A stretch of 61,148 bases of DNA from Alphaproteobacteria bacterium UBA3637. GTDB taxonomy: Bacteria; Pseudomonadota; Alphaproteobacteria; CAAHEQ01; UBA3637. Under the pieces are notes generated by a model. The model worked only from the letters and a program-made list of their open reading frames with translations. It made no database searches and was not told the DNA's origin. Position numbers and translations under genes: made by a program. This document shows positions 1 to 61,148 of the stretch, one piece after another (position 1 is the stretch's first letter; each line of letters starts with the position of its first letter). Location of the stretch: contig DFKU01000050.1 in NCBI GenBank assembly GCA_002373615.1, positions 1 to 61,148 on the forward strand, given 5' to 3'.

Positions 1-20
1 AAAATTTATTCATTTTTAAA

Positions 21-45
21 GCCCCTTAAAACGGGGCTTTTTTTT
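21..45 (+). terminator. Intrinsic terminator of a gene lying upstream of the window
   Basis: GCCCC(21-25)-loop-GGGGC(33-37) followed by T8. Confidence 0.6.
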
Positions 46-47
46 AC

Positions 48-239
48 TTGACTTTCAATGAAATCTTCACTAGGCTGAAAGGGTATTTTGACAGACGTCA
101 AAATACCGGAACTGAAATTCCAACATTAGAAATCCGTCCTTTGGGCGGATGGTCGCCCAATAAAAAAGAATAAGTGACACTGTTCTAATGCAGTATTTCA
201 GCATCCGTCCACTAAACAAAGTGGAGTTTTTTGTTTTTT
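48..239 (+). promoter_or_regulatory. Promoter plus structured 5' leader (copy A) ending in an intrinsic terminator, upstream of prepilin-like gene 259..1584
   Basis: TTGACT(48-53)-17 nt-TAGGCT(71-76). Hairpins GGTATTTTGAC/GTCAAAATACC and GGAA/TTCC. Long-range pairing GGGCGGATG(143-151)/CATCCGTCC(202-210) encloses CAATA and GAATA. Terminator TCCAC-N8-GTGGA(208-225) plus T-run to 239, then RBS. Confidence 0.5.
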
Positions 240-258
240 AAAAAAGAAAGGATGAAAA

Positions 259-1584
259 ATGAACAAAATTGGTAAATTAGAATCAGGTCGTTCCATGATT
301 GAAATATTGGGGATGTTGGCCGTGATGGGGGTATTAGGGATAACCGGTATTTCAGGATATAATTTAAGCATAAATAAGCACCACGCAAACGAAATTATTA
401 ACTCCGTATCAAAAATGGCAATTTCAGCATCAGGACAATTTATGACTCAAAATACTTTTTCTTTAAATGAATTTAATCATCGAACCGAAAACGGTTATAT
501 TGCATCAGAATTGATTTATGGAAAAGAACCGATTTTTGGTATTCGGATTAAAAATTTACCGAAAGAAATTTGTCAAAAAATTATAGCAACTCATTGGTCA
601 TCCCCCAAGGAAATTGCAATCAACGGAATTGTCATAACAGAAGCATCCAAATGTACAAAAAATGCTACTATTGATTTTATTTTTAGCAAAAATTTGGAAC
701 CAAGTACGTATGAAATAAAACGATGCCAAAATGATAGCCAATGCAGCGGATGTACCTCTTGTCAAAATTATGTTTGTACAGATGGCTGTGCCACAGGAAA
801 ATTGTGCGGAAAAGATATTGAAAATGCTGTTCAAAACACTTGTTGTTCGCAGAGTAATTACCTTGATGGGTTTTGCTGCCGAAAAATTCAAGGAGAATAT
901 TGCTTAAAAAATAATGGCGTTGGATGTCCGGTCGGTTATTTTTGGGGAGAATTAAACGAACAAGAAGGATGCTATTCCTGTGATGAAAATGAATTGATTA
1001 AAATAACATCCCTGTTCCTAAGCAGCTGTCATGTGTGTGATAACAGAGAAGCTATTTTTGGTCAATGTGTTTTACCTGATTACTGTGGCCCCGGACAAAT
1101 TTTACACCGTAATAATCAATGTGATGCCTGTGATTCTAATCAACGTTTAAATATTTCTATGGGGAAAGGCAGAACACGAGCACAATCTGTACGGGATTGC
1201 ATCACAAATTGTGCTGATTACAATCCTAATCGTAAAATTGCCTGCTATCGCACCATTTGGGACGGAACGGGATGCTACTGTTATCCGAATGGTTGTCCAA
1301 CGGGTTCTTCTGATGTGGAAGAAGAAGGTGTCTGCTTATCTTTACCCGGATATTATTACAATTATTACAATGCTGGAAATTTTTCCAAATGTCCCACAAA
1401 TCTTTCTGAAATAGACAATTGGCAATATTGTACAGATGAATGCCATTTAGTGTGGAACACTAACACCAATACCTGCTCTTTTCCAACGGATATCAGTGTA
1501 ATGGACTATCAATGGGGATGCGAAGCAGCCGGAGGTATCTGGTCCGGTGATTCAGATACAAACGGAAAGTGTTTAAGAAAATAA
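259..1584 (+). CDS. Prepilin-type N-terminal domain protein, paralog 1, with a very Cys-rich C-terminal two-thirds
   Basis: N-terminus MNKIGKLESG|RSMIEILGMLAVMGVLGITGISGY: G, then E at +5, then a hydrophobic helix (class III signal). The head domain is alignable to 2345..3526 and 24418..25734 (FGI..., ..ICQ.I...). The remaining ~280 aa are packed with Cys (CxxC, CC, CxC patterns). RBS AAAGGA lies upstream. Confidence 0.75.
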   Translation: MNKIGKLESGRSMIEILGMLAVMGVLGITGISGYNLSINKHHANEIINSVSKMAISASGQFMTQNTFSLNEFNHRTENGYIASELIYGKEPIFGIRIKNLPKEICQKIIATHWSSPKEIAINGIVITEASKCTKNATIDFIFSKNLEPSTYEIKRCQNDSQCSGCTSCQNYVCTDGCATGKLCGKDIENAVQNTCCSQSNYLDGFCCRKIQGEYCLKNNGVGCPVGYFWGELNEQEGCYSCDENELIKITSLFLSSCHVCDNREAIFGQCVLPDYCGPGQILHRNNQCDACDSNQRLNISMGKGRTRAQSVRDCITNCADYNPNRKIACYRTIWDGTGCYCYPNGCPTGSSDVEEEGVCLSLPGYYYNYYNAGNFSKCPTNLSEIDNWQYCTDECHLVWNTNTNTCSFPTDISVMDYQWGCEAAGGIWSGDSDTNGKCLRK

Positions 1585-2172
1585 CTATTCAAATTTTGTC
1601 ATTTGACGTTTCACACGCGCGATTTCTTTAAACAGGTTTTTGGGTGAACGAACAGAGCCGATAAAAGAGACTTGGTTTGGGCGGACCGCTTTATCTTTGA
1701 CCATTTGCATCATAAATTTTAAGACACCATCCCAATAATGATTATAATTCAGAAAAATAACAGGACGGGCCGACCATTCGCCAATTTTAAAGCGCACACC
1801 CATTGTGCCAATTTCATCCAAAGTACCCCAACCGCCGGGGGCCACCAAAACAACCTCCGCACGGGTCACCATGATTTTTTTGCGTTCTTCTAAGGTATCC
1901 ACTAATTTTAATTCGCCTCGTTTAAAAATAGATGGGTCAGCGCATTGTTTTTTTAACAATGGGGGAATCGTCACCCCCAAGACTTTACCGCCGACACTGC
2001 GGGCACCACTGTAGGCCGCCCCCATCATCCCAACATCCCCCACCCCATAAATCAAGGTATAACCTTTTGAGGCAATCAGTTGGCCTGTTTGATACACTTT
2101 TGAATAACAATCAACCGCAATATCGTAATTAGAACTGCCAAAAATCGCCATGGCGGGCGTGTGTTTTTTCAT
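1585..2172 (-). CDS. LOG-family (TIGR00730-type) Rossmann-fold nucleotide-binding protein
   Basis: Motifs GVGDVGMMG and VAPGGWGTLDEIGT (PGGxGTxxE) are typical of lysine-decarboxylase-like/LOG proteins. Confidence 0.75.
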   Translation of the reverse strand: MKKHTPAMAIFGSSNYDIAVDCYSKVYQTGQLIASKGYTLIYGVGDVGMMGAAYSGARSVGGKVLGVTIPPLLKKQCADPSIFKRGELKLVDTLEERKKIMVTRAEVVLVAPGGWGTLDEIGTMGVRFKIGEWSARPVIFLNYNHYWDGVLKFMMQMVKDKAVRPNQVSFIGSVRSPKNLFKEIARVKRQMTKFE

Positions 2173-2183
2173 GTTTCCCCCTT

Positions 2184-2303
2184 TTATTCTTTGACGACAT
2201 AAGTTTCGGGATAGGTAGATCCTGTGGGTCTTTCAGGCTTGGAAATCCGCCCGCATCCCGATAAAATAAAAGCCAATATCATAAGACAAAATATCTGTTT
2301 CAT
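2184..2303 (-). CDS. Small lipoprotein (39 aa), not in the ORF track
   Basis: My translation is MKQIFCLMILAFILSGCGRISKPERPTGSTYPETYVVKE, with lipobox L-S-G-C. It lies immediately upstream of the LOG gene on the same strand. Confidence 0.5.
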   Translation of the reverse strand: MKQIFCLMILAFILSGCGRISKPERPTGSTYPETYVVKE

Positions 2304-2344
2304 GGGGATAGTTTAACGCACCCAAAGGAGCATGTCAAGAAAAA

Positions 2345-3526
2345 TCATTCATCCAGATTTGTTTTGAATTCCCCCGTCCCAGAATTACAGAAAAGTTTTT
2401 TGGTGACGCGATCGAACATACAGGCTTTTCCCTCGCCTTTGGATGATTCGGGCGAAAGAACGGGAATAAGATGCATTCTTTCTTTATTTGTTGACATATC
2501 AATTATTTTTATAGAATAATGTTTTATATATTGCGTTGCACTAGTACTACCTATAACCCAGTCTCCGCTGATTGCATTAAATGTAGGTGTCGCTTTTGTT
2601 ACTCCATCTATATCAAAATGCTCTTTGTATAATTCATAAATATGATGACCAAATATTGTTGATGCTCCCACTGAACCAGCTGATGAACCAAATCTGATAT
2701 AAAAAGTATTTTGTTTGCTTCCAACATCAAAATAAGTGTTCGTTGCTTTTGCAATATAGCAATCACCAGTTGCTTCTGTTCTAATTATCTCACTATCAAA
2801 AATTATTTTATCTGTTTCTAAAGCTGTTAAACCTGTTTCAATTCTATTACCCTTTGCTTCATAGAGTATTTCCAAATACTGAACTCGTTTACAACCATCT
2901 TTACACTTGTGATTTTCTGTATCGCAGACCATACATTCATTTTCGGCGTTGCAATCCGTGTCATCATCACACTCATTGTCTGGTGGTGTGCATTCACTTT
3001 CGCACAAGTGCGTTGTGGAACTACATACCCCACAAACACCACAACTTTCATCACATTCACAATACTGTGTGTCGTTTTTCCCCGTCATATCGTTATTATA
3101 GATAAACAAGAAGCTGTTGTCTTCATCGCAAGAGGTGATGGGCGTGGTTGGGGTAGTTTCCTTACTCAATCGGCGGATGGGGGTGGTGTCTCCAATGGTG
3201 TTTAAAATATTTTGGCAGACGGTTTTTTTAACCCCTGATACCTCTATCCCAAATTGTTTATAAAGCCCCTCTGTTGTCACATCTTCAATAGTTCCGCCAG
3301 AAGTTTGATTTGGGGGATTAAATTCAGCCAGTGAGGGTTCGCGTCCATTAAATCCAATTTGCCCTGCCACAATGACCGCTCGGCGTTGTGCTTCTTGAAT
3401 CAAGGTGTTCGCTCTATTCTTATCCATCGCCACACCATACGCCCAAATTCCCGTAATGGACAGAATACCCATTATCGCCAATGTGCCCAATGTCTCTACT
3501 AAACTCCGTCCTGATTCTGTTTTCAT
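2345..3526 (-). CDS. Prepilin-type N-terminal domain protein, paralog 2, with Cys-rich spacer and a beta-rich C-terminal module
   Basis: MKTESG|RSLVETLGTLAIMGILSITGIWAYG. Conserved head (FGIEVSGVKKTVCQNILNTIGDTTPIRRL...FLFIYNNDM). Cys-rich stretch CECDESCGVCGVC...CKDGC. The ~190-aa C-terminus runs from VQYLE... to ...MFDRVTKKLFCNSGTGEF. Strong RBS AAAGGAGG. Confidence 0.75.
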   Translation of the reverse strand: MKTESGRSLVETLGTLAIMGILSITGIWAYGVAMDKNRANTLIQEAQRRAVIVAGQIGFNGREPSLAEFNPPNQTSGGTIEDVTTEGLYKQFGIEVSGVKKTVCQNILNTIGDTTPIRRLSKETTPTTPITSCDEDNSFLFIYNNDMTGKNDTQYCECDESCGVCGVCSSTTHLCESECTPPDNECDDDTDCNAENECMVCDTENHKCKDGCKRVQYLEILYEAKGNRIETGLTALETDKIIFDSEIIRTEATGDCYIAKATNTYFDVGSKQNTFYIRFGSSAGSVGASTIFGHHIYELYKEHFDIDGVTKATPTFNAISGDWVIGSTSATQYIKHYSIKIIDMSTNKERMHLIPVLSPESSKGEGKACMFDRVTKKLFCNSGTGEFKTNLDE

Positions 3527-3544
3527 TTTTGCCTCCTTTTAAAA

Positions 3545-3779
3545 GTTAAACAAATACTCACTTTGCAGTGAGTGGATGTTAGAAACTATATAGAAAGTAG
3601 ATAGTCTTACCTATTCAGGCAGACGCCTCTATTCGGTAAGCATCCACCCCAAAAGGTAGTGAATGCCCAACCAGGGAATTTGGGTTCCCTTTGTCCTTTC
3701 TATATGGGCTTCTAAACCCACTATCTGAATGGACCATTCAGACAGGGCTATTATAGACTGATTAGTCTTAAAATTTCAA
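3545..3779 (-). promoter_or_regulatory. Promoter plus structured 5' leader (copy B) ending in a terminator, directly upstream of prepilin-like gene 2345..3526
   Basis: On the minus strand: TTGAAA(3779-3774)-18 nt-TATAAT(3755-3750). Hairpins TCTGAATG/CATTCAGA, GGG..GCCC and GGGAA/TTCCC. GGGGTGGATG (plus-strand 3641-3650) pairs with CATCCAC (3572-3578), enclosing CTTACC-GAATAG-AGGC/GCCT-GAATAG-GTAAG. Terminator ACTCAC-N6-GTGAGT (3556-3573). Confidence 0.55.
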
Positions 3780-3868
3780 GTAAAAAATTTACTATTCATA
3801 AAATCTTTACTTTTTTTGAATTTCATGCTATAATACACCTTATTTTATCAGGGAAAAGGAAAATTATT

Positions 3869-5686
3869 ATGAATCAAAATATGCGCAATGTCGCCATTAT
3901 CGCCCACGTGGACCATGGGAAAACAACTTTTGTGGACGCTTTTTTAAAGCAATCCGGCACTTTTCGGGATAACCAACAAGTCGCCACCTGTGCCATGGAT
4001 TCCGGCGATTTGGAACGCGAACGCGGAATCACTATTTTTGCCAAGTGTACCTCGGTTGAATGGCATGGTACACGCATCAACATTGTGGACACCCCGGGAC
4101 ACGCTGACTTTGGAGGTGAGGTGGAACGCATTTTGTCCATGGTGGATGGCGTGATTGTGTTGGTGGATGCGGCGGAAGGGCCCCTGCCCCAAACCAAATT
4201 TGTGGTTGGAAAAGCTTTGAAATTAGGCCTGAAACCCATTGTTGTCATCAATAAAGTGGATCGCGCGGATGCCCGCCCTATGGAAGTCAACAATGAAGTG
4301 TTTGACTTATTTGCCAACTTGGGCGCCACGGATGAACAATTGGACTATCCCATTTTGTTTGCCTCTGGGCGTGAAGGTTGGGCCGTGGAAAATTTAAATG
4401 ACGAGCGCATCAACATTGAACCCCTTTTCCAAAAAATTATTGACCATGTGCCTGCCCCTGTGGTGGATGCCGATGGTCCCTTTAAAATGTTAGTCACCAC
4501 CTTGCACATGGATCCGTTTGTGGGACGCGTGCTGACAGGGCGCATTACTTCAGGCCAGGTCAAAACAAACCAAATGATTAAAGCACTTGACCGCAACGGA
4601 AACGTGGTGGAAACAGCGCGTGTCAGCCGAATTTTGGCGTTCCGCGGGCTCAAGCATCAAGCGATTGAAGAAGGGCTGGCCGGCGATATCGTCAGCATTT
4701 CCGGCTTTCAAAAAGCGACCGTTGCCGATACTTTGTGCGACCAAAGTGTGACTGAGCCCATGCAGGCGCAACCCATTGATCCCCCCACTTTGGCAATGAC
4801 CTTTTCCATCAATACATCACCGCTGGCGGGGCAAGATGGTGACAAAGTGACCTCACGGATGATTTGGGATCGCTTGGAAAAAGAGGCCGAAGGAAATGTG
4901 GCTTTACGGATTTCCCGCACGGATACCACCGATGCCTTTGAAGTGGCAGGGCGTGGCGAATTACAGCTGGGTATTTTGATTGAAACCATGCGCCGAGAAG
5001 GGTATGAGCTGTCCGTTTCCCGTCCGCGTGTGCTGTTCAAAGAAGAAAACGGCCAAAAGTTAGAGCCCATTGAAGAAGTCGTCGTAGATGTGGATGATGC
5101 CTATACCGGTGTGGTCGTGCAAAAGATGAGTGAACGCAAGGCTGAAATGGTGGAAATGACACCCTCCGGTCAAGGAAAGACAAGATTGATTTTCCATGCG
5201 CCGTCGCGGGGGCTCATCGGCTATCACAGCGAATTTTTAACCGATACCTGTGGTACAGGCGTGATGAACCGCATATTCTTGGAATACGCCCCCTATAAAG
5301 GCGATATTCAAACGCGCCACAATGGCGTGCTGATTTCCACTGAAGGCGGGAAGTCTGTGGCCTATGCCCTGTGGTACATTCAAGAACGTGGCCCCTTGTT
5401 TATCGGGGCTGGTGTGGATGTGTATCCAGGAATGATTATTGGCGGTAATGCCAAGATGGGCGATATTGAAGTGAACCCGATTAAAGGGAAAAAACTCACC
5501 AATATGCGTGCGGCAGGAAAAGACGAAGCGGTGGCTTTGGTGCCCCCCACGCAAATGCCTTTGGAAGCAGCACTTTCCTATATTGCGGATGATGAATTGG
5601 TGGAAGTAACCCCAAAGCACATTCGCTTGCGCAAGAAATATTTGGATGCCAATGATCGCCGTAAATTTGAACGCGGAAGATTGTAA
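3869..5686 (+). CDS. typA: Translational GTPase TypA/BipA
   Basis: Full-length 605 aa. AHVDHGKTT, DTPGH and NKVD G-motifs, plus a BipA-type C-terminal domain. Confidence 0.95.
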   Translation: MNQNMRNVAIIAHVDHGKTTFVDAFLKQSGTFRDNQQVATCAMDSGDLERERGITIFAKCTSVEWHGTRINIVDTPGHADFGGEVERILSMVDGVIVLVDAAEGPLPQTKFVVGKALKLGLKPIVVINKVDRADARPMEVNNEVFDLFANLGATDEQLDYPILFASGREGWAVENLNDERINIEPLFQKIIDHVPAPVVDADGPFKMLVTTLHMDPFVGRVLTGRITSGQVKTNQMIKALDRNGNVVETARVSRILAFRGLKHQAIEEGLAGDIVSISGFQKATVADTLCDQSVTEPMQAQPIDPPTLAMTFSINTSPLAGQDGDKVTSRMIWDRLEKEAEGNVALRISRTDTTDAFEVAGRGELQLGILIETMRREGYELSVSRPRVLFKEENGQKLEPIEEVVVDVDDAYTGVVVQKMSERKAEMVEMTPSGQGKTRLIFHAPSRGLIGYHSEFLTDTCGTGVMNRIFLEYAPYKGDIQTRHNGVLISTEGGKSVAYALWYIQERGPLFIGAGVDVYPGMIIGGNAKMGDIEVNPIKGKKLTNMRAAGKDEAVALVPPTQMPLEAALSYIADDELVEVTPKHIRLRKKYLDANDRRKFERGRL

Positions 5687-5705
5687 AAAAAGAAAATAAA
5701 TTTCA

Positions 5706-5736
5706 AATCCCCCTGCACAAATGGGGGATTTTTTTC
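5706..5736 (+). terminator. Intrinsic terminator after typA
   Basis: AATCCCCC-loop-GGGGGATT followed by a T-run. Confidence 0.7.
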
Positions 5737-5778
5737 TTGCTTTTTATGGGATTTTTCCCTACACTGACATAAAATTGA

Positions 5779-7683
5779 ATGAAAGGTTGTACTATGGATG
5801 AAAAAGCAGAATCACAAACTTTTGTTAAGACATTGAAAGAGCTCTATCATTTTTATAAACAAAATTTATTAAAAGAAAATAAGAAAAAGTTTTTTGTCTT
5901 GAATGGCGCAATGGCAGCCAGTTCCATTTTGTGCGGTATTTGTATGCCTTTAACATCCAAATGGTCGATCAATGCCTTAACCACGGCCATTGGGAAAGGA
6001 GCATTAGGAATTACTTTTCCTTTAGCAGCCGCAACTGAACGTGTCATCAGAAGCATAGATGGTTTTATGGATACTTATATTGATACAGCTTGGGATTCCT
6101 TTACTTTTTCAACCGAAAGGCCTTTAGCCCTTAAAAAAACCAGGCAGGCCGCCAACATTCCAGAGGCAGCACAAAAAAAACCATCTGTAGAACTATCACA
6201 AAGTGCCAATCAAAGCGCCACTTATGCAACACGGTTATTAACAAGAACCAGTAATTTGGCTTTTCAAATCCCCTATGCAGTAAGCTCTGCTGTTTTGGCA
6301 ACAGTACTTCACCCTGGTATAGGCGTCACTGCACTTGGCACGTGTATAGCGAATGGTATTTTGACATATAGAAACGCCCAATCAAATAAAAAATCAAATG
6401 AAGAATTTCGTCAAATCAATAAAAAATATGCGGCCAGGCAAGTGGATGTTGTAGAGCATTACCAGCGCGTTAAAAATTTAGGTCGGGAAACACCAGAAAA
6501 CGAAGAATTAACAAGACTCTCACTGGAAGCCCAAGCAGTATTAGATAAACGTAATAAGCGCTTCCGTTTGAACAGAGCTATACAGTTGGGCTTAACCACT
6601 TTATCTAACATTGGTATTGGTATTTGGGCTGGGGCAGAGGCTATTAATTCTGGAGATATCGGTACCGCTATGGCTTTGATGTCCGCTGCATCTGGCATGA
6701 TGTTTTCGGCTGGACGTATTTCAAATATTTGGGGCAACATGAAAGAAACATTGGATTCATGGCGCAACACAGAAAAAGATTTACAATACGATAAATCCCA
6801 TGATTTAACTTATGGCGATATAACTCCATCCAAAGTACAAGGAAAAATTGAAATCAAAAATGTGAGCTACACATATCCTGCAGAGCCTCCAAAACCCGCT
6901 TTAACAGACATCAATTTATCCCTTGGAAATGGGGTAACTGTAATTACAGGTCCAAGCGGTTCAGGAAAATCAACCCTATTGAAATTATTACAACACACAC
7001 GCGAAGGTGACGGAAACATCACATTAGATGGGGTCCCTTTAACACAATTACCTAAAGGATTTTTAGAGCAACAAATAGCCATTGTGAATCAGCGCCCAGA
7101 TTTCTTTTCTCATCGGACATTAAAGGAAAACCTGATGAGCGTTTCTTCTTTAGCAAATACTCATTCTATCAAAAAAGCTTTACATAAAGCAGCCTTGGAT
7201 GGTGAAATTTCATCTGAAGAATATGAAAACAAAAAAATGAATGAACTTTCTGGAGGCCAACAACAACGAGAAAACATCGCAGAATCCTTTTTACAAAATA
7301 AGCCCATTATCATTTACGATGAACCCACCGCTAATTTAGATGAAAACAATAAGCGTCGTATTTGGCATAATTTACAACGAGCAGGTAAAGATAAGACTGT
7401 TATTGTTGTGACACATGATGTGCGTGAAATTGAATCCGCCGACAGAATTATTTATTTAGAAGGTGGGGCTATTATTCAAGATGGGACACCCGAAAATTTA
7501 AAGCAACAAAATGGTCCTGTTTTGGATTTATTTAAGGCCTCTCAAAAGCCTTTAAAGATAAATTCCCAAGTAATTCAATGGGAAGAAAAACAAAAATTAT
7601 TACAAGGACTTAAAAGTCATAAAAAAAGATTGATTCGCAAAAGATTAAATGAAGTTTTAAGTGGACAAAAAGGTAATTCATAA
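5779..7683 (+). CDS. ABC transporter, fused membrane domain plus ATPase (exporter type)
   Basis: Walker A GPSGSGKST, signature LSGGQQQR, Walker B IIIYDEPT. The N-terminal ~340 aa are hydrophobic and divergent. The start may instead be the ATG at 5794. Confidence 0.75.
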   Translation: MKGCTMDEKAESQTFVKTLKELYHFYKQNLLKENKKKFFVLNGAMAASSILCGICMPLTSKWSINALTTAIGKGALGITFPLAAATERVIRSIDGFMDTYIDTAWDSFTFSTERPLALKKTRQAANIPEAAQKKPSVELSQSANQSATYATRLLTRTSNLAFQIPYAVSSAVLATVLHPGIGVTALGTCIANGILTYRNAQSNKKSNEEFRQINKKYAARQVDVVEHYQRVKNLGRETPENEELTRLSLEAQAVLDKRNKRFRLNRAIQLGLTTLSNIGIGIWAGAEAINSGDIGTAMALMSAASGMMFSAGRISNIWGNMKETLDSWRNTEKDLQYDKSHDLTYGDITPSKVQGKIEIKNVSYTYPAEPPKPALTDINLSLGNGVTVITGPSGSGKSTLLKLLQHTREGDGNITLDGVPLTQLPKGFLEQQIAIVNQRPDFFSHRTLKENLMSVSSLANTHSIKKALHKAALDGEISSEEYENKKMNELSGGQQQRENIAESFLQNKPIIIYDEPTANLDENNKRRIWHNLQRAGKDKTVIVVTHDVREIESADRIIYLEGGAIIQDGTPENLKQQNGPVLDLFKASQKPLKINSQVIQWEEKQKLLQGLKSHKKRLIRKRLNEVLSGQKGNS

Positions 7684-7785
7684 GAGCAATTCTGCCCGGA
7701 AAAAATAAAAAATTGATGGACAATCCAAAGTCAAAAGTATATAATAGGTTAAAACGATATAAATCTTTATTTGAAGGGAAATAAA

Positions 7786-9021
7786 ATGAGTATTTTTCAT
7801 AAATTAAAAACTTTTTTAAGTCATAAAAATATTTTGCCCTTTTTAGGCTTGGGCATTTCTGTTCAAGCTCCTATCAATTTAATCGGAGGAACATTAAAAT
7901 GGTGGGCCAGTGATTCAGGATTGAATTTGGCTGCCATTGGTATCTTTGCGGCCGTTACAATGCCTTACAGCTTGAAATTTTTATGGGCCCCTTTTATTGA
8001 CCAAATCAATTTACCTTTTTCAAAAAGGATGGGGTGTAAACGTGTTTGGTGTTTCGTTTTTCAATTAGGAATACTGGCAGGTTTATTATTTATTTCTTGT
8101 TTAAATCCAAAAGTGGATGTTTGGCCACTCTTTTTTGGAAGCCTGTTGATTGGATTTTGTGGCGCCAGTCAAGCATTGACTGTTGATGCTTTGAAAATTG
8201 ACCTTTTAAAAAAAGAAGAGTTAACAGACGGCACAACCGTCAAAGAATTCGGTGGACGTTTAGGATATTTAGGGGCAACGGCCGGTATGTTCGCCCTGTC
8301 CATGTATTTTTCATGGAATACCGCCTATAAAATAGCTTCATTGATGATTCTGATTGGCGTTTTTTCTTTATTCTTTATCCAAGAGCCCCCCAAAAAGCAT
8401 CAAAAAATCAGCTTTCATACTACCATCAAAATGCCTTTTATGGAATTTTGTCAAAGAATAAACTTACCTTTATTATGCTTATTCATTGTTCTTTATAAAC
8501 TATGTAATGGGATGTTGGGCAGTATGGCCTATCCTTTTTATAACCAAATTGGATTTACGGCAAAAGACGTATTAGCGGTATCTTCCATTTTTGGAACAAT
8601 TATGACCGCTTTGGGAATTTTAATCGGGGGCATTATTTTGCATAAAATGAATTTAAGACCCTTGTTATTTGTCTTGGGATGCATTGAAATTTTTACCAGC
8701 ATTGCTTTTGCCGGATTAGCCGCTGTAGGCCCCAGCATTCCTTTGTTCGTTGTCGTCATCATTTTTGACAATATTATTGGCGGAATTGGCAGCGCTGCAT
8801 GGGTTGTTTTTATTTCCAGAATGTGTTCCAAAAGTTTTTCAGCAACTCAATACGGTTTTTTGGACGCCCTCACGATGATTCCATTGACTTTGTTGGGGAT
8901 GCTAAGCGGTTGGTTAGCTCTGCACATGGGATGGCAAAATTATTTTATTTTTACAGGTGCTTTAATGATTCCCGCACTGTGTATGGTGAAATATTGTGAT
9001 ACTTTATTTGAAAAGAAATAA
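7786..9021 (+). CDS. ampG: AmpG-family MFS permease
   Basis: MPYSLKFLWAPFIDQ motif and about 12 hydrophobic segments. The ATG at 7786 is preferred over the TTG at 7771. Confidence 0.7.
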   Translation: MSIFHKLKTFLSHKNILPFLGLGISVQAPINLIGGTLKWWASDSGLNLAAIGIFAAVTMPYSLKFLWAPFIDQINLPFSKRMGCKRVWCFVFQLGILAGLLFISCLNPKVDVWPLFFGSLLIGFCGASQALTVDALKIDLLKKEELTDGTTVKEFGGRLGYLGATAGMFALSMYFSWNTAYKIASLMILIGVFSLFFIQEPPKKHQKISFHTTIKMPFMEFCQRINLPLLCLFIVLYKLCNGMLGSMAYPFYNQIGFTAKDVLAVSSIFGTIMTALGILIGGIILHKMNLRPLLFVLGCIEIFTSIAFAGLAAVGPSIPLFVVVIIFDNIIGGIGSAAWVVFISRMCSKSFSATQYGFLDALTMIPLTLLGMLSGWLALHMGWQNYFIFTGALMIPALCMVKYCDTLFEKK

Positions 9022-9420
9022 ATGCAAGTCAAATACATTGTTTATTGTACAAAAAACGATGATATTCCCAAAGTAGATATTTGGAAAACAACGGGGAAGA
9101 TAACTCATTCTGAATATGCCCAAAGACACAACATAAAACCTCAAGATATTTCTTCCCAAGGCTATGCGTATTTTAATCCTTTTTTTAAAAAGTGGTTTTT
9201 AGAACATTATCAAATGGATGATGGTGTTCCTGCCAGAACCCTGGGAGAATTGATTCAGAAAAAATGCATAGAAAAAAAGGAGCGTTTATATGTAAGGAAA
9301 AAACTGTATCAGACGGACTTTTTTAATGATGCTCAATTAAGAAAAGAAACTTGGCAGGATAGACAAAATTTTATGTCCCTTTGTGCACGTGCATTATTGG
9401 GCGGTATCAAAAATTATTAG
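9022..9420 (+). CDS. Hypothetical protein (132 aa)
   Basis: The ORF is start-coupled to the ampG-like stop (TAAATG). I recognise no motif. Confidence 0.4.
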   Translation: MQVKYIVYCTKNDDIPKVDIWKTTGKITHSEYAQRHNIKPQDISSQGYAYFNPFFKKWFLEHYQMDDGVPARTLGELIQKKCIEKKERLYVRKKLYQTDFFNDAQLRKETWQDRQNFMSLCARALLGGIKNY

Positions 9421-9681
9421 AGTGTCTTCCCCCCCCATATTCAGAACCCGTAGGGCTTCTTCTTGAACAAGATCAGGGGCCCCATTTTTTAAAGCCTGCA
9501 CTTTTTTTTGTAAAAGTTCTTTTTCTGCTTTTACATTTAAAGCGACCATTGAATGATGCTCATGTTCTTTATGAATTTGTTCTAAACGTAATATTCCACG
9601 ATTTCCATAAATACCATGGTAAATAAAATAAGCTGTAATCAAAACAGAAACCAGGGGAATCACATGGAAAAAATGTTTCAT
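9394..9681 (-). CDS. ftsB: FtsB/DivIC-like septum formation initiator
   Basis: 95 aa with an N-terminal TM helix, a coiled coil, and the ...EEALRVLNMGGEDTLII tail typical of this family. Confidence 0.6.
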   Translation of the reverse strand: MKHFFHVIPLVSVLITAYFIYHGIYGNRGILRLEQIHKEHEHHSMVALNVKAEKELLQKKVQALKNGAPDLVQEEALRVLNMGGEDTLIIFDTAQ

Positions 9682-11243
9682 GTATTTGCCCCTTCTTCTC
9701 GCATTTCTTCAGTAAACAGAGTGGCTTGATTTCGCCCATTTTCTTTCGAATGATACAAGGCAATATCTGCTTCTTTCGTCATTAAAGAAATATCTCCATT
9801 TTGGGTATTGGTGATCCCCAAGCTGATTGTAATGGGAACACGTGTTTGACCCGCCATAATAACAGCTTGTTCCACACTTGAGCGAATGCGTTCCGCCGCT
9901 ATTTTTGCCCCTTGAGCATCCGTATTACTGAGGAAAACAATAAATTCTTCCCCCCCAAAACGCGCAATAATATCCGAATCGCGATGAGTTTTATTCAATA
10001 CATCCGCAACCCGCTTTAAAACTTCATCCCCCATATCGTGCCCAAAAGTATCATTTACGTGTTTAAAATGGTCAATATCCAACATTATCATAGAATAAGG
10101 AATTTTTTGACGGATACAATTGGAAAGGGCCATCTGGCTCATCGCTTCGAACTGACGACGGTTATAAAGTCCGGTCAAGGTATCCGTAGAAGCCTCTTTA
10201 AAAAGCTTTTCTTCTGTTTGTTTTTGCGTAGTAATGTTTTGTAAGTTCATATAAAGAGCCAGCTCACCATCCAACTCTACAACACGCGCGGATAAATCCA
10301 ACCAGAGTATATCCCCTGTTTTAGGTGATTTCATTTTAACTTCAAAATTATCTACGATTTTCTTCTGACGCGCCATTTCAATCAATTCATCCCGTTTTTG
10401 GGGTTCTGTAAAATAATCTTTTAGGCGAAAATTTGAAATCCCATCTTTTTCCACTTTTAAAACAGAACATGCTATTGGATTAATGTAAATAACAGAATCA
10501 TCGAGCAATTTTGACACCAAAATAGGAAAGGGGGCAATATCCCAGAATTGAGTCCGGCGTTGCTTTTCTTTTTCAAGATTTTCTTCAAAATCAAGGCAGG
10601 TCACTTCCATAAACTTGATTTGAGCCATTAAGACTGAAAGGGAAACACCCCCAAATATAAAAATGGGAAACCAACCTGTTCCAGATATAAAATCAAATTC
10701 ACGCGCCAGATAATAAAGCGCCAGAACAAAAAAGGCATCCCCTACCCGGTCAAATAAAGAAGTTTTACCAACACTTTTCAACAAATGGAACGAAAAGCCT
10801 ACAACAACCCAACAAGCTGCCAATGACCAATAAATCAAATTGTATTCAGGAAAATAAATTTTAAATACATGAATAAAAATAACCTGAAGGACAAAAAAAA
10901 GAAAAACACAGGATAAAAGCGCAGACATTCCCAACGCACTGACCAACAAACTGACCCCCAAAAAAGAACACCCCAAACTGACTGTGATTCCTTGAATAAT
11001 TTCATACCCTTTAAATGAAATCAAAAAATTAGGATTTAACACAACCAATGAAGGTAATATAACCATCAAAAGGGTTCCAAAAGCCAAAATATAACAGGCT
11101 GTGGATATTAAATGAAACCGCCTTTTTTGGGTTGATCGAATAAAAAACATCCCAAAACATAAGCCCATAATCAAGTAGCCCAGACTTTCTAAGCCATATT
11201 GATTAAACCCTTGAACAATAATTTCAGACATTTCTTTAAACAT
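9678..11243 (-). CDS. Membrane-bound PAS-GGDEF diguanylate cyclase
   Basis: About 7 N-terminal TM segments, a PAS-like region and a GGDEF domain (DHFKHVNDTFGH...RFGGEEFIV). Confidence 0.85.
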   Translation of the reverse strand: MFKEMSEIIVQGFNQYGLESLGYLIMGLCFGMFFIRSTQKRRFHLISTACYILAFGTLLMVILPSLVVLNPNFLISFKGYEIIQGITVSLGCSFLGVSLLVSALGMSALLSCVFLFFVLQVIFIHVFKIYFPEYNLIYWSLAACWVVVGFSFHLLKSVGKTSLFDRVGDAFFVLALYYLAREFDFISGTGWFPIFIFGGVSLSVLMAQIKFMEVTCLDFEENLEKEKQRRTQFWDIAPFPILVSKLLDDSVIYINPIACSVLKVEKDGISNFRLKDYFTEPQKRDELIEMARQKKIVDNFEVKMKSPKTGDILWLDLSARVVELDGELALYMNLQNITTQKQTEEKLFKEASTDTLTGLYNRRQFEAMSQMALSNCIRQKIPYSMIMLDIDHFKHVNDTFGHDMGDEVLKRVADVLNKTHRDSDIIARFGGEEFIVFLSNTDAQGAKIAAERIRSSVEQAVIMAGQTRVPITISLGITNTQNGDISLMTKEADIALYHSKENGRNQATLFTEEMREEGANT

Positions 11244-11307
11244 TTTATCTCCTTTCGGGTTAGTTTAGCAAAAATTTTTCAAAAATCAATGAAAAAAAGA
11301 CTTTTTT

Positions 11308-11340
11308 CCCATTGCGAAATATGATTTTATGACCCATATA
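11308..11340 (+). promoter_or_regulatory. Candidate sigma-32 heat-shock promoter of dnaK
   Basis: CCATTGCGAAA ... CCCATATA resembles CCCTTGAA-N13-17-CCCCATNT. It lies about 55 nt upstream of the dnaK ATG. Confidence 0.4.
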
Positions 11341-11394
11341 GAATTTAGCAAATGAAAAAATGCGTGAAATTTAACCAAACAAAGGAGTTAAAAA

Positions 11395-13290
11395 ATGAGT
11401 AAAATTTTAGGTATTGACTTAGGAACCACCAATTCCTGTATGTGTATTATGGATGGCAAAGATGCCAAAGTATTGGAAAACCGCGAAGGCGCCCGTACGA
11501 CCCCTTCTATTGTGGCCTTTACAGGCAAAGGGGAACGCTTGGTCGGGCAACCAGCCAAACGTCAAGCCGTCACCAACCCGACAGGAACTTTGTATTCCAT
11601 TAAACGTTTAATCGGTCGTCGCTTTAATGACAAGATGGTTGAAAAAGATAAAGGCATGGTCCCTTATCATATCGTTTCCGGGGAAAATGGGGATGCCTGG
11701 GTGGAAGTGGATGGCAAAAAATATGCCCCCAGTCAAGTGTCCGCCTATGTGTTGCAAAAATTAAAAGAAGATGCCGAAAGCTATTTGGGCGAAAAGGTGA
11801 CTCAGGCCATTATTACGGTGCCAGCTTACTTTGATGACTCTCAGCGTCAAGCCACCAAAGACGCCGGTAAAATTGCCGGATTGGAAGTGCTCCGTATTAT
11901 CAATGAACCAACCGCTGCCGCTTTGGCCTATGGGATGGATCAGAAAAAATCAGGAATGATTGCCGTCTATGACTTGGGTGGCGGGACCTTCGATGTGTCC
12001 ATTTTGGAAATCGGTGATGGCGTGTTTGAAGTGAAATCCACCAATGGGGATACCTTCTTGGGTGGGGAAGACTTTGACGCCCGTATCGTGGATTACATGG
12101 CTGATGAATTTAAAAAAGAAAACGGCATTGACTTGCGTCAAGACCGTATGGCTTTGCAACGGTTAAAAGAAGCTGCTGAAAAAGCAAAAATTGAACTGTC
12201 CACCGCTACCACAACGGATGTGAACCTGCCCTTTATTACCGCAGATGCCACAGGGCCAAAGCATTTGAATATTTCTTTGACCCGCGCCAAATTGGAAAGC
12301 TTAGTTGAAGATTTGTTGGAACGCACTAAAAAGCCGATGGAAAATGCTTTAAAAGATGCCGGCCTCAGTAAATCCCAAATTGATGAAGTCATTTTGGTGG
12401 GTGGTATGACCCGTATGCCAGCTGTCCAAAAAATCGTAAAAGACTTCTTTGGGAAAGAACCCCATAAGGGCGTGAACCCTGATGAAGTGGTTGCCATGGG
12501 GGCTGCTATTCAAGGGGGTGTGTTAAAAGGCGATGTGAAAGATGTCTTGTTGTTGGATGTGACCCCGCTTTCCTTGGGTATTGAAACTTTGGGGGGCGTG
12601 TTCACGCGTTTGATTGACAGAAACACCACGATTCCGACCAAGAAATCTCAAGTATTTTCCACCGCTGAAGATGGACAAACCGCCGTCACAATTCGTGTGT
12701 TCCAAGGCGAACGTGAAATTGCACGGGATAATAAACTCTTAGGTCAATTTGACCTGGTGGGAATTCCCCCTGCCCCCCGTGGCATGCCACAAATTGAAGT
12801 CAGCTTTGATATTGACGCCAACGGGATTGTGAATGTGTCCGCCAAAGATAAAGCAACAGGTAAAGAACAATCCATTCGGATTCAATCCTCAGGAGGACTC
12901 TCTGATGCCGACATTGAAAAGATGGTGAAAGATGCTGAAGCGCATGCTGAAGAAGATAAGAAATTCAAGGAAGCCGCTGATGCCAAAAACCATGCAGATG
13001 CTATGGTGGCCTCAACCGAGAAAATGCTGAAAGAAAATGGGGATAAGATTCCATCAGCGGATAAAGAAGCCATTGAATCTTGCATCAAAGATTTGAAGGA
13101 TGCCATTGAGTCCAATGATACCCAAAGAATCAAGGACAAAACAGAAGCCCTTCAAAATGCCAGCATGAAAATGGGTGAAGCCATGTACAAGGCTCAACAA
13201 CAAGCTAACCCCAATCCTGCCGGAGATCAACCAGGGGAAGAAAAGAAAGAAGATGTTGTTGATGCAGATTATGAAGAGGTTAAAAAATAA
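11395..13290 (+). CDS. dnaK: Chaperone DnaK (Hsp70)
   Basis: Full-length 631 aa with canonical Hsp70 motifs ([17 protein letters not shown]). Confidence 0.97.
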
Positions 13291-13365
13291 CTTTAGCTCC
13301 CAACAAAAAGGCGGACTTTTAAGGCCCGCCTTTTGTGCGTTTCAAAGAACATAAAGGAATATGTC

Positions 13366-14460
13366 ATGCGCGATTATTATGATATTTTAGGTGTTTCAAA
13401 GTCGGCGAGCAGCTCAGAGATTAAACAGGCCTTTCGGATTAAAGCCAAAGATTGTCACCCTGATCACCACGCAGGCGATAAAGAGGCCGAACAACAATTT
13501 AAGGAATTGGTGGAGGCCTACGATACCTTAAAAGACGAAGATAAACGCGCACGCTATGACCAATTCGGACATGAGGCCTATAAGGCAGGCATGGGGCAAG
13601 GCGGCTTTGGCAACGGTTTTGGGGGCTTTGATTTTTCAGGCACAGGCTTTGAAGACATTTTTTCCGAAATGTTTGGCATGCATCGGTCTGGCGAAGCCCG
13701 TCGCATTCGTGGGGAAGATTTACGTGCGGATATGACCATTACCTTAAAAGAGGCTCTGACCGGGCTTAAAAAAGAAATTACGGTGGATTATCTGGGGACA
13801 TGCCCTGACTGCCATGGGGAAGGCGGGGAAGGCGTACAAACCTGTGCCACCTGTCGTGGGATGGGACATATCAGGCAACGCCAAGGCTTTTTTGTGGTGG
13901 AAACGGAATGCCCCACCTGTCATGGATCGGGGAAAACGGTGAAGACCCCCTGCCCCAAATGTCGGGCAAGTGGCAGAACACGTCAGAAAAAAACTTTGGA
14001 AGTCAACGTTCCTGCCGGCGTGGAAACGGGTGTCAGGATGCGCCTATCAGGTGAAGGAAACTATGCCCCCCATGGTGTTGCGGGCGATTTATATGTCTTT
14101 TTAACGGTGGAAAAACACCCCCTGTTTGAGCGAAATGGAACAGAGCTTTATTTGAAGATGCCCCTCCCCCTCACCACCGCGGTCTTTGGGGGAAAGGTTG
14201 AGGTTCCGACATTAGATGGGGAATTTAAGGAATACAAAGTCCCTGCGGGCTTGCAATCGGGAACAGAAAAAGTTTTTGAAGGGTTGGGTATGCCTGCCAT
14301 CCGTGGCAAAAAGCGGGGCGATTTACATGTGATTTTTGAAGTGGAAATCCCAACCAATTTGACCAAGAAACAAAAAGAGCTGTGGGAAAGTTTTGAAGGT
14401 GTTCCAGATCAAAATCCCCTGTGCGAAAAGTTTAAGAAATTATTGGGAAAATTGGTTTAG
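13366..14460 (+). CDS. dnaJ: Chaperone DnaJ
   Basis: J domain with HPD, G/F region and four CxxCxGxG zinc motifs. The ATG at 13366 has RBS AAAGGAA. Confidence 0.95.
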   Translation: MRDYYDILGVSKSASSSEIKQAFRIKAKDCHPDHHAGDKEAEQQFKELVEAYDTLKDEDKRARYDQFGHEAYKAGMGQGGFGNGFGGFDFSGTGFEDIFSEMFGMHRSGEARRIRGEDLRADMTITLKEALTGLKKEITVDYLGTCPDCHGEGGEGVQTCATCRGMGHIRQRQGFFVVETECPTCHGSGKTVKTPCPKCRASGRTRQKKTLEVNVPAGVETGVRMRLSGEGNYAPHGVAGDLYVFLTVEKHPLFERNGTELYLKMPLPLTTAVFGGKVEVPTLDGEFKEYKVPAGLQSGTEKVFEGLGMPAIRGKKRGDLHVIFEVEIPTNLTKKQKELWESFEGVPDQNPLCEKFKKLLGKLV

Positions 14461-14461
14461 A

Positions 14462-14695
14462 TTATTTTGAAGCCTCTTGCACCACTTTAGAAAAATCCAA
14501 ATCCAAATAATCAGCCAATAATAAGGCCGTATAAAGGGTTGGGCGCTGCGTGCAATTTTCAATGTATAGAATAGAACTTTTGCTCATGCCCGTCTCTTTG
14601 GCCATCTTATATTGCGTAATTCCTTTTTTTAATCGTTCTTCACGCAACAAGGCCACAATTCTATCGCTGATTTCTTGAGCTTGTCTTTTTTTCAT
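14462..14695 (-). CDS. XRE-family helix-turn-helix regulator
   Basis: 77 aa with GITQYKMAKETGMSKSSILYIE, an HTH_3-type motif. Confidence 0.75.
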   Translation of the reverse strand: MKKRQAQEISDRIVALLREERLKKGITQYKMAKETGMSKSSILYIENCTQRPTLYTALLLADYLDLDFSKVVQEASK

Positions 14696-14774
14696 GAATC
14701 TTATTATAAAGGACTTGACATTTTATCAATAGTTCTGGTTAATGAACTAGTGTTCAATTTTAAAAAGGAGAAAA

Positions 14775-15064
14775 ATGAAAAAAGTTTATAATGTAAAAGA
14801 AAATGTCATTCCTGCCAAGCGTAGCGCGAGCGGGAATCTGATGAGATGCCCCGTCAAGCGAGGCATGACAGAATCCGGTCGTTCTATGGTGGAAATGGTA
14901 CCTGTCCTGCAGGTATTTTCGGAAGAACTTATTGTAAAGATGTGACTGGTGGTTGTCAATCTTGGGAATGTCGTGATTTAGGGGATGGATATAAGTGGGA
15001 CTCTCCTTTGATAGAAGCTGTATCCTGTAAAAATTTAGGTTATTGTGATTGGATTGAAGAATAA
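14775..15064 (+). pseudogene. Decayed prepilin-like Cys-rich gene: leader plus MITE, then deletion and frameshift into a Cys-rich tail
   Basis: Frame 1 reads MKKVYNVKEN-[MITE]-ESGRSMVEM, then stops after 15 more codons. The hydrophobic pilin helix is missing. Another frame continues as GTCPAG...CKDVTGGCQSWEC...CDWIEE. Confidence 0.55.
14805..14870. mobile_element. Palindromic MITE-like repeat (GTCAT...ATGAC family)
   Basis: GTCATTCCTGCC...GGGAATCTGATGAGATGCCCC...GAGGCATGAC is nearly the reverse complement of the element at 60648-60748. Confidence 0.6.
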
Positions 15065-15074
15065 TGATGTTAAA

Positions 15075-15104
15075 AATTCCCCGGCATCTGCGGGGGATTT
15101 TTTA
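15075..15104. terminator. Bidirectional hairpin terminator between the pseudogene and htpX
   Basis: AAAAATTCCCCG-GCATCTG-CGGGGGATTTTTT. Confidence 0.6.
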
Positions 15105-16049
15105 AGTCATACTGTTCAGGCGTTTGATGCGTTCGGCGATAGGGGGATGGGTATCCAAAAGTCCCCCGATTTTTTTTAACGGATTACAAATGCAGGCACA
15201 GGCCATCTGGCTGGATGAATCCAAGGCTTCCACCCGTGGGTCCACAGAAATTTTTTTCAGGGCACTGACCAACGCCTGCGGATGACGGGTGAGATACGCC
15301 CCTGTTGCATCCGCTTGGAATTCCTGCGAACGCGATAACGCCATGTGGATAAAGGGCGCGATTAAATAGCGGAACAATAACAACGACAACCCAACCATAA
15401 TGAGAAGAGCTGCGCCGTTCCCTTTTTTGGATGAACCACGACTACGTCCCGAAGCACGCACCAAAATTTCCCCCAACATGCCTATCACACCAATCCCCGT
15501 AATGATAAACATGTTGAGCCGAATATCCCGATTCATAATGTGACCCATTTCGTGGGAAATAACAGCCTCTAATTCAATGGGATCCAGCTTTTTGACAATG
15601 CCTGTGGTGAGCGCAATTGAGGCACTTTTGGGCGAATATCCTGTTGCAAAAGCATTTAAAGAATCATCCGGAATCAAATACACCTGTGGGGTGGGCAGGC
15701 CTGCCTTTAACGCCAAATTTTCCACCAAGCGATAAACTTGAAAGTGTTCTTTATCATCTGGGCAAATCTTCGCCCCCGAAAAACCCAGCATCATTTTATC
15801 CCCAAAGCCAAATGAGGTGAGCGTTAAGATAGCTGCAATCCCCAAAATAATGGGCACAATCCCGATAAAAATTTCATTACACTCTTGAATAGCCTGATCC
15901 GTTGGGGTTTCACCTAAAAGCGCAAACAAGAAAAAAAATGCATATATAAAGGCTGCCAACGCCACCGGAAACAGCAGGACAAGCCCCACTATCTTCCGGT
16001 TATTCCCCGCGATATGGCCATAAACATCAGTTGGTTTCATCTTAATCAA
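15102..16049 (-). CDS. htpX: M48-family zinc protease HtpX
   Basis: HEMGH motif, TM segments, and a C-terminal ...THPPIAERI motif. Confidence 0.9.
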   Translation of the reverse strand: MIKMKPTDVYGHIAGNNRKIVGLVLLFPVALAAFIYAFFFLFALLGETPTDQAIQECNEIFIGIVPIILGIAAILTLTSFGFGDKMMLGFSGAKICPDDKEHFQVYRLVENLALKAGLPTPQVYLIPDDSLNAFATGYSPKSASIALTTGIVKKLDPIELEAVISHEMGHIMNRDIRLNMFIITGIGVIGMLGEILVRASGRSRGSSKKGNGAALLIMVGLSLLLFRYLIAPFIHMALSRSQEFQADATGAYLTRHPQALVSALKKISVDPRVEALDSSSQMACACICNPLKKIGGLLDTHPPIAERIKRLNSMT

Positions 16050-16599
16050 ACTTTACAGTTGGAGCCTTTTTGGCAGCTTTTGCTTCTTCGGCATCCATTT
16101 CAAAAAATTGCGCTTTTTCAAAATGGAATAAATTTGCAAAAATGTTGCTGGGGAACATTTCAATTTTGGTGTTCAAGGTCAGCACCACCGTGTTATAAAA
16201 TTGACGGGTTGCTTGAATTTTATCTTCAGTATCAGTGAGTTCCCGTTGTAATTCCAAAAAGTTGGTATTCGCTTTCAAATCGGGATAAGCTTCACCCAAA
16301 GCAAAAATGGATTTTAAGGTGCCAGATAAGGCTTCTTCGGCTTTTCCCTTTTTGTCGGCGCCAGTTGTTTTCATGGCCGCATTACGGGCTTCAATCACAG
16401 CCTGCAAAGTCGCTTTTTCGTGTTTTGCGTACCCCTTCACTGTTTCCAATAAATTGGGAATTAAATCATAACGGCGTTTTAATTGGGTATCAATAGTACT
16501 CCACGCCTCCTTCACACGTTGACGCGCTACCACCAAACCATTATAAACAGCAATCACATACAAGACCAAGACGGCCAAAATAATCAGGGCAACAAGCAT
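16042..16599 (-). CDS. lemA: LemA-family protein
   Basis: N-terminal TM, then YNGLV..R..V.EAWS.ID.QLKRRYDLIPNL, typical of LemA. It overlaps the htpX start. Confidence 0.9.
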   Translation of the reverse strand: MLVALIILAVLVLYVIAVYNGLVVARQRVKEAWSTIDTQLKRRYDLIPNLLETVKGYAKHEKATLQAVIEARNAAMKTTGADKKGKAEEALSGTLKSIFALGEAYPDLKANTNFLELQRELTDTEDKIQATRQFYNTVVLTLNTKIEMFPSNIFANLFHFEKAQFFEMDAEEAKAAKKAPTVKFD

Positions 16600-16679
16600 A
16601 TTTTTTCTCCTTTGTTAAATTGAACATACCTTGGGTTTAGCACACTTTTTTATGAAGAGCAAGAAAAAAATAAACGCTT

Positions 16680-17858
16680 CTAATTTGGCCGAATCACATC
16701 AAATAGATGGCAAGCAGGACAAAGGGCTTCCCATTTGGTTGAGGTATGACCACAATGCGTACAAATCCAACCAGACTTGTCCTGCAAATTCAAGGCTTTT
16801 CTTTCCCATTTAGAGGCGGCCTCTTCATGATGCCAGCCTGATCGTTCACATTCGGCCATCATCAAAGCCACTTGTTGCGTTAAAGGGTGACTTTCCAAAT
16901 ATTCCTGCAAAATTTCTTTGGCCTTGGAAAAATTATGAATCGTCATATTCATATCTGCCAAAGCCAAAACGGAAAAACGATTACCACGATTGGATTTAAC
17001 AAATTTCAAAGTTTCTTTTATTTTTTCATCCTCAGTTTTGGCGGAAAGTTCCTTCTTAAAGGCCTGATAAATTTCCCAGCAAGGCGCTATTTCCCAGGCT
17101 TTTTTTAAAACTTTAAGGGCCTTTTCTGGATTTTCCTGCGCATAGGCCAAAATAATGGGGGCCTGCGTAGAATCCAATTTATAGGCTTTTTCAATGTGTC
17201 CTGCCATCATCAAACAACATGCCTTTTGATGAATAAAATCGGATTTTGAAAAAGTCTGTTTAAGCTGTTCCAGGAAAACAAGGGCTTGTTTCCAATCCCC
17301 TTCCATATAGGAGAGTTGCAAATAGGCCTGTCGCACCCACAAAACCTTTCGTTCCTTTTCCGGAAGAGCCTCTAAAAGGGTACGCATCTCAGTGGTATTT
17401 CCAAAATCTTTGGCCGATTTTAAAAAGCCATAAATACCCCCCAAAACTGTTGATGGGAAAGAAAGTAATTTTTGATAAACCTCATCAGTGGGTTGCAATA
17501 AAGCCAATATCACCCAATATTGAATATCCTCTGTCGTAAAATGAGCATAGGCCCCTTTCACCAACAAAGGATATTGTTCCTTATTATGATTTACCAAAGC
17601 TTCTAACACCTGCGCCAAAAAATTTTGCTTTTGTACATCCTTGGACTTTTGACGCCATAAAGACCAACGCTTCATCCACTTGATGGGCAGTAAAAAAAGG
17701 CTCCACACCCACAGGATTCCAACAATCAAGCCAACAAAAGTAAAAGCGGACAAATAAATTTGATGGTTCCAAAAGCTTAGTGTCATAAAAAACATTTCGT
17801 TGGAAATGATCATCCCCAGTCCAAACAAGAAAATCATTAATAATAAGGCTTCAATCAT
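16680..17858 (-). CDS. HemY-like TPR membrane protein with C-terminal zinc ribbon
   Basis: Two N-terminal TM helices, TPR-like repeats, and the C-terminus WICTHCGHTSTKWEALCPACHLFD. The ATG at 17858 overlaps the upstream stop (ATGATTGA). Confidence 0.6.
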   Translation of the reverse strand: MIEALLLMIFLFGLGMIISNEMFFMTLSFWNHQIYLSAFTFVGLIVGILWVWSLFLLPIKWMKRWSLWRQKSKDVQKQNFLAQVLEALVNHNKEQYPLLVKGAYAHFTTEDIQYWVILALLQPTDEVYQKLLSFPSTVLGGIYGFLKSAKDFGNTTEMRTLLEALPEKERKVLWVRQAYLQLSYMEGDWKQALVFLEQLKQTFSKSDFIHQKACCLMMAGHIEKAYKLDSTQAPIILAYAQENPEKALKVLKKAWEIAPCWEIYQAFKKELSAKTEDEKIKETLKFVKSNRGNRFSVLALADMNMTIHNFSKAKEILQEYLESHPLTQQVALMMAECERSGWHHEEAASKWERKALNLQDKSGWICTHCGHTSTKWEALCPACHLFDVIRPN

Positions 17859-18453
17859 TATCTTCCTCGCTTTCAGAGAGGGCCTCTTTAAAATCAATCA
17901 ACGTGTTGGCTTCATTAAAGAGGGGCATAAAAAACAATTGTTCATCAGGGGATAAATCTTGCATTAAATGCGTTATTTGTTCCGGATTTTTGGTATGGAT
18001 TGCATTTTGAATTCTGTCCAATTTTGCCCTTAAAGAATTTCCTGTGGGCGTTTGGTCATGCACATCAAATAAATAATAAGGAAGAGCTTTTATATATCCC
18101 ACAATCTGACCATTTTCTTTTAAGGTTTTATGGATTAAAAGGGCCTTTTTATTTTGACGAAAAAGTTTTAAAAGGGTATCCCAAACGGTTATTTTATTGA
18201 CGCAATAAGTTTGCATTTTATCCCTTAATGTACGTTGTTCTTGAGACAAGAAGGGAAGGCTTTGCAATTGATTAAAATCAACAAGGCAAGATTTTTCCAT
18301 CAAAAAATCCCCCCAAGTATAGCTCAGGTGAAAGGCGGGAATTTCAGGCTCTGAAACGGATTCAGAAATTGTTTCCAATAAAAATTCTTGTGCGAACAAA
18401 GGATGGGATAAAAGGCACCCCCCACACAAAATACCCCAAAAATATTTTTTCAT
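17851..18453 (-). CDS. Hypothetical secreted protein (200 aa)
   Basis: Signal peptide MKKYFWGILCGGCLLSHPLFAQ. The RBS lies in an A8G8 tract. Confidence 0.5.
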   Translation of the reverse strand: MKKYFWGILCGGCLLSHPLFAQEFLLETISESVSEPEIPAFHLSYTWGDFLMEKSCLVDFNQLQSLPFLSQEQRTLRDKMQTYCVNKITVWDTLLKLFRQNKKALLIHKTLKENGQIVGYIKALPYYLFDVHDQTPTGNSLRAKLDRIQNAIHTKNPEQITHLMQDLSPDEQLFFMPLFNEANTLIDFKEALSESEEDND

Positions 18454-18473
18454 CTTCCCCCCCCTTTTTTTTA

Positions 18474-19934
18474 TTATTCGTCTTGGTTTTCATAGATTGA
18501 AAAAGCTTTTTGAATAGCACTTGTCCGAATATCAATGGGGTACTTTTTCGCATAACTTTGTTGCACTGCCCCCATTAAATCCATACTCCAATCCTTGACA
18601 GCTTCTTGTAATTCTGCCTCAGTTGGTGTTTCCTTGGATGGAAGAATACGCTTGGTATAAGCTAAAACAATTCCTTGGTCTGTTGAAAATTTTTGAACAT
18701 TTTCAGCCCCCACTTTTTGTGTCAAAAGAATCGCGCCAATTGTTTTAGGGAAATTTCCAACATCCGAATGACTGATGATTTGTGTCGCCGGTGTGTGATT
18801 TTTCCACCCTCTTCCTTGTTGAACGGAAGTTAAAATTTCTTCGGCTACCTGATTCAACTTTTCTTTTTGATTTTCTTGACGCCATAAAGCAGCGACATCG
18901 CCTTTTACTTCGGTAAATTTCTTATACCCTGCCGGAATCACCTTTTCAAGACCGGCCACCATAAAGCCATTTTCAATTTCCAGTAAAGAGGTTGCTTCCC
19001 CTTCCGACAAAGAAAAAATTTCAGGCAATAGAGGTTTTATTTTTTCTGAAATTTCTTTCCCTGATTTATCTTTCCCAGAGGCATCCACTATCAACGATTG
19101 AGCTGTATTTAGTTTTAAAGCAACTGCGGCCTCAGCTAACGTTTGCCCGGCCCCCAATAAATCCTCTAACCGATGGGAAACTTCAACCATTTTATCATAG
19201 TCATTGGAAAAATCAGCCGCATTAAAGGAAACGACACGCACTTGACGATATTCGGGAATCCCAAATTCTTCCTGATAAGCTTCATAATAATCCTTTAATT
19301 CTTCATCGGTAGGGGTAGTAACAGGCATATTATCAGGGGTTAACAAAACGCTGACAATTTCACGTTTTTCTTTTTTGGCTAAAGCCACCTTCTCCATTAA
19401 ATCTTTATTGCGCGGCGTTGCCACCATAACCGAACGGGCCAAATGTTGATTGGCCAATTCCATACGCATTTGGTGAGCAAATTCTGCTTGAGTCATGTTC
19501 ATGCCCGTTAAATACCCATAAAACAAATTCGCATCAAATTTTCCCAAAGAATCTTTGAAAACCGGATTTTGTTCAATATAGCGGCGCACAGCTTCATCCG
19601 AAGCCATCAGCCCCAATTCATCTTGGATTTGGTTATTGAGTTCACGCAAAGCCAGTTGCTGAACAACTTGATCCAAAAGACCGGCTTGAATGGCACGTTT
19701 CGGGGTCATATATCCCCCCGAAATTTTCGCCATCTTATTGCGTTCAGTATCAAAAGCACGCGACAAGTCCTGCATGGAAACTTTATTGGAGCCAACCTTT
19801 ATGACAGTCCCGTCAGAAGTCGAAGTATTTGAAATTCCCCCTAACCCCCAAAAGGCCATCATACTGAGCCCCAATAAAAAGAAAATTCCCTTGGCAATCC
19901 AACTGTTCCCTAATTTATTAAAAAAGCTAATCAT
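18474..19934 (-). CDS. ppiD: PpiD-like periplasmic chaperone (SurA N-terminal domain protein)
   Basis: N-terminal TM anchor MISFFNKLGNSWIAKGIFFLLGL, followed by a SurA_N-like region. Confidence 0.65.
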   Translation of the reverse strand: MISFFNKLGNSWIAKGIFFLLGLSMMAFWGLGGISNTSTSDGTVIKVGSNKVSMQDLSRAFDTERNKMAKISGGYMTPKRAIQAGLLDQVVQQLALRELNNQIQDELGLMASDEAVRRYIEQNPVFKDSLGKFDANLFYGYLTGMNMTQAEFAHQMRMELANQHLARSVMVATPRNKDLMEKVALAKKEKREIVSVLLTPDNMPVTTPTDEELKDYYEAYQEEFGIPEYRQVRVVSFNAADFSNDYDKMVEVSHRLEDLLGAGQTLAEAAVALKLNTAQSLIVDASGKDKSGKEISEKIKPLLPEIFSLSEGEATSLLEIENGFMVAGLEKVIPAGYKKFTEVKGDVAALWRQENQKEKLNQVAEEILTSVQQGRGWKNHTPATQIISHSDVGNFPKTIGAILLTQKVGAENVQKFSTDQGIVLAYTKRILPSKETPTEAELQEAVKDWSMDLMGAVQQSYAKKYPIDIRTSAIQKAFSIYENQDE

Positions 19935-20066
19935 CTTGAATCCTTTCGTTTTTAAGGTATTCTAGCCAAAAACGCCCCATAAATCAAGCTTTTTTTATGG
20001 GGGGGAAAAAGGCTTGCATTTCGGATAAATTTATGCTAAATATTTTGCATTAAAAGAGGGGGAAAA

Positions 20067-22262
20067 ATGGCTTTTACATCACTTGATTTAGCACAGAAAT
20101 TAGAAAATGGTTCCTTAAAAGGCGATCCTTTTTCAGTGTTGGGCATGCATGAATCCCCCGACGGAAAGGGATTATTTATTCGTACTATGCAGCCACAAGC
20201 CAAAGCGGTGGAGGTTTTGGATAAGAACAAAAAAAAATTGGGGAAAATGACACAGATTTTTGGAGGAATTTTTCAGCTGAACCTCCCCAAAGCAAAAGAT
20301 TTTTTTGCATACAATTTCAAGATTACTCTGCCTGATGATAGCGTTTATGAAGTGGATGATCCCTATCGTTTTTTGCCTGTCTTGGGGGATATGGATTTAT
20401 ACCTGTTCGGCGAAGGTCAGCACTGGGAAATTTATAAAAAACTGGGGGCACACCTTATCACACATCAAGGCGTGCAGGGGGTATCCTTTGCCGTTTGGGC
20501 ACCGAATGCATCCCGTGTCAGTGTGGTCGGCAGTTTCAACAACTGGGATGGACGTCGCCATTTAATGCGCCCCCGCGGGTCCAGCGGGATTTGGGAAATT
20601 TTTATCCCAGGCCTATCTGAGTGGGATATTTATAAATACGAGTTGCTGGATAAGGATGGGCGATTGTTACCATTAAAAGCCGACCCCTACGGGTTTGTGA
20701 GTGAAGTGCGTCCCAAAACAGGAAGTTTGGTTTATGATATTGCTAGTTACGCTTGGCATGATGAAAAGTGGATGGAAAACAGGGCAAAAAACACAAATCA
20801 TCGGGAGCACCCCATTTCCATTTATGAAGTACATTTAGGGTCATGGCGCAGGGACGAAAATAATCGTTGGCAGACCTATCTGGAAATGGCAAGGGAATTA
20901 CCAAAATATGTAAAAGAAATGGGCTTTACGCATGTGGAATTTTTACCCGTGGCTGAGTTTCCCTTTGACGGCAGTTGGGGATACCAAGAAACAGGGCTTT
21001 ATGCCCCCACCAGCCGCTATGGGACGCCTGGGGATTTTCGGTATTTAATTGACCAACTTCATCAAGCAAACATTGGTGTTATTATGGATTGGGTACCAGC
21101 TCATTTTCCCAAGGATGCTTTCGGGTTAGCTAACTTTGATGGCACAGCCCTTTATGAACACGCGGATCCACGTAAAGGTGAACACAAAGATTGGGGAACA
21201 AAAATTTACAATTATGGACGCAATGAAGTATCCAATTTTTTGCTCGCCAATGCCCTATTTTGGATTCGGGAATACCATATTGACGGACTGCGCGTAGATG
21301 CGGTGGCCAGTATGCTGTATTTGGATTATTCACGTAAAGACGGGGAATGGATTCCCAATCAATATGGCGGGCGGGAAAACTTGGAGGCGATTGCCCTTTT
21401 GCGGAAATTGAATGAACTGGTCTATGGGGAAAAATCAGGCGCCATAACCATTGCCGAAGAATCCACCGCTTGGCCGATGGTATCACGTCCCACCTATTTG
21501 GGGGGCTTAGGTTTTGGTTTTAAGTGGAATATGGGCTGGATGCATGATACCTTGGGGTACATGAAAGAAGATCCCGTCAACCGCAAGTATCATCAAAATG
21601 AACTGACGTTCAGCTTTTTATACGCCTTTACAGAAAATTTTGTTTTACCACTATCGCATGATGAAGTGGTGCATGGAAAAGGCACCATTTTAGGACGTAT
21701 GCCGGGCGATGAATGGCAGAGATTTGCAAATTTGCGTGCCTATTATGGATACATGTTTATGCACCCTGGGAAAAAGCTACTGTTCATGGGGCAAGAATGG
21801 GGCTCAACACGCGAGTGGAATTACGCCAGCTCTTTGGAATGGCATTTGTTACAATACCCAGTCCATAAAGGCGTTCAAACACTGGTCAAAGAACTAAATG
21901 CTTTTTATTGTAATCACCCCGAACTCTATTCATTGGATTGTGAAGGAAGCGGCTTTGAATGGATTGATGGAAGTGATGTGGAAAATTCATGTCTGACCTT
22001 CAAGCGCAAAGATAAAAATGGGAATTCATTGATTGTCGCTTGCAATTTCACACCGGTACCACGTTACAACTACCGTATCGGTGTGGATGAAAAGGGAACA
22101 TATCGGGAAGTCTTTAACACGGATTTAGCCAAATATAATGGCTCTGATACCAAAAACGTGGGAGATATTCAAACAGAAGAACCTGGTTGGAATTTTAAAC
22201 CCTATGCCCTCAGGGTTGTTTTGCCCCCACTGGCTGTTGTTGTATTTCAGATAAAAAAATAA
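20067..22262 (+). CDS. glgB: 1,4-alpha-glucan branching enzyme
   Basis: 731 aa with GH13 motifs ([32 protein letters not shown]). Confidence 0.95.
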
Positions 22263-22323
22263 TTATTTAATAATTCCTTTCTTTTTTTTAATTTTTATAT
22301 TATATTAAAGAAAAGGGGAGAAA

Positions 22324-24399
22324 ATGAATTTAGAAGTTTTACCGGGATTGCCTTATCCGTTAGGGGCCAATTATGATGGCAACGGAGTCAATTTTGCTTT
22401 GTTTTCCAAAAATGCAACACGGGTGCAATTATGTTTGTTTGACCACAATGGAAAAAATGAAAAAAGAATTGATCTGCCGCGTTTCACAGATGAAGTGTGG
22501 CATGGGTATATCAAGGGTTTGAAATGGGGACAAAGATATGCCTACCGTGTATATGGTCCCTATGAACCCGAAAAGGGCATGCGTTTTAATCCCCATAAAT
22601 TGGTCTTAGATCCCTACGCCAAAAAATTGACGGGCCCCGTGATTGCCAATAATGCTCAGCTGGGGTACAATTTAAGTTCAGAAAAACAAGACCTTTCACT
22701 GTCGCGCAAAAATGATATGGATTTTATGCCCAAATGTATCGTGGTGGATGATAGTCATTTTGATTGGAGAAATTCCCAAAAGCCCCGTTTGAATTGGGAT
22801 GAAGAAACGATTTATGAAACACATGTCAAAGGATTCACCGCCTTGAATCCCGAGGTTGAAAAAGCCTTTCGTGGAACCTTTAAAGGCTTATCGCACCCCA
22901 AAGTGATTGAGTATTTAAAATCCTTACAAATTTCGGCAGTGGAATTATTACCCATCGCCACCTTTATGACAACAGGACCTTTACAACAAAAAGGCCTCAC
23001 CAACTATTGGGGATACGATCCTATTTTATTTATGTGTCCTTATGCACCTTATTTGGCTTCTGGAGGAGTATCTGAACTGAAACGAGCAGTGCGATTACTC
23101 CACGAAGCAAACATTGAGGTCATTTTGGATGTCGTTTATAATCACACTGCGGAAGGCAATCAATTTGGGCCTACGCTTTGTTATCGGGGGATTGATAATG
23201 CGGTTTATTATCGGTTAAATCAGGAAAATCCGCGTTATTATGAAGACACAACTGGTTGTGGCGCCAGCTTTAATTTGGGGCACCCCCGCGTTTTGCAATT
23301 GGTGATGGATAGTTTGCGGTATTGGTCCGATACCATGCAAATTGACGGGTTCCGCTTTGATTTGGCCACCACTTTGGCACGTGACGATAAAAACACTTTC
23401 GTGCGTAATTCTGATTTCTTAAGCATTGTGCAACAAGACCCAGAGCTGCAACGCTTAAAATTGATTGCCGAGCCTTGGGATTTAGGGGAAGGCGGCTATC
23501 AGGTGGGATCTTTCCGCCCCGGCTGGGCCGAATGGAATGACAAATTCCGTGATACTGTGCGTCGTTTCTGGAAAGGCGATTATAATCAGGCGGCCGACTT
23601 TGCCAAGCGCATGACGGGTTCCGCTGATGTGTATCAAAAAAATGGGCGCAAGCCTTGGGAAACTGTGAACTTTATCACAGCACATGACGGCTTCGGGTTG
23701 GCGGATTTGGTGAGTTTCAATCAAAAGCACAATGAAGCCAACGGGGAAGACAACCGTGATGGAACGGATAACAATTCGTCTTGGAACGGGGGCGTGGAAG
23801 GTGCCACAACAGATAAAGCTATCTTAAAAAATCGCTCAGATCGGGCGCGCGCCATGATGACATCGCTTTTGTGTTCAGCCGGCACCCCAATGATTCGGGC
23901 GGGGGATGAAATTTTACAAACAAACCATGGCAACAATAACCTGTATGCGCAGGATAATAAAACCTCATGGATTGACTGGGAACACATAACGCCTGAGGGG
24001 AAAGAAATGCAGAATTTGGTGAAGTGGCTGATGAATTTCAGGCGCAACCACAAAGTCATGGAATACCATGATTTTTATGATGAAGGCGACTTTGTTTGGT
24101 ATCGCCCCGACGGGCAACCCATGACACCAGAGGATTGGCAGAATTATGTGAGGGCTGTATCCTATTTTATCCGCCAAGATCAAACACGGCTTTTCTTCAT
24201 TTTCAATGCTTTTGATCAGGCCATTAAATGGAAATTACCCGTTTTGGAAAAAGGGCGTAAGTGGCAAATAAAATTAGATACCTCGGACACAAATCCATTA
24301 TTGCGTGGCGGGCAAATTATGGTGCCCCCTTGGAGCGTTTTAATTTTCACCGGCAAAGATGAAAAAGAAGGCCACACATGTAAAAATAATCCCATATAA
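22324..24399 (+). CDS. glgX: Glycogen debranching enzyme
   Basis: 691 aa. GH13_11-type motifs (DVVYNHT, GFRFDLA, AEPWD, ITAHDGF). Confidence 0.93.
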   Translation: MNLEVLPGLPYPLGANYDGNGVNFALFSKNATRVQLCLFDHNGKNEKRIDLPRFTDEVWHGYIKGLKWGQRYAYRVYGPYEPEKGMRFNPHKLVLDPYAKKLTGPVIANNAQLGYNLSSEKQDLSLSRKNDMDFMPKCIVVDDSHFDWRNSQKPRLNWDEETIYETHVKGFTALNPEVEKAFRGTFKGLSHPKVIEYLKSLQISAVELLPIATFMTTGPLQQKGLTNYWGYDPILFMCPYAPYLASGGVSELKRAVRLLHEANIEVILDVVYNHTAEGNQFGPTLCYRGIDNAVYYRLNQENPRYYEDTTGCGASFNLGHPRVLQLVMDSLRYWSDTMQIDGFRFDLATTLARDDKNTFVRNSDFLSIVQQDPELQRLKLIAEPWDLGEGGYQVGSFRPGWAEWNDKFRDTVRRFWKGDYNQAADFAKRMTGSADVYQKNGRKPWETVNFITAHDGFGLADLVSFNQKHNEANGEDNRDGTDNNSSWNGGVEGATTDKAILKNRSDRARAMMTSLLCSAGTPMIRAGDEILQTNHGNNNLYAQDNKTSWIDWEHITPEGKEMQNLVKWLMNFRRNHKVMEYHDFYDEGDFVWYRPDGQPMTPEDWQNYVRAVSYFIRQDQTRLFFIFNAFDQAIKWKLPVLEKGRKWQIKLDTSDTNPLLRGGQIMVPPWSVLIFTGKDEKEGHTCKNNPI

Positions 24400-24417
24400 A
24401 AATACTATTTCTTAAAA

Positions 24418-25734
24418 TTATTCACATAAAGCTACAGGGTATGTTGAATACATCAACCATTTTAAATGTGGGTACATTCTTTCATAACCACTGGATTCTA
24501 TTGTTTGAGTATATCCATTAGTACAATCTTTTTCTAAATCCACATGGAATATTCCAATATAAGAACTTCCCAAATTTTCACTTTCCGCATTAAAAGCATT
24601 ATAAATCCATTTATCGCGGGCATTTACATAATCAGGAGTAACATTCGAACAATTTTCCAATGACCGCAATGTTTCTAATGTCACCAAATGCCCCTGATGA
24701 CCATCGATGGTTAACCTTTGACAAAAGTTTTTTGCAGACCAAGAAGTCATTCCCGCTATTGAACGAACAAAGTGTTTCTTTAAATTTTTTTCTTTATTGA
24801 TCCATGCATATACATCTGTGTATGTCGGTATAGGCTGACACGTTCCACGAGTAACTTTCACACATGTGTGAGAAGAATCACTATAATCCCCCTTTTGTTC
24901 GCAGTATTGTTCGGTATTTTCACACCATTGATTTGAGGTGCAATACGACACTTGGCGACACCCTTTGCTTCCATCACTGGACATATCGCAAACTTCATTT
25001 GATTCACAACAAGTATCACCACAAGGGGAACGCTGGTCCCCACAAAGACATTCCCCAGCAAAACAAGATGTTCCATCCATACATGAATCGCAACATTTTT
25101 CTTGACAAGAACCCGCATATTGTCCAACTCTACACCATTCAAATCCTGCAGCGCTACAGGAGATATCATTTATAAATTCCCCTGCGACAGGGTTGGTCGT
25201 CATATCATTATTATAAACCATCAAGAAAGTATTATCATCACCGCAGGTGGTAAGGGCTGTTTTAGGGCTATCCGTTGTTGATAATCTGCGGATAACTGTA
25301 TTATCCCCCAAAGTATTCAGGATATTCTGACAGATTTCTTTGTTCACACCTGATACTTTAATCCCAAATTGGCCTTCAGGTAAATTATCCGCTTTGGTAT
25401 AAACTTTTGCATCAAATATGGCATAACCCAAATTATTATTGGTAAATTCCGTTAAAGTTGGATTAGCATTATTTTGTAATTGAATTTGTGGGACTACCAA
25501 GGTCGCCCGTTTTTGGGCTTCATTGATGATGGTATTCGCTTTATTCTTATCCATCGCATTTTTAAAACCCGCTATTCCTGCAACAGACAAAACACCGATG
25601 ACAGCCAACACGCCCAGCATTTCGACCATGGAACGACCTGATTCTCCGTCATTCTGAGGGCAACACCCGAAGAATCTGATACCAGATCCTTCACTACGTT
25701 CAGGATGACGATATACTTTATAATTTTTACTCAT
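24418..25734 (-). CDS. Prepilin-type N-terminal domain protein, paralog 3, with Cys-rich spacer and a C-type-lectin-like C-terminus
   Basis: Start ATG at 25734 (RBS GGAAAAGG). The leader MSKNYKVYRHPERSEGSGIRFFGCCPQNDGESG|RSMVEMLGVLAVIGVLSVAGIAGF contains an in-frame MITE. Conserved head (FGIKVSGVNKEICQNILNTLGDNTVIRRL...FLMVYNNDM). C-terminus ...MTSWSAKNFCQRL..GHLVTLETL...WIYNAF...YPVALCE. Confidence 0.75.
   Translation of the reverse strand: MSKNYKVYRHPERSEGSGIRFFGCCPQNDGESGRSMVEMLGVLAVIGVLSVAGIAGFKNAMDKNKANTIINEAQKRATLVVPQIQLQNNANPTLTEFTNNNLGYAIFDAKVYTKADNLPEGQFGIKVSGVNKEICQNILNTLGDNTVIRRLSTTDSPKTALTTCGDDNTFLMVYNNDMTTNPVAGEFINDISCSAAGFEWCRVGQYAGSCQEKCCDSCMDGTSCFAGECLCGDQRSPCGDTCCESNEVCDMSSDGSKGCRQVSYCTSNQWCENTEQYCEQKGDYSDSSHTCVKVTRGTCQPIPTYTDVYAWINKEKNLKKHFVRSIAGMTSWSAKNFCQRLTIDGHQGHLVTLETLRSLENCSNVTPDYVNARDKWIYNAFNAESENLGSSYIGIFHVDLEKDCTNGYTQTIESSGYERMYPHLKWLMYSTYPVALCE
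25647..25710. mobile_element. Palindromic MITE-like repeat inserted in frame in the prepilin leader of 24418..25734
   Basis: On the minus strand: CGTCATCCTGAACGTAGTGAAGGATCTGGTATCAGATTCTTCGGGTGTTGCCCTCAGAATGACG. It has terminal inverted repeats and translates to HPERSEGSGIRFFGCCPQND. Confidence 0.6.
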
Positions 25735-25753
25735 TTTATTTACCTTTTCCCTA

Positions 25754-25986
25754 TAAAAAATTGTGCCACTTGGCGTGAAAGTGGCTGGATGTTCAAAACT
25801 ATTCCACAAGTGATAGTGCGGTATATTACTCCGCAGCGGCTTTTATTCTACCGCCATCCAACCAATTGGTTTTCCGGCAGCAAATTACGCATTTACTTTA
25901 GCGCTTGTGGAATGAGGTTTTGAACCCTCTGAACGGACGCCAACCCGTTCATGAAAAAGTTTAGCATAAAGAAAATCCTTTTGCAA
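25754..25986 (-). promoter_or_regulatory. Promoter plus structured 5' leader (copy C) ending in a terminator, upstream of prepilin-like gene 24418..25734
   Basis: On the minus strand: TTGCAA(25986-25981)-17 nt-TAAACT(25963-25958). Hairpin GAACGG/CCGTTC. GGTTGGATG (plus-strand 25855-25863) pairs with CATCCAGCC (25783-25791), enclosing two GAATA motifs. Terminator GCCACTT-N7-AAGTGGC (25765-25785) plus T-run. Confidence 0.5.
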
Positions 25987-26017
25987 CTTTAAAAATGCCC
26001 CCCCCTTAAAAAAGTGC

Positions 26018-26046
26018 TTGCAAAAAGAAAAATTTTCGTGTATAAT
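26018..26046 (+). promoter_or_regulatory. Sigma-70-type promoter of tRNA-Glu
   Basis: TTGCAA(26018-23)-17 nt-TATAAT(26041-46), about 18 nt upstream of the tRNA 5' end. Confidence 0.6.
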
Positions 26047-26064
26047 AAAATGCATTGTTCGACC

Positions 26065-26140
26065 GACCCTATCGTCTAGAGGCCTAGGACATCGCCCTTT
26101 CACGGCGGTAACGCGAGTTCGAATCTCGCTAGGGTCACCA
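26065..26140 (+). tRNA. tRNA-Glu (anticodon UUC)
   Basis: Folded by hand. Acceptor GACCCTA/TAGGGTC. D-arm GTCT-AGAGGCCTA-GGAC. Anticodon stem TCGCC/GGCGG with loop CTTTCAC. T-arm GCGAG-TTCGAAT-CTCGC. CCA is encoded. Confidence 0.92.
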
Positions 26141-26148
26141 AGAATAAG

Positions 26149-26171
26149 CCACCCAAGAGGGTGGATTTTTT
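26149..26171 (+). terminator. Intrinsic terminator after tRNA-Glu
   Basis: CCACCC-AAGA-GGGTGG followed by ATTTTTT. Confidence 0.75.
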
Positions 26172-26279
26172 GTGACCTATATGAGATTTGGCCGAGCAGA
26201 GTTCGTTCATTGAGCAAAAGCGAAATGGACGCCGAAGACGGTCCTAAAGGAACGAGGGATGAGGGATAATATCCCGAAC

Positions 26280-26306
26280 AATCTCGCTAGGGTCACCAAG
26301 AATAAG
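26280..26306 (+). repeat. 27-bp direct repeat of the tRNA-Glu 3' end (att-like duplication)
   Basis: AATCTCGCTAGGGTCACCAAGAATAAG is identical at 26122-26148 and 26280-26306. Confidence 0.85.
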
Positions 26307-26327
26307 TCCTTTATTTACAAGGGCTTT

Positions 26328-26516
26328 TTAAATTTCCAAAATTTTGCTCTCAACCCAAGAAATCAAAATAGGTAGCAGAAAAATATTTTTGAAGTTCTGA
26401 AAATAAACTCTAAATCTCCTTATGTTCCCTTTATACTTAATCCAGCGCTTTTTGCAGGTATTTGTCTGATTCAGGGTCACTAATTCCATGTATATAAAAT
26501 GGGACTGGTTCAACAT
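26328..26516 (-). pseudogene. Remnant of an IS5-family transposase C-terminus
   Basis: ...CKKRWIKYKGNIRRFRVYFQNFKNIFLLPILISWV resembles the YK.R..IE..F..LK.FRRIATRY.K....FL....LA.I.IW C-terminal signature. No upstream DDE region is present. Confidence 0.4.
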
Positions 26517-26698
26517 TGTCCGATAATTCAGTGGAAGAATTGCGAGATAAAACTTTACTTAAAAGCTGTACAAACAGATTAAAATATATCACATATATAT
26601 TTTCTAATCTTCGTTATTTTTTATACTTGATATATTATTGAGAATAAGATAGAATTGCTTTTAAATTCAAAGGAACCTTAAAACTGAAAAGGCGATTT

Positions 26699-27007
26699 AT
26701 GAAACAAGTCATTGAAAAAAATGATAAAAATGATTTTTATATGTCCTTTTTAAAAGAGGTGGGTTCCCATATGCGTGAATATCGAAAAAAACAGGGAATA
26801 ACACAGGCTCAAATGGCACAAAAACTGGGAATGGCCTTTGTTAGTTATAACAGTATAGAACGTGGGATTGTTGGGACAACCGTCAAAACACTTTACAATA
26901 TTTCCCAACTTTTGGGAGTCTCCCCTGCCAGACTTATGTGTGATAAAGACGAAATTTTGTTCTCCAAAGCGGATATTGCCAAGTTTTATAGTCAGGGGGG
27001 AAAATGA
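26699..27007 (+). CDS. XRE-family HTH regulator, first gene of the glycosyltransferase operon
   Basis: QGITQAQMAQKLGMAFVSYNSIERG. Its stop overlaps the next start (ATGA). Confidence 0.7.
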   Translation: MKQVIEKNDKNDFYMSFLKEVGSHMREYRKKQGITQAQMAQKLGMAFVSYNSIERGIVGTTVKTLYNISQLLGVSPARLMCDKDEILFSKADIAKFYSQGGK

Positions 27008-28173
27008 AAAAACTGTTATTTGATATTGATTTTTTATTGGCTTCTTCCGGAAAGGAAACAGGTATTTGTCGGGTAGCTGTTCAGGTTTTACGTGAATTAT
27101 TTCAAAGCTCAGAATACGAAATTTACCCATTGATTACATGTCCCACAAAAATTGATCCTGTTAAATATCTAACCTCAAAAGGAATAAAAATCCCCCAAAA
27201 GAATATAGTCTATTTAAAGTATTTAAAGGCAACTTATGGCGGGTACAAAACAAAACACAGGATAGCGGCAAAAATTCTGAAATTATTGTGTGGTGCAAAG
27301 TATAAAAGAGAGTTAAAAAAATATGATGAATATATCAGTATTTTTTCACCCATTTCCCCTTTGGTTTTTGAAACTGGTCTCAAAACAAAGCTGTTTATCC
27401 ACGATATGGTCCCTATTAAATTTTCAAAGGCCTGTAATAAAAAATTTGTTCAAAAGTACACCTATTGGATGAAACACATAAAGGCTGATGAATTTATTTG
27501 TGTTTCAAAGCATACTCAAAAAGATTTCTTGGAATTTAGACCCGATATCCCAACGGAGAAAACAATGGTCGTTTATTTGGCGGCTGATGAACGCTTTAAG
27601 CCGACACATGATGCACAAATTAAATCTAAATATGGCATTAAAACACCTCGCTATTTTCTGGGGGTTTCTGATCATAATCCACGCAAAAACTTTTCGCATC
27701 TGATTCAATCTTTTATTGAATTTATCAAAAAAGAAAAAATCCATGATATTTCTTTAGTTTTGGTGGGACCCAAAAAACATTTTAGTGAGATTGAAAGTTT
27801 GGTTGGTCATTTGACAGAACTAAAGGATAAGATTATTTTAACGGGATTTGTTCCTGATGAAGATTTGCCGGCACTTTATAGCGAGGCGGAACTTTTTATT
27901 TACCCCAGTTTATATGAAGGCTTTGGACTGCCTGTATTGGAAGCTATGCAATGCGGGACCCCCGTTTTAACAGGTGATAATACCTCTTTACCGGAAGTCG
28001 GGGGGGATGCGGTAGAGTATATTTCCGGAAAAGATATTTTGGAAACCGTTCAAAAAATGTTTGAGCTTCACCAGAATACCGCCAAGCGTCAAAAAATGGC
28101 TGCCGCAGGTTTGAAGCGGGCACAAAAGTTCAGCTGGACCCAAACGGTTGATCAAATTTTTAGATTAAAATGA
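27004..28173 (+). CDS. GT4-family glycosyltransferase
   Basis: EGFGLPVLEAMQCGTPVLTGDNTSLPEVGGDA (Glycos_transf_1 signature). Confidence 0.85.
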   Translation: MKKLLFDIDFLLASSGKETGICRVAVQVLRELFQSSEYEIYPLITCPTKIDPVKYLTSKGIKIPQKNIVYLKYLKATYGGYKTKHRIAAKILKLLCGAKYKRELKKYDEYISIFSPISPLVFETGLKTKLFIHDMVPIKFSKACNKKFVQKYTYWMKHIKADEFICVSKHTQKDFLEFRPDIPTEKTMVVYLAADERFKPTHDAQIKSKYGIKTPRYFLGVSDHNPRKNFSHLIQSFIEFIKKEKIHDISLVLVGPKKHFSEIESLVGHLTELKDKIILTGFVPDEDLPALYSEAELFIYPSLYEGFGLPVLEAMQCGTPVLTGDNTSLPEVGGDAVEYISGKDILETVQKMFELHQNTAKRQKMAAAGLKRAQKFSWTQTVDQIFRLK

Positions 28174-28185
28174 AAGAGGAATATA

Positions 28186-29457
28186 ATGAAATTGATGTTT
28201 GATGCAACAATTTTAGCAAGTGGTTCAGAAAAAAGCGCAGGGCGTAGTGGTATTTTTTTTACGGCGTATCAAATTTTTAACGAATTAAAACGAAATAAAA
28301 ATATAGATTTAATTTTTTATTGTCCGCCCACACAACAAATGTCTTTAAAAAAAACAAAAGAATTTCAAGATGTCCCCCTTTATCCTAAAGTGACATTATT
28401 TGACAAGTGGTATGGCTTTTTACGGCATAAAAAAAGGTCTTTTAAGATAAATCATAAGATGACTTTGAAAATACTTTGCCATTATGTTTTATTTTTTGAA
28501 AGTTGTCTTTTTTATATTCCCAATAAAATTATTAAAAAAATGCAACCGGATCCATCCCAATTAAATTTAGATGCTTTTTTTTCTCCGTGTAGGGCCATTC
28601 CGCCAGAAATCAATGCGTTAAACATTAAAAAATACATTTTATTACATGATACAATTCCATTGATTGTTCCCCAATATTTTAAAGATATGCAAAATAATGG
28701 GAGTTGGTTTTTGAAATTAATTCATTTTATAAAAGCGAACAAAGGAATACATTATTTTGCAAATTCAGGGTATACAAAATCTGATTTTTTAAAATATGTG
28801 CCAGAATTAACCTCAGAACAAATAACGGTAACACCTCTGGCTTGCTCTGATTCTTTTCATCCGTGTTCCAGGGAACAAACAATTAAATCCCTCAAAAAAT
28901 ACAATTTGCCGACAGATAAAAAATATGTCTTTTCTCTCTGTTCTTTGGAGCCAAGAAAAAATTTGATTCGTGCTGTTAAAACTTTTATTGAATTTATTCA
29001 GAAAAATAAAATTGATGATATGGTATTTGTTTTGGGCGGAGGCTACTGGGAGGATTTTATAAATAAATTGAGCACTGAAATTGCAGGGCTGGGTGATTAT
29101 AAAGACAAAATTATCAAGGCCGGCTATATTGATGATGAAGATTTGGCCCCGCTTTACAGTGGTGCTGAATGGTTCGTCTATACCAGTCAGTACGAGGGCT
29201 TTGGCTTGCCCCCCTTGGAAGCAATGGCCTGTGGTTGTCCGGTAATAACCAGTAACAATTCCAGTTTGCCTGAGGTGGTTGGGGATGCCGGTCTTATGAT
29301 TGATTGGGATTCCGATGAACAACATATCAAGGCGTATGAAGATTATTATTTTCACCCAGAATTACGAGAACAGAATCGCCCAAAAGGGCTTGTTAGGGCC
29401 AAAGAATTTTCTTGGGAAAAGACTGTCAATTTAATCGTAAAGGAAATGATGAAATGA
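28186..29457 (+). CDS. GT4-family glycosyltransferase
   Basis: [32 protein letters not shown]. Confidence 0.85.
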
Positions 29458-30974
29458 ATAATATTCTACACAAAAAACTGTTAAGAACTTATGGAGAGTA
29501 TTCTTCTCCTGAAATTTTTTCTTTTCACACATGGACGCAACCAAAGGTTTCATTGATTATCCCCGTCTATAATAAATATGAAATGACGAAAGATTGTTTA
29601 TGGTCTATCCTACAACATACAAAAGATGTTTCATATGAAGTCATTATCGCTGATGATTGTTCAACTGATGAAACGAAAAATATAGAAAATAAAATTACAG
29701 GAATTAAACATATTAGGACAAAGGAAAATTCCGGCTTTGGCGCAAATTGCACGAATGCAATTCAGTATGCTGAAGGAAAGTATATTGCCCTTTTAAATAA
29801 TGATATGCTATTTTATGATAATTGGCTGAAACCAATTATTGATACGTTGGAAAATGATTCCACTATTGGAGCCGCTGGCGGAACATTGATTAATCCGAAT
29901 GGAAAAGTCAGCGAGCTGGGGGGACTTATTTGGGGTGAAAGTAAAGCTATTCGTATTGGTAGAGATTGTACTTATTCTCCAAAATTAAAAAAACTTAATA
30001 CCGATTTTGATTATAAAAGTGGTTGTTGTTTAGTTTTAGAAAAAACTTTGTGGGATAAGGTGGGAGGCTTTGATCCAGCATTCAATCCTGCCTATTATGA
30101 AGATACAGATTTATGTTTTAAAATCCGTGAATTAGGTTTTAGAATCGTCAATGTTTTTGAATCACAAATCATTCATTTTGAAACGGTAAGCTATGGCGAT
30201 AAAGAATTTGAATTATCCGAAATTTGTCGACGCAATGGAAAATACTTTTTTAGAAAATGGCAAAAATTACTTAATAATCCCGACCGTATCAAAAAAATTG
30301 AAAAACGTGTGACGGAATATCAAAAGTATCAACAGAAAGAAATTTCTCATAGACTTTATTATAAGGAAAAATTACCAAATGGCAGACGAAATATTTATGT
30401 GTGTGGTCTTAAGGTATTTAGTTATAAAAAGAAAAGAAAAATGCAAGAATACGAAATATCTGAGGAGGTCATTTTAAAAGGGAATAACCAAGTATTTAAG
30501 GAAGCCTCGGTTAAAACTCAATTTCCAAATAGTATTGTTATCGGTAAGGGAACTCGTATTGGTCAAGATGTGACAATCAGTAATTATGAAAAAAACGGAC
30601 TTATAAAAATAGGTGAAAATTGTCAAATTGGCTGGAACAATAACTATTATGGACAAGGTGGCATTGAAATTGGAAATAATGTCTTGACAGCTTCATTTGT
30701 TTGCATTTTAACCAGTAATCATGGCTGGCAAGAAGTTGATCTGCCGATTATGGATCAACCCAGTACTTATAAAAAAGTCGTTATAGGAGACGATTGTTGG
30801 ATCGGCTATAACGTTATTATTTTAGCTGGGGTTCATATTGGTAAGCATGTGACTGTGGGCGCTGGCTCTGTTGTCACAAAAGATTTACCTGACTATTCTA
30901 TTTGTGCGGGCAATCCTTGCCGTGTCATAAAGAAATATAATTTTAACACAAAAAAGTGGGAGAAAGTATCATGA
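29454..30974 (+). CDS. Fusion of a GT2 glycosyltransferase and a hexapeptide-repeat acetyltransferase
   Basis: The ATG at 29454 overlaps the upstream TGA. The N-terminal half has VSLIIPVYNK...IIADDCSTDET...YEDTDLC (GT2). The C-terminal ~177 aa carry left-handed beta-helix repeats (IGDDCWIGYNVIILAGVHIGKHVTVGAGSVV). The junction peptide NIYVCGLKVFSYKKKRK sits between the two halves. Confidence 0.8.
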   Translation: MNNILHKKLLRTYGEYSSPEIFSFHTWTQPKVSLIIPVYNKYEMTKDCLWSILQHTKDVSYEVIIADDCSTDETKNIENKITGIKHIRTKENSGFGANCTNAIQYAEGKYIALLNNDMLFYDNWLKPIIDTLENDSTIGAAGGTLINPNGKVSELGGLIWGESKAIRIGRDCTYSPKLKKLNTDFDYKSGCCLVLEKTLWDKVGGFDPAFNPAYYEDTDLCFKIRELGFRIVNVFESQIIHFETVSYGDKEFELSEICRRNGKYFFRKWQKLLNNPDRIKKIEKRVTEYQKYQQKEISHRLYYKEKLPNGRRNIYVCGLKVFSYKKKRKMQEYEISEEVILKGNNQVFKEASVKTQFPNSIVIGKGTRIGQDVTISNYEKNGLIKIGENCQIGWNNNYYGQGGIEIGNNVLTASFVCILTSNHGWQEVDLPIMDQPSTYKKVVIGDDCWIGYNVIILAGVHIGKHVTVGAGSVVTKDLPDYSICAGNPCRVIKKYNFNTKKWEKVS

Positions 30975-31942
30975 TTTACGATTGTTTTACCTTTTTTAAT
31001 GAATTGGATTTATTGGAAATCCGACTGAATATCTTAAATGATGTGGTGGATAAATTTGTTTTAGTGGAAATGAACAGAACCTTCTCTGGGAAAAACAAAC
31101 CTTTGTACTATGAAGAAAACAAAGAACGTTTTTCAAAATTTCAAGATAAAATTATCCATGTTATTGTAACAGATTGTCCAGAATCAAAGGATAGTTGGAT
31201 ATCCGAAAATTACCAACGAAATTGCATCGCCCGAGGTCTCAAAAATTGTCAACCAGATGACGTTATTTTGATTTCTGATTTAGATGAGATCCCAAATCCG
31301 GGCTTAATCAAAAACTTGGATTGTTCACAAAAAATCTATCTATTGGAACAAAAAATGTACTATTATTTCATAAATTATTTAGATATTTACTCTCCATTAT
31401 GGCTCACAGGAACAAAAGTTTTGTCCTATCAAAATTTCTTACATGGGTTAGACCAAGTGAAAATCTCTTATTCCACTTTCCTGCCAGAAAGTTTAAATCA
31501 CGGGACTACAGCAAACAAAATTCGCTTATGGGATGGTGCAGAACATATTCAAAATGGAGGGTGGCATTTTTCATATTTAGGCGGAGTTGAGGCTATTGTC
31601 AAAAAGATTCAATCCTTTTCTCATCAAGAATTTAACACACCAACATATCTTGATAAGAACTTAATTTTAAAACGTATTCAAAATGGTGATGATTTATTTA
31701 ATAGGAAAGATCATAGATACTGGCCGGTTTATTTAGATCATACTTTCCCGCAATATATCTTAGATAATCAGGATAAATACAAAAAATTAATTTTTGAAAT
31801 TTCACCAAGACAACTTCTTTTAAGACGTATAAAATTGGTATTGAAGTCCATTTTAGCGTTTTTATACCATAAAGAAGAATCTATTGGACATCAAAAATTT
31901 TATCTGTTTGGAATCAAAATTTTGTCATATAAAAGGAAATAA
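30971..31942 (+). CDS. GT17-like (GnT-III-like) glycosyltransferase
   Basis: MIYDCFTFFNELDLLEIRLNILNDVVDKFVLVE...ISDLDEIPNP resembles Glyco_transf_17. ATGA start overlap. Confidence 0.6.
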   Translation: MIYDCFTFFNELDLLEIRLNILNDVVDKFVLVEMNRTFSGKNKPLYYEENKERFSKFQDKIIHVIVTDCPESKDSWISENYQRNCIARGLKNCQPDDVILISDLDEIPNPGLIKNLDCSQKIYLLEQKMYYYFINYLDIYSPLWLTGTKVLSYQNFLHGLDQVKISYSTFLPESLNHGTTANKIRLWDGAEHIQNGGWHFSYLGGVEAIVKKIQSFSHQEFNTPTYLDKNLILKRIQNGDDLFNRKDHRYWPVYLDHTFPQYILDNQDKYKKLIFEISPRQLLLRRIKLVLKSILAFLYHKEESIGHQKFYLFGIKILSYKRK

Positions 31943-31943
31943 A

Positions 31944-32849
31944 ATGTCATTTTTAAAAACACTTTATTCACGCAAAAAACTGTCTGATGGTCGTGTCAAA
32001 CAGAAAATATTCGGGATCTCCTTTAAATATCGCCCCAAAGATGGCCCTTATCCACCCGTAAAACATCCTAAATTAGGTGTTTCATACAGCGTATGGGACG
32101 GCGAAGAATTATTGGAAGGAGCCATTCGGTCTATCAGACCTGCTGTCGATTATGTCAATGTGGTATGGCAACGTTTATCGTGGCACGGAAAAGAATGTCA
32201 TCCTGATTTGGAAAAGTTATTGATTGACTTGAAAAACAAAGGATTGATTGATGAAATCATTTTCTTTGATTGTGATCCAAGCATAAATTCAAATGTGAAT
32301 GAATGTGCCAAGCGTAATTTGGGATTAGAGGCGGCCAGACAGGCAGAATGTACCCATTTTATGACCTTAGATACTGATGAATATTGGGATTTAGAGCAAT
32401 TTAAAATTGCCAAACAATATGTGTATGATAAAAACATTTCCCATTCTGCCTGTCCACATGTTTTATATCGAACACCGACTGTTAGACATTTAGACTATGC
32501 TGATTTTTTTATATCCTTTATTTATCGTATTGACCACGGTGAAAAATTTGTTAATGGATGTTTTGCAGATGAACTGCCTTGGCGCATGGATCCAACGCGA
32601 GAAATTCCTATAACCAAAAGAAGTCGTGTTTGTTTTTTGCACAATATTCTTTGTCATCATTACAGTTATGTCAGAAAAGATCTGATTAAAAAAATCAAAA
32701 ACACAGCCGCCAACCATAATGCCGAAGAAGAACAAAAATATCTAAACGAGTGGACATGCTCTGATACCCAGATGCAAGAACGTTTGAACTCGGGATATTA
32801 TGTCCCTGTTCCCAATCGCTTTCACATCAATATAGGAGAAGAAAAATGA
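31944..32849 (+). CDS. Putative GT-A-type glycosyltransferase
   Basis: Operon context and the DxD-like TLDTDEY. The family is not recognised. The ATG at 31944 has RBS AAAAGGAAA. Confidence 0.4.
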   Translation: MSFLKTLYSRKKLSDGRVKQKIFGISFKYRPKDGPYPPVKHPKLGVSYSVWDGEELLEGAIRSIRPAVDYVNVVWQRLSWHGKECHPDLEKLLIDLKNKGLIDEIIFFDCDPSINSNVNECAKRNLGLEAARQAECTHFMTLDTDEYWDLEQFKIAKQYVYDKNISHSACPHVLYRTPTVRHLDYADFFISFIYRIDHGEKFVNGCFADELPWRMDPTREIPITKRSRVCFLHNILCHHYSYVRKDLIKKIKNTAANHNAEEEQKYLNEWTCSDTQMQERLNSGYYVPVPNRFHINIGEEK

Positions 32850-33613
32850 CTCAGACACCACTATTGTCTATTGTTACAATTTGTTTCAATAATAGGGATG
32901 ATATAGAGCGCACCTGTAAAAGTATCGCTAGGCAAACATGGCATGATTTTGAATGGATTGTTATAGATGGTGCCTCAACTGATGGAACTTTAGAAATTCT
33001 AAAAAAATATGAAAAATTTATTGATGTTTTAATTTCAGAACCTGATACGGGACGATATAATGCAATGAATAAAGGCGTTTTAAGATCCAAAGGAAAGTGG
33101 TTAAACTTTATGAATGGTGGAGATGCTTTTCATCATCCAAATGTACTTCAAAACCTATCAGAATTTTTAAAAAATGATGAAGCTGATATTTTATACGGAA
33201 ATATGAATTTTATTACCAATAAAAAAGAACATCAAATTGTTACCTATCCTTTGAATATCACTGATCCCAATTATTTCTATGATGGCTGCATCTCTCACCA
33301 ATCCAGTTTTATCAAAAGATCATTATTTCAACAGTATGGTTTATATAATGAAAATTATAAGATTGTCAGTGATTGGGAAAAGTGGATAGTTTTTTCTTTA
33401 TTGAAGTGCAAATTTCGCCATATTAACCTTACCGTTGCAGATTTCTATGATGGTGGGATAGGATCATCTCCCTCTCCCGCACACATAAAAGAAAGAGAAA
33501 CGGTTCAACAAAGATATGGACTATCCCTCTCCATTCAAAACCAGAAATCTATAAATATAAAATATTATTTATTTGGATTTATCCCTATTTTAAAAATAAA
33601 GGAGCAAAAATGA
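32846..33613 (+). CDS. GT2-family glycosyltransferase
   Basis: LSIVTICFNNRDDIERTCKSIARQTWHDFEWIVIDGASTDGT. ATGA start overlap. Confidence 0.85.
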   Translation: MTQTPLLSIVTICFNNRDDIERTCKSIARQTWHDFEWIVIDGASTDGTLEILKKYEKFIDVLISEPDTGRYNAMNKGVLRSKGKWLNFMNGGDAFHHPNVLQNLSEFLKNDEADILYGNMNFITNKKEHQIVTYPLNITDPNYFYDGCISHQSSFIKRSLFQQYGLYNENYKIVSDWEKWIVFSLLKCKFRHINLTVADFYDGGIGSSPSPAHIKERETVQQRYGLSLSIQNQKSINIKYYLFGFIPILKIKEQK

Positions 33614-33804
33614 GTAAGATAAAATTGAAATTATTTTTTATCATTCCAATTTATGAGATAAAGGAGTCCTCAAACCGAAAAATTTGGAAAATTTTGGGTA
33701 TTCCGTTTCTAAAAAAGAAAATAAACAACAGGGGAACAAAAATTATCTATAAATTTTTAGGAATTCCTGTTTTAAAAATTAAAAGGAAATATCGCTATGA
33801 ATGA
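33610..33804 (+). CDS. 64-aa ORF made only of three copies of the GT 'junction' peptide
   Basis: KIKLKLFFIIPIYEIKE / KIWKILGIPFLKKK / KIIYKFLGIPVLKIKRK. It is coupled at both ends (ATGA at 33610, ATGAATGA at 33797-33804). Confidence 0.4.
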   Translation: MSKIKLKLFFIIPIYEIKESSNRKIWKILGIPFLKKKINNRGTKIIYKFLGIPVLKIKRKYRYE

Positions 33805-34684
33805 AAAAATTCCTTTAATCTGTGCAACGGATGAAAATTACGCACCCTTTGCATCTATAATGATGAAATCCGTTTTAATGCACACAAAATCTTTTATTGA
33901 TTTTTATGTATTGGATGGAGGAATAAAAGATAAAACAAAAAAATTGATTCAGGAAGATTTGAAGAAATATTCAAACCATGAATTACATTTTGTTGACATG
34001 TCTAAATTTAATTTATCCAAATTTCCATCTATACATCACTATTCAGTGAACGCTTTTTCCAGATATTTTATTCCTCTGATTCTACATGATTATAAAAAAG
34101 TATTGTACATGGATGTAGATATTATTGTAAGACGTGATATTACAGAATTATATCAACAAAATATGGATAATTTCCCAATTGCTGCTGTTTTAGAGGATTT
34201 TTACGAAGGAAATTATACTTATCTAAAACAATATATTTGGCCAAAATATACAGCGGGGGATCGTTATTTCAATAGTGGTGTTTTATTGATGGATATTCAG
34301 AAATTAAATAAAATGAACTTTACAGAAAAAGCTATTCAATTAACTTGTCAGATATATGATCGATTAAACACGGCAGATCAAGATATCTTTAACATTTTAT
34401 TTGAAAATAACTTTAAAATATTGGATTATCGGTTTAATTATATGCCAGATCATATCACTTTTTTGAAAGAGAAACACCCGGAAATAACATCTATAAACCC
34501 GGTTGTTCTTCATTATACAGCTCGAAAACCATGGAAGGCAAAAAGTTGTGCCTCTGAAGATTTTGAAAAGGTTTTAAATCAAAGCGTCTTTATGGAAAAA
34601 GTCGTATCTAAATATAAGACGTATGAATGTCTAACATATTATTTATTTGGATTTATCCCGTTTTTAAAAAAATATAAAATATAA
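33797..34684 (+). CDS. GT8-family glycosyltransferase (LPS/LOS glycosyltransferase type)
   Basis: ATDENYAPFASIMMKSV, MDVDIIV (DxD), NSGVLLMD, DQDIFN. Confidence 0.85.
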   Translation: MNEKIPLICATDENYAPFASIMMKSVLMHTKSFIDFYVLDGGIKDKTKKLIQEDLKKYSNHELHFVDMSKFNLSKFPSIHHYSVNAFSRYFIPLILHDYKKVLYMDVDIIVRRDITELYQQNMDNFPIAAVLEDFYEGNYTYLKQYIWPKYTAGDRYFNSGVLLMDIQKLNKMNFTEKAIQLTCQIYDRLNTADQDIFNILFENNFKILDYRFNYMPDHITFLKEKHPEITSINPVVLHYTARKPWKAKSCASEDFEKVLNQSVFMEKVVSKYKTYECLTYYLFGFIPFLKKYKI

Positions 34685-34699
34685 AATTGATATTATTAA

Positions 34700-34721
34700 G
34701 GGGAGCGATTTTCACTCCCCC
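34700..34721. terminator. Hairpin between the convergent GT8 and tail-fibre-associated genes
   Basis: GGGGAG-CGATTTTCA-CTCCCC. Confidence 0.55.
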
Positions 34722-34727
34722 ATTTAA

Positions 34728-35021
34728 TTATTCCTTGGGATACTTAGCTTTAATTTCGGCAATTTTTTGTTGCCATAGATTTGTGTTATTTACCTTATCC
34801 CAGTAAATCATATCTAATTGTTCAGCAATGACTGGATATTCAGCCAAACGTTTTTCTGCGTAGGTCGGCTCTGGTTTTATTGGGGTATATCCAGCAACAT
34901 ACCAAGCCCCATTATAGGCTTGTTCCACTTCCATTTGTGTAAAACCAGATGGAACATAATTTCCCAAAGCAACATCACATTGTTTTGTTGCATCATTTGT
35001 TATTTTGGCATACTTAAGCAT
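34728..35021 (-). CDS. Small phage-type protein downstream of the tail fibre (possible assembly or accessory protein)
   Basis: 97 aa. It overlaps the tail-fibre stop by 8 nt. The call rests on position only. Confidence 0.35.
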   Translation of the reverse strand: MLKYAKITNDATKQCDVALGNYVPSGFTQMEVEQAYNGAWYVAGYTPIKPEPTYAEKRLAEYPVIAEQLDMIYWDKVNNTNLWQQKIAEIKAKYPKE

Positions 35022-36027
35022 TTTGGGCTCCTTTCACCGGATAAAAAATCATAGAAAAGTAAGATGTTGTCTGAGTTGCTTGATAAAACATATCTTTTGG
35101 AATAGGAAAAAGCTTTGTTTCATTATTTGAACAGTTAAAATAATCTCCTGCCACTTCCGTTGGATTAGACATATCATTGTTAGCTGAATAATTTAAGACA
35201 AATGTAGCGGTTGAACCATTTCCTTGTCCTCGGATTGAAATCCAGCCATCTGATTCGGCTTGGTAAATTGTATCCAAAGATTTACTGACACCAGATGAAA
35301 AGTCCGGCATACTCAACGCTATAACGGCCTCTTTACCACCAGTAGAAAGGTTATCCATATCTTTATTAGCCTTTGAGGTAAGTATAGCTGTGGCTTCAGC
35401 TGCTTTTTCTGTGGCAATTTGAGCTTTTGTGGTGGCGATATCCGCTTTATCTGAGGCAATGGTTGCTTTTGTCGTGGCTGTACTGGCGGCGGATTCGGCG
35501 GCTGTTTTATATCCATTTAACGTACTTTCCAAAGCGTTTACCTCAACTGTTGAGTTTTCCAAGTTTGTTCCATCGGCATTCCATACGATGGCTTTTCCCG
35601 CACTGGGGCTTGGCAGGGTTAAATCCAAATCATTGTCGGTTGCATAAGGGGGCAAGACCATAGAGCGGTTTAAATTTTCCGCAATCTGTTGCTGGCAAGC
35701 TATTTGATAATCCAATTCGTCGTTCAGGACTTTTGCTCGAAGGGTCGAACCTTCTTGAAAATCAGATGTCCGTTCAATGGATAAGTTGCGTACGATAGTA
35801 ATAATTATCCCTGATTCTGGGGCTGATTCAAAGGCTACAGAGCCACCATCAGAATGACGTGCCTCTGAGACCGTATAAGTAGAGGTGTCTTGTTTTGTAT
35901 CCCCAAAATAAACCTCTATATCTGTTGTTTTAAAAATAGCAAACGGGAACTCGTATTCTGTCGAAGTTCCGTCTGCCGTATATTGTATCCTTGGCTTAAT
36001 ACCATAGATTTTTACATGTTCTGTCAT
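35014..36027 (-). CDS. Phage tail-fibre protein (T7 gp17-like N-terminal domain)
   Basis: N-terminus ...IQYTADGTSTEYEFPFAIFKTTDIEVYFGD... and FQEGSTLRAKVLNDELDYQIACQQQIAENL fit the podovirus tail-fibre N-terminal signature. It also has a central Ala/Thr/Lys coiled coil and a distinct C-terminal domain. Confidence 0.6.
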   Translation of the reverse strand: MTEHVKIYGIKPRIQYTADGTSTEYEFPFAIFKTTDIEVYFGDTKQDTSTYTVSEARHSDGGSVAFESAPESGIIITIVRNLSIERTSDFQEGSTLRAKVLNDELDYQIACQQQIAENLNRSMVLPPYATDNDLDLTLPSPSAGKAIVWNADGTNLENSTVEVNALESTLNGYKTAAESAASTATTKATIASDKADIATTKAQIATEKAAEATAILTSKANKDMDNLSTGGKEAVIALSMPDFSSGVSKSLDTIYQAESDGWISIRGQGNGSTATFVLNYSANNDMSNPTEVAGDYFNCSNNETKLFPIPKDMFYQATQTTSYFSMIFYPVKGAQNA

Positions 36028-36083
36028 ATTGTCTCCTATTATAATAAAAGTAAAAAAAGCCCCTGTATAAGGGCCTTGGTTAA

Positions 36084-36153
36084 TAAAAAAACACTGGATA
36101 CACCAGTGCCATTAACCGAAGGAGAGTATAGCATAAATTACAAAAAAAGTCAA
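36084..36153 (-). promoter_or_regulatory. Near-consensus promoter followed after ~10 nt by an intrinsic terminator, upstream of the tail-fibre gene
   Basis: On the minus strand: TTGACT(36153-48)-17 nt-TATACT(36130-25), then CACTGG-TGTAT-CCAGTG (36108-36092) plus T7. A weaker second hairpin with T7 lies at 36077-36052. Confidence 0.45.
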
Positions 36154-36228
36154 GGAAAATTTTCCTATAGTTATTTCTTGAACTTTTGTTAAAAATAAGA
36201 TACATTTTTATGCATAAAAGGAGGATTT

Positions 36229-36966
36229 ATGATTTTTAAAAATCTATCTATTTTTTGTTTAATTGCATTGGCGACACCCGCTTTTGCTGGCAATACTGAG
36301 ATTGCTTCATTTACAAAATCAAAAAAATTATTAACCAATGTTGTTTATGCAGGTCACAATGAAACCTTTTATTGTAAGGGACATTTTGATTTAAAGAACA
36401 ACATTATTTTGCCGGAAGGATTCCGGACACCCTCACATGAAAAACGGGCCTATAAATTGGAATGGGAACATGCTGTGCCGGCGGAAAACTTTGGGCGAGC
36501 TTTTGTTGAGTGGCGCGAAGGACACCCAGATTGCGTAGATTCCAAGGGGAAAGCCTTTAAGGGGCGCAAGTGTGCTGAAAAAATGAACAAAGAATTTCAA
36601 TTGATGCAGGCTGATATGCACAACCTGTATCCTGCCATCGGGGCGGTGAATGCCATTCGCAGTAATTTTCAATATGCAGAATTACCAACCACTGAAATCA
36701 CCTTTGGACAATGTCCCATGAAAATTGAGGGGAAAAAAGCTGAGCCCCCTGAATATACTAAAGGGGCTATCGCACGAACTTATCTTTATTTTGAAGAAGA
36801 ATACGCCCCTTTCCGCATGAGTAACACCCAAAAGAAAATGATGCAAGCGTGGGATAAAGTGCACCCCGTGGATGCTTGGGAATGTGAACGCGAACGCAGA
36901 ATTGAAAAGCTGCAAAAAAATGCCAATCGCTTTGTGAAAGAGGCATGTGAAAAAGCGGAACTATAG
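36229..36966 (+). CDS. endA: Periplasmic/extracellular endonuclease I family nuclease
   Basis: Signal peptide plus the EWEHAVPA and DMHNLYPAIGAVNAIRSNF motifs. Confidence 0.85.
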   Translation: MIFKNLSIFCLIALATPAFAGNTEIASFTKSKKLLTNVVYAGHNETFYCKGHFDLKNNIILPEGFRTPSHEKRAYKLEWEHAVPAENFGRAFVEWREGHPDCVDSKGKAFKGRKCAEKMNKEFQLMQADMHNLYPAIGAVNAIRSNFQYAELPTTEITFGQCPMKIEGKKAEPPEYTKGAIARTYLYFEEEYAPFRMSNTQKKMMQAWDKVHPVDAWECERERRIEKLQKNANRFVKEACEKAEL

Positions 36967-36975
36967 GAAGATAGT

Positions 36976-37398
36976 ATGCCTTATGAGTTAAAAAAAATAT
37001 CTGTCGTTTGCGTGATTGAAAAGGATGGAAAATTTTTATTTTTAAAACGTGCTCACACAGGCATGGCGGATGGTTTTTACATGTTGCCGGGCGGGCATGT
37101 GGAGGTTGGGGAATCCATACTGCATGCGGCAGCCCGCGAATTAAAAGAAGAACTGGGAATTACAGTCCGAGAAGAAGATTTGGAATTTAAATTGGTGGAG
37201 CCCATTAAAACACATATTACTTTCTTTTTTAGAGTGAAAAAGTATGAAGGAATACCCCAAAATATGGAACCTAAAAAACATGATGAAGTTGTCTTTTTAA
37301 GCACCGATCATCCTTTAATTCATCCTTTTTCAAAGAAGGAATTAGAATTGATAGAGCAAGGAATTTATTTTTTACCGAATGACACTTTTGATTTATAG
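36976..37398 (+). CDS. NUDIX hydrolase
   Basis: Nudix box GGHVEVGESILHAAARELKEELGI. Confidence 0.85.
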   Translation: MPYELKKISVVCVIEKDGKFLFLKRAHTGMADGFYMLPGGHVEVGESILHAAARELKEELGITVREEDLEFKLVEPIKTHITFFFRVKKYEGIPQNMEPKKHDEVVFLSTDHPLIHPFSKKELELIEQGIYFLPNDTFDL

Positions 37399-37406
37399 GA
37401 GGAAAC

Positions 37407-38243
37407 ATGAAAAACTTAATTCCAATGGCCATTTGTTATGATTTTGACGGGACCCTTTCCCCTGGGAATATGCAAGAATACGGGTGGATGAAGGCGTTAA
37501 ATATCAAAAAGCCAAAGACATTTTGGAAAAATGCCAATGATTTGGGATTGGCACAGGAAGCCGATGAAGTGGCTGCCTATATGTATCAAATGATGCGTGA
37601 AGCCCAAATGCATAACCAACTGATTCATCGGGCAACTTTGAAAAAGGCCGGAAAGGATATTGAACTGTTTAAGGGGGTTGCCACTTGGTTTAACCGAATC
37701 AACAAATATGCCGAAAAACAGGGCGTACAATTAAAGCATTATATTATCTCGTCAGGCCTCAAAGAAATGATTTCGGGAACACCGATAGCCAAAAACTTTG
37801 CCGAAATTTTTGCCTCCTCCTTTATGTATGATGCGCACGGAAATGCCCTGTGGCCTGCGGTAGTGTTGAATTATACCAGTAAGACGCAATTTGTCTTTCG
37901 CATCAATAAGGGCTGTGAAGATATTTGCGATCGGGAAGGTGTCAATGCCTATGTCCCCACAAAGGAAAGAGCTGTTCCTTTTTCGCACATGATTTACGTG
38001 GGGGATGGTGATACAGATATTCCCTGTATGCAGATTATTCGCCGGCATAACGGGCATGCGATTGCGGTTTATAATCCGGACAAAAAAGGCGCCAAAAAGA
38101 AAGTGGAACATTTAATTACCGACAGGCGCGTCAATATTATTGCCCCTGGGGATTATTCAGCAAACAGCCCCATTGACAAATATATCAAAGCCATTATTGA
38201 TAAAATCAAAGCGGTGCACGTATTGCAAGAGTTGGAGAAATAA
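37407..38243 (+). CDS. HAD-superfamily hydrolase-like protein
   Basis: Motif I YDFDGTL and motif IV YVGDGDTD. Confidence 0.65.
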   Translation: MKNLIPMAICYDFDGTLSPGNMQEYGWMKALNIKKPKTFWKNANDLGLAQEADEVAAYMYQMMREAQMHNQLIHRATLKKAGKDIELFKGVATWFNRINKYAEKQGVQLKHYIISSGLKEMISGTPIAKNFAEIFASSFMYDAHGNALWPAVVLNYTSKTQFVFRINKGCEDICDREGVNAYVPTKERAVPFSHMIYVGDGDTDIPCMQIIRRHNGHAIAVYNPDKKGAKKKVEHLITDRRVNIIAPGDYSANSPIDKYIKAIIDKIKAVHVLQELEK

Positions 38244-38251
38244 TTTTTAAT

Positions 38252-38500
38252 TTGCAATTCAAATAAAAATAAAATATAATGTCTTCGTTCGGATCGACCG
38301 TCCGAACTGAGGGAGTAGTAGCCCAAAAATATAGGCGAAAGAAGAATATTCTTTTGTTTGGCATTCACTTCTAAAGTGGAAAATTAAAAACTATCTTTAG
38401 GGTGGATGCCTACCGAATAAGGGTATCTGCCTGAATAAGTAGGGCTATTTCCTATGTTTTAGCTACTAACATCCACTCACTTTAACAGGTGAGTTTTTTT
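38252..38500 (+). ncRNA. Promoter plus structured RNA (copy D of the leader family) ending in a strong intrinsic terminator
   Basis: TTGCAA(38252-57)-17 nt-TATAAT(38275-80). Hairpins GTTCGGA/TCCGAAC, GGG..GCCC and AAGAA/TTCTT. GGGTGGATG(38400-08) pairs with CATCCAC(38470-76), enclosing CCTAC-CGAATAA-GG..CC-TGAATAA-GTAGG. Terminator ACTCAC-N8-GTGAGT plus T7 (38475-38500). Confidence 0.55.
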
Positions 38501-38506
38501 GTAATC

Positions 38507-38571
38507 CGTCATTGCGAGGGCTTTAGCCCGTGGCAATCTGATGAGATTGCTTCACTATCGTTCGCAATGAC
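38507..38571. mobile_element. Palindromic MITE-like repeat
   Basis: CGTCATTGCGAGG...GGCAATCTGATGAGATTGC...TTCGCAATGAC. The two halves are inverted repeats around TGATGA. Confidence 0.6.
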
Positions 38572-38586
38572 AAGAAAGGAGTGAAC

Positions 38587-39057
38587 ATGGAAAAAGTATG
38601 TGTATTTTTTGGTCACAGATTGATACCCAATTCCCAAGAAATTGAGCCACAACTAAAACGCGTGGTTCGGGAGTTGATTAAAGATGGCTTTAATACTTTT
38701 TGGTTGGGTGGGTATGGTGATTTTGACCAATTGGCGCAAAAAGTGACATGGGAATTAAAAAAAGAGTTTCCCTATATTCAACGTGTATTGGCTTTGGCGT
38801 ATTTACCCACGAACAAAGAAGACTATCAATTTAAAAGCCTGTATTATGATATGATGTTTTATCCTGAAGGCGTGGAACTGGGCCCCAAAAAATTCGCAAT
38901 TACCAAGCGCAACCGATACATGGTAGAAAATGCAGATGTGGTGGTGGCCTATGTGAACGCTGAAACAGGGGGGGCAGCGTATGCCTTAAAATACGCAAAA
39001 AAGTTAAATAAAAAAGTGATTGAATTAAAGCCCGATGGACCCAGAGAAAGAAATTGA
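38587..39057 (+). CDS. SLOG-fold / DUF1273-like protein
   Basis: VCVFFGHR......WLGGYGDFD...YMVENADVVVAY fits the DUF1273 (YoqJ/SLOG) pattern. RBS AAAGGAG before the ATG at 38587. Confidence 0.55.
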   Translation: MEKVCVFFGHRLIPNSQEIEPQLKRVVRELIKDGFNTFWLGGYGDFDQLAQKVTWELKKEFPYIQRVLALAYLPTNKEDYQFKSLYYDMMFYPEGVELGPKKFAITKRNRYMVENADVVVAYVNAETGGAAYALKYAKKLNKKVIELKPDGPRERN

Positions 39058-39082
39058 CATTTAAGGGGTTTTGTGGTATAAT
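39054..39082 (+). promoter_or_regulatory. Consensus sigma-70 promoter placed for a leaderless U32 peptidase mRNA
   Basis: TTGACA(39054-59)-17 nt-TGG-TATAAT(39077-82). The ATG at 39090 lies only 7 nt after the -10 element. Confidence 0.5.
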
Positions 39083-39089
39083 TTGGGAT

Positions 39090-41342
39090 ATGCAAAAACC
39101 TGAATTATTGGCGCCTGCGGGCGATTTAGAGGCCGGATATGCTGCCCTATATTATGGAGCAGATGCAGTGTATTTAGGCTTAAAAGCCTTTTCGGCACGG
39201 GCCAGCGCCACCAACTTTTCCCCCGAGGAACTGAACGAATTTACCGCCTATGCGCACCATTTAAAGCGTAAAGTGTATGTCACCATCAACACGCTGGTGC
39301 AGGAAAAGGAACTGGCTGATTTATTGGCCACCTTGGATGTGTGTTCTGCGTGTCAGGTGGATGGGATTATTTTACAAGATTTAGGTGTCGCACGGATTAT
39401 CAAAGAAAGCTATCCGGAATTGGCCTTACACGCCAGCACACAAATGGCGGTACATAATAAAGAGGGGGCGTTAGCGTTGCAAAAAGCGGGCTTTTCACGG
39501 GTTGTTTTGGCGCGCGAACTCACTCTATCCGAAATCAAAGAAATTGCCGAAATTCCTGGGTTAGAAACCGAAGCCTTTATTCATGGGGCACTGTGTTATT
39601 GTTATAGCGGATTGTGTTTGTTTTCATCCATGGAACAGGGGCGCAGTGCCAATCGCGGCAAATGTGCGTATCCTTGCAGAGCCCTCTTTAAACGGGGCGA
39701 AAAAGAAGCGCACTTTTTTTCCATGAAAGACATGGCGTTGCAAGAGGAAGTGTTAAAATTGCCCGTCACCTCGCTTAAAATAGAAGGACGCAAGAAAAAA
39801 GCCCTGTATGTGGCGGCAGTCACCGACTATTATCGGCGGATTTTGGATAAGGGGAAAGCCGATCCTAAACGCGCCGAAAATATTCGCCAAATCTTCTCGC
39901 GTCCTTGGACAAAATTCCGCCTGCATGGCAAAAATACCGAGGTGGTGGACAACGATTTTGTGGGGCATCGCGGATTAGAAATCGGAAAAGTGGAAAAGGT
40001 CTATCACAACACTTTAATCTTTACACCCAATCATGCAGTCGCGCGCTTTGATGGGATTCAAATTGATGTGGCAGGTTCCGAAAAACCTTTTGGCTTTTCT
40101 GTGCAGGAAATGCGCGTTAAAAACAAAAATGTGTTTGAGGTAAAGGCCGGCGAAAAAGTGGAAATCAAACTGCCCCCAAAATCCCCCTTTATTGAGGCAG
40201 GACAAGTGGTATATTTGGCCTCCTCCAGCGAGGTCAAGGGAACCTATAAATTCACCACCCCCAAACCCCATGAATATAAAAACAGGATTTCTGTACCGGT
40301 GGAAGTTATTTTGAATGCAAAAGAAATTGTGGCAAAATCAGGGAAAACAGAAGTACGTTTGACGGGTGATTTTAGTCCGGCGCAAAACCCAGAAAAAATG
40401 AATGAGGCCGTAAAAAGCGCATTTCTAAAATTTAAGGATACCGCCTTTTTGCCCAACATTACAATCAAAAATAACCCGCCTGTTTTTGTGCCGATGTCCA
40501 TATTAAACCAGTTGCGGCGTGAGCTTTATGACAAAATTGAAATAACCCCCAAAAAAGGCGTATTGCCAAAAACTGAAACGCGCGCCCTGCCCCCAAAAGC
40601 AAAATGGATTTTAAAAACAGATGATTTAGAAAAAATGAAAGGCGTGGATTTAACGGATTTTTCGGAAATCATTATTGTTTTAACAGAAGATTTGGATTTA
40701 GATAAGCTGGCAAAATTCCCAAAAGAAAAAGTGCGCTTTGCCCTACCCACATGGTGTTTGAATCCTTTTCACATAAAGAAAAAAATAAGGGACGTTTGGG
40801 AAGTGGGCTACACCCGATTTGAAATTGGGAATGTCTGGGGGCTGGAAGCCTTACCAAAAGGCGCCGAAATCACCGCAGATGCCAGCCTTTATATGATGAA
40901 TTCTGAAGCAATAGAGCAGGCCAAAGAATGGGGCTTAAAACGCATTACTTTATCGGTGGAAGATACTTTGGAAAATTTGAAAACTGTGGCAGAAAAATCA
41001 GCTTTGCCCTGTGTGCTGACTGTGTATCAAGATGTGCCCCTTTTCCAGAGTGTGAATTGTTTAACGCGCCATTGTGCCGTGTGTCAGAAGCGGGAATGCC
41101 GTATGCGCCTTACCCGTAACGGACAGATTTATCATGTGTGGACGAAAGATTGTCAAACAACCATTTTTAATGATAAGCCTTTTTATATTGGTAAAGAACG
41201 GGAACAAATGGCGGCAGATTTTTATCGCATAGATTTTGTGAATCGCCCCTACACCCCCGAACAAGTTTCAGAGATTATTCAAAAAGTGCGCTCTGAAGAA
41301 AACATCCCCGGCCTATCAGGAAACTTAAAAAAAGAGATTTAA
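39090..41342 (+). CDS. Peptidase U32 family protein (long form)
   Basis: PELLAPAGDLEAGYAALYYGADAVYLG...HASTQM...EAFIHGALCYCYSGLC...SANRG.C...CR is the U32 signature. It has a long C-terminal extension. Confidence 0.85.
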   Translation: MQKPELLAPAGDLEAGYAALYYGADAVYLGLKAFSARASATNFSPEELNEFTAYAHHLKRKVYVTINTLVQEKELADLLATLDVCSACQVDGIILQDLGVARIIKESYPELALHASTQMAVHNKEGALALQKAGFSRVVLARELTLSEIKEIAEIPGLETEAFIHGALCYCYSGLCLFSSMEQGRSANRGKCAYPCRALFKRGEKEAHFFSMKDMALQEEVLKLPVTSLKIEGRKKKALYVAAVTDYYRRILDKGKADPKRAENIRQIFSRPWTKFRLHGKNTEVVDNDFVGHRGLEIGKVEKVYHNTLIFTPNHAVARFDGIQIDVAGSEKPFGFSVQEMRVKNKNVFEVKAGEKVEIKLPPKSPFIEAGQVVYLASSSEVKGTYKFTTPKPHEYKNRISVPVEVILNAKEIVAKSGKTEVRLTGDFSPAQNPEKMNEAVKSAFLKFKDTAFLPNITIKNNPPVFVPMSILNQLRRELYDKIEITPKKGVLPKTETRALPPKAKWILKTDDLEKMKGVDLTDFSEIIIVLTEDLDLDKLAKFPKEKVRFALPTWCLNPFHIKKKIRDVWEVGYTRFEIGNVWGLEALPKGAEITADASLYMMNSEAIEQAKEWGLKRITLSVEDTLENLKTVAEKSALPCVLTVYQDVPLFQSVNCLTRHCAVCQKRECRMRLTRNGQIYHVWTKDCQTTIFNDKPFYIGKEREQMAADFYRIDFVNRPYTPEQVSEIIQKVRSEENIPGLSGNLKKEI

Positions 41343-41346
41343 AAGA

Positions 41347-41367
41347 TCCCCACCGAATTAGTGGGGA
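41347..41367 (+). terminator. Hairpin terminator after the U32 gene
   Basis: TCCCCAC-CGAATTA-GTGGGGA. Confidence 0.5.
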
Positions 41368-41513
41368 GGATTATTTTGTAAAAATCTCCCCCAATGTACC
41401 ATAAAAGATATTTTTTGTCAATTTTTATAAGACAAAAAACTTTTTTATAATTCTTGCACTTTTGGGGGATTTTAGGGTAATAGTTAAATCCCCTTTTTGT
41501 TGTTCAAAAAAGT

Positions 41514-41984
41514 TTATTTTTCCACAACTTCCCCGTTATCCAAGCCCCAAAGGCCAGAGCGGGGGAACCATCCTTTTTTGGTATGGTTTTCATCTGAGAC
41601 AGTAATTTTACAGTACCGACCCTGCGGGCATTCTTCCAGACGGGCAATTACCCCCGGTTGCACAATGGCCACAGGGTAAGATTCCGGATCATTCTTTTTT
41701 AAAAGAGACTCTTCCTTTTCCACAATCGCAAAGCGCGCTTTTTTCAGCATGTTTTGGTGTACCCATCCTACAGTACCTTCTTTATCACGCACTTGACGCC
41801 AAATTTCAAAGGTATCTAACACCTCCACTGGATAATTTTTTTCTTGATACACCCACAAAATCGGAAACCTTTCCCCAGGACCAGTCCGCATGTTGACTTT
41901 GTCATATTTCAAAGAGGCATACTCGGTTGCGTATCCCCCGAAAGACAAAAGCATAACAAATAAAAATACGCTCTTATTCATCAT
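41514..41984 (-). CDS. Secreted tandem SH3-like domain protein (alphaproteobacterial DUF1058/COG3807 type)
   Basis: The start MMNKSVFLFVMLLSFGGYA at 41984 is a signal peptide. ...VNMRTGPGERFPILWVYQEKNYPVEVL..WRQVRDKEGTVGWVH... is an SH3_3-like motif. Confidence 0.65.
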   Translation of the reverse strand: MMNKSVFLFVMLLSFGGYATEYASLKYDKVNMRTGPGERFPILWVYQEKNYPVEVLDTFEIWRQVRDKEGTVGWVHQNMLKKARFAIVEKEESLLKKNDPESYPVAIVQPGVIARLEECPQGRYCKITVSDENHTKKGWFPRSGLWGLDNGEVVEK

Positions 41985-42510
41985 CTTTTTTATACCTATC
42001 CCGAATCGAACGCGTCCCCCGTCTGGACGAGGGTTCCAGCGCTTTAAATTCATCCTCTTCTTCTGATTCATCCAATAAAATTTCATCTGTAGATGTTTTA
42101 TTGGTTTGAACCTGACGTTCAACCTCTTGCCACGCCACTTGTACGGCAGGAAAAATCACCAACTGCGCACATACAACTCCACGGTGTAAAACGTAATCAG
42201 ACGTAGAAGTATTACGTAAAAGGACAAACAAAGGCCCTCGTTCAGCCGGATGCAAAATACTGGGGGCATCCGATACAACGATCCCTTCTTTTCTGGCCAA
42301 TTTGGGCAAACTCACAACCTGACCACAATAACCATTGGGAATCCCTATAGCAAACCCCACAGGCACATAGGCACGTTCCCCCGGTTTCAATCTGACTGGG
42401 GCAGAAACCGCAGCTTGCAAAGTTAAAGCAATATGATCCTTGGATTCATAGCTGGGAAGAGGCAAACCTTCCCCATCTGACGTTCGACAAATGTAAAGTG
42501 TTGGTACCAT
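41974..42510 (-). CDS. dUTPase-fold protein with degenerate catalytic motifs
   Basis: Alignable by eye to Dut (PLPSYESKD..., ...GIVV..., ...VCAQLVIFP). Motifs I, II, III and V are replaced (IALTL, LPKLA, SILHPAERG, no GGFGS). The ATG at 42510 has RBS GGGGGA and lies 10 nt after the virB11 stop. Confidence 0.6.
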   Translation of the reverse strand: MVPTLYICRTSDGEGLPLPSYESKDHIALTLQAAVSAPVRLKPGERAYVPVGFAIGIPNGYCGQVVSLPKLARKEGIVVSDAPSILHPAERGPLFVLLRNTSTSDYVLHRGVVCAQLVIFPAVQVAWQEVERQVQTNKTSTDEILLDESEEEDEFKALEPSSRRGTRSIRDRYKKDDE

Positions 42511-42520
42511 TTTTCCCCCT

Positions 42521-43522
42521 TTAAGTAATTTCTGTAATTGCGCGAATATTCCCATTACGATTAATTTGAACAACGCGCAATTTATCCTTCATTTCTTTAA
42601 AAAGTTTTTCTTCTTCTGAACCAGAAAAACTTTGGTGATTACTTTCGGCAATACGCCCGATAAAAGCACGATAGGCTTCATTTGGGTCCGCTGCATGAAT
42701 AGTAGCAAAACAGTTTTCATGTCCCGAATTCATCAGCTTCCAAATGGCATTCGCATTCGTTGTGGAAATTTCCCCCCCCAAAATCGCATCCGGCGTAAAA
42801 CGTACCACCAAATCAATCACATTCGCATAAGTAAAAGTATTTGTGGCTTCAGTACGAGAAACAACCAAGTGAACATGATTCGGTTGCTTTACAATCAATT
42901 CGCGGGTATCTTCAATGGTAATGATACGCTTATGTTCATCCAATAACTTAATCATATTATTCAAAAAAGTCGTTTTACCTGTAGCCGTTGCCCCGCTGAT
43001 CAAGATATTATCCCCCCGCTGAATGGATAAAACCAGACGTTCATAGGGGTCATCAGGATCTTCCACATCTTTTAATCTATTCAGTTGACGTAACCGTCCC
43101 CCTTGTGTTAAACCGAATTGTTCCATACCAATATCCAGATCTTCACGATACACACGAATGGCCATGGCAATACCACCCGTCAAATCATCATTATCGTACA
43201 TAACGTTCCGACCCGCTATCCCAGAAAAACGATGTCCGCCGGGAAGTGCTGCAAACACCACAGGCACCCCACCAACAGGATCATAGGCTAAGTCATAGGT
43301 GTTAGCAATGATGTACATAATATCATTCAAATATTCACGAGTCAGTTTTGGATCTTCATAATAATGCCACGGATGAGCATGTTTTCCCCTGAGACGCAGC
43401 CATATTCCCCCCGGATTATCTATTGCCACTTCTTCCACATTATCTTGGGAATACCAATAGGAAAGCGGCCGAAGGGTCATTTCTAAAACTTTATAGGTAT
43501 CTGTGATTGAAAGGGTACTCAT
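42521..43522 (-). CDS. virB11: Type IV secretion ATPase VirB11
   Basis: Walker A GATATGKTT, Asp box IITIEDTREL, Walker B PDAILGGEI, His box GHENCFATIHA. Confidence 0.9.
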   Translation of the reverse strand: MSTLSITDTYKVLEMTLRPLSYWYSQDNVEEVAIDNPGGIWLRLRGKHAHPWHYYEDPKLTREYLNDIMYIIANTYDLAYDPVGGVPVVFAALPGGHRFSGIAGRNVMYDNDDLTGGIAMAIRVYREDLDIGMEQFGLTQGGRLRQLNRLKDVEDPDDPYERLVLSIQRGDNILISGATATGKTTFLNNMIKLLDEHKRIITIEDTRELIVKQPNHVHLVVSRTEATNTFTYANVIDLVVRFTPDAILGGEISTTNANAIWKLMNSGHENCFATIHAADPNEAYRAFIGRIAESNHQSFSGSEEEKLFKEMKDKLRVVQINRNGNIRAITEIT

Positions 43523-43531
43523 CGTTTTCCT

Positions 43532-46500
43532 TTAAAAAAGAGGTTTGTCTTCCAATGGTACCGGTGCCACTTTTCGATCTGAAATATCCGGCATACGATC
43601 AGTGCCATCATAAATGGGCGTTTCCATTTCTTGTTGATTATTGGAAGGGATATCGGTATTAGAGGAAGCTGGCATTTTTTCATCCTGTTCTGAACGACGT
43701 TGTTGCGTCCATGAATTTATTCCCTGAGGTGTCTTGGCTTGGTATTCCGAATCGTCCTCTTCTTTCGGAGGATTTTTGTCCATATAATCCGCATCATCTT
43801 CTGGGGTTCGCAACCATAAATCCTGAGAAGGGAAGACGGTTAACCGAGTTCCTGAAGGAACAAAAATGACAGGAGGTGTTTGCTGAGCTTTAGCAATCAT
43901 ATCATCCAAAATATCACCTATTTTTTCGATGAATTGCTTGCGCGCATCATTCATTGCTTGAGAACGTTGAGACATTGTTTGAGATTGCGTTTGTTGTCCT
44001 GTTTGCATATTTGTTTGAACAGTCACTTCTTCATTCGTCGCCATTAAATATGAAACCGCAGAACTTGCCAGTGTAGACAAAACGGATGTCCCATATTTAT
44101 TCCATAACTGTTCATCCAAGTAGGCAGCGACCCCACCGCGCCCTTGTGCGTCCCCTGAATTTGATCCAGACAGATCGAAAGCAGAACCATCAGGTCGAAT
44201 TAACCGATTCCAAGAAATCTGAAGCTTTGCAACCCCATTGACTGCATTTTCACCTTCACCCCCAAATGTTCCAATTAAACGACTTCCTGCGGGAATTAAG
44301 ATATTGCGTCCTTCTTCCCCATAAATGTTTGTTTCAACGATCGCAATTGCAGGCACATCCGAATACCTGGAATCGATAGAACGCGCCAAAACTGCCGGAA
44401 TCGCCTTCCCCTGCAGGACAACATGTGTCATATCAACCGGCCAAGTGGAAATGGATTTTCCACTCACCCCGGCCTTTGTCCAATCTTTATCTTTTTTAGG
44501 TTTCGCCATTTCTTTTATTTTTGCAGAAATTTTAAGCGTACCAGCCCCACGTTCCCTTTGCGTTTTCATACCTTGACGACGTTTGTTAATTTTATCCGTA
44601 AAATCATCAATCTGTGCTTGCGTTGGTTTAAATGGCGTATGAATATCGGGACGTTCTCTGTTCCCAGAAACAGGATCCGACATTACCTTGTTATCCCATG
44701 TATAAGGACGTCCATCATCCCCTAAATATCCAATAATCATTCCACTTTCATCGGTTATCGTCCCATCTGAATTAACCATATAGGTGTTTGACCCAATATT
44801 GATAGCACGCGCAGGCCTATTTGATTTTCCCATACCAGACATACCACATTGCTTTAACAGTACAGAAACATCGATACCGCGAAAACTTTCAACATAGTTT
44901 CCATCTGGCGTAAAAACTTGCCCATCAGGGGTTACTGTATAAATCAAATCCCCATTTTCATCCCGCAATGTTCCATCAGCCATCAATGAAGCAATCTTTT
45001 GACCATCATATCCAACTAAATCACACCCAGAAAGGTACCCCAGGCCAGGAACATACGAGGTATGAATATCTGGCAGAGAATTACCCCATGGATCTGTGAG
45101 TTGCCCCTTTGGTGGCACAACAAATATGGGTTCTCCATTGGTTCCTTTCACTATATCATCACCTCCTTGGATATATTTTACAACACCCTCAGAATCTGAA
45201 AAAATGGTATTTTGTCCACCAACATTTATCCCTATTTTGTTCCCATTCCAATCATAAGCCGTACCAGATTCATCCACTTGACCAATATTACTTTCCCCAT
45301 TATAAATACTCCCATCTGAACGGGTCCAACCGATAATATTACCTTTCTCATCAATAATTACACCGCGTTCAACAATCGTACATAATTTTTCCCCGTTTGG
45401 TGCCAACATCTCACCAGAATTTGTGGCACACCCGATTTCAACCCCATTCAAATCCACCACAGTTGAATCAGGGAGGGTTCTCCCCATCAGTTGCTTCCCC
45501 GAAATACAGGGTTCATTATTTCTGACAACACGTCCTATTTTGGAACCATTGGCATCCACTGCCCACATATCACGTCCAATCCGCCCCACAACGGAACCTT
45601 GACCATTGATCACACGACCGTCATAAGCCGTTTGACCAACAATTTTACAATCATTGACCACTAATCCTTCCGGAATTAAAAAACCTTGAATACGTAGTTC
45701 ATCAATTTCTGACTCTGCATCATTCAACCGAACAAGTCCTGCATTGTCCACGCGCCCATGAACCTCCCCTTGATAAGAGATAACAGTCCCATCATAAGAG
45801 GCAATGCCCATTACATCCCCATCATTACTAACAGCGGACATAATCGGGAAAACACGCGCCACAACAGGGGGCTTTTGACCTGATTTATTTACAACATAAG
45901 CATTATCTGTGATACGGAATAATTTTTTAGCAGCATTATCAACAACATCCCCCAGGATGGTTGTACGTCCCAAAACTTTAAAACCTTGATTAAGTCCGAT
46001 CGGAAGGCCTTGTTGAACTGTATGACCTGCATAAGGCATACTGTTAAAGACAGCTTTTTCAGGCACACCTGCTACCGATCCATCCGGTAAAACACGCCCC
46101 GCAAAAACATTTTTATCCCCAACTATGGTGCCATCCACCGTAGAAACAACCCCATAATACGTTCCAATATCATCTACAATTCCCCCATTTGGCATAGTAT
46201 TTCCCAGCCACATATTGTCTGTTGAAAGCGCTGATCTGAAAGCCATTTTATTTCCAATTTGAATCCCTGATTTATAAACAGCCGCTGTTCCAGAAGTCAC
46301 CCCTGCAAAACTCCCACGTTTGTCAATGAATACATTAGGAGCATAAATACCTCCCATTAATTCCCCATTCGGAGAATAAACCAAGCCCGTCCCCGTCACA
46401 ATAGCTGTTTTTTTACCCGCTTTATAAATTTGTCCATCAGAAGCAACTGTACCAATCATCCCCAAGGTGGGCGTGATCGCCGCCCCAGAAGAAACCATTC

Positions 46501-49500
46501 CTCCTGATAATTGATTTGAGGTATTGAAATAATAACGATTCATCATAACCGACCCAATTGTTTTATCTGATCCCAAAGAAACGACTGATCCTGTTTCAGA
46601 AACAATTCCCAATACGCGTCCTGATTCAATGCTGGAAACAAAAGGAGAAGGTGTTTTTTCAAGCCCTATAATCATCCCTTTACTGGCAACATAAGGGTCA
46701 AAACCTGTTTGGGAAATCCTTAAACCATTGGCCTCTAAAATTTCCCCTGACGCACCAATAAAACCAACAGATTTAGAGGCCTCATTAAATGCTGTTGTTC
46801 CAAGGGTTAAAAAACGTCCAATTATTTGACCATTCACGTCAAAAACATGTCCGTCCAAACCAACTGAGCCAAGAACTCTTGTCCCATTTTCAATTTTTCC
46901 ATCTGCACGCAACCATCCCATTAATTGCCCATTGGTGTCTATGGCAATTCCCGGCGTTAAGATCTGACCTATAATGGCACCATCAGCATCATACAAGAAA
47001 GAACTATTTCCTATAACCGCAATCTGTTCCCCTTTGCCGGAGAGAACCTCACCTTGCGAGCTAACAGTCCCCAAATATTCCCCCATTGCGTCCACAACAA
47101 CGGCAGAACTCACAATATTTCCCATGAAATTTTGGGAAAGATCCAACGCTTCACCTGATGGTAAAATCGTTCCCGACATACGTCCATCTGGCGCATTCAG
47201 TTCCCCGTGAAAATTTGTCCATCCCACCAATTTACCATTTTTATTAACAAACGGAGCCAGTGAAATTAAGGATCCTTTAATGGTATTATCTTGTCCCAAA
47301 ATCAAGCCAGTACCAGAAACAGTCCCAATAAAATTACCTCTTATATCATTGACTTGAAATTGATAAGCTAAATCATTTGCCATTCCCGATAATTTAGGTT
47401 CAATAGATCCCACGAAGCCTTGAACAGAAACACCCACCGAAATTGATGGTGCCACTTGACCCAATATTTGATTTTTATCAGAAATGGCCAAGCCATTTGT
47501 CAAAACCCGGCCAATTTTAATTTGCCGATTATCCAAAATTTCAGCACGATTATTTGCAAAACCAACATACTTTCCATCGCTGGACAAAACCGGACCAACA
47601 GGAACAACACCTCCGACCAATTGTCCTTCCATATCCGTCACAGAACCATTTGCATGAATCGTATAATTTCCCATAGCATCTGGACCAATCAAAATCCCAT
47701 TTGCATTCAATGTTCCCAAAAAAGAACCATCTAATTTTATAAAAGTAGAACCTTCCGGAATTAATCTTCCGATAATATCTGTTCCTGTCTGATTGATGAC
47801 TGTAAAGCCCGGTAAAACACGACCTAATTGTCCCCCTGATTTATCTTTTAAGCTGCCTGTCAGTTGATTGTATTGACCCAAAATTTTACCGCTATCTGAA
47901 AACACTGTCCCAGAAAAGGGAACAACCCCTTTTAATTGACCTTTATCCCCAATAACCCAACCATTGAAATAAACATCCCCTAACCAATTTCCATTTTCAT
48001 CATAGGCTTTATTGCCAACAGAAGTCCCCCCCAAGGGATAACCATTTTCATCAACTATGACGCCCCTTGTATTTTGACTTAAAACTTGCAATTTTTTTTC
48101 ATAAACACACCCAATGATTTGGCCTTTATTATCCATAATCTGGCCATCCAAACGAACACGCCCAATCACTTGATTTTGTGCATTGATATAAAGCCCAAGC
48201 GGCGTCACTTCCCCGCTGATATCTCCTTGTAAATTTTGAACAGTCTTGTCTGGATTGACACATCCATTTTTTACTCCCTCCGTTGATACGACATCACCAT
48301 TCATAGAAATGAGCCCCAATAAACGGCAGCCTTCAGCTATGGCTGTTCCCCAAGGAACAATAGCCCCTATTTGTCTTTTTTTATCATCAACTGCTCTTCC
48401 ATCTGGCGTTATATGTCCCAGTTTTTTTAAAGATAAATTCACAACACTGCCATCTGGATAGACGGAGCCTGTATGAGTGCATCCCCCTGAGGTAATTAGA
48501 CCTTCAGGCATCAAAGACCCCACAAACGTTCTGTGTGCAAAAGCCGTTCCATCTGGATTCATAATACCAATTTGTGTCGCTTTAAAATTCAAGGCTTTTC
48601 CTTCAGAATTCACAAAGCCAATAGGAGTCCCCTCCTCATCAATGATAATACCTTCACGAATCACAGAACCCAATTCATTCATCTGATTATCGACAATGGA
48701 TCTATCCAATAAAACATGACCAACAGTTTGATCAAAAGAATCTTTCACCTCACCATTTAACTTTACTTCACCCAAGGAACGGCCACCGGCACCAACCCCA
48801 ACACCACGCGGCACAACACCACCAACCAATTCCCCTTTATCATTAATGGCAAACCCCATAGGACGCATAAAGGCTATTTTTACTTTTGACTCATTGACGA
48901 CAGAACCATCCGGCATAATAAGGCCTACGTAATTCCCCATGGAATCGATCACTGCCCCCCAAGGAGCAACAAAACCAATAGCATTTTTATTAGCATCAAT
49001 AACTTGGCCATCTACCCGCGGATATCCCATCACCTTTCCTTTGGCATCCACATATACAGCAATACCATTATTGACAACAAATTTTCCAAACACATTCCCT
49101 TGTTCATTCATGGCTGGCATTGCATAAATTGCCTTACCAACAATTTTAAAAGTTGTGGGATCAATAATCGTGTTATCGTTCAATAAACGTCCCACAACTT
49201 TTCCTTCGGGATTGACCACATCCCCATTTTTGGCAATATCCCCCATCAATTCATTTTTTAGATCCAAAGGAACTTTTTTAGGTTCTGTGATTCCTATAAT
49301 TTCACCGGTTTCTTTATTCTTTATCAAGCCTTCCGGTGTTTTTTCAGCATCCGGATTATTGGGGTCAACGGGTTTTCCATCAGGCCCCAATCCTTCTTCT
49401 GGACGAGCTTGCGCTTTTTCTTTTTCTTCACAACAAATCACACAATCTTTGGAATCTGTTGATTGTGCTTTCAGCATCACTGTTGTACGTTCTTTTCTGA

Positions 49501-50023
49501 ACACAGAAGGACTGTGTTCCTGCCATTCAATAACTAAAGTATTTTGAATATTACGCAGTGTTTTCGGAGCCCAAGACACGTTAATTGTACATTCTTCATC
49601 TTTTGCCAAACGTTCTTTCTCCATGCAGGATCCAGACAGAACAAAACCATCCGGTTGTTCTTCGATTAATCTTTTACTGATTAATCTGATTGGAGCATTT
49701 TCTGCTTTTAAAACAATCGGAGCCTCCGCCTCAGATCCAATTACAACGTTAGGCGTCATAACCACTTCTGATGGTGTGACAACAAGTTGCGCATCCCCTC
49801 TGGAACTTAAATTAGGCAAACCGGCTTCTTCCGTGCCATTCGGGTCAATCGGTTCAACTGTCCAATCTCCCGGATCCCTGCGCACCCTTTGAGTTGCTTG
49901 TTTGGGTTGCATGCGACACCAAGCCAACAAAAAGAGTAAAGCAATAACAAGCCCAAAAACCAACAACAAATAGTTGGTTCTGCGTTTGGATTGAGCTGAT
50001 AAACTTTCTCTATTTGGTGCCAT
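43532..50023 (-). CDS. virB10: Giant VirB10/TrbI-family protein (2163 aa) with a ~1450-aa repeat insertion
   Basis: N-terminal TM (YLLLVFGLVIALLFLLAW). C-terminal ~215 aa carry the TrbI/VirB10 core (AIPAVLARSIDS...IPAGSRLIGTF...ISWNRLIRPDGSAFDL...GDAQGRGGVAAYLD). The middle is built of ~17-aa G-x-[VI]-x-[DN]-x-x-G-x-x-[IV]-G units. Confidence 0.85.
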   Translation of the reverse strand: MAPNRESLSAQSKRRTNYLLLVFGLVIALLFLLAWCRMQPKQATQRVRRDPGDWTVEPIDPNGTEEAGLPNLSSRGDAQLVVTPSEVVMTPNVVIGSEAEAPIVLKAENAPIRLISKRLIEEQPDGFVLSGSCMEKERLAKDEECTINVSWAPKTLRNIQNTLVIEWQEHSPSVFRKERTTVMLKAQSTDSKDCVICCEEKEKAQARPEEGLGPDGKPVDPNNPDAEKTPEGLIKNKETGEIIGITEPKKVPLDLKNELMGDIAKNGDVVNPEGKVVGRLLNDNTIIDPTTFKIVGKAIYAMPAMNEQGNVFGKFVVNNGIAVYVDAKGKVMGYPRVDGQVIDANKNAIGFVAPWGAVIDSMGNYVGLIMPDGSVVNESKVKIAFMRPMGFAINDKGELVGGVVPRGVGVGAGGRSLGEVKLNGEVKDSFDQTVGHVLLDRSIVDNQMNELGSVIREGIIIDEEGTPIGFVNSEGKALNFKATQIGIMNPDGTAFAHRTFVGSLMPEGLITSGGCTHTGSVYPDGSVVNLSLKKLGHITPDGRAVDDKKRQIGAIVPWGTAIAEGCRLLGLISMNGDVVSTEGVKNGCVNPDKTVQNLQGDISGEVTPLGLYINAQNQVIGRVRLDGQIMDNKGQIIGCVYEKKLQVLSQNTRGVIVDENGYPLGGTSVGNKAYDENGNWLGDVYFNGWVIGDKGQLKGVVPFSGTVFSDSGKILGQYNQLTGSLKDKSGGQLGRVLPGFTVINQTGTDIIGRLIPEGSTFIKLDGSFLGTLNANGILIGPDAMGNYTIHANGSVTDMEGQLVGGVVPVGPVLSSDGKYVGFANNRAEILDNRQIKIGRVLTNGLAISDKNQILGQVAPSISVGVSVQGFVGSIEPKLSGMANDLAYQFQVNDIRGNFIGTVSGTGLILGQDNTIKGSLISLAPFVNKNGKLVGWTNFHGELNAPDGRMSGTILPSGEALDLSQNFMGNIVSSAVVVDAMGEYLGTVSSQGEVLSGKGEQIAVIGNSSFLYDADGAIIGQILTPGIAIDTNGQLMGWLRADGKIENGTRVLGSVGLDGHVFDVNGQIIGRFLTLGTTAFNEASKSVGFIGASGEILEANGLRISQTGFDPYVASKGMIIGLEKTPSPFVSSIESGRVLGIVSETGSVVSLGSDKTIGSVMMNRYYFNTSNQLSGGMVSSGAAITPTLGMIGTVASDGQIYKAGKKTAIVTGTGLVYSPNGELMGGIYAPNVFIDKRGSFAGVTSGTAAVYKSGIQIGNKMAFRSALSTDNMWLGNTMPNGGIVDDIGTYYGVVSTVDGTIVGDKNVFAGRVLPDGSVAGVPEKAVFNSMPYAGHTVQQGLPIGLNQGFKVLGRTTILGDVVDNAAKKLFRITDNAYVVNKSGQKPPVVARVFPIMSAVSNDGDVMGIASYDGTVISYQGEVHGRVDNAGLVRLNDAESEIDELRIQGFLIPEGLVVNDCKIVGQTAYDGRVINGQGSVVGRIGRDMWAVDANGSKIGRVVRNNEPCISGKQLMGRTLPDSTVVDLNGVEIGCATNSGEMLAPNGEKLCTIVERGVIIDEKGNIIGWTRSDGSIYNGESNIGQVDESGTAYDWNGNKIGINVGGQNTIFSDSEGVVKYIQGGDDIVKGTNGEPIFVVPPKGQLTDPWGNSLPDIHTSYVPGLGYLSGCDLVGYDGQKIASLMADGTLRDENGDLIYTVTPDGQVFTPDGNYVESFRGIDVSVLLKQCGMSGMGKSNRPARAINIGSNTYMVNSDGTITDESGMIIGYLGDDGRPYTWDNKVMSDPVSGNRERPDIHTPFKPTQAQIDDFTDKINKRRQGMKTQRERGAGTLKISAKIKEMAKPKKDKDWTKAGVSGKSISTWPVDMTHVVLQGKAIPAVLARSIDSRYSDVPAIAIVETNIYGEEGRNILIPAGSRLIGTFGGEGENAVNGVAKLQISWNRLIRPDGSAFDLSGSNSGDAQGRGGVAAYLDEQLWNKYGTSVLSTLASSAVSYLMATNEEVTVQTNMQTGQQTQSQTMSQRSQAMNDARKQFIEKIGDILDDMIAKAQQTPPVIFVPSGTRLTVFPSQDLWLRTPEDDADYMDKNPPKEEDDSEYQAKTPQGINSWTQQRRSEQDEKMPASSNTDIPSNNQQEMETPIYDGTDRMPDISDRKVAPVPLEDKPLF

Positions 50024-50033
50024 TTAATTTCCT

Positions 50034-51707
50034 TTACTGAATTCGAACCACTGAGCAAGAAAATCCTCTGCGACCAATTTTGCGACACAAAGTATCGGCC
50101 GTTGACACATCTTTTACCATTCCTGCCCGCAAGCGGAAGACCTCCATCACATCCCCATCAGCCGTCGCATCTACGGAATAATAAGGCTCATAACCTGTTA
50201 AAATATCCTTATTTTTGGCATACACTTTATTCCATAAGGCCTCTAACTCTGAAATCTGGGAACTGGTACCAAATTCAATAGCAATAGATTCTGCTCCAAT
50301 ATTAGCCACAATATCCCCTTTCTTTTGAGAGGCCTCTTGAATCGCTTGGCTTGTCTGAGCACTTTGCCGCACTTCTTGCGGAATTGCACGTAAATTCTGC
50401 CATCCTTTTACACCATTACAACGTCCTGAACCTGTTTCATCATAGCAATAAGGTGCCGCATTTGTTGCATAAGGGTTATGAACCATCTCGGTCATCAGTG
50501 GCGTTCCATAAGGATTTAATCCTGTTGATTGTGGGACAGAATCGTACAAAACAGCCCCTCCCCCTGCCAATAAGGCGTTGGATGTTTGATGAGGGTTAGC
50601 GGTTCCTGGATTTGTTGGCATTCCTCCAACACTTTGCGTATTTGCAATTGAACCACTATAGTCTGTGTACTCCAGACCAGCAGCAGGATCCCGACGTAAC
50701 TTGATACAAATCAATTTTTTACCATTGCGCAAAACCAAATCCCCGATGGCTTCCACTACAATCAGACGACTGTTAGGACCACGTGCACGATAACCGACAG
50801 GAACCTCCGTGTCTTGAACCAATAAATTGACAATAGGACGTTGCGTCATCGTCAATGCCTTTGGTCCTAAATCAATATAGGTAAAAATGTTATCTCGCCA
50901 AATATTATCTGGCGCAATATCCACATCATCAGGATTTGGCAAAAACATATCTAAATCAAATTTAATACTTTCAGGATCCATCGGAATTGTTTTCAACCAA
51001 TCATTGGGTCCAGAAGAAGCCGTTGCCAACGAAGTTTGAGCTCCCGCCTTCCCATTTTTGACAGAACCGGAAACAGCCCCAGGTGCAGCCGCCATGGAAC
51101 TGGCACCATTTGCATCGACCATCTGCCCGCCATCAGCCGCGGGTGTCCATCGTGGTCCCACCAACACATCCACAACAGATTGTGTAATTTTATCTGTATT
51201 AAAGGTCTCACTGCGCAAATAGAAAACGTATCTATTCCCCGAACGACCAAAAATAATCATATTGCTGTCTACACCAATGTAGGAAGGATCCGCATAAACA
51301 AGTAATGAATTAGGCGCCACAATTTCCCCATTAAAAGATTCCGGCGATCCGATATGGACTTTTTCAATCAATTCCCAAGCAGGAAGATTGATCAACGTCA
51401 TCATCCCTTCACGCAACCGTACAGGTAAAACCGTATCGGGCGTCCAATTGTATTTAGAATATCCCGGTTTAGTCTGGCCCTCCCCCAAATGTTCCATTGG
51501 ATTATTCCAAGCTTTTTGTTGCATTCCCATAGAATGAATATAACTTAAATCAACCTGATCAAAAGAACCAGCATTTTGATTGATTGCATCCATCATTAAT
51601 GCGCTTTCTGTATCAGTTGGTGTTTGAATTTGCGCATAAGACACGAACGAAACCAAAAGGGAAAAAATCCCCCCCGCCAAAAATGGATAAATGGTTCTTT
51701 GTTTCAT
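50034..51707 (-). CDS. virB9: VirB9-like outer-membrane core protein fused to a C-terminal SPOR domain
   Basis: Signal peptide after the ATG at 51707 (RBS GGGAGGA). VirB9 N-domain (...LINLPAWELIEKVHIGSPESF...NRYVFYLRSE). VirB9 C-domain (FTYIDLGPKA...RPIVNLLV...LVLRNGKKLICIKL). The last ~85 aa (IAIEFGTSSQISELEALW...FRLRAGMVKDVSTADTLCRKIGRRGFSCSVVR) are SPOR-like. Confidence 0.75.
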   Translation of the reverse strand: MKQRTIYPFLAGGIFSLLVSFVSYAQIQTPTDTESALMMDAINQNAGSFDQVDLSYIHSMGMQQKAWNNPMEHLGEGQTKPGYSKYNWTPDTVLPVRLREGMMTLINLPAWELIEKVHIGSPESFNGEIVAPNSLLVYADPSYIGVDSNMIIFGRSGNRYVFYLRSETFNTDKITQSVVDVLVGPRWTPAADGGQMVDANGASSMAAAPGAVSGSVKNGKAGAQTSLATASSGPNDWLKTIPMDPESIKFDLDMFLPNPDDVDIAPDNIWRDNIFTYIDLGPKALTMTQRPIVNLLVQDTEVPVGYRARGPNSRLIVVEAIGDLVLRNGKKLICIKLRRDPAAGLEYTDYSGSIANTQSVGGMPTNPGTANPHQTSNALLAGGGAVLYDSVPQSTGLNPYGTPLMTEMVHNPYATNAAPYCYDETGSGRCNGVKGWQNLRAIPQEVRQSAQTSQAIQEASQKKGDIVANIGAESIAIEFGTSSQISELEALWNKVYAKNKDILTGYEPYYSVDATADGDVMEVFRLRAGMVKDVSTADTLCRKIGRRGFSCSVVRIQ

Positions 51708-51776
51708 CTTTCCTCCCAATTTTTATTTAAATCTTTTGACATCTTAATCCAAAATCATCAGAATGTCCACACTTTT

Positions 51777-52487
51777 TTAATTTGTGTCTTCATTTTCTTC
51801 TAAACTTCTGCGCCCAAATCTCGTAACCATAAAGCCCAATGGATTTCTGAGACGTTGAGCCCACGACATCTTCCTATGGGTTGGTTGAAACATAACTTCC
51901 ATCGTAATCAACCATTTTGAAGTATATTGTTCGCTGATTCTTTGGCTCATATTCACCAATTCAACTTCAGCCACCCACCGACTGCTATCCGGATATTTTT
52001 CTTGCCTATTCACCCGTAAAATACGAACATCACGCGTCAAACCATCTCTTTGAGCTTGTTCCAAACCTTTAATAGATTCTGTTTTAAAAAAGGTATCATA
52101 AACCGACGATTCACTCATTGCAAAAATCGGCCCATCAATTCCCCAACGTTTTTCCATCTCTGCAACATCTGAACTAATTCCGAAACGAGCCAATAAGTAT
52201 TCACGCACCAATGATTCTTGCAGGACTTTTAAATCTTCATCAGACATAGAAGAAAAATCAGGGCGCACGATTGAAATCACTTGATAATCTTTATTTTGGG
52301 CTTGCATATAAAAGGGTTGTACCCGTAACAAAGGGGTCAAACCAGACAAGGCAACAAGTATCAGTATATTCGCAATAAACGCCAGCACGGCAATCAAAGA
52401 AAAAGCACGGGCCATCCACAAGTATCGTTCTTCTTGCAAAACTTCTTTTTCTGAATACTGATCATTTGTGTTTTGTGGTTCTACCAT
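51777..52487 (-). CDS. virB8: VirB8-family protein (copy I)
   Basis: N-terminal TM, then LVREYLLARFG... and the C-terminal RNPLGFMVTRF motif. The ATG at 52487 is preferred over the GTG at 52517. Confidence 0.8.
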   Translation of the reverse strand: MVEPQNTNDQYSEKEVLQEERYLWMARAFSLIAVLAFIANILILVALSGLTPLLRVQPFYMQAQNKDYQVISIVRPDFSSMSDEDLKVLQESLVREYLLARFGISSDVAEMEKRWGIDGPIFAMSESSVYDTFFKTESIKGLEQAQRDGLTRDVRILRVNRQEKYPDSSRWVAEVELVNMSQRISEQYTSKWLITMEVMFQPTHRKMSWAQRLRNPLGFMVTRFGRRSLEENEDTN

Positions 52488-52504
52488 AAAAAATCCTTTT
52501 CCTA

Positions 52505-52681
52505 TTAACCAAGCCACTCAGGTAATTCGGGAGCTTTTTTCAATTCCAAACATGCACAGGGTGATTTTTTTAGTTCGGAATAATCTTTTCCAATCCCTAC
52601 AGGCTCTTGTTCATAAATGGAACCACACGCTACCAAGGCCAATACAGCCAATACAAGCAAAGTAACTGTTATTTTTTTCAT
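52505..52681 (-). CDS. virB7: VirB7-like small lipoprotein (58 aa), not in the ORF track
   Basis: My translation is MKKITVTLLVLAVLALVACGSIYEQEPVGIGKDYSELKKSPCACLELKKAPELPEWLG, with lipobox L-V-A-C. It sits between the two virB8 paralogs. Confidence 0.6.
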   Translation of the reverse strand: MKKITVTLLVLAVLALVACGSIYEQEPVGIGKDYSELKKSPCACLELKKAPELPEWLG

Positions 52682-52753
52682 ACAAAACCCTCCTTTTTTA
52701 ATATTTCCGCCTTAAATCCTAGCACAGAAAATAAAAAATAGCTAATCTTTTTT

Positions 52754-53386
52754 TTAATTTTTTGCAGATTTTACGTCTGCTTCTTCAAAACGTGTAAAAA
52801 CAAGCCCGTACGGATTGGTAAAAAAGGGAGAAAAACGACGCCGCGCCGAAAAATATCCGAATTCCAAAATGGCATTTTTTTCTTTGAAACGCACTTGATT
52901 ATCTGCTAAAACTTCGTACACATGAAATGTCACATCAAAACGGTTATTGGTACGTTCTAATCTTTTGATTTCAATAGATGATACAGAGTTTGGCAAGCCT
53001 TCAATTTTCTTTTCCAGTTCCTGAGCAAAATCACTATATACGGATGGCAATGAAAGTAAATAAAGAGGCCCTCCCCTACCCCAACGATACACCATTTCGT
53101 CTGGGTCTGGATATTGTTCATATCTGATAGACAAATAATAGCGCACCAACATTTCATCTATTTTTTCTCTATCAACAACTTCCATCGGTACAACAGTATT
53201 TAATTGGGAAAATTCATGCAAAGTTGCAGAATCCTTCGTCGCTGAAAAAATTTGGGCATTTACCTGTAATTCTTTTTCTGTTTGAAGAGCCGTCAGGGAC
53301 AGTAAAACAAGCACAGATAAAGACAAAAAGGCGCAAAATAAACTAACACGAAAAAAAATAAGTAACCTTAATTTTTTCAGTGCCAT
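52754..53386 (-). CDS. virB8: VirB8-family protein (copy II, divergent)
   Basis: TM helix, then MLVRYYLSIRYEQY... and the C-terminal FTNPYGLVFTRF. The ATG at 53386 is preferred over the TTG at 53413. Confidence 0.7.
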   Translation of the reverse strand: MALKKLRLLIFFRVSLFCAFLSLSVLVLLSLTALQTEKELQVNAQIFSATKDSATLHEFSQLNTVVPMEVVDREKIDEMLVRYYLSIRYEQYPDPDEMVYRWGRGGPLYLLSLPSVYSDFAQELEKKIEGLPNSVSSIEIKRLERTNNRFDVTFHVYEVLADNQVRFKEKNAILEFGYFSARRRFSPFFTNPYGLVFTRFEEADVKSAKN

Positions 53387-53400
53387 GGTACTCTCTTTCT

Positions 53401-54960
53401 TTAGAATTGACAATTTGCCAACAACGGCATATTTTCACGTTGTTTATCCATAACGGAATTAATTTGCTGATATGATTCCGCTATAATTTTATCCGTTGAC
53501 TTTTTTTCCCGCATCAACTGATCCACATTGATCGCATTGGTTTGCGTCAAATAGACTGAAGCTCCTTCATCTTTTTCCAGTGCCATCAAAGCAAGACGTT
53601 GTTGAACTGTTGGCGACATTTGAGAAACATGCAGTGTCTCTGACATATCAGCTGTGGCAGTTTGAGCTTCTGCTGACAAACGTGCGCGTTTTTGTGATTT
53701 CAATCGTTCACGACGTGCCACATAATCTGGATTTTCTTTGTCTTGTTTTTCTAATTGTTCTGTGTATTTATATGCTTCTTCAATAGCTTTTTTCTTCAAT
53801 TCTTTCAACTGTTTTTGAACACGCACATAATGTCCACGATTAGAAATATCAAAATCTGTTGTGTCTATTCCCAATTCATTCAACTTTTCAATAAATGGTT
53901 GAACCATTTTTTGTTGAGCTGCGGCAGTTCCTAGACTTCCTTTATCCATTGCATCAACCACCAAAGTTATTTCATATTCATTTTCTAAATCACTTTTTTG
54001 GCCAACTTTAGCTTCAACCGTTGGGGTCATACTTTTCCCAACAAACGCCTTTGACATTTCTCCGCCATCTGTATAATTTTTAAATTTATCATTTGACATT
54101 TTTTTCCATGGTTCCGGCAGCTCTGGAATTACATTTCCCGTCAAGGGATCAATTCGCACAATATCCTTCCAGTTAGGAAGTGCTTTGGGTGCTTTTGGCG
54201 GATTACCGCTCACCGCTGTTGGATTTGTTGGACGACGCCCCTGGCTGATTTCAGCGACATATGCTTTATGTGCTGATAAAACTGTATTATATTTTGCCGC
54301 ATTATGACGCGTTTCTTCATCCACTGCAGGGCGTCCCTTTAAAGGAGCACCGTATGCCACATTCAAATTTTCATAAAATTGATTCCATTCCTTTTCAAAC
54401 AAAGAAATTTGATCTTGCCATAAAGGAAATGATTCGCCAGAATTAACTTTTCCCCATTTTTCAGGGTTCGCATACACATCCATCATAATATCACGATTGA
54501 TTGTCCAACCGGCCATTTCATTTTGTTGGCGTTGTCGCAAGGACATTGTCAATTTATCTTGATTTTGATTTTCAATTTCCTTTTGTGAAACTTGACGTTT
54601 CTGCTCATAAGTAGCCATCATTTTTGACCAAACTTCTTCTGGGTTTTTAAAGACCTTCCCTAATTTTTTGACGTTGCAAGAGGTGATATTCTTTTGCATT
54701 TCTTTAAAAAGTTCCCCTTGTTTTTTCAAATTTGCAGAAGTTTGAGCCGTATCACGCAACCCAGGCATTTCATTCATTAAATTATGAATTAAAAATGCTT
54801 TTTCTAAAGCTTCATTTTCATCTGTTAAATATGTTGTAACTTGTATAGATTGAGGCTGAGGAGCACGGCTGGCACGCAAAGTAATACTGGCCATTGAAGG
54901 AAAAGAAATCAATCCAGCCAACATTAAACAAACACCTAAAGAAATCGTTTTTTTATACAT
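53401..54960 (-). CDS. Secreted coiled-coil protein (519 aa), T4SS-operon associated
   Basis: Signal peptide MYKKTISLGVCLMLAGLISFPSMA. Lys/Glu/Gln-rich helical regions. I see no VirB motif. Confidence 0.55.
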   Translation of the reverse strand: MYKKTISLGVCLMLAGLISFPSMASITLRASRAPQPQSIQVTTYLTDENEALEKAFLIHNLMNEMPGLRDTAQTSANLKKQGELFKEMQKNITSCNVKKLGKVFKNPEEVWSKMMATYEQKRQVSQKEIENQNQDKLTMSLRQRQQNEMAGWTINRDIMMDVYANPEKWGKVNSGESFPLWQDQISLFEKEWNQFYENLNVAYGAPLKGRPAVDEETRHNAAKYNTVLSAHKAYVAEISQGRRPTNPTAVSGNPPKAPKALPNWKDIVRIDPLTGNVIPELPEPWKKMSNDKFKNYTDGGEMSKAFVGKSMTPTVEAKVGQKSDLENEYEITLVVDAMDKGSLGTAAAQQKMVQPFIEKLNELGIDTTDFDISNRGHYVRVQKQLKELKKKAIEEAYKYTEQLEKQDKENPDYVARRERLKSQKRARLSAEAQTATADMSETLHVSQMSPTVQQRLALMALEKDEGASVYLTQTNAINVDQLMREKKSTDKIIAESYQQINSVMDKQRENMPLLANCQF

Positions 54961-54968
54961 CTTCCCCC

Positions 54969-55805
54969 CTATTTATTTTTATCATCACCCAAACCATAGT
55001 TTTCAATTTCTGACGGTGTATTATTTTCACCGGCAGCGTTTTGAGGTGTCATTGGCTCAGGCCCTGATTGTAAAGCAGATTCATCGATTATTGCTTGCGT
55101 TGGAATTTTTGTTGTATCTATATCAGCTTCCATTGTTTCTGCACGAGCACGAACACGCGCAGCGATAACACGCTTACGTAATACCATCAAAGCATCCAAG
55201 ATCAAACGACGTGTCGCAACTGTACTGGCCGCATCGCTATAATCAGTATAACTGCCAGAAGAAACCTTCTCTGCAATGGCAGCCAATTCTGCATATGTCT
55301 TTTTCATGACCAAAGCGTCCGTCATGGCCTGAATAGCACGTTGCTGTGCACGATATTCAATCGCCCATTTATCTGCAGACAATTCATCCAAAGATGCCTG
55401 TCCTTTCATGATTTCCCTTGTTCTTAAATCTGCCAATTTCCCAATAGAGGTTTCTTGAATTTTAATATCTGATGGATAGGCGCCAAATTCCGCAGGAATA
55501 TCCGTCACGGATGAAGCAACTGCATTTAATACAAGTTTAGTTGAAATAGAACCTTTGTCACCAGTATAAGCTCCACCACAGCCACCTGAACGACCCTGTT
55601 CCCCTTCAAAAACCAATTTGGCTGTCAACTTCTGGTCATCTGTAAGAAAGTATTTAACAGCTGTAGATAACCCACGTCCGATGGCTCCAAATACATCAAA
55701 ACTGAGATAAGAAAACCGTTGTGCACAAACACCCGCCGCTTGAGCCCGAAACGTTCCTAAGATTAATCCCAATGAAATTAAAGCGATAAAAAATGTCTTT
55801 TTCAT
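54969..55805 (-). CDS. Secreted helical protein (278 aa), T4SS-operon associated (VirB5/TrbJ-like size and architecture)
   Basis: Signal peptide MKKTFFIALISLGLILGTFRAQA and a helical C-terminal half. Confidence 0.5.
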   Translation of the reverse strand: MKKTFFIALISLGLILGTFRAQAAGVCAQRFSYLSFDVFGAIGRGLSTAVKYFLTDDQKLTAKLVFEGEQGRSGGCGGAYTGDKGSISTKLVLNAVASSVTDIPAEFGAYPSDIKIQETSIGKLADLRTREIMKGQASLDELSADKWAIEYRAQQRAIQAMTDALVMKKTYAELAAIAEKVSSGSYTDYSDAASTVATRRLILDALMVLRKRVIAARVRARAETMEADIDTTKIPTQAIIDESALQSGPEPMTPQNAAGENNTPSEIENYGLGDDKNK

Positions 55806-55807
55806 AT

Positions 55808-56659
55808 CTATTTCCTTTCTGCACTGGTCGGTTTTGCTTCATTCATTAATTCAATAGGTTGACCGGATAAGAAATGAATTGCATCTGCCTCCATCATTTC
55901 AATTTGTAAAGCCAAGTCCACCAATGCCATTTTTACCATTTGTTCCAATGTATGGGCATCCACTGCAATAGATCCCAATTCCCCATCCCCTGACACAGCC
56001 GCAGAAGAAATACTTTCCAAATCATTTTGGATATACCCTTTGACACGATATCCCAACGAGATATGGCGACCCGCTGCTTCTTGAGTATACTTATTTCTTT
56101 GAGCACGAATTTTATTTTTATACTCTGTCGTTTTTTGTTCGGATTTTGTTGGGTCGGCAAAAAATTCCGTTTTTACTGCTGTTCTTATATTTGCACGGAC
56201 AGTTTCATTGTTTTTAGCAGAAGCAAGAGCCGTTTTTAAGGGCGAATATCCCACATTTCCTTCATTTGCCAAAATTTCCGCATTCACATAATCAAAGGCA
56301 GAACCAGAAAATTCAGAACCCGCAACTGAACCGGGGTTTAATTGTTCAGTGGTTGTATTCGTTGTTGCCGCAGATCCCCCCGCGCCACAGGCCTTTTGAT
56401 TATCCTCTTCCTGAGTAGCAATTAATTGGGCTTTAGATTCCCCATCCCCTGTTAAGGAAATAATGCCGGCAATAAGCCCTGTAATACTACGCACACTGTC
56501 TGTCGTCACATAAGGTTCTATCGGTACTGCTACAGCACCACACAAAGGAGTTTCACATGGACATTTAGCACTATATCCATTAGGAAGAAATGCCATTACC
56601 TCCTTGACCAAAAAAACACATCCTGCAAACGTTCCCAATAAAATCAGACTTTTTTTCAT
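55808..56659 (-). CDS. Secreted protein (283 aa), T4SS-operon associated
   Basis: The ATG at 56659 has RBS GGAGG. Signal peptide MKKSLILLGTFAGCVFLVKEVMA. Helical C-terminus ...LEQMVKMALVDLALQIEMMEAD. Confidence 0.5.
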   Translation of the reverse strand: MKKSLILLGTFAGCVFLVKEVMAFLPNGYSAKCPCETPLCGAVAVPIEPYVTTDSVRSITGLIAGIISLTGDGESKAQLIATQEEDNQKACGAGGSAATTNTTTEQLNPGSVAGSEFSGSAFDYVNAEILANEGNVGYSPLKTALASAKNNETVRANIRTAVKTEFFADPTKSEQKTTEYKNKIRAQRNKYTQEAAGRHISLGYRVKGYIQNDLESISSAAVSGDGELGSIAVDAHTLEQMVKMALVDLALQIEMMEADAIHFLSGQPIELMNEAKPTSAERK

Positions 56660-56660
56660 C

Positions 56661-57509
56661 TTATTCCTCCGTTTCATCAGACCCATCTATCAAAACAGGT
56701 CCTGTTTCGTTGATAATGCGCAGCCCTGACGCTTCCAAATCGCGCCCCATCAAGGCATTGACATCATTGATTTGACGATGCGTATCTAACACAATATCTG
56801 CCATACGATTATACAGTCCCGTCGGCGAGGTTTGTTTGTTGAAATTTTCAGCCAATTTTTCAAAGTGCTTCTCCAGAGATAGCGTTTCTTTATCGGTTGT
56901 TTTGGTATTTTCTTTTGATTTTTCATCTTCTGATTCTTCTGCGGTGGTTTGACTGTCTTTGGCATCTTGTTTAGCAGACATATTTAAAACCTTATCGGCC
57001 GTTGCAGAAGCCAAAGTAACCGATGCCAACAACCATTCATTTTGACGTTGCGTTGCACAACTTTTATCATCCAAATCGCAGTCCCCTTTTATCGCTGCAT
57101 CGGGTGTTTCAAATAAATATTCTTGTACAGCTTGACGCGTATTTTCAAATATTTTCTCATCAGAAACCTTTGTCAATTCTATTTGAGCTATCACCTGATC
57201 TGCGGTATACACAGTTGCCAATGATGAATCCCCAGAAGTTCCAGAGCTCCCCGAAGATCCTCCCCCTGAGCCCCCACCTAAAGCTTTCTCTAATTGTTTA
57301 ATGGCTTCACCGGCTTTGACGGTACGCTCCCCCAATTTTTCGCTGGTAACCCATGCATCCGCTCCTGTCGCTAGGGTCATTGCAGGGTCAATCCAGGCAT
57401 GCCAAAGCCAAGGAAAAGTTAAATTTTGGTTTCCTATGATAGGGAAGGAAAAAGCAGGCAAAGAAATAACCGCCACAATACCAGCCAAAACAATATTTGA
57501 TTTTTTCAT
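56661..57509 (-). CDS. Secreted protein (282 aa), T4SS-operon associated
   Basis: The ATG at 57509 lies 8 nt after AAGGAGG. Signal peptide MKKSNIVLAGIVAVISLPAFS, a Gly/Ser linker and acidic helical regions. Confidence 0.5.
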   Translation of the reverse strand: MKKSNIVLAGIVAVISLPAFSFPIIGNQNLTFPWLWHAWIDPAMTLATGADAWVTSEKLGERTVKAGEAIKQLEKALGGGSGGGSSGSSGTSGDSSLATVYTADQVIAQIELTKVSDEKIFENTRQAVQEYLFETPDAAIKGDCDLDDKSCATQRQNEWLLASVTLASATADKVLNMSAKQDAKDSQTTAEESEDEKSKENTKTTDKETLSLEKHFEKLAENFNKQTSPTGLYNRMADIVLDTHRQINDVNALMGRDLEASGLRIINETGPVLIDGSDETEE

Positions 57510-57522
57510 TATCATTGCCTCC

Positions 57523-58581
57523 TTAATCTGTTAACTCTGCTGTATCAGGGATTGCTCTGGCCGCTTCAATTGTTAGAACGGATCCTTGTAACATATTCCC
57601 TTGATTCAGGCGTTGCGCCAATTCCAAATTCATCATAGCCACAATTTTCATGGCCGCCACAGTATTCACCCCGGTTCCAATTATGGTACTCAAATCTTGA
57701 ACAGCGATTTTATTGGCTTCCCCATTTGTTGCAACTGCTATTAATTTTTTTCTTGTTTTGTCTCTTTCATCCTCTGACAAAGAGCTACTTTCATCATCTT
57801 CCATGGCTTGCTGCACAGATTTCAGACCCAATTCCGCATGGGCAATACCCGCCGTACCATAATTTTGTTCATTTTGTATTTGGCGTATAGCAACTTGGTC
57901 GCGTTCTTCTGAAGTCATGCTGTCATATTTTGAACAAACAGAATATTTTGCAGCACATGACCCTGCCCCCGGTATTTCATCGGAATCTTCCGTTGTTGAA
58001 GAAGCATTACTTTTTGATTGTAACCATTCCAAATCTTCTAAAATCTTTTCACGTGTTTCATCTGTGACAATTTCAGTCACCAAGGTTCCGACCCCAACGG
58101 CTTCGATCCCTACATTTTTAAGAGCCGCTGCCTGAAAAGGTAATTTTTGAAACATTGAATCATATTTGGTTCCGCCAGGACTCCCCTTATTTCCCGCACC
58201 ATTACTTTTGGCCGCCTTTTGATATTCATCCTGAGGTTTTGGTTTCCATTTTGTTGTCACATCTTTCATCGAATTTAAAACCATATATTCTGCTGTCAGT
58301 TGCGCGGGATCTATGTTGATAGCGGGAACATGTGGGGTTCCGATAGAAACGTAATATTCAGGAGGCTTAACGAACGAAATAACTGCCCCCAAAGCTCCCA
58401 AAGCAATTCCCGCATAGGGGCTGATGGTTGAAGCAGCCGTTCCTGCCGCTGTTTGGGCAACACCACCGGCAATCATACCCAGCGTACCGGTCTGACCAAA
58501 GGCTGTTGTCGAAATAATGGTACCAGCCATCAGCCCAACCATTAACGTTTCTTTGAATATATTCATACAAGATCTTTTCAT
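57523..58581 (-). CDS. Secreted/membrane-associated protein (352 aa), T4SS-operon associated
   Basis: RBS AAGGAGG. N-terminal signal-like segment, then a Gly/Ala-rich hydrophobic stretch (GMIAGGVAQTAAGTAAST...GIALGALGAVISFV). Helical C-terminus. Confidence 0.5.
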   Translation of the reverse strand: MKRSCMNIFKETLMVGLMAGTIISTTAFGQTGTLGMIAGGVAQTAAGTAASTISPYAGIALGALGAVISFVKPPEYYVSIGTPHVPAINIDPAQLTAEYMVLNSMKDVTTKWKPKPQDEYQKAAKSNGAGNKGSPGGTKYDSMFQKLPFQAAALKNVGIEAVGVGTLVTEIVTDETREKILEDLEWLQSKSNASSTTEDSDEIPGAGSCAAKYSVCSKYDSMTSEERDQVAIRQIQNEQNYGTAGIAHAELGLKSVQQAMEDDESSSLSEDERDKTRKKLIAVATNGEANKIAVQDLSTIIGTGVNTVAAMKIVAMMNLELAQRLNQGNMLQGSVLTIEAARAIPDTAELTD

Positions 58582-58592
58582 GTTCAGCCTCC

Positions 58593-60557
58593 TTATTGTG
58601 ATTCCCCCGGACGAATTGTAATACTTGGCGCCGGAGAACTGGGTTCGCTTGGGGTTGTTGTTTTTTCATCAATCGCATTTAAATTGACCGCCCCTTGCAA
58701 TCCTAATTGAACTGCTGATAAGGCCGCCCCGCGTGTGATTTCAAATAAAACAAGACGATCTGCATCCGTGATTGCACTGATGCCACCTAAACTGCCTTGA
58801 GCCCCATCAACTGCATCTTTAAACGCTTGTGCCCGATCATAGAATGTAGATGATATTGCATTTGATCCTTCCCCAATTTGGGTGGCAGCTGTCGCCCATT
58901 CTCCCAACAGTAAGGCTCTGCGTTTTCTGATTTCTTTTTGTTCATTTGTTGTTAATACATCCGCTGAGGGGGTGGAGGTCACTTGACCGGTCCCCGCTGA
59001 TTGCCCCCCTGAGGTTCCGGCAGACATAGAAATCGCAGGCGTCGATGTATTTTCTTTTGGTTTTTCTATATCTTTTGACAACAAGCTGATGTCAATTTTC
59101 CCCATATTTAACAAAGCAATTAAAGAATTTGCCGCCCCCGAAATCGTTGTGGCAGAAATAGGAGTATCGGGTTGCACCGTAGATGCCCCGGAAATAGGGG
59201 TACCTTGAGATTCACCCATAGGCTCTGCTCCTACTATTCTGACTTTTTTGGTGGCATCATCATGTTTATTGCCTTCCACAGCCTCCATAATAATCAAAAC
59301 GTACTGTGGCACATTGGATACACTGACGGGCGCCCAAAGACTTCCGGGCTCGGGAACTCCGCCAGCCCCACCTTCTCCACCTTCTGACGCATTTGGTTTT
59401 ATAGGCGTATCGGATTTTGCCTCTGGTGTATCTCCCATCGGTTGCAAATCTTTTGCTGGCACGGTTTGAGGTCCTGATTCACCTTGGATAGTCACATTAC
59501 CTTTGCCATCTGTACCTATCACCTGGACCGCAGTTCCATCATAACGAACCATATCCCCAACCTGTGGGTTCATAGGTGCTGTTGATGGAGTTGTTGCACC
59601 AGCTAAATCAGTTGAGTTTGAGGGAAAACGAGCCTGTGAAACATCATATTCATTAGCTACTCCACTACCGTCCGCATATCGAAAAGTCCCATCTGACATT
59701 TTATTGATAGTTGTTCCGTATTCTGTTGTCTTTGTATCCACAACAGTGGGAACAGTGGAACCACCAGCGGTACTACCAGCAGAGGCAGAAGTGGATGAAG
59801 CAGGAGCACCAGTCGGCTGCCAACCTTTTTCACTCCCCAAGTACACCAGCGTTTCATCAGTAGTATACTCACCAATTTCTGGAGACGAAGGAGTTGTTGT
59901 GGCTGAACCGCCACCAGCGCCAGCAGCAGAGGCAGGTGCAGAAGTGGATGAAGCAGGAGCGCCAGTCGGCTGCCAACCTTTTTCACTCCCCAAGTACACC
60001 TGCGTTCCATCAGTAGTATACTCACCAATTTCTGGAAACGAAGGAGTTGTTGTGGCTGAACCGGCAGTAGGGGTAGAGGCAGGTATAGGAGCGGGTGAAG
60101 TTTTTGTGGCTACATAACCAGGATCAGGAGCCCTATCAGCAAACGTACCACCACCAACAGCAGGGGTAGATGTAGTAGTGGATGAAGTAGTTGTGGCTGA
60201 ACCGGTCGTGCTAGTAGTAGTGGTAGCAGCAGTAGAGGCGGGCGCAGAAGTGGATGAAGCAACTGCAGCAGAACTCGCTTGTTGTGTTGTCATCCCTTGT
60301 GGCACTTGCCCCCAGTTTTTTCCATACCAAACAAAGTCAGTCGATTGGTTTCCTGAACTCACGGTTACCACTTGACCAACATGATCCCCACTAAAAGACG
60401 GCGCAGAAGGAGTGTTGACCTGAATTCCTCTAATACGAGCATTCGTCTCAGTTACAAAAGGATTTCCACTATAACCAGGAATGGGCGTTGCTCCATATCC
60501 AGCCCCAGACACCAACACTGTTCCCAACAATAAAACTTTTAAGAGATTTTTATGCAT
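58593..60557 (-). CDS. Secreted Ser/Thr/Ala-rich (mucin-like) protein with small beta modules, first gene of the T4SS operon
   Basis: The real start is the ATG at 60557 (RBS AAGGGGGA), with signal peptide MHKNLLKVLLLGTVLVSGAGYG. The upstream 'MPRQARHD...' extension in the ORF track is MITE sequence. Repeated IGEYTTD.T.VYLGSEKGWQPTG modules are separated by STA-rich linkers. Confidence 0.65.
   Translation of the reverse strand: MHKNLLKVLLLGTVLVSGAGYGATPIPGYSGNPFVTETNARIRGIQVNTPSAPSFSGDHVGQVVTVSSGNQSTDFVWYGKNWGQVPQGMTTQQASSAAVASSTSAPASTAATTTTSTTGSATTTSSTTTSTPAVGGGTFADRAPDPGYVATKTSPAPIPASTPTAGSATTTPSFPEIGEYTTDGTQVYLGSEKGWQPTGAPASSTSAPASAAGAGGGSATTTPSSPEIGEYTTDETLVYLGSEKGWQPTGAPASSTSASAGSTAGGSTVPTVVDTKTTEYGTTINKMSDGTFRYADGSGVANEYDVSQARFPSNSTDLAGATTPSTAPMNPQVGDMVRYDGTAVQVIGTDGKGNVTIQGESGPQTVPAKDLQPMGDTPEAKSDTPIKPNASEGGEGGAGGVPEPGSLWAPVSVSNVPQYVLIIMEAVEGNKHDDATKKVRIVGAEPMGESQGTPISGASTVQPDTPISATTISGAANSLIALLNMGKIDISLLSKDIEKPKENTSTPAISMSAGTSGGQSAGTGQVTSTPSADVLTTNEQKEIRKRRALLLGEWATAATQIGEGSNAISSTFYDRAQAFKDAVDGAQGSLGGISAITDADRLVLFEITRGAALSAVQLGLQGAVNLNAIDEKTTTPSEPSSPAPSITIRPGESQ
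59785..60063. repeat. 153-bp (51-codon) tandem direct repeat, about 1.8 copies, inside 58593..60557
   Basis: GCAGAAGTGGATGAAGCAGGAGC[A/G]CCAGTCGGCTGCCAACCTTTTTCACTCCCCAAGTACACC... recurs with offset 153 (59785 vs 59938). Confidence 0.8.
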
Positions 60558-60647
60558 AAATTCCCCCTTTTTATAAGTATACTTATCCACAGAGTACAGG
60601 GAAAAATGGTGGATGTCAAGGAATTTTTTATGTTTTAAAAAAAATGC

Positions 60648-60748
60648 GTCATTGTCATGCCTCGCTTGACGGGGCATCTTTTGATGAGATTCCCGCTCTC
60701 GCTATCGCTCGGCAGGAATGACAGAGTGGGGAAAGCGACAGGAATGAC
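60648..60748. mobile_element. Palindromic MITE-like repeat (about 1.5 copies) between uvrA and the T4SS operon
   Basis: GTCATGCCTCGCTTGACGGGGCATC-TTTTGATGAGAT-TCCCGCTCTCGCTATCGCTCGGCAGGAATGAC, plus an extra ...GACAGGAATGAC. Confidence 0.6.
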
Positions 60749-60756
60749 AGTATTTT

Positions 60757-61148
60757 TTATTTCTTCAAAATCTTTTTCAGGTATTTTCCCGTAAAACTGG
60801 CCGGAACTTTGGCAATCTCTTCGGGCGTGCCGGTGGCCACAATATTGCCCCCTGCATCACCGCCTTCGGGTCCAATGTCAATGACATAATCCGCCGATTT
60901 AATCACATCCAAGTTATGTTCAATAATCATAACGGTATTGCCTGCATTCACCAACATTTGAAGCACATCCAACAGCTTTTGAATATCTGCAAAATGAAGT
61001 CCCGTCGTCGGCTCATCCAAAATATAGAGGGTCTTACCCGTGGATTTCTTCGCGAGTTCCTTGGCAAGTTTGATGCGCTGCGCTTCGCCCCCCGACAAAG
61101 TCACCGCCGATTGCCCCAGCGCAATATAGCCCAAGCCCACACGGCGCA
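60757..61148 (-). CDS. uvrA: Excinuclease ABC subunit A, C-terminal part (gene continues beyond the window)
   Basis: [15 protein letters not shown]...[23 protein letters not shown]...[28 protein letters not shown] is the UvrA second ABC module. Confidence 0.93.

Follow-up and report, generated by a model that had tools for sequence, protein, structure and literature searches.

Results

A repeated peptide in a cluster of glycosyltransferase genes

We analysed a 61,148-nucleotide stretch of DNA from Alphaproteobacteria bacterium UBA3637 (contig DFKU01000050.1), hereafter the window. A peptide described in an earlier note as a recurrent tail on neighbouring glycosyltransferase (GT) genes occurs there eight times within 4.3 kb, between positions 30384 and 34684 (Table 1). 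All eight occurrences claimed in that note were found, with coordinates that were exact or off by a few bases.

The fusion gene at the upstream end combines a GT2 domain (Glycos_transf_2, residues 47-160) with a hexapeptide acetyltransferase (Hexapep, residues 456-490), and the same 506-aa call was made on an identical contig. The 301-aa gene has no match in Pfam, NCBIfam or PDB. The WcaE-like GT2 matches the NCBIfam wcaE model with an E-value of 4e-28, which lies under the curated cut-off.

Table 1. Genes, repeat units and DNA features of the cluster; units are called hairpins after their predicted fold.
Feature	Position	Strand	Remarks
GT2 + hexapeptide-acetyltransferase fusion gene	29454..30974	+	506 aa as called; ORF opens at TTG 29412
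Sub-type B hairpin PNGRRNIYVCGLKVFSYKKKRK	30384..30446	+	internal, between the GT2 and acetyltransferase halves of one gene
GT17-like glycosyltransferase gene	30971..31942	+	Pfam Glyco_transf_17, E 8e-35
Sub-type B hairpin FYLFGIKILSYKRK-stop, C-terminus of GT17-like gene	31889-31942	+	
301-aa gene	31944..32849	+	starts at ATG 31944
Weak hairpin KQKIFGISFKYRPK near N-terminus of 301-aa gene	31989-32045	+	
WcaE-like GT2 gene, 255 aa	32846..33613	+	Pfam GT2
Hairpin 1 KYYLFGFIPILKIKEQK-stop, C-terminus of WcaE-like GT2	33551-33613	+	
Near-identical DNA patch, GT2 hairpin 1 copy	33558..33596	+	36/39 nt vs 34632-34670
Fission point	33599..33613	+	SD AAGGAG 33599-33604; A5 run 33606-33610; ATG 33610 overlapping TGA 33611-33613
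Mini-ORF, 64 aa, hairpins 2-4	33610..33804	+	three copies fill the whole ORF
Mini-ORF copies	33610-33675 (1), 33673-33729 (2), 33733-33804 (3)	+	
GT8 (LgtC/WaaI-like) gene	33797..34684	+	Pfam Glyco_transf_8, E 3e-47
Single hairpin TYYLFGFIPFLKKYKI-stop, GT8 C-terminus	34628-34684	+	
Near-identical DNA patch, GT8 hairpin copy	34632..34670	+	39 nt

The repeat stands out from a composition-matched background

Six-frame regular-expression scans of the whole 1.11-Mb genome found no strict form of the motif outside the cluster, and the loosest form matched nine times genome-wide, six of them inside the cluster. A profile built from the eight copies returned eight matches in the genome (G000), all in the 4.3-kb stretch (E-values of 7e-9 to 1.5e-6 per genome), a test that is circular because the profile is made from the same copies.

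For an independent test, a hidden Markov model was built from 57 tail units that all come from other organisms (the foreign HMM), and 500 residue-shuffled sets of the same proteins, with composition preserved, served as background. The foreign HMM scored the GT2 tail at 28.2 bits, the GT8 tail at 19 bits and the copies of the mini-ORF at 13.6, 6.8 and 5.9 bits. These five window hits of at least 5 bits compare with 0.022 expected per set from the shuffles, among which the highest score was 10.8 bits. By this test, the recurrence of the tail on neighbouring GT genes is borne out as non-random.

The three remaining instances belong to a second sub-type (B, ...NG-R-R-x-I-Y-x-x-G-[IL]-K-[VI]-F-S-Y-K-K), which the foreign HMM does not detect; the 301-aa gene was negative with this model and scored 30.9 bits with the window-derived profile, a circular comparison. 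Sub-type B recurs near letter-for-letter in four proteins of three sister genomes. Its signature PNGRRxIYxxGIKVFSYKK precedes a Hexapep domain in G003, opens LicD proteins of G002 and G009 at their N-termini, and also lies within a 1032-aa GT2-RgpF-type protein of G002.

Each copy is predicted to form a β-hairpin

Judged by its predicted fold, the repeated peptide is one unit of a modular β-hairpin repeat of about 21 residues and not the scar of a gene junction. The unit follows the consensus [K/R]-x-[Y/K]-L-F-G-φ-φ-P-φ-L-K-φ-K-x-K-x-(N/G), with column counts of L52, F53, P57, K49, I48 and K45 over 57 units, and combines a hydrophobic tip (Y-L-F-G-φ-φ-P-φ-L) with a Lys/Tyr collar. The predicted fold consists of two short antiparallel strands, with turns at L-F-G/φ-P and at the Asn/Gly position. 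Tandem units would form a β-meander sheet, one edge of which is predicted to be a row of very hydrophobic tips with the Lys/Tyr collar two to three residues behind.

More specifically, the AlphaFold2 (AF2) model of a GT8 homologue with three units (P0019; pLDDT 93 for the whole model) has six strands over residues 282-338 at a pLDDT of about 80-85. The tail starts past the last GT8 helix, at residue 282, and Foldseek matches the catalytic part to WbbM and to LgtC (E about 1e-21 for LgtC). The mini-ORF is modelled with moderate confidence as a five-strand β-meander (strand pLDDT 65-80, mean 66). On the Wimley-White interfacial scale, the hairpin 9-mers rank among the most hydrophobic of 2455 9-mers from seven enzymes.

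The unit has no match in Pfam, in NCBIfam or among PDB sequences. Peptide strings such as LFGIP, IPLLKIK and FGFIPL gave no full-text literature match in a check of the strings only, and keyword searches of the literature returned general LPS or GT papers only. The module is apparently undescribed so far.

The module is carried by many enzyme families

Enzymes carry one to five tandem copies, usually at the C-terminus and sometimes at the N-terminus or between domains. The carriers, by family nucleotide-sugar-dependent cytoplasmic enzymes of polysaccharide biosynthesis, have many unrelated folds and include GT2, GT4, GT8, GT10, GT17, GT32-like, LicD and pyruvyl-transferase enzymes, among others. 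Their Pfam domains stop before the tails, which places the tail outside the catalytic domain. Hosts comprise gut Alphaproteobacteria, Melainabacteria, Verrucomicrobia and others. In the sister genomes, the module is found on GT4-GT2, GT8, GT10-Hexapep (the GT10 enzyme being that of G003), LicD, RgpF-type and pyruvyl-transferase proteins, and GT8 homologues, those of Gastranaerophilaceae included, end in one, two or three tandem hairpins.

A degenerate-DNA scan for FGxxPxLKIK returned at least 120 stretches, with 84 matches among the 80 loci listed. Among the matches listed, 47 ORFs of at least 150 aa were accepted as real, with mostly C-terminal arrays of one to five copies; the Pfam tally of these 47 proteins is GT2 29, GT8 10, GT32-like 3, aldo-keto reductase 3, pyruvyl transferase 2, GT4 1 and radical SAM 1. 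The taxa among the matches listed are gut Alphaproteobacteria/Ca. Enterousia, Rickettsiales MAGs, Gastranaerophilales, Geminisphaera colitermitum TAV2, Puniceicoccales, Holdemanella, Bacteroidaceae and Desulfobulbus. An Oxalobacter match is a short frameshifted tail, and the other matches, in short ORFs, looked mostly like chance.

Within the order, a three-hairpin profile is present in 39 of 80 genomes, nearly always C-terminal in frames of 300-790 aa. Homology searches of a word index, which needs shared 5-mers, returned only the query itself for both the 40-aa GT8 tail and the mini-ORF, and no PLSDB plasmid matched the mini-ORF by tblastn; the mini-ORF homologues described below came from an exhaustive phmmer search.

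The mini-ORF corresponds to the end of a split GT2 tail

Colinearity shows that the mini-ORF represents, at the level of sequence, hairpins 2-4 of a four-hairpin tail of the upstream WcaE-like GT2. Its copies align hairpin by hairpin with hairpins 2-4 of orthologous WcaE-like GT2 tails. Joined together, GT2 and mini-ORF align over their full length with residues 371-716 of a 720-aa protein of G005 (E-value 3e-39) and also with the four-hairpin tails of the 383-aa proteins of L172, L173 and L175, and the mini-ORF Met stands opposite an internal Met in three of four fused orthologues. The earlier note had taken the mini-ORF for three boundaries whose gene bodies had been deleted, which fails because the copies are colinear with hairpins 2-4 and form part of a conserved three-hairpin family.

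A one-base frame difference separates the mini-ORF from hairpin 1 and creates the ATGA stop/start overlap; with one additional A in the A5 run, the sequence would read CAA AAA ATG AGT and both parts would lie in one 319-aa frame that is colinear with the fused orthologues. An independent metagenome assembly from JGI shows the same junction, and the locus is found on seven contigs. The window GT2 is without the linker of about 60 aa present in the fused orthologues, and its hairpin 1 is canonical where theirs is degenerate. Programmed -1 slippage by tRNA-Lys on the A-run at the TGA, yielding a fused product, is an idea drawn from the sequence only and was set aside: the SD spacing is 3 nt, the geometry of +1 and not of -1 slippage, and the +1 frame at the A-run meets TAA immediately.

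The proposal that Lys codons of the motif double as the Shine-Dalgarno (SD) sequence of the next gene agrees with the sequence at three starts: AAGGAG lies 5 nt upstream of ATG 33610 of the mini-ORF, AAAGGAAA precedes ATG 31944, and AAAAGGAAA lies 9 nt upstream of ATG 33797.

Stand-alone relatives of the mini-ORF

Homologues of the mini-ORF fall into 29 clusters at E-values of at most 1e-3, of which 23 are stand-alone, 52-117 aa long and all Met-started. We define here a three-hairpin mini-protein family of 50-120 aa with a Met start, in which three copies follow one another, each marked by a conserved signature of its own: first KLF[FG]xxPxY (or, more narrowly, KLFFxxPxY), then WKI[LF]GIP and last KYYxLGIPVLK. 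Residues 1-63 of the window mini-ORF align with P0122 (E-value 4e-14) and with 22 other stand-alone clusters; the family profile scores it at 93.7 bits, a partly circular value since the ORF is included in the profile. The first hairpin of the mini-ORF is without Gly, with LFF in place of LFG.

The stand-alone clusters P0122, P0123 and P0125 are 56-65% identical and start at the same position as the mini-ORF, and stand-alone copies in L199 and L201-L204 have their own SD sites and come first in GT operons. A stand-alone copy (L204) and a fused one (L200) share 74% identity with a dN of 0.20 and a dS of 0.99; the window and G005 tails differ by a dN of 0.53 and a dS of 1.38, and dN/dS is about 0.2-0.4. 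Based on the SD site, the conservation, the recurrent stand-alone homologues and a dN/dS below 1, the mini-ORF is most likely retained and still translated by coupling, and would act in trans as a small protein of three hairpins bound to the membrane.

A module followed by a GT8 gene occurs in the window, L203 and L204, and L202 has a GT8-GT2 fusion. As a rule, a module upstream of GT8 was rejected, the arrangement not being general across the order.

Discussion

Comparison with known systems

The GT8 enzyme LgtC of Neisseria reportedly has a C-terminal basic/aromatic tail for membrane association, and similar tails exist on other peripheral LOS/LPS glycosyltransferases; such tails form a functional class and not a sequence family. 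The window hairpin resembles this tail in lying at the extreme C-terminus of a GT8 with an LgtC-matching catalytic domain, in being rich in Lys and aromatic residues, and in its presumed job of keeping soluble GT-A enzymes attached to the inner membrane. Both the C-terminal site outside the catalytic fold and the basic and aromatic/hydrophobic composition of the class are found in it. Whereas the LgtC tail is single and unstructured or helical, the window unit is conserved, repeated, about 21 aa long and predicted to be a β-hairpin, and the module occurs on many enzyme folds, in one to five copies, and also as a free mini-protein.

The α-1,3/4-fucosyltransferases (GT10) of Helicobacter pylori have C-terminal heptad repeats and amphipathic helices. 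What they have in common with the module is a cytoplasmic GT that ends in a repeat of variable number followed by a basic/hydrophobic, putatively membrane-binding tail, but their 7-aa leucine-zipper-like repeats with helical tails differ from a 21-aa unit of predicted β structure, with which they have no sequence similarity. PglC-type monotopic phosphoglycosyl transferases, which have a re-entrant membrane helix, are likewise glycan-assembly enzymes in which a short, Pro-broken hydrophobic segment with basic flanks dips into one leaflet. In PglC, about 30 residues at the N-terminus form one helix-break-helix that is part of the catalytic fold itself, unlike the 9-residue hydrophobic tips of repeated, putative β-hairpins appended to unrelated catalytic domains.

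As in the DUF1975 domain of TarM and GtfA-type enzymes, an antiparallel β-meander is predicted on a glycosyltransferase, and DUF1975 is the top Foldseek match of the mini-ORF model (query-normalised TM 0.59, rmsd about 2.1 Å over 49 columns). Membership was rejected because the match is not significant (E about 0.5) and comes with no sequence or Pfam relationship; moreover, DUF1975 is an insertion in the GT-B N-domain of Gram-positive enzymes, whereas the window module is a terminal repeat.

MORN and choline/cell-wall-binding repeats are β-hairpin families with periods of about 20-23 aa, and MORN repeats have been linked to membrane or lipid binding and to oligomerisation. They resemble the module in their tandem, Gly- and aromatic-containing hairpins and elongated sheet, and differ from its signature LFGxxPxLKxK. 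Membership in MORN, MORN_2 or CW_binding was rejected, as hmmscan of 10 mini-proteins gave no such Pfam hit even at E ≤ 10, only sub-threshold DUF5963 and Zn_ribbon_15 noise. A C-terminal sorting signal (PEP-CTERM, GlyGly-CTERM or LPXTG), which consists of a motif, a transmembrane helix of about 20 residues and a basic cluster on exported proteins, was also rejected: the hydrophobic stretch of the unit is about 9 residues, units are tandem and also N-terminal or internal, and the carriers are by family nucleotide-sugar-dependent cytoplasmic enzymes.

Probable membrane anchoring and its alternatives

We consider the locus best explained, with a probability of roughly 60%, by a membrane anchor built of hairpin modules together with a split-off, probably functional three-hairpin mini-protein. 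The hairpin itself is best read as a peripheral membrane anchor, and possibly also a docking element, a step suggested by composition, predicted fold and analogy with the tails of peripheral GTs. The tips would dip into the cytoplasmic leaflet with the Lys/Tyr collar at the phospholipid head-groups, and the hairpins would tether otherwise soluble enzymes beside the lipid-linked acceptor. Copy number may tune avidity, and the mini-protein possibly re-pairs with the single-hairpin tails of neighbouring GTs. Of the earlier proposal of an amphipathic, basic/aromatic membrane-interface anchor, we retain the anchor as the most plausible function; AF2 gives hydrophobic-tipped β-hairpins in place of an amphipathic helix, and an amphipathic α-helical anchor was rejected because the modelled tail consists of β-strands only and Gly and Pro fall midway along the hydrophobic stretch.

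All tails of one lineage end in ...LSIEEK, acidic in place of KIK, a poor fit to a purely electrostatic membrane anchor, and the exposed row of hydrophobic tips could equally be a protein-protein interface. An arrangement in which hairpins of enzymes and mini-protein pair edge to edge, β-sheet augmentation assembles the GTs of one pathway into a complex, and membrane binding is secondary or absent is a credible if unlikely alternative. The interconversion of stand-alone and fused forms is a Rosetta-stone pattern, but many loci have tailed enzymes without a mini-protein, and fused modules make up nearly all of those in the order searched. Tails of one operon share lineage-specific endings but encode them with different synonymous codons: among four tails of L204 that end in SIEEK/SVEEM, 10-13 residues are identical and only 6-10 of them have the same codon. 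This suggests co-adaptation at the protein level, although likeness of tails within a genome also fits gene conversion in the past or a shared lipid environment. The SIEEK lineage combines acidic tail ends with a basic mini-protein. The TarM β-sheet domain matched by the mini-ORF model is a trimerisation hub, yet the fold match is the non-significant one given above. In a more speculative and rather less probable form, a ‘glycan assembly-line zipper’, single-hairpin GT tails and the mini-protein would complete a shared intermolecular β-sheet on the membrane, the mini-protein would nucleate a multi-enzyme complex, and tail ‘dialects’ (KIKEK versus SIEEK) would insulate pathways, in analogy with PKS/NRPS docking domains.

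The earlier note had also seen in the motif a conserved cassette boundary at the DNA level. That the motif is chiefly such a boundary, promoting the shuffling of GT genes with the peptide as a by-product, appears improbable. Only one pair of tails, those of GT2 and GT8, is near-identical as DNA (36/39 nt); the two patches are 1074 nt or 358 codons apart, in frame, and the similarity ends at the edges of the hairpin-coding patch, for which reason a segmental duplication of the tail plus downstream sequence was rejected. Elsewhere it is the peptide that is conserved while synonymous codons differ, and the DNA similarity of the other window tails is no greater than the peptide imposes. Two adjacent GTs in L061 do share a 33-aa tail with 31/36 identical codons, the DNA homology of the window to the GT8 loci of G009 and G005 ends after the last hairpin upstream of GT8, and the missing linker and canonical hairpin 1 of the window GT2 may be read in the same way. 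Fusion/fission events and one synteny breakpoint fall within tail arrays, as would be expected anyway of gene ends under gene-wise shuffling of any kind. The protein is conserved across phyla at a dN/dS of 0.2-0.4, has a defined predicted fold, and the motif also occurs N-terminally and on non-GT enzymes.

We regard it as very improbable that the mini-ORF is a dead remnant, a nonfunctional GT2 tail that was frameshifted too recently for its reading frame to have been lost. The one-base A-run difference from the GT2 frame, the degenerate first hairpin (LFF, YEIKE) and frameshifted tail arrays elsewhere (the Oxalobacter MAG L083 and a split GT2 in L107) would fit, but the common start of P0122, P0123 and P0125 indicates that the split is apparently old and the frame kept open, and the strong SD and ATG, the retained hairpin signatures, dN/dS below 1 and independent stand-alone lineages with their own SD sites argue for retention. 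Finally, AT-rich codon bias towards Lys, Ile, Phe and Tyr, which the earlier note had named as what would undo the motif, is a negligible explanation: the cluster has 33% GC against 41% for the genome and is enriched in these residues, but composition-preserving shuffles gave 0.022 hits of at least 5 bits against five observed, the motif is absent from the rest of the genome, and position, order and copy-specific detail are conserved in homologues across phyla.

Implications

How soluble GT-A/GT-B enzymes reach the membrane and one another is poorly understood, and to our knowledge the known membrane anchors of such glycan enzymes are idiosyncratic helices. The finding defines a portable, easily recognised module of about 21 aa, with a matching free mini-protein, on at least ten enzyme families in several phyla of mostly uncultured, host-associated bacteria. 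If the reading as a membrane anchor with a split-off mini-protein holds, the module would be a marker for polysaccharide-biosynthesis proteins and for unannotated small genes in metagenomes, would explain the frequent ‘fusion/fission’ annotations at GT gene ends, and would offer glyco-engineering a small tag with which to target enzymes to the membrane or co-localise them. Were the docking variant true, it would open the organisation of glycan assembly lines to direct tests.

The tail motif and its operon

The motif is a repeat with a period of about 21 residues, with a Y-L-F-G-φ-φ-P-φ-L tip and a Lys/Tyr collar. The tightly coupled operon that carries it (see table) has a GC content of 33%, compared to 41% for the genome (1.11 Mb, 85 contigs). 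All eight instances described in the earlier note were recovered, at the positions it gave or a few bases off.

Coordinates of the operon, its genes and related loci on other contigs
Feature	Sequence	Positions	Description
Operon	window	27004-34684	co-directional
Two GT4 genes	window		
GT2 + hexapeptide-acetyltransferase fusion	window		
GT17-like gene	window		
301-aa gene	window	31944-32849	without family match
WcaE-like GT2	window		255 aa
Mini-ORF	window	33610-33804 (+)	64 aa
GT8	window		
Second-sub-type unit	window	30384-30446	precedes Hexapep domain
A-run at GT2/mini-ORF junction	window	33606-33610	
GC-rich hairpin	window	34700-34720	
Paired tails	L061	3317-5449	Rickettsiales MAG
Shared tail	L079	4694-6760	binned as Alphaproteobacteria
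Shared tail	L092	89-1405	binned as Clostridia
Frame break	L083	3088-4196	Oxalobacter MAG
Frame break	L107	3823-4717	
Tails with acidic ends	L204	4187-7847	

AT-rich composition, raised in the earlier note as a possible explanation, does not account for the motif. When the whole genome is scanned in six frames by regular expression, the strict forms turn up in this cluster only, and a profile built from the eight copies finds all of its matches in this genome inside the same 4.3-kb stretch, a test that is circular. An independent HMM, trained on 57 tail units taken only from other organisms, scores the GT2 tail at 28.2 bits, the GT8 tail at 19.0 bits and the three mini-ORF copies at 13.6, 6.8 and 5.9 bits. 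These five copies at or above 5 bits compare with a mean of 0.022 such hits per set (top score 10.8 bits) in 500 residue-shuffled sets of the same proteins.

The proposed overlap with Shine-Dalgarno sequences also holds: AAA, AAG, AGG and GAG codons of the Lys-rich strand form the ribosome-binding site of the next gene, an overlap that, as read from the DNA, is real but simple. Directly past the GT8 stop, a GC-rich hairpin (GGGGAG-CGATTTTCA-CTCCCC), which looks like a bidirectional terminator, separates the operon from convergent 97-aa/tail-fibre-like genes. The 301-aa gene has no match in Pfam, NCBIfam or PDB sequences; its likely product, given the operon context and the N-terminal hairpin, is a glycan-modifying enzyme of no known class.

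Three of the eight instances belong to a second sub-type with the consensus K-x-P-N-G-R-R-x-I-Y-x-x-G-[IL]-K-[VI]-F-S-Y-K-K: one lies at the GT2-Hexapep junction, one ends the GT17-like protein and one is N-terminal in the 301-aa product. It recurs near-verbatim at four places in sister genomes: two LicD proteins carry it N-terminally, a GT10 fusion (genome G003) has it ahead of its Hexapep domain, and a 1032-aa GT2-RgpF-type protein contains it internally. This sub-type (window, L040, L041 and L042) thus stands before the hexapeptide acetyltransferase domain in both the window GT2-Hexapep and the G003 GT10-Hexapep, fusions that are unrelated. At LicD N-termini and Hexapep junctions, the hairpin may be part of the downstream, not the upstream, module.

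The mini-ORF is a split GT2 tail

The mini-ORF had been read as three gene boundaries orphaned by deletion. Instead, it is colinear with hairpins 2-4 of fused GT2 tails and lies one A away from a 319-aa frame. More specifically, the window GT2 and the mini-ORF overlap at ATGA in different frames. Joined into one sequence, they match a 720-aa GT4-GT2 protein from sister genome G005 along their entire length (its residues 371-716, E 3e-39), and the mini-ORF part falls on the three-hairpin tail of that protein. In a multiple alignment, 383-aa WcaE-like GT2 proteins from the same bacterial family (L172, L173 and L175) carry a four-hairpin tail, of which hairpin 1 is the counterpart of the window GT2's own tail and hairpins 2-4 that of the mini-ORF, whose initiator Met corresponds to an internal Met in three of the four fused orthologues. 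The GT2 frame ends in CAA AAA TGA, and the mini-ORF starts on an A of the A-run; one extra A would give CAA AAA ATG AGT and a single frame. By this colinearity and the one-A difference, the mini-ORF arose through fission of a GT2 that ended in four hairpins.

The split is no assembly error: the same 64-aa product is found on seven contigs, and JGI metagenome contig L206 and ENA/NCBI contig L205 (possibly derived from the window's own assembly) match the window base for base over 4.4-6.2 kb, A5 run included. Elsewhere, the GT2 tail of L083 carries on in another frame, and L107 encodes a WcaE-like GT2 in two parts, a 139-aa head and 101 aa that finish in three hairpins; such breaks reflect either genuine fission or faulty assembly.

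The window GT2 lacks a linker of about 60 aa present in the fused orthologues, and its hairpin 1 is canonical whereas theirs is degenerate. The DNA of this hairpin and that of the GT8 tail, which lies 1074 nt downstream, are identical at 36/39 nt, with no similarity past the patch edges. The two tails may well have undergone a small conversion or recombination event.

A stand-alone family under selection

The mini-ORF does not look like a dead gene. AAGGAG stands 5 nt ahead of its ATG, and an exhaustive phmmer search of 1.84 billion representatives returned 29 homologue clusters at E<=1e-3, 23 of them stand-alone proteins of 52-117 aa with a Met start and the other six C-terminal tails of proteins of 340-980 aa. 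The three units have conserved, copy-specific signatures, and three clusters (P0122, P0123 and P0125; 56-65% identical) share the start position of the window mini-ORF. On metagenome contigs L199 and L201-L204, stand-alone copies with their own Shine-Dalgarno sequence head GT operons in which each enzyme carries one hairpin; in L200, the same module is fused to GT2. The free L204 and fused L200 forms are 74% identical (dN 0.20, dS 0.99), and the window mini-ORF compared to the G005 tail gives dN 0.53 and dS 1.38; the remaining pairs are saturated. Because L204-type proteins carry an N-terminal extension homologous to the L200 linker, and window-type proteins do not, fission has occurred at least twice. 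Within the order, the three-hairpin module is present in 39/80 genomes, fused in nearly all cases.

Distribution and predicted fold

The motif is not confined to this locus: of the 20 other genomes in the genus, 16 contain it at E<=1 per genome. Its stronger, inspected matches lie, as single units or as tandems of two or three, on GT4-GT2, double-GT2, GT8, GT10, LicD and pyruvyl-transferase proteins. Among 120 homologues of the window GT8 there are likewise C-termini with one copy (...KYYLFGFIPLF...), with two and with three, the latter as in P0030 (...YYLFGILPLLKIKQKSNGTWISIRFLGFIPLYRISCKSGSSRHYMFGILPWLKIREK); tailed proteins labelled Candidatus Gastranaerophilaceae are included.

A degenerate-DNA scan for F-G-φ-φ-P-φ-L-K-I-K, with one genome per species, found at least 120 stretches. 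Among the 84 matches in the 80 loci listed, 47 ORFs of at least 150 aa were judged real, with mostly C-terminal arrays of 1-5 copies; most of the others are short, chance-like ORFs. Record names behind the real arrays, among the matches listed, are uncultured gut/rumen Alphaproteobacteria, Ca. Enterousia, Rickettsiales, Gastranaerophilales, Puniceicoccales, Holdemanella, Bacteroidaceae, Desulfobulbus and the isolate Geminisphaera colitermitum TAV2; the Oxalobacter match is a short, frameshifted tail. This apparent phylum range may be inflated by MAG binning: L079 and L092 share one three-hairpin C-terminal sequence under different taxon labels, reflecting either mis-binning or recent transfer.

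The 47 tailed proteins comprise GT2 (29), GT8 (10), GT32-like (3), aldo-keto reductase (3), pyruvyl transferase (2), GT4 (1) and radical SAM (1) matches in Pfam, no model of which covers the tail region. Since aldo-keto reductases and a radical SAM protein (loci among L049-L128) carry the tail, the module is not restricted to glycosyltransferases.

In the 57-unit set P is invariant, and L-F before and K-I-K after the Gly occur in 45-53 units. The units are predicted to adopt a beta-hairpin/meander fold. For a three-unit GT8 homologue (56-sequence alignment), AlphaFold2 gives a whole-model pLDDT of 93, with six antiparallel tail strands (residues 282-338, pLDDT about 80-85) turning at F-G-φ and at the inter-unit Asn/Gly position; for the mini-ORF it gives five strands (pLDDT 65-80). 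Placed on the predicted strands, L-F-G-φ-φ-P maps to one sheet edge as the hairpin tips, Lys/Tyr lie 2-3 residues behind the tips on both strands, and polar K-x-N-G-x-K turns occupy the opposite edge. Tip 9-mers rank among the most interfacially hydrophobic of 2455 9-mers from seven enzymes (Wimley-White scale). Foldseek matches the catalytic part of the GT8 model to WbbM and LgtC, and finds no significant match for the mini-ORF model (top, the beta-sheet DUF1975 domain of TarM, E about 0.5, TM 0.59).

Possible roles: cassette boundary, membrane anchor or enzyme assembly

The idea of a DNA-level cassette boundary is weakly supported. The near-identical GT2/GT8 patch in the window agrees with it, as does a break in synteny with sister genomes G009 and G005 immediately ahead of the hairpin that precedes GT8. 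Two adjacent GT genes of L061 share an identical 33-aa two-hairpin tail with 31/36 codons identical, which points to a recent duplication or gene conversion limited to the tail. However, most tails are similar at the peptide level only, and shuffling breakpoints are expected at gene ends anyway.

We hypothesize, with a probability of about 0.5-0.6, that the module is a membrane anchor. Its hydrophobic tips would dip shallowly into the membrane on the cytoplasmic side, with the Lys/Tyr collar binding head-groups, such that the tails tether enzymes beside lipid-linked acceptors with an avidity set by hairpin copy number; the mini-protein would belong to this device too, acting in trans.

The main rival, which we consider unlikely, is that hairpins pair edge to edge to form a multi-enzyme complex. 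In its favor, tails within one operon share 'dialects': in the L204 lineage (P0016, P0017, P0020, P0027, P0031 and P0060) all tails end in ...L[ST][IVT]EE[KNLIM], not ...LKIKxK, four consecutive GTs ending in SIEEK/SVEEM with divergent synonymous codons, and a basic mini-protein stands alongside these acidic ends. The dialect suggests that tails are co-adapted within a pathway. Anchoring and pairing are not exclusive.

Known classes do not fit: a helical anchor fails on the predicted beta-strands, MORN or cell-wall-binding repeats on the lack of any Pfam match at E<=10, DUF1975 on its Foldseek E-value, and a C-terminal sorting signal likewise fails. The module also has no match in NCBIfam or in a profile search of all PDB sequences, and a full-text literature search for its peptide strings found no paper. 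Its closest known counterparts in function are the basic/aromatic tails that LgtC and other peripheral LOS/LPS glycosyltransferases carry at the C-terminus and the repeat-plus-amphipathic tail of H. pylori fucosyltransferases; in geometry, it is the re-entrant helix of PglC-type enzymes.

Taken together, a conserved repeat family is attached promiscuously to cytoplasmic glycan-pathway enzymes, varies in copy number, undergoes fusion and fission, and is under purifying selection. The repeat and the mini-protein family are apparently undescribed, and the module is probably a membrane or assembly tail of glycosyltransferases.

Follow-up and report, generated by a model that had tools for sequence, protein, structure and literature searches.

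Based on sequence and covariation analysis, leader copy D is, with a probability of about 0.7, the cis-acting 5′ leader of the SLOG gene at 38587-39057, where it would switch transcription between termination and read-through into the gene. The window, meaning the whole stretch of DNA that was analysed (61,148 nt), carries four copies of this leader. The observation made on copy D in the earlier note is real. At this locus a sigma-70 promoter is followed by a structured leader of ~210 nt, a hairpin with U7, a MITE and then the SLOG gene (Table 1). The family to which D belongs is, as far as sequence can tell, an uncatalogued, order-wide, multi-copy set of ~200-nt RNAs. The new elements are a conserved leader-SLOG unit, a leader subtype specific to SLOG genes, the apparent derivation of the B-type leaders from that subtype, and a mosaic MITE block. 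No description of a leader RNA ahead of YpsA or pilin-like genes was found in the literature.

Table 1. Features of the copy D locus, and loci of signal-nucleotide enzymes in the genome
Feature	Position	Strand	Basis or remark
Sigma-70-type promoter, TTGCAA-17-TATAAT	38252-38280	+	Promoter scan, 10/12 matches; hexamers align across 50 copies
Hairpin H1 (GUUCGGAU / GUCCGAAC)	38287-38307	+	Stems at this position vary in sequence among copies
Small hairpin, 7-nt loop	38311-38324	+	86% paired in 25 SLOG-type leaders
Pseudoknot PK1, 5′ strand AAAAAUAUAGG	38325-38335	+	Partner is the P_D loop, 38451-38460
Variable hairpin H3 (AAAGAAGAAUAUUCUUUU)	38338-38355	+	Folding
Anti-P_A (anti-antiterminator) strand GGCAUUCAC	38360-38368	+	Pairs with GUGGAUGCC at 38402-38410; in the minimum-energy fold of D
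Three-way-junction core	38400-38478	+	A1/A3 covariation; covariance model
P_A	38400-38408 / 38470-38478	+	A1, A3
P_B	38409-38413 / 38439-38443	+	Internal loops AAUA / AAUA invariant
P_C, distal hairpin of the P_B arm	38421-38432	+	
P_D	38444-38447 / 38460-38463	+	A1, A3
Intrinsic terminator, hairpin and U7	38475-38500	+	Hairpin 38475-38494; 5′ arm 38475-38478 within the P_A 3′ strand
Palindromic MITE between terminator and RBS	38508-38571	.	64 nt; 10-bp inverted ends GTCATTGCGA / TCGCAATGAC
RBS AAGGAG (38576-38581) and YpsA-family SLOG gene (ATG 38587, 156 aa)	38576-39057	+	PF06908
GGDEF / GGDEF / RelA-SpoT / DAC loci	window 9726-10193; G000 C75:27028-27471; C17:26295-26630; C66:24046-24393	- (window locus)	

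The leader family and its SLOG-linked subtype

Iterated nhmmer searches identified 63 leader copies in the 1.11-Mb genome (85 contigs, 41% G+C; E-values down to 1e-44), and the same number was returned by R1, a covariance model built on the 3′ core of the leader. Every copy comes with -35 and -10 hexamers of its own, a leader of ~190 nt and a terminal hairpin. Within the order, of which the collection contains a single family, R1 matched 74 of 80 genomes (15 of 16 genera), with 1 to more than 47 matches per genome. In 16 genomes that represent other families of the class, the model found nothing. High numbers (23-48 matches per genome) were observed in G062, G067 and G072 of g26, in G077 and G095 of g2, in G073 of g27 and in G016 of g1; sister genomes of the leader-rich ones carry 1-10 matches, and copy number has expanded independently in several genera. 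When the whole window was searched with Rfam at the gathering threshold, a tRNA was the only match and nothing was returned for the leader. At E<=10 the D region gave chance matches to eukaryotic families only, and no T-box was detected in the window or at related loci, even at E<=5-10.

In this genome the genes behind the leader copies are mostly type IV pilin-like (G|RSMVEMLG...), together with ~60-aa lipoproteins and SLOG genes. The leaders of other genera stand ahead of genes for lipoproteins, further signal-peptide proteins, a glycosyltransferase and an XRE-like protein. The suggestion that the regulon is wider than the pilin-like genes is therefore strongly supported, by the lipoproteins, the secreted proteins and the glycosyltransferase, and systematically by the SLOG genes described below.

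The gene behind copy D had been read as a SLOG-fold gene, and database comparison agreed with this reading. It scores 30.1 bits with the YpsA/SLOG family of Pfam (PF06908), whose cut-off is 27.7, and a profile of 16 relatives matches the structure of Bacillus subtilis YpsA (2NX2) with E=3.7e-4. The NCBIfam model PRK13660 gives it 21 bits against a cut-off of 165, which makes it a divergent member of the YpsA family. The ligands of SLOG proteins are presumably nucleotide-derived; in Bacillus, cell division is affected by YpsA (PMC6459960).

Five SLOG paralogs were identified in this genome; a leader lies upstream of four of them, and at the fifth the contig ends within the MITE. A protein search of 61 genomes of the family detected SLOG genes in 28 genomes belonging to 9 genera. 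An R1 match was located directly upstream, on the coding strand, at 29 of the 30 SLOG loci that were fetched (9 genera), and across genera the distance from the end of the match to the SLOG start codon is roughly 0-30 nt. SLOG-linked leaders have a core subtype of their own, GGGUGGAUGCC (GGGTGGATGCC...CATCCACC), which in its fuller form reads GGGUGGAUGCC...CAUCCACC(C), with GGUGGGUGCC in one clade; they also have a GGCAUC(C/U)AC strand upstream. In four other genera all leaders of this subtype precede SLOG genes, and the subtype is absent from all 18 non-SLOG leaders. A B-type derivative, GGGGUGGAUGCUUACC, was found ahead of genes for pilin-like or secreted proteins only in the genus of the window. 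The shared subtype and the linkage at 29 of 30 loci indicate that the leader-SLOG unit is old and that D is its ordinary, ancestral-type form. On the same comparison of cores, the B-type pilin leaders look derived, as an offshoot of the SLOG-type leader.

The genes for a U32 peptidase and a HAD phosphatase, which follow the SLOG gene in the window, flank none of the 29 other SLOG loci. Since these neighbours are not kept, the conserved unit is the leader plus the SLOG gene, and read-through into 39054-41342 is not conserved. A perfect extended -10 promoter (12/12, TTGACA-17-TGnTATAAT) was observed at 39054-39082, within the last codons of the SLOG gene and immediately ahead of the conserved U32 start; the U32 peptidase gene is thus probably transcribed on its own.

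Outside the order, a search with the SLOG protein returned only YpsA-like genes of ~40% identity, from metagenome-assembled genomes of gut Clostridia (L070-L078), and the leader was not found at these genes. The genomes come from roe deer, rabbit and human samples, and gene transfer between gut lineages is possible. In the window itself, a LOG-family gene (PF03641; SLOG cluster 4 match) is located at 1585-2172 on the minus strand, 172 nt downstream of the copy-B pilin-like gene and on the same strand as that gene. Being single-copy, it is probably linked to copy B by coincidence.

The MITE and a probable recent exchange among SLOG modules

The palindromic MITE that had been noticed downstream of D is confirmed by its 10-bp inverted ends and by further copies, full or partial, at 15 sites elsewhere in the genome. 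It has terminal inverted repeats, is short, contains no ORF and occurs in dispersed copies. A promoter scan of the element gave no promoter-like site; a weak one is possible. The MITE is common to four close SLOG paralogs, and the short spacing between leader and start codon in other genomes leaves no room for it, so it is a later insertion. SLOG leaders lacking the MITE occur in this genome as well, as at C28:1018-1241. A block that includes the terminator, the MITE, the RBS, the first ~45 nt of the gene and a second stretch of ~50 nt is 96-98% identical in four SLOG modules (window 38470-38705; G000 C42:1440-1690; C67:7960-8210; C67:12314-12160), whereas outside the block, in the promoter, the 5′ leader, the core and the remainder of the gene, the same modules are 50-80% identical. 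This contrast points to a recent exchange of the block, by gene conversion or recent spread. The D locus was also located in ERZ12302819 and ERZ28612943; the two other assemblies with the locus are identical over ~6 kb, so that no population variation could be obtained from them.

Copy D had been described as the closest relative of copy B. All four runs named as common to the two are present (GGCATTCAC; GGTGGATGC.TACCGAATA; TCTGCCTGAATA.GTA; CTAACATCCACTCAC), and by BLAST the copies are 77% identical over 110 nt (E=8e-18). Inside the window B is indeed the nearest relative of D; genome-wide it is not, as the leader of a SLOG paralog (C67:7754-8003) is nearer, with 81% identity over 156 nt and 83% across the core.

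This likeness to B bears on the proposal that D is the leftover leader of a pilin-like gene that was replaced, or a recent and inert segmental duplicate. D is 74-80% identical to B-type pilin leaders, the MITE intervenes between D and its gene, and the near-identity of the block from terminator to gene start in four paralogs does indicate recent exchange. The replacement of a pilin-like gene is nevertheless contradicted by the leader subtype, which in the four other genera examined was seen ahead of SLOG genes alone, and SLOG genes of other genera have the same subtype without a MITE. Nor does D have the features of an inert copy, since all of its helices are intact and its covariance-model score (R1, 92.6 bits) is the best in the genome. 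We therefore consider an origin of D as a remnant or inert duplicate very improbable.

Structure of the leader and a predicted transcription switch

Pairing was counted for a specified secondary structure in A1, a MAFFT alignment of 50 paralogous cores, and in A3, which aligns 25 SLOG-type leaders of many genera. In A1, pairing reaches 97% in P_A (9 bp), where columns 8/94 show six pair types; P_B (6 bp) is 96% paired, with compensatory changes in all six pairs; and P_D (4 bp) is 82% paired. Across genera, in A3, the corresponding values are 99% for P_A, 94% for P_B and 97% for P_D. The observed A1 score was reached by none of 500 shuffles, and slid partners were 34-50% paired; as the paralogous copies are related, the shuffle controls overstate significance, and more weight is carried by the slid-partner controls and by the cross-genus alignment.

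Upstream of the junction, the H1 columns are 53% paired in A3, a count weakened by an alignment shift. The loop of the small hairpin is T-loop-like in many copies (GGGUUCAAAUCC) and reads GGGAGUAGUAGCCC in D. Pairing of the PK1 strand with the P_D loop, compared over 50 copies, gave a cognate mean of -10.55 kcal/mol against -7.18 kcal/mol for non-cognate pairs, and 48 of the 50 cognates fell in the better half. The proximal half of the pseudoknot (A3 columns 55-58 / 229-232) is 90% paired, and changes on both sides were found in all four pairs. A possible second tertiary pairing, between the H1 loop (38295-38299) and a linker (38334-38338) immediately 3′ of the pseudoknot strand, was spotted by eye; it reads UGCCC / GGGCA in SLOG-type leaders, UGUCC / GGACA in B-type leaders and C67a, and GGCGU / GCGCC in C-type leaders. 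An automated comparison of this pairing gave -2.96 kcal/mol for cognate and -2.49 kcal/mol for non-cognate combinations.

The anti-P_A strand lies 3-30 nt upstream of P_A throughout the family and complements the 5′ strands of both P_A and P_B. In D it is one of the runs that had been flagged as common to D and B, and its hairpin is lengthened by 38369-38399. Over 50 copies the cognate pairing averaged -14.23 kcal/mol against -11.00 kcal/mol for non-cognate pairs, with 46 of 50 in the top half. In the 25 SLOG-type leaders the helix is 93% paired, as compared with 35-46% when the strand is slid; the variation there consists of wobble changes, with no double compensatory changes.

The terminator of D (ACTCACTT-TAAC-AGGTGAGT) has 8 pairs, including one G-U and three G-C, and is followed by T7. 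It had been called the strongest of the copies. This holds for its U-run, which is the longest (tied with one other copy), but not for its hairpin, which at -8.3 kcal/mol ranks 21st of 50; it is the most canonical terminator of the four copies in the window, not the most stable. The terminator hairpin is 91% paired in A1, with four compensatory pairs, and 83% paired in A3. Columns 93-96 of A1 are common to the outer pairs of P_A and the 5′ arm of the terminator (3-4 nt shared). Column 94 has a partner in column 8 in 100% of copies and one in column 117 in 80%, and columns 93-96 pair within the terminator in 80-98%. Since P_A and the terminator share these columns and both covary, both are under selection, and they cannot fully coexist.

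The features of an attenuation leader are thus found together: a terminator between promoter and ORF, a conserved helix that overlaps it, and a conserved anti-antiterminator. The mechanism best supported by these alignments would be a three-state attenuator, made up of an anti-antiterminator, an antiterminator (junction plus pseudoknot) and a terminator. Transcription of D would begin near 38287, at the leader's own promoter, and the nascent RNA would take one of two folds. In the OFF state, GGCAUUCAC would pair with the P_A 5′ strand and the start of P_B; CAUCCACUC would thereby be freed to form the full terminator hairpin (38475-38494), which with U7 would yield a terminated RNA of ~210 nt. 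In the ON state, the P_A/P_B/P_D three-way junction would form and be locked by the pseudoknot between the P_D loop and 38325-38335; P_A would remove 3-4 nt from the terminator stem, and polymerase would continue through the MITE into the SLOG gene. In this scheme the leader would act on transcription, the junction would be the ON state, and an effector (a small molecule, a protein or an RNA) would stabilise the junction.

Folding energies were calculated for both states of D. At the energy minimum D adopts the OFF state, with the anti-P_A helix and the full terminator (-77.2 kcal/mol; z = -6.2 against shuffles). With P_A forced, the ON state has -58.4 kcal/mol; with both pseudoknot strands left free it has -52.4 kcal/mol, to which the pseudoknot duplex adds -8.6 kcal/mol, for a sum of about -61 kcal/mol. 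In the energy model OFF is thus favoured by ~16-19 kcal/mol, which suggests that termination is probably the default and that the ON state would need an effector, tertiary contacts or kinetic folding. Several other genera have a poor U-tract after the hairpin, so termination may not be the sole read-out of the family.

If termination is the default, a discrete RNA of ~210 nt is likely to be made, and such an RNA could have a second role. The earlier note had named a stand-alone sRNA of ~210 nt, acting in trans, as one explanation of D. In a fuller form of this reading, D would resemble c4 or sRNA-Xcc1, ending at its terminator and acting on other transcripts, with the SLOG gene being incidental. 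D does have its own promoter and the canonical terminator described above, and some cores of the family resemble the free-standing sRNA-Xcc1, at 23-35 bits. The Xcc1 model, however, gives no score to D itself, and several properties tie the leader to its gene and to itself: the leader-SLOG arrangement is kept at 29 of 30 loci in 9 genera at a short, fixed distance; the terminator shares nucleotides with a covarying alternative helix; and each variable loop pairs with the 5′ leader of its own copy. Copy-specific complementarity to downstream regions was not found. A side role in trans is possible, but as the main function of D we regard it as unlikely, and a cis-acting switch ahead of the SLOG gene is preferred. 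Among the explanations offered in the earlier note, the extension of the regulon is strongly supported, the replacement of a pilin-like gene is contradicted, and the stand-alone trans-acting RNA is not supported.

The identity of the factor that would select between the folds allows for another reading, in which the leader is a protein-binding platform or a processing signal (for example for RNase P) and not a small-molecule riboswitch. The regulon consists mainly of envelope and surface proteins and corresponds to no single metabolic pathway; typical docking modules are present in the form of the invariant AAUA / AAUA internal loop and the T-loop-like hairpin; and c4 precursors are substrates of RNase P. 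The SLOG protein is excluded as the obligatory trans-acting factor, since leaders exist in genomes with no detected SLOG gene (G024, 99% complete, with 3 leaders; G016, with 39). This reading appears rather doubtful to us, and the attenuator outlined above, controlling the SLOG gene in cis, remains the preferred one.

Despite its small size (1.1 Mb), the genome retains two GGDEF proteins, a RelA/SpoT homologue and a DAC-type c-di-AMP cyclase (Table 1). With enzymes for c-di-GMP, c-di-AMP and (p)ppGpp all present, none of the three is favoured or excluded as the effector. A wider reading is possible, and we put it forward tentatively: the leader may represent a new class of effector-sensing RNA switch, built on the c4/Xcc1 junction fold, in which a trans antisense RNA has been turned into a cis antiterminator. 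It would then control up to about 60 transcription units, mostly for surface proteins, in genome-reduced bacteria, with the YpsA-type SLOG gene as the one near-universal cytoplasmic target, under a leader subtype of its own. Such a target hints that the RNA senses a nucleotide-derived signal which SLOG proteins handle, or that these proteins tune what it senses. With 63 copies in a 1.1-Mb genome and an order-wide distribution, few known cis-regulatory RNA regulons would be as dense. Covariation backs the fold unusually well, both alternative states included, and the tight link between one leader subtype and one gene family of YpsA type would provide a defined anchor for ligand testing.

Comparison with known systems

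The 64-nt insert behind D resembles Rickettsia palindromic elements and MITEs in its 10-bp inverted ends, internal hairpins and dispersed copies. It differs in its location, in the 5′ UTR between terminator and RBS, where it is a passenger and not a part of the switch.

The c-di-GMP riboswitches (GEMM-I/II) are multi-copy regulators of genes for pilins and surface proteins, and the leader is like them in having many copies per genome ahead of genes for pilin-like and secreted proteins. Unlike them, it has another architecture and no match to GEMM, and nothing ties the GGDEF proteins of the genome to it. With the S-box/SAM-I riboswitch and the T-box the leader has in common three mutually exclusive conserved helices, an intrinsic terminator before the ORF and a complex conserved fold that could potentially bind an effector. 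In contrast to these systems, the complex fold of the leader is the antiterminator, which would make it an ON switch. Its genes are those of surface and SLOG proteins and not of one metabolic pathway, and it has no Rfam riboswitch or T-box match.

The motifs c4 and c4-a1b1 have been listed as phage-associated (PMC2864571). The leader is comparable to the C4 antisense RNA of phages P1 and P7 (RF01695) by analogy only, in that a loop of the core pairs with upstream sequence of its own transcript, as in a1/b1. Membership in C4 was considered and is not supported, as the model gave no matches at E<=1 in the whole genome. For a target of the a2/b2 kind, at the RBS of the downstream gene, the P_D region was compared with the downstream 100 nt and gave no signal; cognate pairs gave -6.94 kcal/mol and non-cognate pairs -6.68 kcal/mol, and the ranks were evenly spread.

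The closest structural parallel to the core is sRNA-Xcc1 (RF02221), an 88-nt RNA of Xanthomonas campestris that has been seen on a Northern blot (PMC2996969). Its model gave six matches in the genome, all below threshold (23-35 bits; cut-off 53) and all exactly on leader cores. In two relatives the match (30-31 bits) extends over model positions 1-87, with the three helices and the AAUA loops aligned. For D itself the model gave no match at E<=10, and the gathering score of 53 is reached by no copy. The leader core is like sRNA-Xcc1 in its three-way junction closed by a 9-bp G-rich helix (GGnnGGnnG), its second helix with AAUA...GAAUAA internal loops, its third hairpin and its U-rich joiner. 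It differs from sRNA-Xcc1 in being part of a ~200-nt leader that has a 5′ domain, a pseudoknot, an anti-P_A strand and an overlapping terminator and precedes an ORF, in reaching 63 copies per genome and in not lying in integron cassettes. The location of the core inside a ~210-nt leader before an ORF argues against a free-standing transcript of ~88 nt. Taken together, these likenesses support a distant fold relationship between the leader and sRNA-Xcc1, short of membership in the Rfam family, and the leader family offers the sRNA-Xcc1 fold a context in which its function can be tested.

What the first reader, a model, noticed from the sequence alone, without database searches (positions are those of the whole stretch)
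41514..60557. 19-kb single-strand operon: partial rvh-like T4SS with many non-canonical additions
All genes from 60557 down to 41514 lie on the minus strand. Gaps are tiny or the genes overlap, and RBSs are strong.

- **Recognisable parts.** virB8-II, virB7-like, virB8-I, virB9, virB10 and virB11. As I recall, this duplicated-virB8-around-virB7 order is the hallmark of the Rickettsiales vir homolog system.
- **Missing from the window.** virB2-B6 and virD4. In rvh systems these are encoded elsewhere.
- **Non-canonical additions.** Six upstream secreted proteins, a 6.5-kb virB10, a SPOR-fused virB9, and a dead dUTPase plus an SH3 protein in place of virD4.

Taken together, this is a strongly remodelled envelope-spanning machine.
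Basis: partly seen in the sequence, partly recalled or inferred. Interest (0 to 1): 0.75.

Follow-up and report, generated by a model that had tools for sequence, protein, structure and literature searches.

The report
Expanded type IV secretion operon, gut Alphaproteobacteria
This is a real 19-kb operon encoding the outer half of a type IV secretion machine, found only in uncultured gut and rumen Alphaproteobacteria, with a giant 2,163-residue VirB10 made of about 90 beta-hairpin repeats; it shares a gene order with the Rickettsia system but fails three of that system's defining features.

Summary
Fourteen minus-strand genes run from 60557 to 41514, separated by gaps of 1-72 bp or an 11-bp overlap, and a terminator lies at 41367-41347.

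**Confirmed parts**
- Two VirB8 paralogs flank a 58-aa lipoprotein in the VirB7 position.
- VirB9 carries a C-terminal SPOR-like domain.
- VirB10 is 2,163 aa: one transmembrane helix, about 1,550 aa of 17-residue beta-flower hairpins, then a TrbI domain.
- VirB11 is present, followed by a dUTPase-like protein that has lost its catalytic motifs and an SH3 protein.

- At least two of the six "non-canonical" upstream proteins, g03 and g04, are VirB5-family paralogs (hhalign 91-96%).
- Both VirB8 copies keep the NPxG motif.
- The closest annotated relatives I could search are canonical conjugative plasmid systems of free-living Alphaproteobacteria.
- So rvh membership is not supported; only the B8-B7-B8-B9-B10-B11 order matches.

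**Distribution**
The core from g03 to VirB11 is syntenic in about 22 species of gut and rumen Alphaproteobacteria genomes assembled from metagenomes.

**Unresolved**
- VirB2, B3, B4, B6 and D4 appear in no locus I could reach.
- Whether they exist elsewhere in these genomes is open.
- The function is also open.

I rate this a new variant of a known kind, an "expanded" type IV secretion system (T4SS).

The parts
58593..60557 (-). g01: secreted 654-aa protein rich in Ser/Thr/Ala. It contains a 153-bp tandem duplication and has a weakly VirB5-like C-terminal helical domain.
   Evidence: Signal-peptide-like N-terminus. Tandem repeat at 59785-60063. No Pfam hit. Its C-terminus (residues 530-628) aligns with the VirB5 family at only 22% probability. 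Orthologs were found only in the nearer subclade and vary from 533 to 973 aa.
57523..58581 (-). g02: secreted 352-aa protein with a Gly/Ala-rich hydrophobic segment after the signal peptide.
   Evidence: Found only in the nearer subclade. Weak C-terminal similarity to g03 (26% probability). No similarity to VirB2 or VirB3.
56661..57509 (-). g03: secreted VirB5-family paralog (282 aa).
   Evidence: The family profile A6 against the VirB5 family A10 gives hhalign probability 90.6%, E = 1.3e-6, over 216 columns. A10 is anchored to Pfam PF07996. g03 is conserved in both subclades.
55808..56659 (-). g04: secreted VirB5-family paralog (283 aa), possibly a lipoprotein (FAGC).
   Evidence: A4 against A10 gives probability 96.3%, E = 1.7e-9, over 124 columns. 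g03 against g04 gives 89%. The AlphaFold2 C-terminal helical hairpin is confident but has no PDB fold match. Extra paralogs occur in relatives.
54969..55805 (-). g05: secreted 278-aa helical protein of unknown family.
   Evidence: Conserved across both subclades. No match to PDB or Pfam. Similarity to VirB5 is not shown (8.9%).
53401..54960 (-). g06: secreted 519-aa all-alpha protein. It is specific to this clade and is the best conserved of the upstream genes.
   Evidence: Only 39 homologs were found among 5.8 billion proteins, all 340-535 aa. Cys95 and Cys517 are invariant. The AlphaFold2 model has pLDDT 83.7 and shows long helices. No PDB match by fold or sequence. It is always immediately upstream of VirB8-II.
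52754..53386 (-). VirB8-II: a divergent VirB8 paralog that retains the NPYG motif.
   Evidence: It forms its own clade in the tree (76% bootstrap). In L028 it travels with the upstream genes but without B7-B11.
52505..52681 (-). VirB7-like 58-aa lipoprotein.
   Evidence: Lipobox LVAC. It is 68-81% identical across the clade. It is homologous (E = 1.7e-16) to the 58-aa ORF in the VirB7 position of the Microvirga plasmid T4SS.
51777..52487 (-). VirB8-I: a canonical VirB8 with the NPLG motif.
   Evidence: PF04335. Its profile matches Bartonella and Brucella VirB8, TrwG and TraE structures.
50034..51707 (-). VirB9 (CagX domain) with a linker and a C-terminal SPOR-like domain (about residues 480-561).
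   Evidence: It is 57-84% identical across the clade. Precomputed SPOR hits also occur in relatives.
43532..50023 (-). Giant VirB10 (2,163 aa). Its layout is: cytoplasmic N-terminus; transmembrane helix at 18-36; a charged region at 61-250; about 90 beta-hairpin units of 17 aa (beta-flower repeats, about residues 250-1800); a TrbI domain at 1869-2071; and an acidic, Pro-rich tail.
   Evidence: Orthologs are 2,085-2,406 aa, or are split into two ORFs in a sister lineage.
42521..43522 (-). VirB11 ATPase (Walker A motif GATATGKT).
   Evidence: It is 64-97% identical among the 120 best clade homologs listed.
41974..42510 (-). Catalytically dead dUTPase-like protein (178 aa from the ATG at 42510). 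It is cytoplasmic and has a conserved acidic-then-Arg/Lys-rich C-terminal tail.
   Evidence: Alignment to solved dUTPases shows motif I D->T, motif II RS->LP, motif III ID.DY->LH.AE, motif IV R->V, and motif V absent. The same substitutions occur in orthologs 52-80% identical. It is present only in some sublineages.
41514..41984 (-). Secreted SH3_4-domain protein (156 aa).
   Evidence: PF06347, E = 1.9e-15. It co-occurs with the dUTPase-like gene.
41347..41367 (.). Two-way terminator-like hairpin that closes the operon.

Best explanation
The operon encodes the envelope-spanning half of a chromosomal, vertically inherited VirB-like (P-type) type IV secretion system specific to a clade of uncultured gut and rumen Alphaproteobacteria. 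It is an independently expanded variant, not a demonstrated member of the Rickettsiales rvh family.

**Shown**
- A VirB7 lipoprotein, VirB9 and VirB10 are present. [quoted passage not shown]
- There are two VirB8 paralogs and a VirB11 ATPase.
- At least two Sec-exported VirB5-family paralogs (g03, g04) are present.
- Four further secreted proteins, g01, g02, g05 and g06, have no known relatives.

**Inferred**
- VirB7, VirB9 and the VirB10 C-terminus form the outer-membrane channel.
- The SPOR domain of VirB9, and perhaps the SH3 protein, tie the machine to peptidoglycan.
- The roughly 1,550-residue beta-flower hairpin array of VirB10 lies between its inner-membrane helix and the outer-membrane domain. 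It builds a very large periplasmic scaffold, analogous to the repeat regions of CagY and DotG.
- The VirB5 paralogs, together with g01, g02, g05 and g06, are assembled with the help of VirB8-II into a stalk, tip or surface adhesin. g01 and g02 would be the variable, exposed parts.
- The inner-membrane half (VirB3, VirB4, VirB6, and possibly VirB2 and VirD4) must be encoded elsewhere in the genome.
- No relaxase or coupling protein lies nearby, and the locus sits in different chromosomal neighbourhoods in different species. The likely use is therefore contact, adhesion or effector delivery to other cells, not conjugation.
For: **Core identities.**

**Relatives with a known architecture.** The B7, B8, B9, B10 and B11 proteins are homologous to a canonical plasmid system in Microvirga, whose order is B2-B3-B4-B5-x-x-B7-B8-B9-B10-B11-D4. 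E-values are 1.7e-16 for B7 and 1e-82 for B11.

**VirB5 assignment.** The Erythrobacter member of family A10 passes Pfam PF07996 (30.3 bits against a cut-off of 24.7). g04 against A10 gives 96.3% and g03 against A10 gives 90.6%.

**Conservation**
- The block from g03 to the giant B10 is syntenic in about 22 species from yak, sheep, roe deer and human gut, with VirB11 following wherever the fetched DNA reaches that far.
- Identity falls in the order B11 > B9 > B7 > B10, roughly equal to g06 and the B8s, > g03-g05 > g01 and g02. This pattern fits a conserved machine with variable exposed parts.
- The listed VirB11 homologs are 64-97% identical among 1,065 hits, which argues for a working ATPase.

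**Other support**
- The locus sits in different chromosomal neighbourhoods, with no relaxase or integrase-linked element.
- In L028, the upstream secreted genes, g06 and VirB8-II occur as a unit without B7-B11. This is the same boundary as the operon break reported in R. typhi.
- A sister lineage, L076, carries a TrbL/VirB6 gene 8.7 kb downstream of VirB11.
- Expanded T4SSs with species-specific components and a repeat-bearing VirB10 are an established category (PMC9371333).
Against: **Missing genes.** VirB2, VirB3, VirB4, VirB6 and VirD4 were found nowhere I could look:
- not in the window;
- not in about 80 kb of the 94.7-kb source contig;
- not in the flanks (up to 10 kb each side) of any related locus;
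- not in a metagenome scan seeded with VirB4 from the closest plasmids, which returned only complete canonical systems.

**Unsupported roles.** The roles proposed for g01, g02, g05, g06 and the beta-flower array rest on position, signal peptides and analogy. The g06 and g04 models have no structural match in the PDB.

**Topology.** The location of the VirB10 repeat array is inferred from a single predicted transmembrane helix.

**Phylogeny.** No tree including Rickettsiales sequences could be built, so a specific relationship to rvh is not excluded.
Confidence: 0.65

Rival explanations
1. It is a true member of the Rickettsiales vir homolog (rvh) family. On this view the VirB8 duplication around VirB7 is inherited from the rvh ancestor, the other islets (B3-B4-B6, B2, D4) are scattered in the genome, and the machine delivers effectors to eukaryotic or bacterial cells.
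For: - The order B8-II, B7, B8-I, B9, B10, B11 is identical to that of R. typhi.
- The operon is split from B2-B6, as in rvh.
- The B8-II clade is long-branched and its position relative to B8-I and plasmid VirB8 is unresolved, so an old duplication is possible.
- Basal, free-living Rickettsiales also carry rvh.
Against: - VirB5-family genes are present, whereas 'no VirB5 analog' is an rvh hallmark.
- Both B8 paralogs keep NPxG, whereas RvhB8-II lacks it.
- Neither B8 profile matches 4O3V.
- There is no VirB9 copy upstream of B8-II and no VirD4 after B11.
- The paralogs are 30% identical, against 16-18% in Rickettsiales.
Confidence: 0.15
2. It is a T4SS-derived envelope organelle that works without VirB4, VirB6 and VirD4. 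The core complex, the giant VirB10 and the secreted VirB5-like proteins would form an adhesion or contact structure powered only by VirB11. Alternatively it is a decaying relic.
For: - VirB4, B6 and D4 appear in no accessible sequence.
- The remodelling is very heavy: a giant B10, a SPOR fusion and clade-specific proteins.
Against: - VirB4 is the universal component of known T4SSs (established knowledge).
- All 14 ORFs are intact, and conservation across about 22 species is strong, which rules out a relic.
- A sister lineage has TrbL/VirB6 near the operon.
- Only a small part of any genome was visible to me.
Confidence: 0.1
3. It is a toxin exporter of the Ptl type. The upstream Sec-dependent proteins would be the cargo, assembled in the periplasm and pushed out through the VirB7/9/10 channel, as the ptx genes precede the ptl genes in Bordetella.
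For: - Six signal-peptide proteins are encoded directly upstream in the same operon.
- No coupling protein is nearby.
- Ptl also lacks VirD4 (established knowledge).
Against: - g03 and g04 belong to the VirB5 family, which is a structural component.
- g06 is as conserved as the VirB8 proteins.
- No toxin or enzyme domain was detected.
- The predicted folds are long helical bundles.
Confidence: 0.07
4. It is the transfer apparatus of an integrated conjugative element.
For: The closest annotated relatives are conjugative-type plasmid T4SSs that carry MobA/MobL and VirD4.
Against: - No relaxase, VirD4 or integrase is in the window or in the flanks of the operon on the source contig. Two relatives (L003, L035) have a phage-integrase-family gene several kb upstream, among LptD and SurA housekeeping genes.
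- The locus is present in about 22 species with housekeeping neighbours.
- GC content is like the rest of the window.
Confidence: 0.03

Closest known systems
Rickettsiales vir homolog (rvh) T4SS
   Same: - The gene order B8-II, B7, B8-I, B9, B10, B11 is the same.
- VirB8 is duplicated.
- The operon is separated from B2-B6.
- It is chromosomal and specific to one lineage.
   Different: - VirB5-family genes are present.
- Both VirB8 copies keep NPxG.
- There is a single VirB9 in the locus and no VirD4 after VirB11.
- VirB10 is giant and VirB9 carries a SPOR domain.
- The host is a gut Alphaproteobacterium with glycogen metabolism genes nearby.
- Duplication of B4 and B6 could not be tested.
Canonical VirB/Trb-like conjugative T4SS of alphaproteobacterial plasmids (Microvirga sp. 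VF16 pMVF16-3; Erythrobacter aureus plasmid)
   Same: - The B7 (58 aa), B8, B9, B10, B11 and VirB5 proteins are homologous.
- The order B7-B8-B9-B10-B11 is the same.
- VirB11 is 38-41% identical.
   Different: - Those systems carry B2, B3, B4, a VirD4 and a MobA/MobL relaxase.
- They have one VirB8 and a VirB10 of 530-590 aa.
- Pfam reported no SPOR domain on the Microvirga VirB9.
Expanded T4SSs: Helicobacter pylori Cag (CagY) and Legionella Dot/Icm (DotG)
   Same: - The VirB10 homolog is enlarged by a long internal repeat region.
- The core is surrounded by species-specific secreted components with no relatives elsewhere.
   Different: - The repeat type differs: 17-residue beta-flower hairpins here, against CagY repeats or DotG pentapeptide repeats.
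- The accessory proteins are unrelated.
- The Cag and Dot/Icm loci include VirB4 and VirD4 homologs.
Bartonella Trw T4SS
   Same: - No coupling protein is present.
- VirB5-type surface components are multiplied.
- The best PDB sequence match of VirB8-II is TrwG (E = 2.7e-8).
   Different: - Trw also amplifies VirB2, VirB6 and VirB7 and keeps VirB4 in the locus.
- Trw has no giant VirB10.
Bordetella Ptl system
   Same: Sec-exported proteins are encoded upstream of the T4SS genes in one operon, and there is no VirD4.
   Different: - The upstream proteins here include VirB5 homologs and show no toxin domains.
- Ptl keeps the B2, B3-B4 and B6 homologs in the operon.

Membership tests
VirB-like (P-type) type IV secretion system | Outer-membrane core proteins VirB7 (small lipoprotein), VirB9 and VirB10 (TrbI domain) | tested here: met
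VirB-like (P-type) type IV secretion system | VirB8 and the VirB11 ATPase | tested here: met
VirB-like (P-type) type IV secretion system | VirB5-family protein | tested here: met
   g03 and g04 match a family anchored to PF07996 by profile-profile comparison.
VirB-like (P-type) type IV secretion system | VirB4 ATPase, the universal T4SS marker, with VirB3 and VirB6 | tested here: inconclusive
   Absent from the window, from about 80 kb of the source contig and from all fetched flanks. The VirB4-seeded metagenome scan found no partner locus. A sister lineage has TrbL/VirB6 nearby.
Rickettsiales rvh T4SS | VirB8 duplicated, with the order B8-II, B7, B8-I, B9, B10, B11 | tested here: met
Rickettsiales rvh T4SS | No VirB5 analog | tested here: not met
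Rickettsiales rvh T4SS | The B8-II paralog lacks the NPxG motif and has an altered dimer interface | tested here: not met
   NPYG is invariant in 20 B8-II orthologs. No match to 4O3V. Literature.
Rickettsiales rvh T4SS | VirB9 duplicated (a copy upstream of B8-II) and VirD4 following VirB11 | tested here: not met
   g06, an all-alpha protein, occupies the position upstream of B8-II. No VirD4 lies downstream in any of five lineages. A second VirB9 elsewhere in the genome was not testable.
Rickettsiales rvh T4SS | VirB4 duplicated and VirB6 in multiple copies | not testable with these tools
   Needs the whole genomes.
Rickettsiales rvh T4SS | The host belongs to the Rickettsiales, or the proteins fall in the rvh clade | not tested
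   Records are titled only 'Alphaproteobacteria bacterium'. No Rickettsiales sequences were available for a tree.
Expanded T4SS (as defined in PMC9371333) | Clearly more components than the 12 of VirB/VirD4, with enlarged VirB9 and VirB10 homologs and species-specific parts | tested here: met
   VirB10 is 2,163 aa, VirB9 is 557 aa, there are two VirB8 copies, and at least four clade-specific secreted proteins.
Beta-flower fold (Pfam clan CL0395) | Short beta-hairpin repeats with a [DNEQ]xxG tip motif that match PF21784 or PF21785 | tested here: met
   Bflower_2, E = 6e-48, in 6 stretches. Spacing of 17, 34 and 51 residues between G..hG motifs. Fold described in PMC10584680. No 3-D model was made of this region.
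Trimeric dUTPase | Five catalytic motifs, including the Asp of motif III and the C-terminal motif V | tested here: not met
   The fold-level similarity is retained (NF001862, 83.9 bits, below the cut-off of 103).

The most novel reading that the evidence does not exclude
The clade has no VirB4, VirB6 or VirD4 at all. The operon would then encode a self-standing organelle derived from a T4SS: a VirB7/9/10 channel with a megadalton beta-flower cage, anchored to peptidoglycan, that displays VirB5-like adhesins and is driven only by VirB11. This would be the first T4SS descendant known to have dispensed with the otherwise universal VirB4 ATPase.
Probability: 0.08. Interest if true: 0.9.

Novelty: new variant of a known kind. 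Interest (0 to 1): 0.6.

Why it matters
**What is new**
- These gut and rumen Alphaproteobacteria are uncultured and little studied.
- A large, strongly conserved secretion machine is a concrete clue that they interact physically with other cells: bacteria, protists or host epithelium.
- The operon adds a third, independent example of an expanded T4SS built around a repeat-inflated VirB10, after Cag and Dot/Icm. This one uses the recently described beta-flower fold, for which no function is known.
- I found no paper linking beta-flower repeats or a SPOR domain to a T4SS.

**Wider consequences**
- The B8-B7-B8 order, regarded as part of a Rickettsiales signature, also occurs in a system that otherwise fails the rvh definition. 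This matters for anyone using gene order to call rvh in genomes assembled from metagenomes.
- The conserved dead dUTPase-like protein has an Arg/Lys-rich tail and sits next to VirB11 in several lineages. It is a cheap candidate to test as a substrate or regulator.

Tried and rejected
1. **Fold and sequence searches for the upstream proteins.**
   - The g06 model (pLDDT 83.7) and the g04 model (pLDDT 66.5) gave no PDB fold match at E <= 0.001.
   - The g04, g05 and g06 profiles gave no meaningful PDB sequence match.
2. **VirB2 or VirB3 among g01-g06.** hhalign probabilities were at most 1.6%.
3. **g05 or g06 as VirB5, or as the Microvirga 428-aa protein.** Not supported.
4. **Finding VirB4, B6 or D4.**
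   - Pfam on the rest of the window found nothing.
   - Both flanks of the source contig were negative.
   - The large ORFs of the clade loci fetched up to that point gave only PheT (L028) and an ABC ATPase (L032) as Walker-A candidates.
   - A metagenome scan with a VirB4 alignment from the closest plasmids returned 32 loci, all complete canonical systems unrelated to the clade.
   - The 814-aa protein after VirB11 in L076 is a low-complexity acidic protein with no Walker A motif, not VirB4.
5. **Timing of the VirB8 duplication.** A neighbour-joining tree of B8-I, B8-II and plasmid VirB8 recovers the three clades but not their order (43% support).
6. **Taxonomy finer than 'Alphaproteobacteria bacterium'.** Not obtainable. 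Papers on gut Rs-D84/Enterousia do not mention secretion systems or these genomes.
7. **Promoter scan.** Not above the shuffled expectation, so uninformative.
9. **Mid-length (1,400-1,530 aa) VirB10 representatives as a distinct class.** Rejected. They are the C-terminal ORF of a VirB10 split into two genes.

Full report
**1. What is in the sequence**

Between 60557 and 41514 there are 14 consecutive ORFs on the minus strand. Using the starts that public gene calls also use, the gaps are 11, 13, 1, 2, 8, 14, 72, 17, 69, 10, 9 and 10 bp, with one 11-bp overlap. Eleven of the 14 starts have an AAGG/GGAGG-type motif in the 25 nt upstream. A stem-loop followed by a T-run at 41367-41347 lies between the last gene and the convergent U32-peptidase gene. 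The gene upstream is uvrA. The promoter scan is not above the shuffled background. The operon call therefore rests on spacing and on conservation, not on promoter evidence.

**2. Source and distribution**

The window is part of a 94,752-bp metagenomic contig. Close homologs of its DnaK and VirB11 carry the label "Alphaproteobacteria bacterium".

The 519-aa protein g06 has only 39 homologs among 5.8 billion clustered proteins. A scan of one genome per species with the g06 alignment found 23 loci, all in metagenome-assembled genomes. Where an isolate or contig name shows a source, it is yak, sheep or roe deer gut, or human gut.

In these loci the block from g03 through the giant B10 recurs wherever the contig is long enough, in the order g03, g04, g05, g06, VirB8-II, the 58-aa lipoprotein, VirB8-I, VirB9 and the giant VirB10. 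VirB11 follows wherever the fetched DNA reaches it.
- g01 and g02 were detected only in the nearer subclade.
- The more distant subclade has other secreted proteins in their place, including an extra g04 paralog.
- The flanking genes differ between lineages and are housekeeping genes: uvrA and htpG, ligA, folD-surA-lptD, lptFG, dnaJK, alaS-recA and rpsA.

This pattern points to a chromosomal, inherited system rather than a mobile element.

**3. The recognisable T4SS parts**

- **VirB11, VirB10, VirB9 and VirB8-I.** These are identified by Pfam and NCBIfam.
- **VirB8-II.** It has no Pfam hit alone. It is 30% identical to VirB8-I (E = 7e-9), and its family profile matches TrwG, TraE and VirB8 crystal structures (best E = 2.7e-8).
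- **The 58-aa ORF.** It has a lipobox and is 68-81% identical across the clade.
- **Closest plasmid relatives.** A tblastn search of VirB11 against plasmids gave Microvirga sp. VF16 pMVF16-3 (41%), an Erythrobacter aureus plasmid (38%), Sphingosinicella, and plasmids of Ca. Paracaedimonas (34-35%).
- **Architecture of those relatives.** The first two, which were examined in detail, are canonical systems linked to MobA/MobL. Their order is B2, B3, B4, a B5-like gene, one or two unnamed genes, a small ORF (58 and 68 aa), B8, B9, B10, B11 and, soon after, D4.
- **Matches to the Microvirga proteins.** The window proteins match with E = 1.7e-16 (58-aa lipoprotein), 1.3e-16 (B8-I), 8e-6 (B8-II), 4.7e-57 (B9), 1.5e-43 (B10) and 1e-82 (B11).

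The small lipoprotein is therefore the VirB7 of this T4SS lineage, and the core is an ordinary VirB-like one by descent.

**4. The unusual features of the core**

- **VirB10** has one predicted transmembrane helix at residues 18-36, a charged segment, and then a Gly/Val/Ile-rich region of about 1,550 residues. The recurring G..hG motifs in this region are spaced 17, 34 or 51 residues apart. Pfam assigns the region to the five-fold beta-flower family (E = 6e-48, six stretches) and places the TrbI domain at 1869-2071. The beta-flower fold was described in 2023 from AlphaFold models and has no assigned function (PMC10584680).
- **Relatives of the giant VirB10.** A full HMMER search of 1.84 billion representative proteins with residues 965-2163 returned 111 representatives at E <= 1e-30. 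Sixteen of them are 2,085-2,406 aa long. A group of about 1,400-1,530 aa turned out, in both cases examined, to be the second ORF of a VirB10 split into two genes (1,103 + 1,534 aa and 1,306 + 1,407 aa).
- **VirB9** is 557 aa. Its last 80 or so residues match the SPOR domain at 19-20 bits, just under the cut-off of 21, but all 18 orthologs do so (best E = 2.8e-5). This segment is the most conserved part of the C-terminus.
- **Literature.** I found no paper linking SPOR with VirB9, and none of the listed beta-flower papers deals with secretion systems.

**5. The six upstream proteins**

- All have a hydrophobic N-terminus of signal-peptide type and no further strong membrane segment. g02 is the exception, with a Gly/Ala-rich stretch.
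- None has a Pfam hit.
- BLAST finds no paralogy among them, but profile comparison links the C-termini of g03 and g04 (89%).
- The protein in the VirB5 position of the plasmid relatives forms a family of 13 aligned sequences (A10). Its Erythrobacter member passes Pfam PF07996, the VirB5/TrbJ family (30.3 bits against 24.7).
- Against A10, the g04 family scores 96.3% (E = 1.7e-9, 124 columns) and the g03 family 90.6% (E = 1.3e-6, 216 columns, nearly full length).
- A narrower g04 alignment gives 56%. g05 gives 8.9%. The C-terminus of g01 gives 22%.

I conclude that g03 and g04 are VirB5-family paralogs and that the others are unassigned.

g06 is predicted with good confidence (pLDDT 83.7) as an all-helical protein with two invariant cysteines. 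It has no structural or sequence relative in the PDB. The g04 model is confident only in a C-terminal helical hairpin and finds nothing in the PDB.

Identity to the window falls in the order B11 > B9 > B7 > B10, roughly equal to g06 and the B8s, > g03-g05 > g01 and g02. g01 also has a recent 153-bp tandem duplication and varies from 533 to 973 aa. This is what is expected of exposed, fast-evolving parts.

**6. The tail of the operon**

The dUTPase-like protein aligns with solved dUTPases (best E = 9e-23). The alignment shows motif I Asp replaced by Thr, motif II Arg-Ser by Leu-Pro, the motif III ID.DY by LH.AE, motif IV Arg by Val, and no motif V.

It is therefore a conserved pseudo-enzyme.

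This protein and the SH3_4 protein follow VirB11 in the window and in two other lineages. They are absent in two further lineages, where the operon stops at VirB11. They are accessory genes, not a fixed substitute for VirD4.

**7. What is missing**

No VirB1, B2, B3, B4, B6, D4 or relaxase occurs in any of the following:
- the window;
- the about 80 kb of the source contig that I could see;
- the flanks (up to 10 kb each side) of the related loci.

A metagenome scan seeded with VirB4 from the three closest plasmids found 32 loci. Every one long enough to judge was a canonical system with its own B8-B10 (and B11 or D4 where covered), so none is a split partner locus. In a sister lineage (L076; its VirB11 matches ours at E = 4e-146) a TrbL/VirB6 gene lies 8.7 kb downstream on the same strand. 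This is weak support for the idea that the rest exists elsewhere. Whole genomes were out of reach, so the point stays open.

**8. Comparison with rvh**

According to PMC4676284:
- the R. typhi order is rvhB9-I, rvhB8-II, rvhB7, rvhB8-I, rvhB9-II, rvhB10, rvhB11, rvhD4;
- an operon break lies between rvhB8-II and rvhB7;
- RvhB8-II lacks NPxG;
- the two paralogs are 16-18% identical.

According to PMC11077975, the hallmarks are duplication of B4, B8 and B9, multicopy B6, and no VirB5 analog.

What agrees here:
- The order from B8-II to B11 agrees.
- The widest gaps in the operon (72 and 69 bp) include the B8-II/B7 junction.
- One relative, L028, carries the secreted genes, g06 and B8-II without B7-B11.

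What disagrees here:
- VirB5 homologs are present.
- Both B8 copies keep NPxG.
- Neither profile reaches the RvhB8-II structure.
- There is one VirB9 and no VirD4.

A small neighbour-joining tree separates B8-II (76%), B8-I (95%) and plasmid VirB8 (100%) but does not order them. I therefore do not file the locus under rvh. The shared order may be convergence or an old shared state, and only a tree that includes Rickettsiales sequences can tell.

**9. How it most likely works**

Shown:
- the parts list given above;
- its conservation across species.

Inferred from established T4SS architecture (PMC9371333):
- VirB7, VirB9 and the VirB10 C-terminus form the outer-membrane core.
- VirB8 proteins act in assembly.
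- VirB5 sits on the stalk or pilus tip.
- VirB11 is a cytoplasmic ATPase.

My reading is an expanded T4SS:
- The VirB10 hairpin array fills the periplasm as a scaffold.
- VirB9-SPOR, and in some lineages the SH3 protein, hold the machine to peptidoglycan.
- A set of VirB5-like and clade-specific secreted proteins, tied to VirB8-II, forms the distal or exposed part.
- The nearest functional analogies are Cag and Dot/Icm for the inflated core.
- Bartonella Trw is the analogy for multiplied VirB5-type surface parts without a coupling protein.

The target is unknown. It could be bacteria, protists or host cells.

**10. Verdict**

This is not an ordinary plasmid T4SS, nor a demonstrable rvh system, but a new variant of the expanded-T4SS kind in a poorly known gut lineage. 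Interest is moderate to high.

Noticed in passing
L028:5190-12357: In one more distant relative, five secreted proteins, a g06-like protein (623 aa) and a VirB8-II-like gene form a unit that ends at a convergent pheT. VirB7-B11 are not next to it. This suggests that the upstream genes plus VirB8-II are a separable module.
   Followed up: partly
window 41974-42510; L032:11002-11535; L074:10962-11570: The dead dUTPase-like protein keeps a conserved C-terminal tail: acidic residues, then an Arg/Lys-rich stretch (SSRRGTRSIRDRYKK). From my own knowledge, this resembles the positively charged C-terminal signals of VirB/D4 substrates. It could be a substrate or a regulator.
   Followed up: partly
L076:1056-8975; L077:856-9001: In a sister lineage the giant VirB10 is split into two adjacent ORFs (1,103 + 1,534 aa and 1,306 + 1,407 aa). 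In L076, VirB11 is followed by an 814-aa acidic low-complexity protein that contains a run of 11 lysines, and further on by a TrbL/VirB6 gene.
   Followed up: partly
window 14460-41342 compared with L032:11992-13089: In a close relative the T4SS operon abuts dnaJ-dnaK directly. In the window, about 27 kb lie between them. This stretch holds glgB and glgX, a tRNA-Glu (26065-26140), a low-GC (32-36%) cluster of six or more glycosyltransferases at about 27-34.7 kb, an EndA-like DNase, a NUDIX protein, a HAD phosphatase and a U32 peptidase. It is probably an insertion or rearrangement that includes a surface-polysaccharide island.
   Followed up: no
window 35014-36027 (-): A 337-aa protein has a phage T7 tail-fibre N-terminal domain (PF03906, E = 3e-8), but no other phage genes are nearby.
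   Followed up: no
window 59785-60063: A 153-bp tandem duplication (1.8 copies, 96% identical) lies inside g01. It duplicates a 51-residue Ser/Thr-rich unit. The length of g01 varies from 533 to 973 aa among relatives.
   Followed up: partly
window 44001-50000: GC skew is very strong and negative (-0.26 to -0.30) across virB10, stronger than in the rest of the operon (about -0.09 to -0.20). The likely cause is the many glycine codons of the hairpin repeats on the coding strand.
   Followed up: no
window 39054-41342 (+): A 762-aa U32-family protein has an N-terminal half resembling TrhP and UbiU. The long C-terminal extension carries DUF3656 according to precomputed annotations.
   Followed up: no
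L025, L028 (record titles): Two of the genomes carrying this alphaproteobacterial operon are titled 'uncultured Lactobacillales bacterium'. This is probably a mislabelled or contaminated bin.
   Followed up: no
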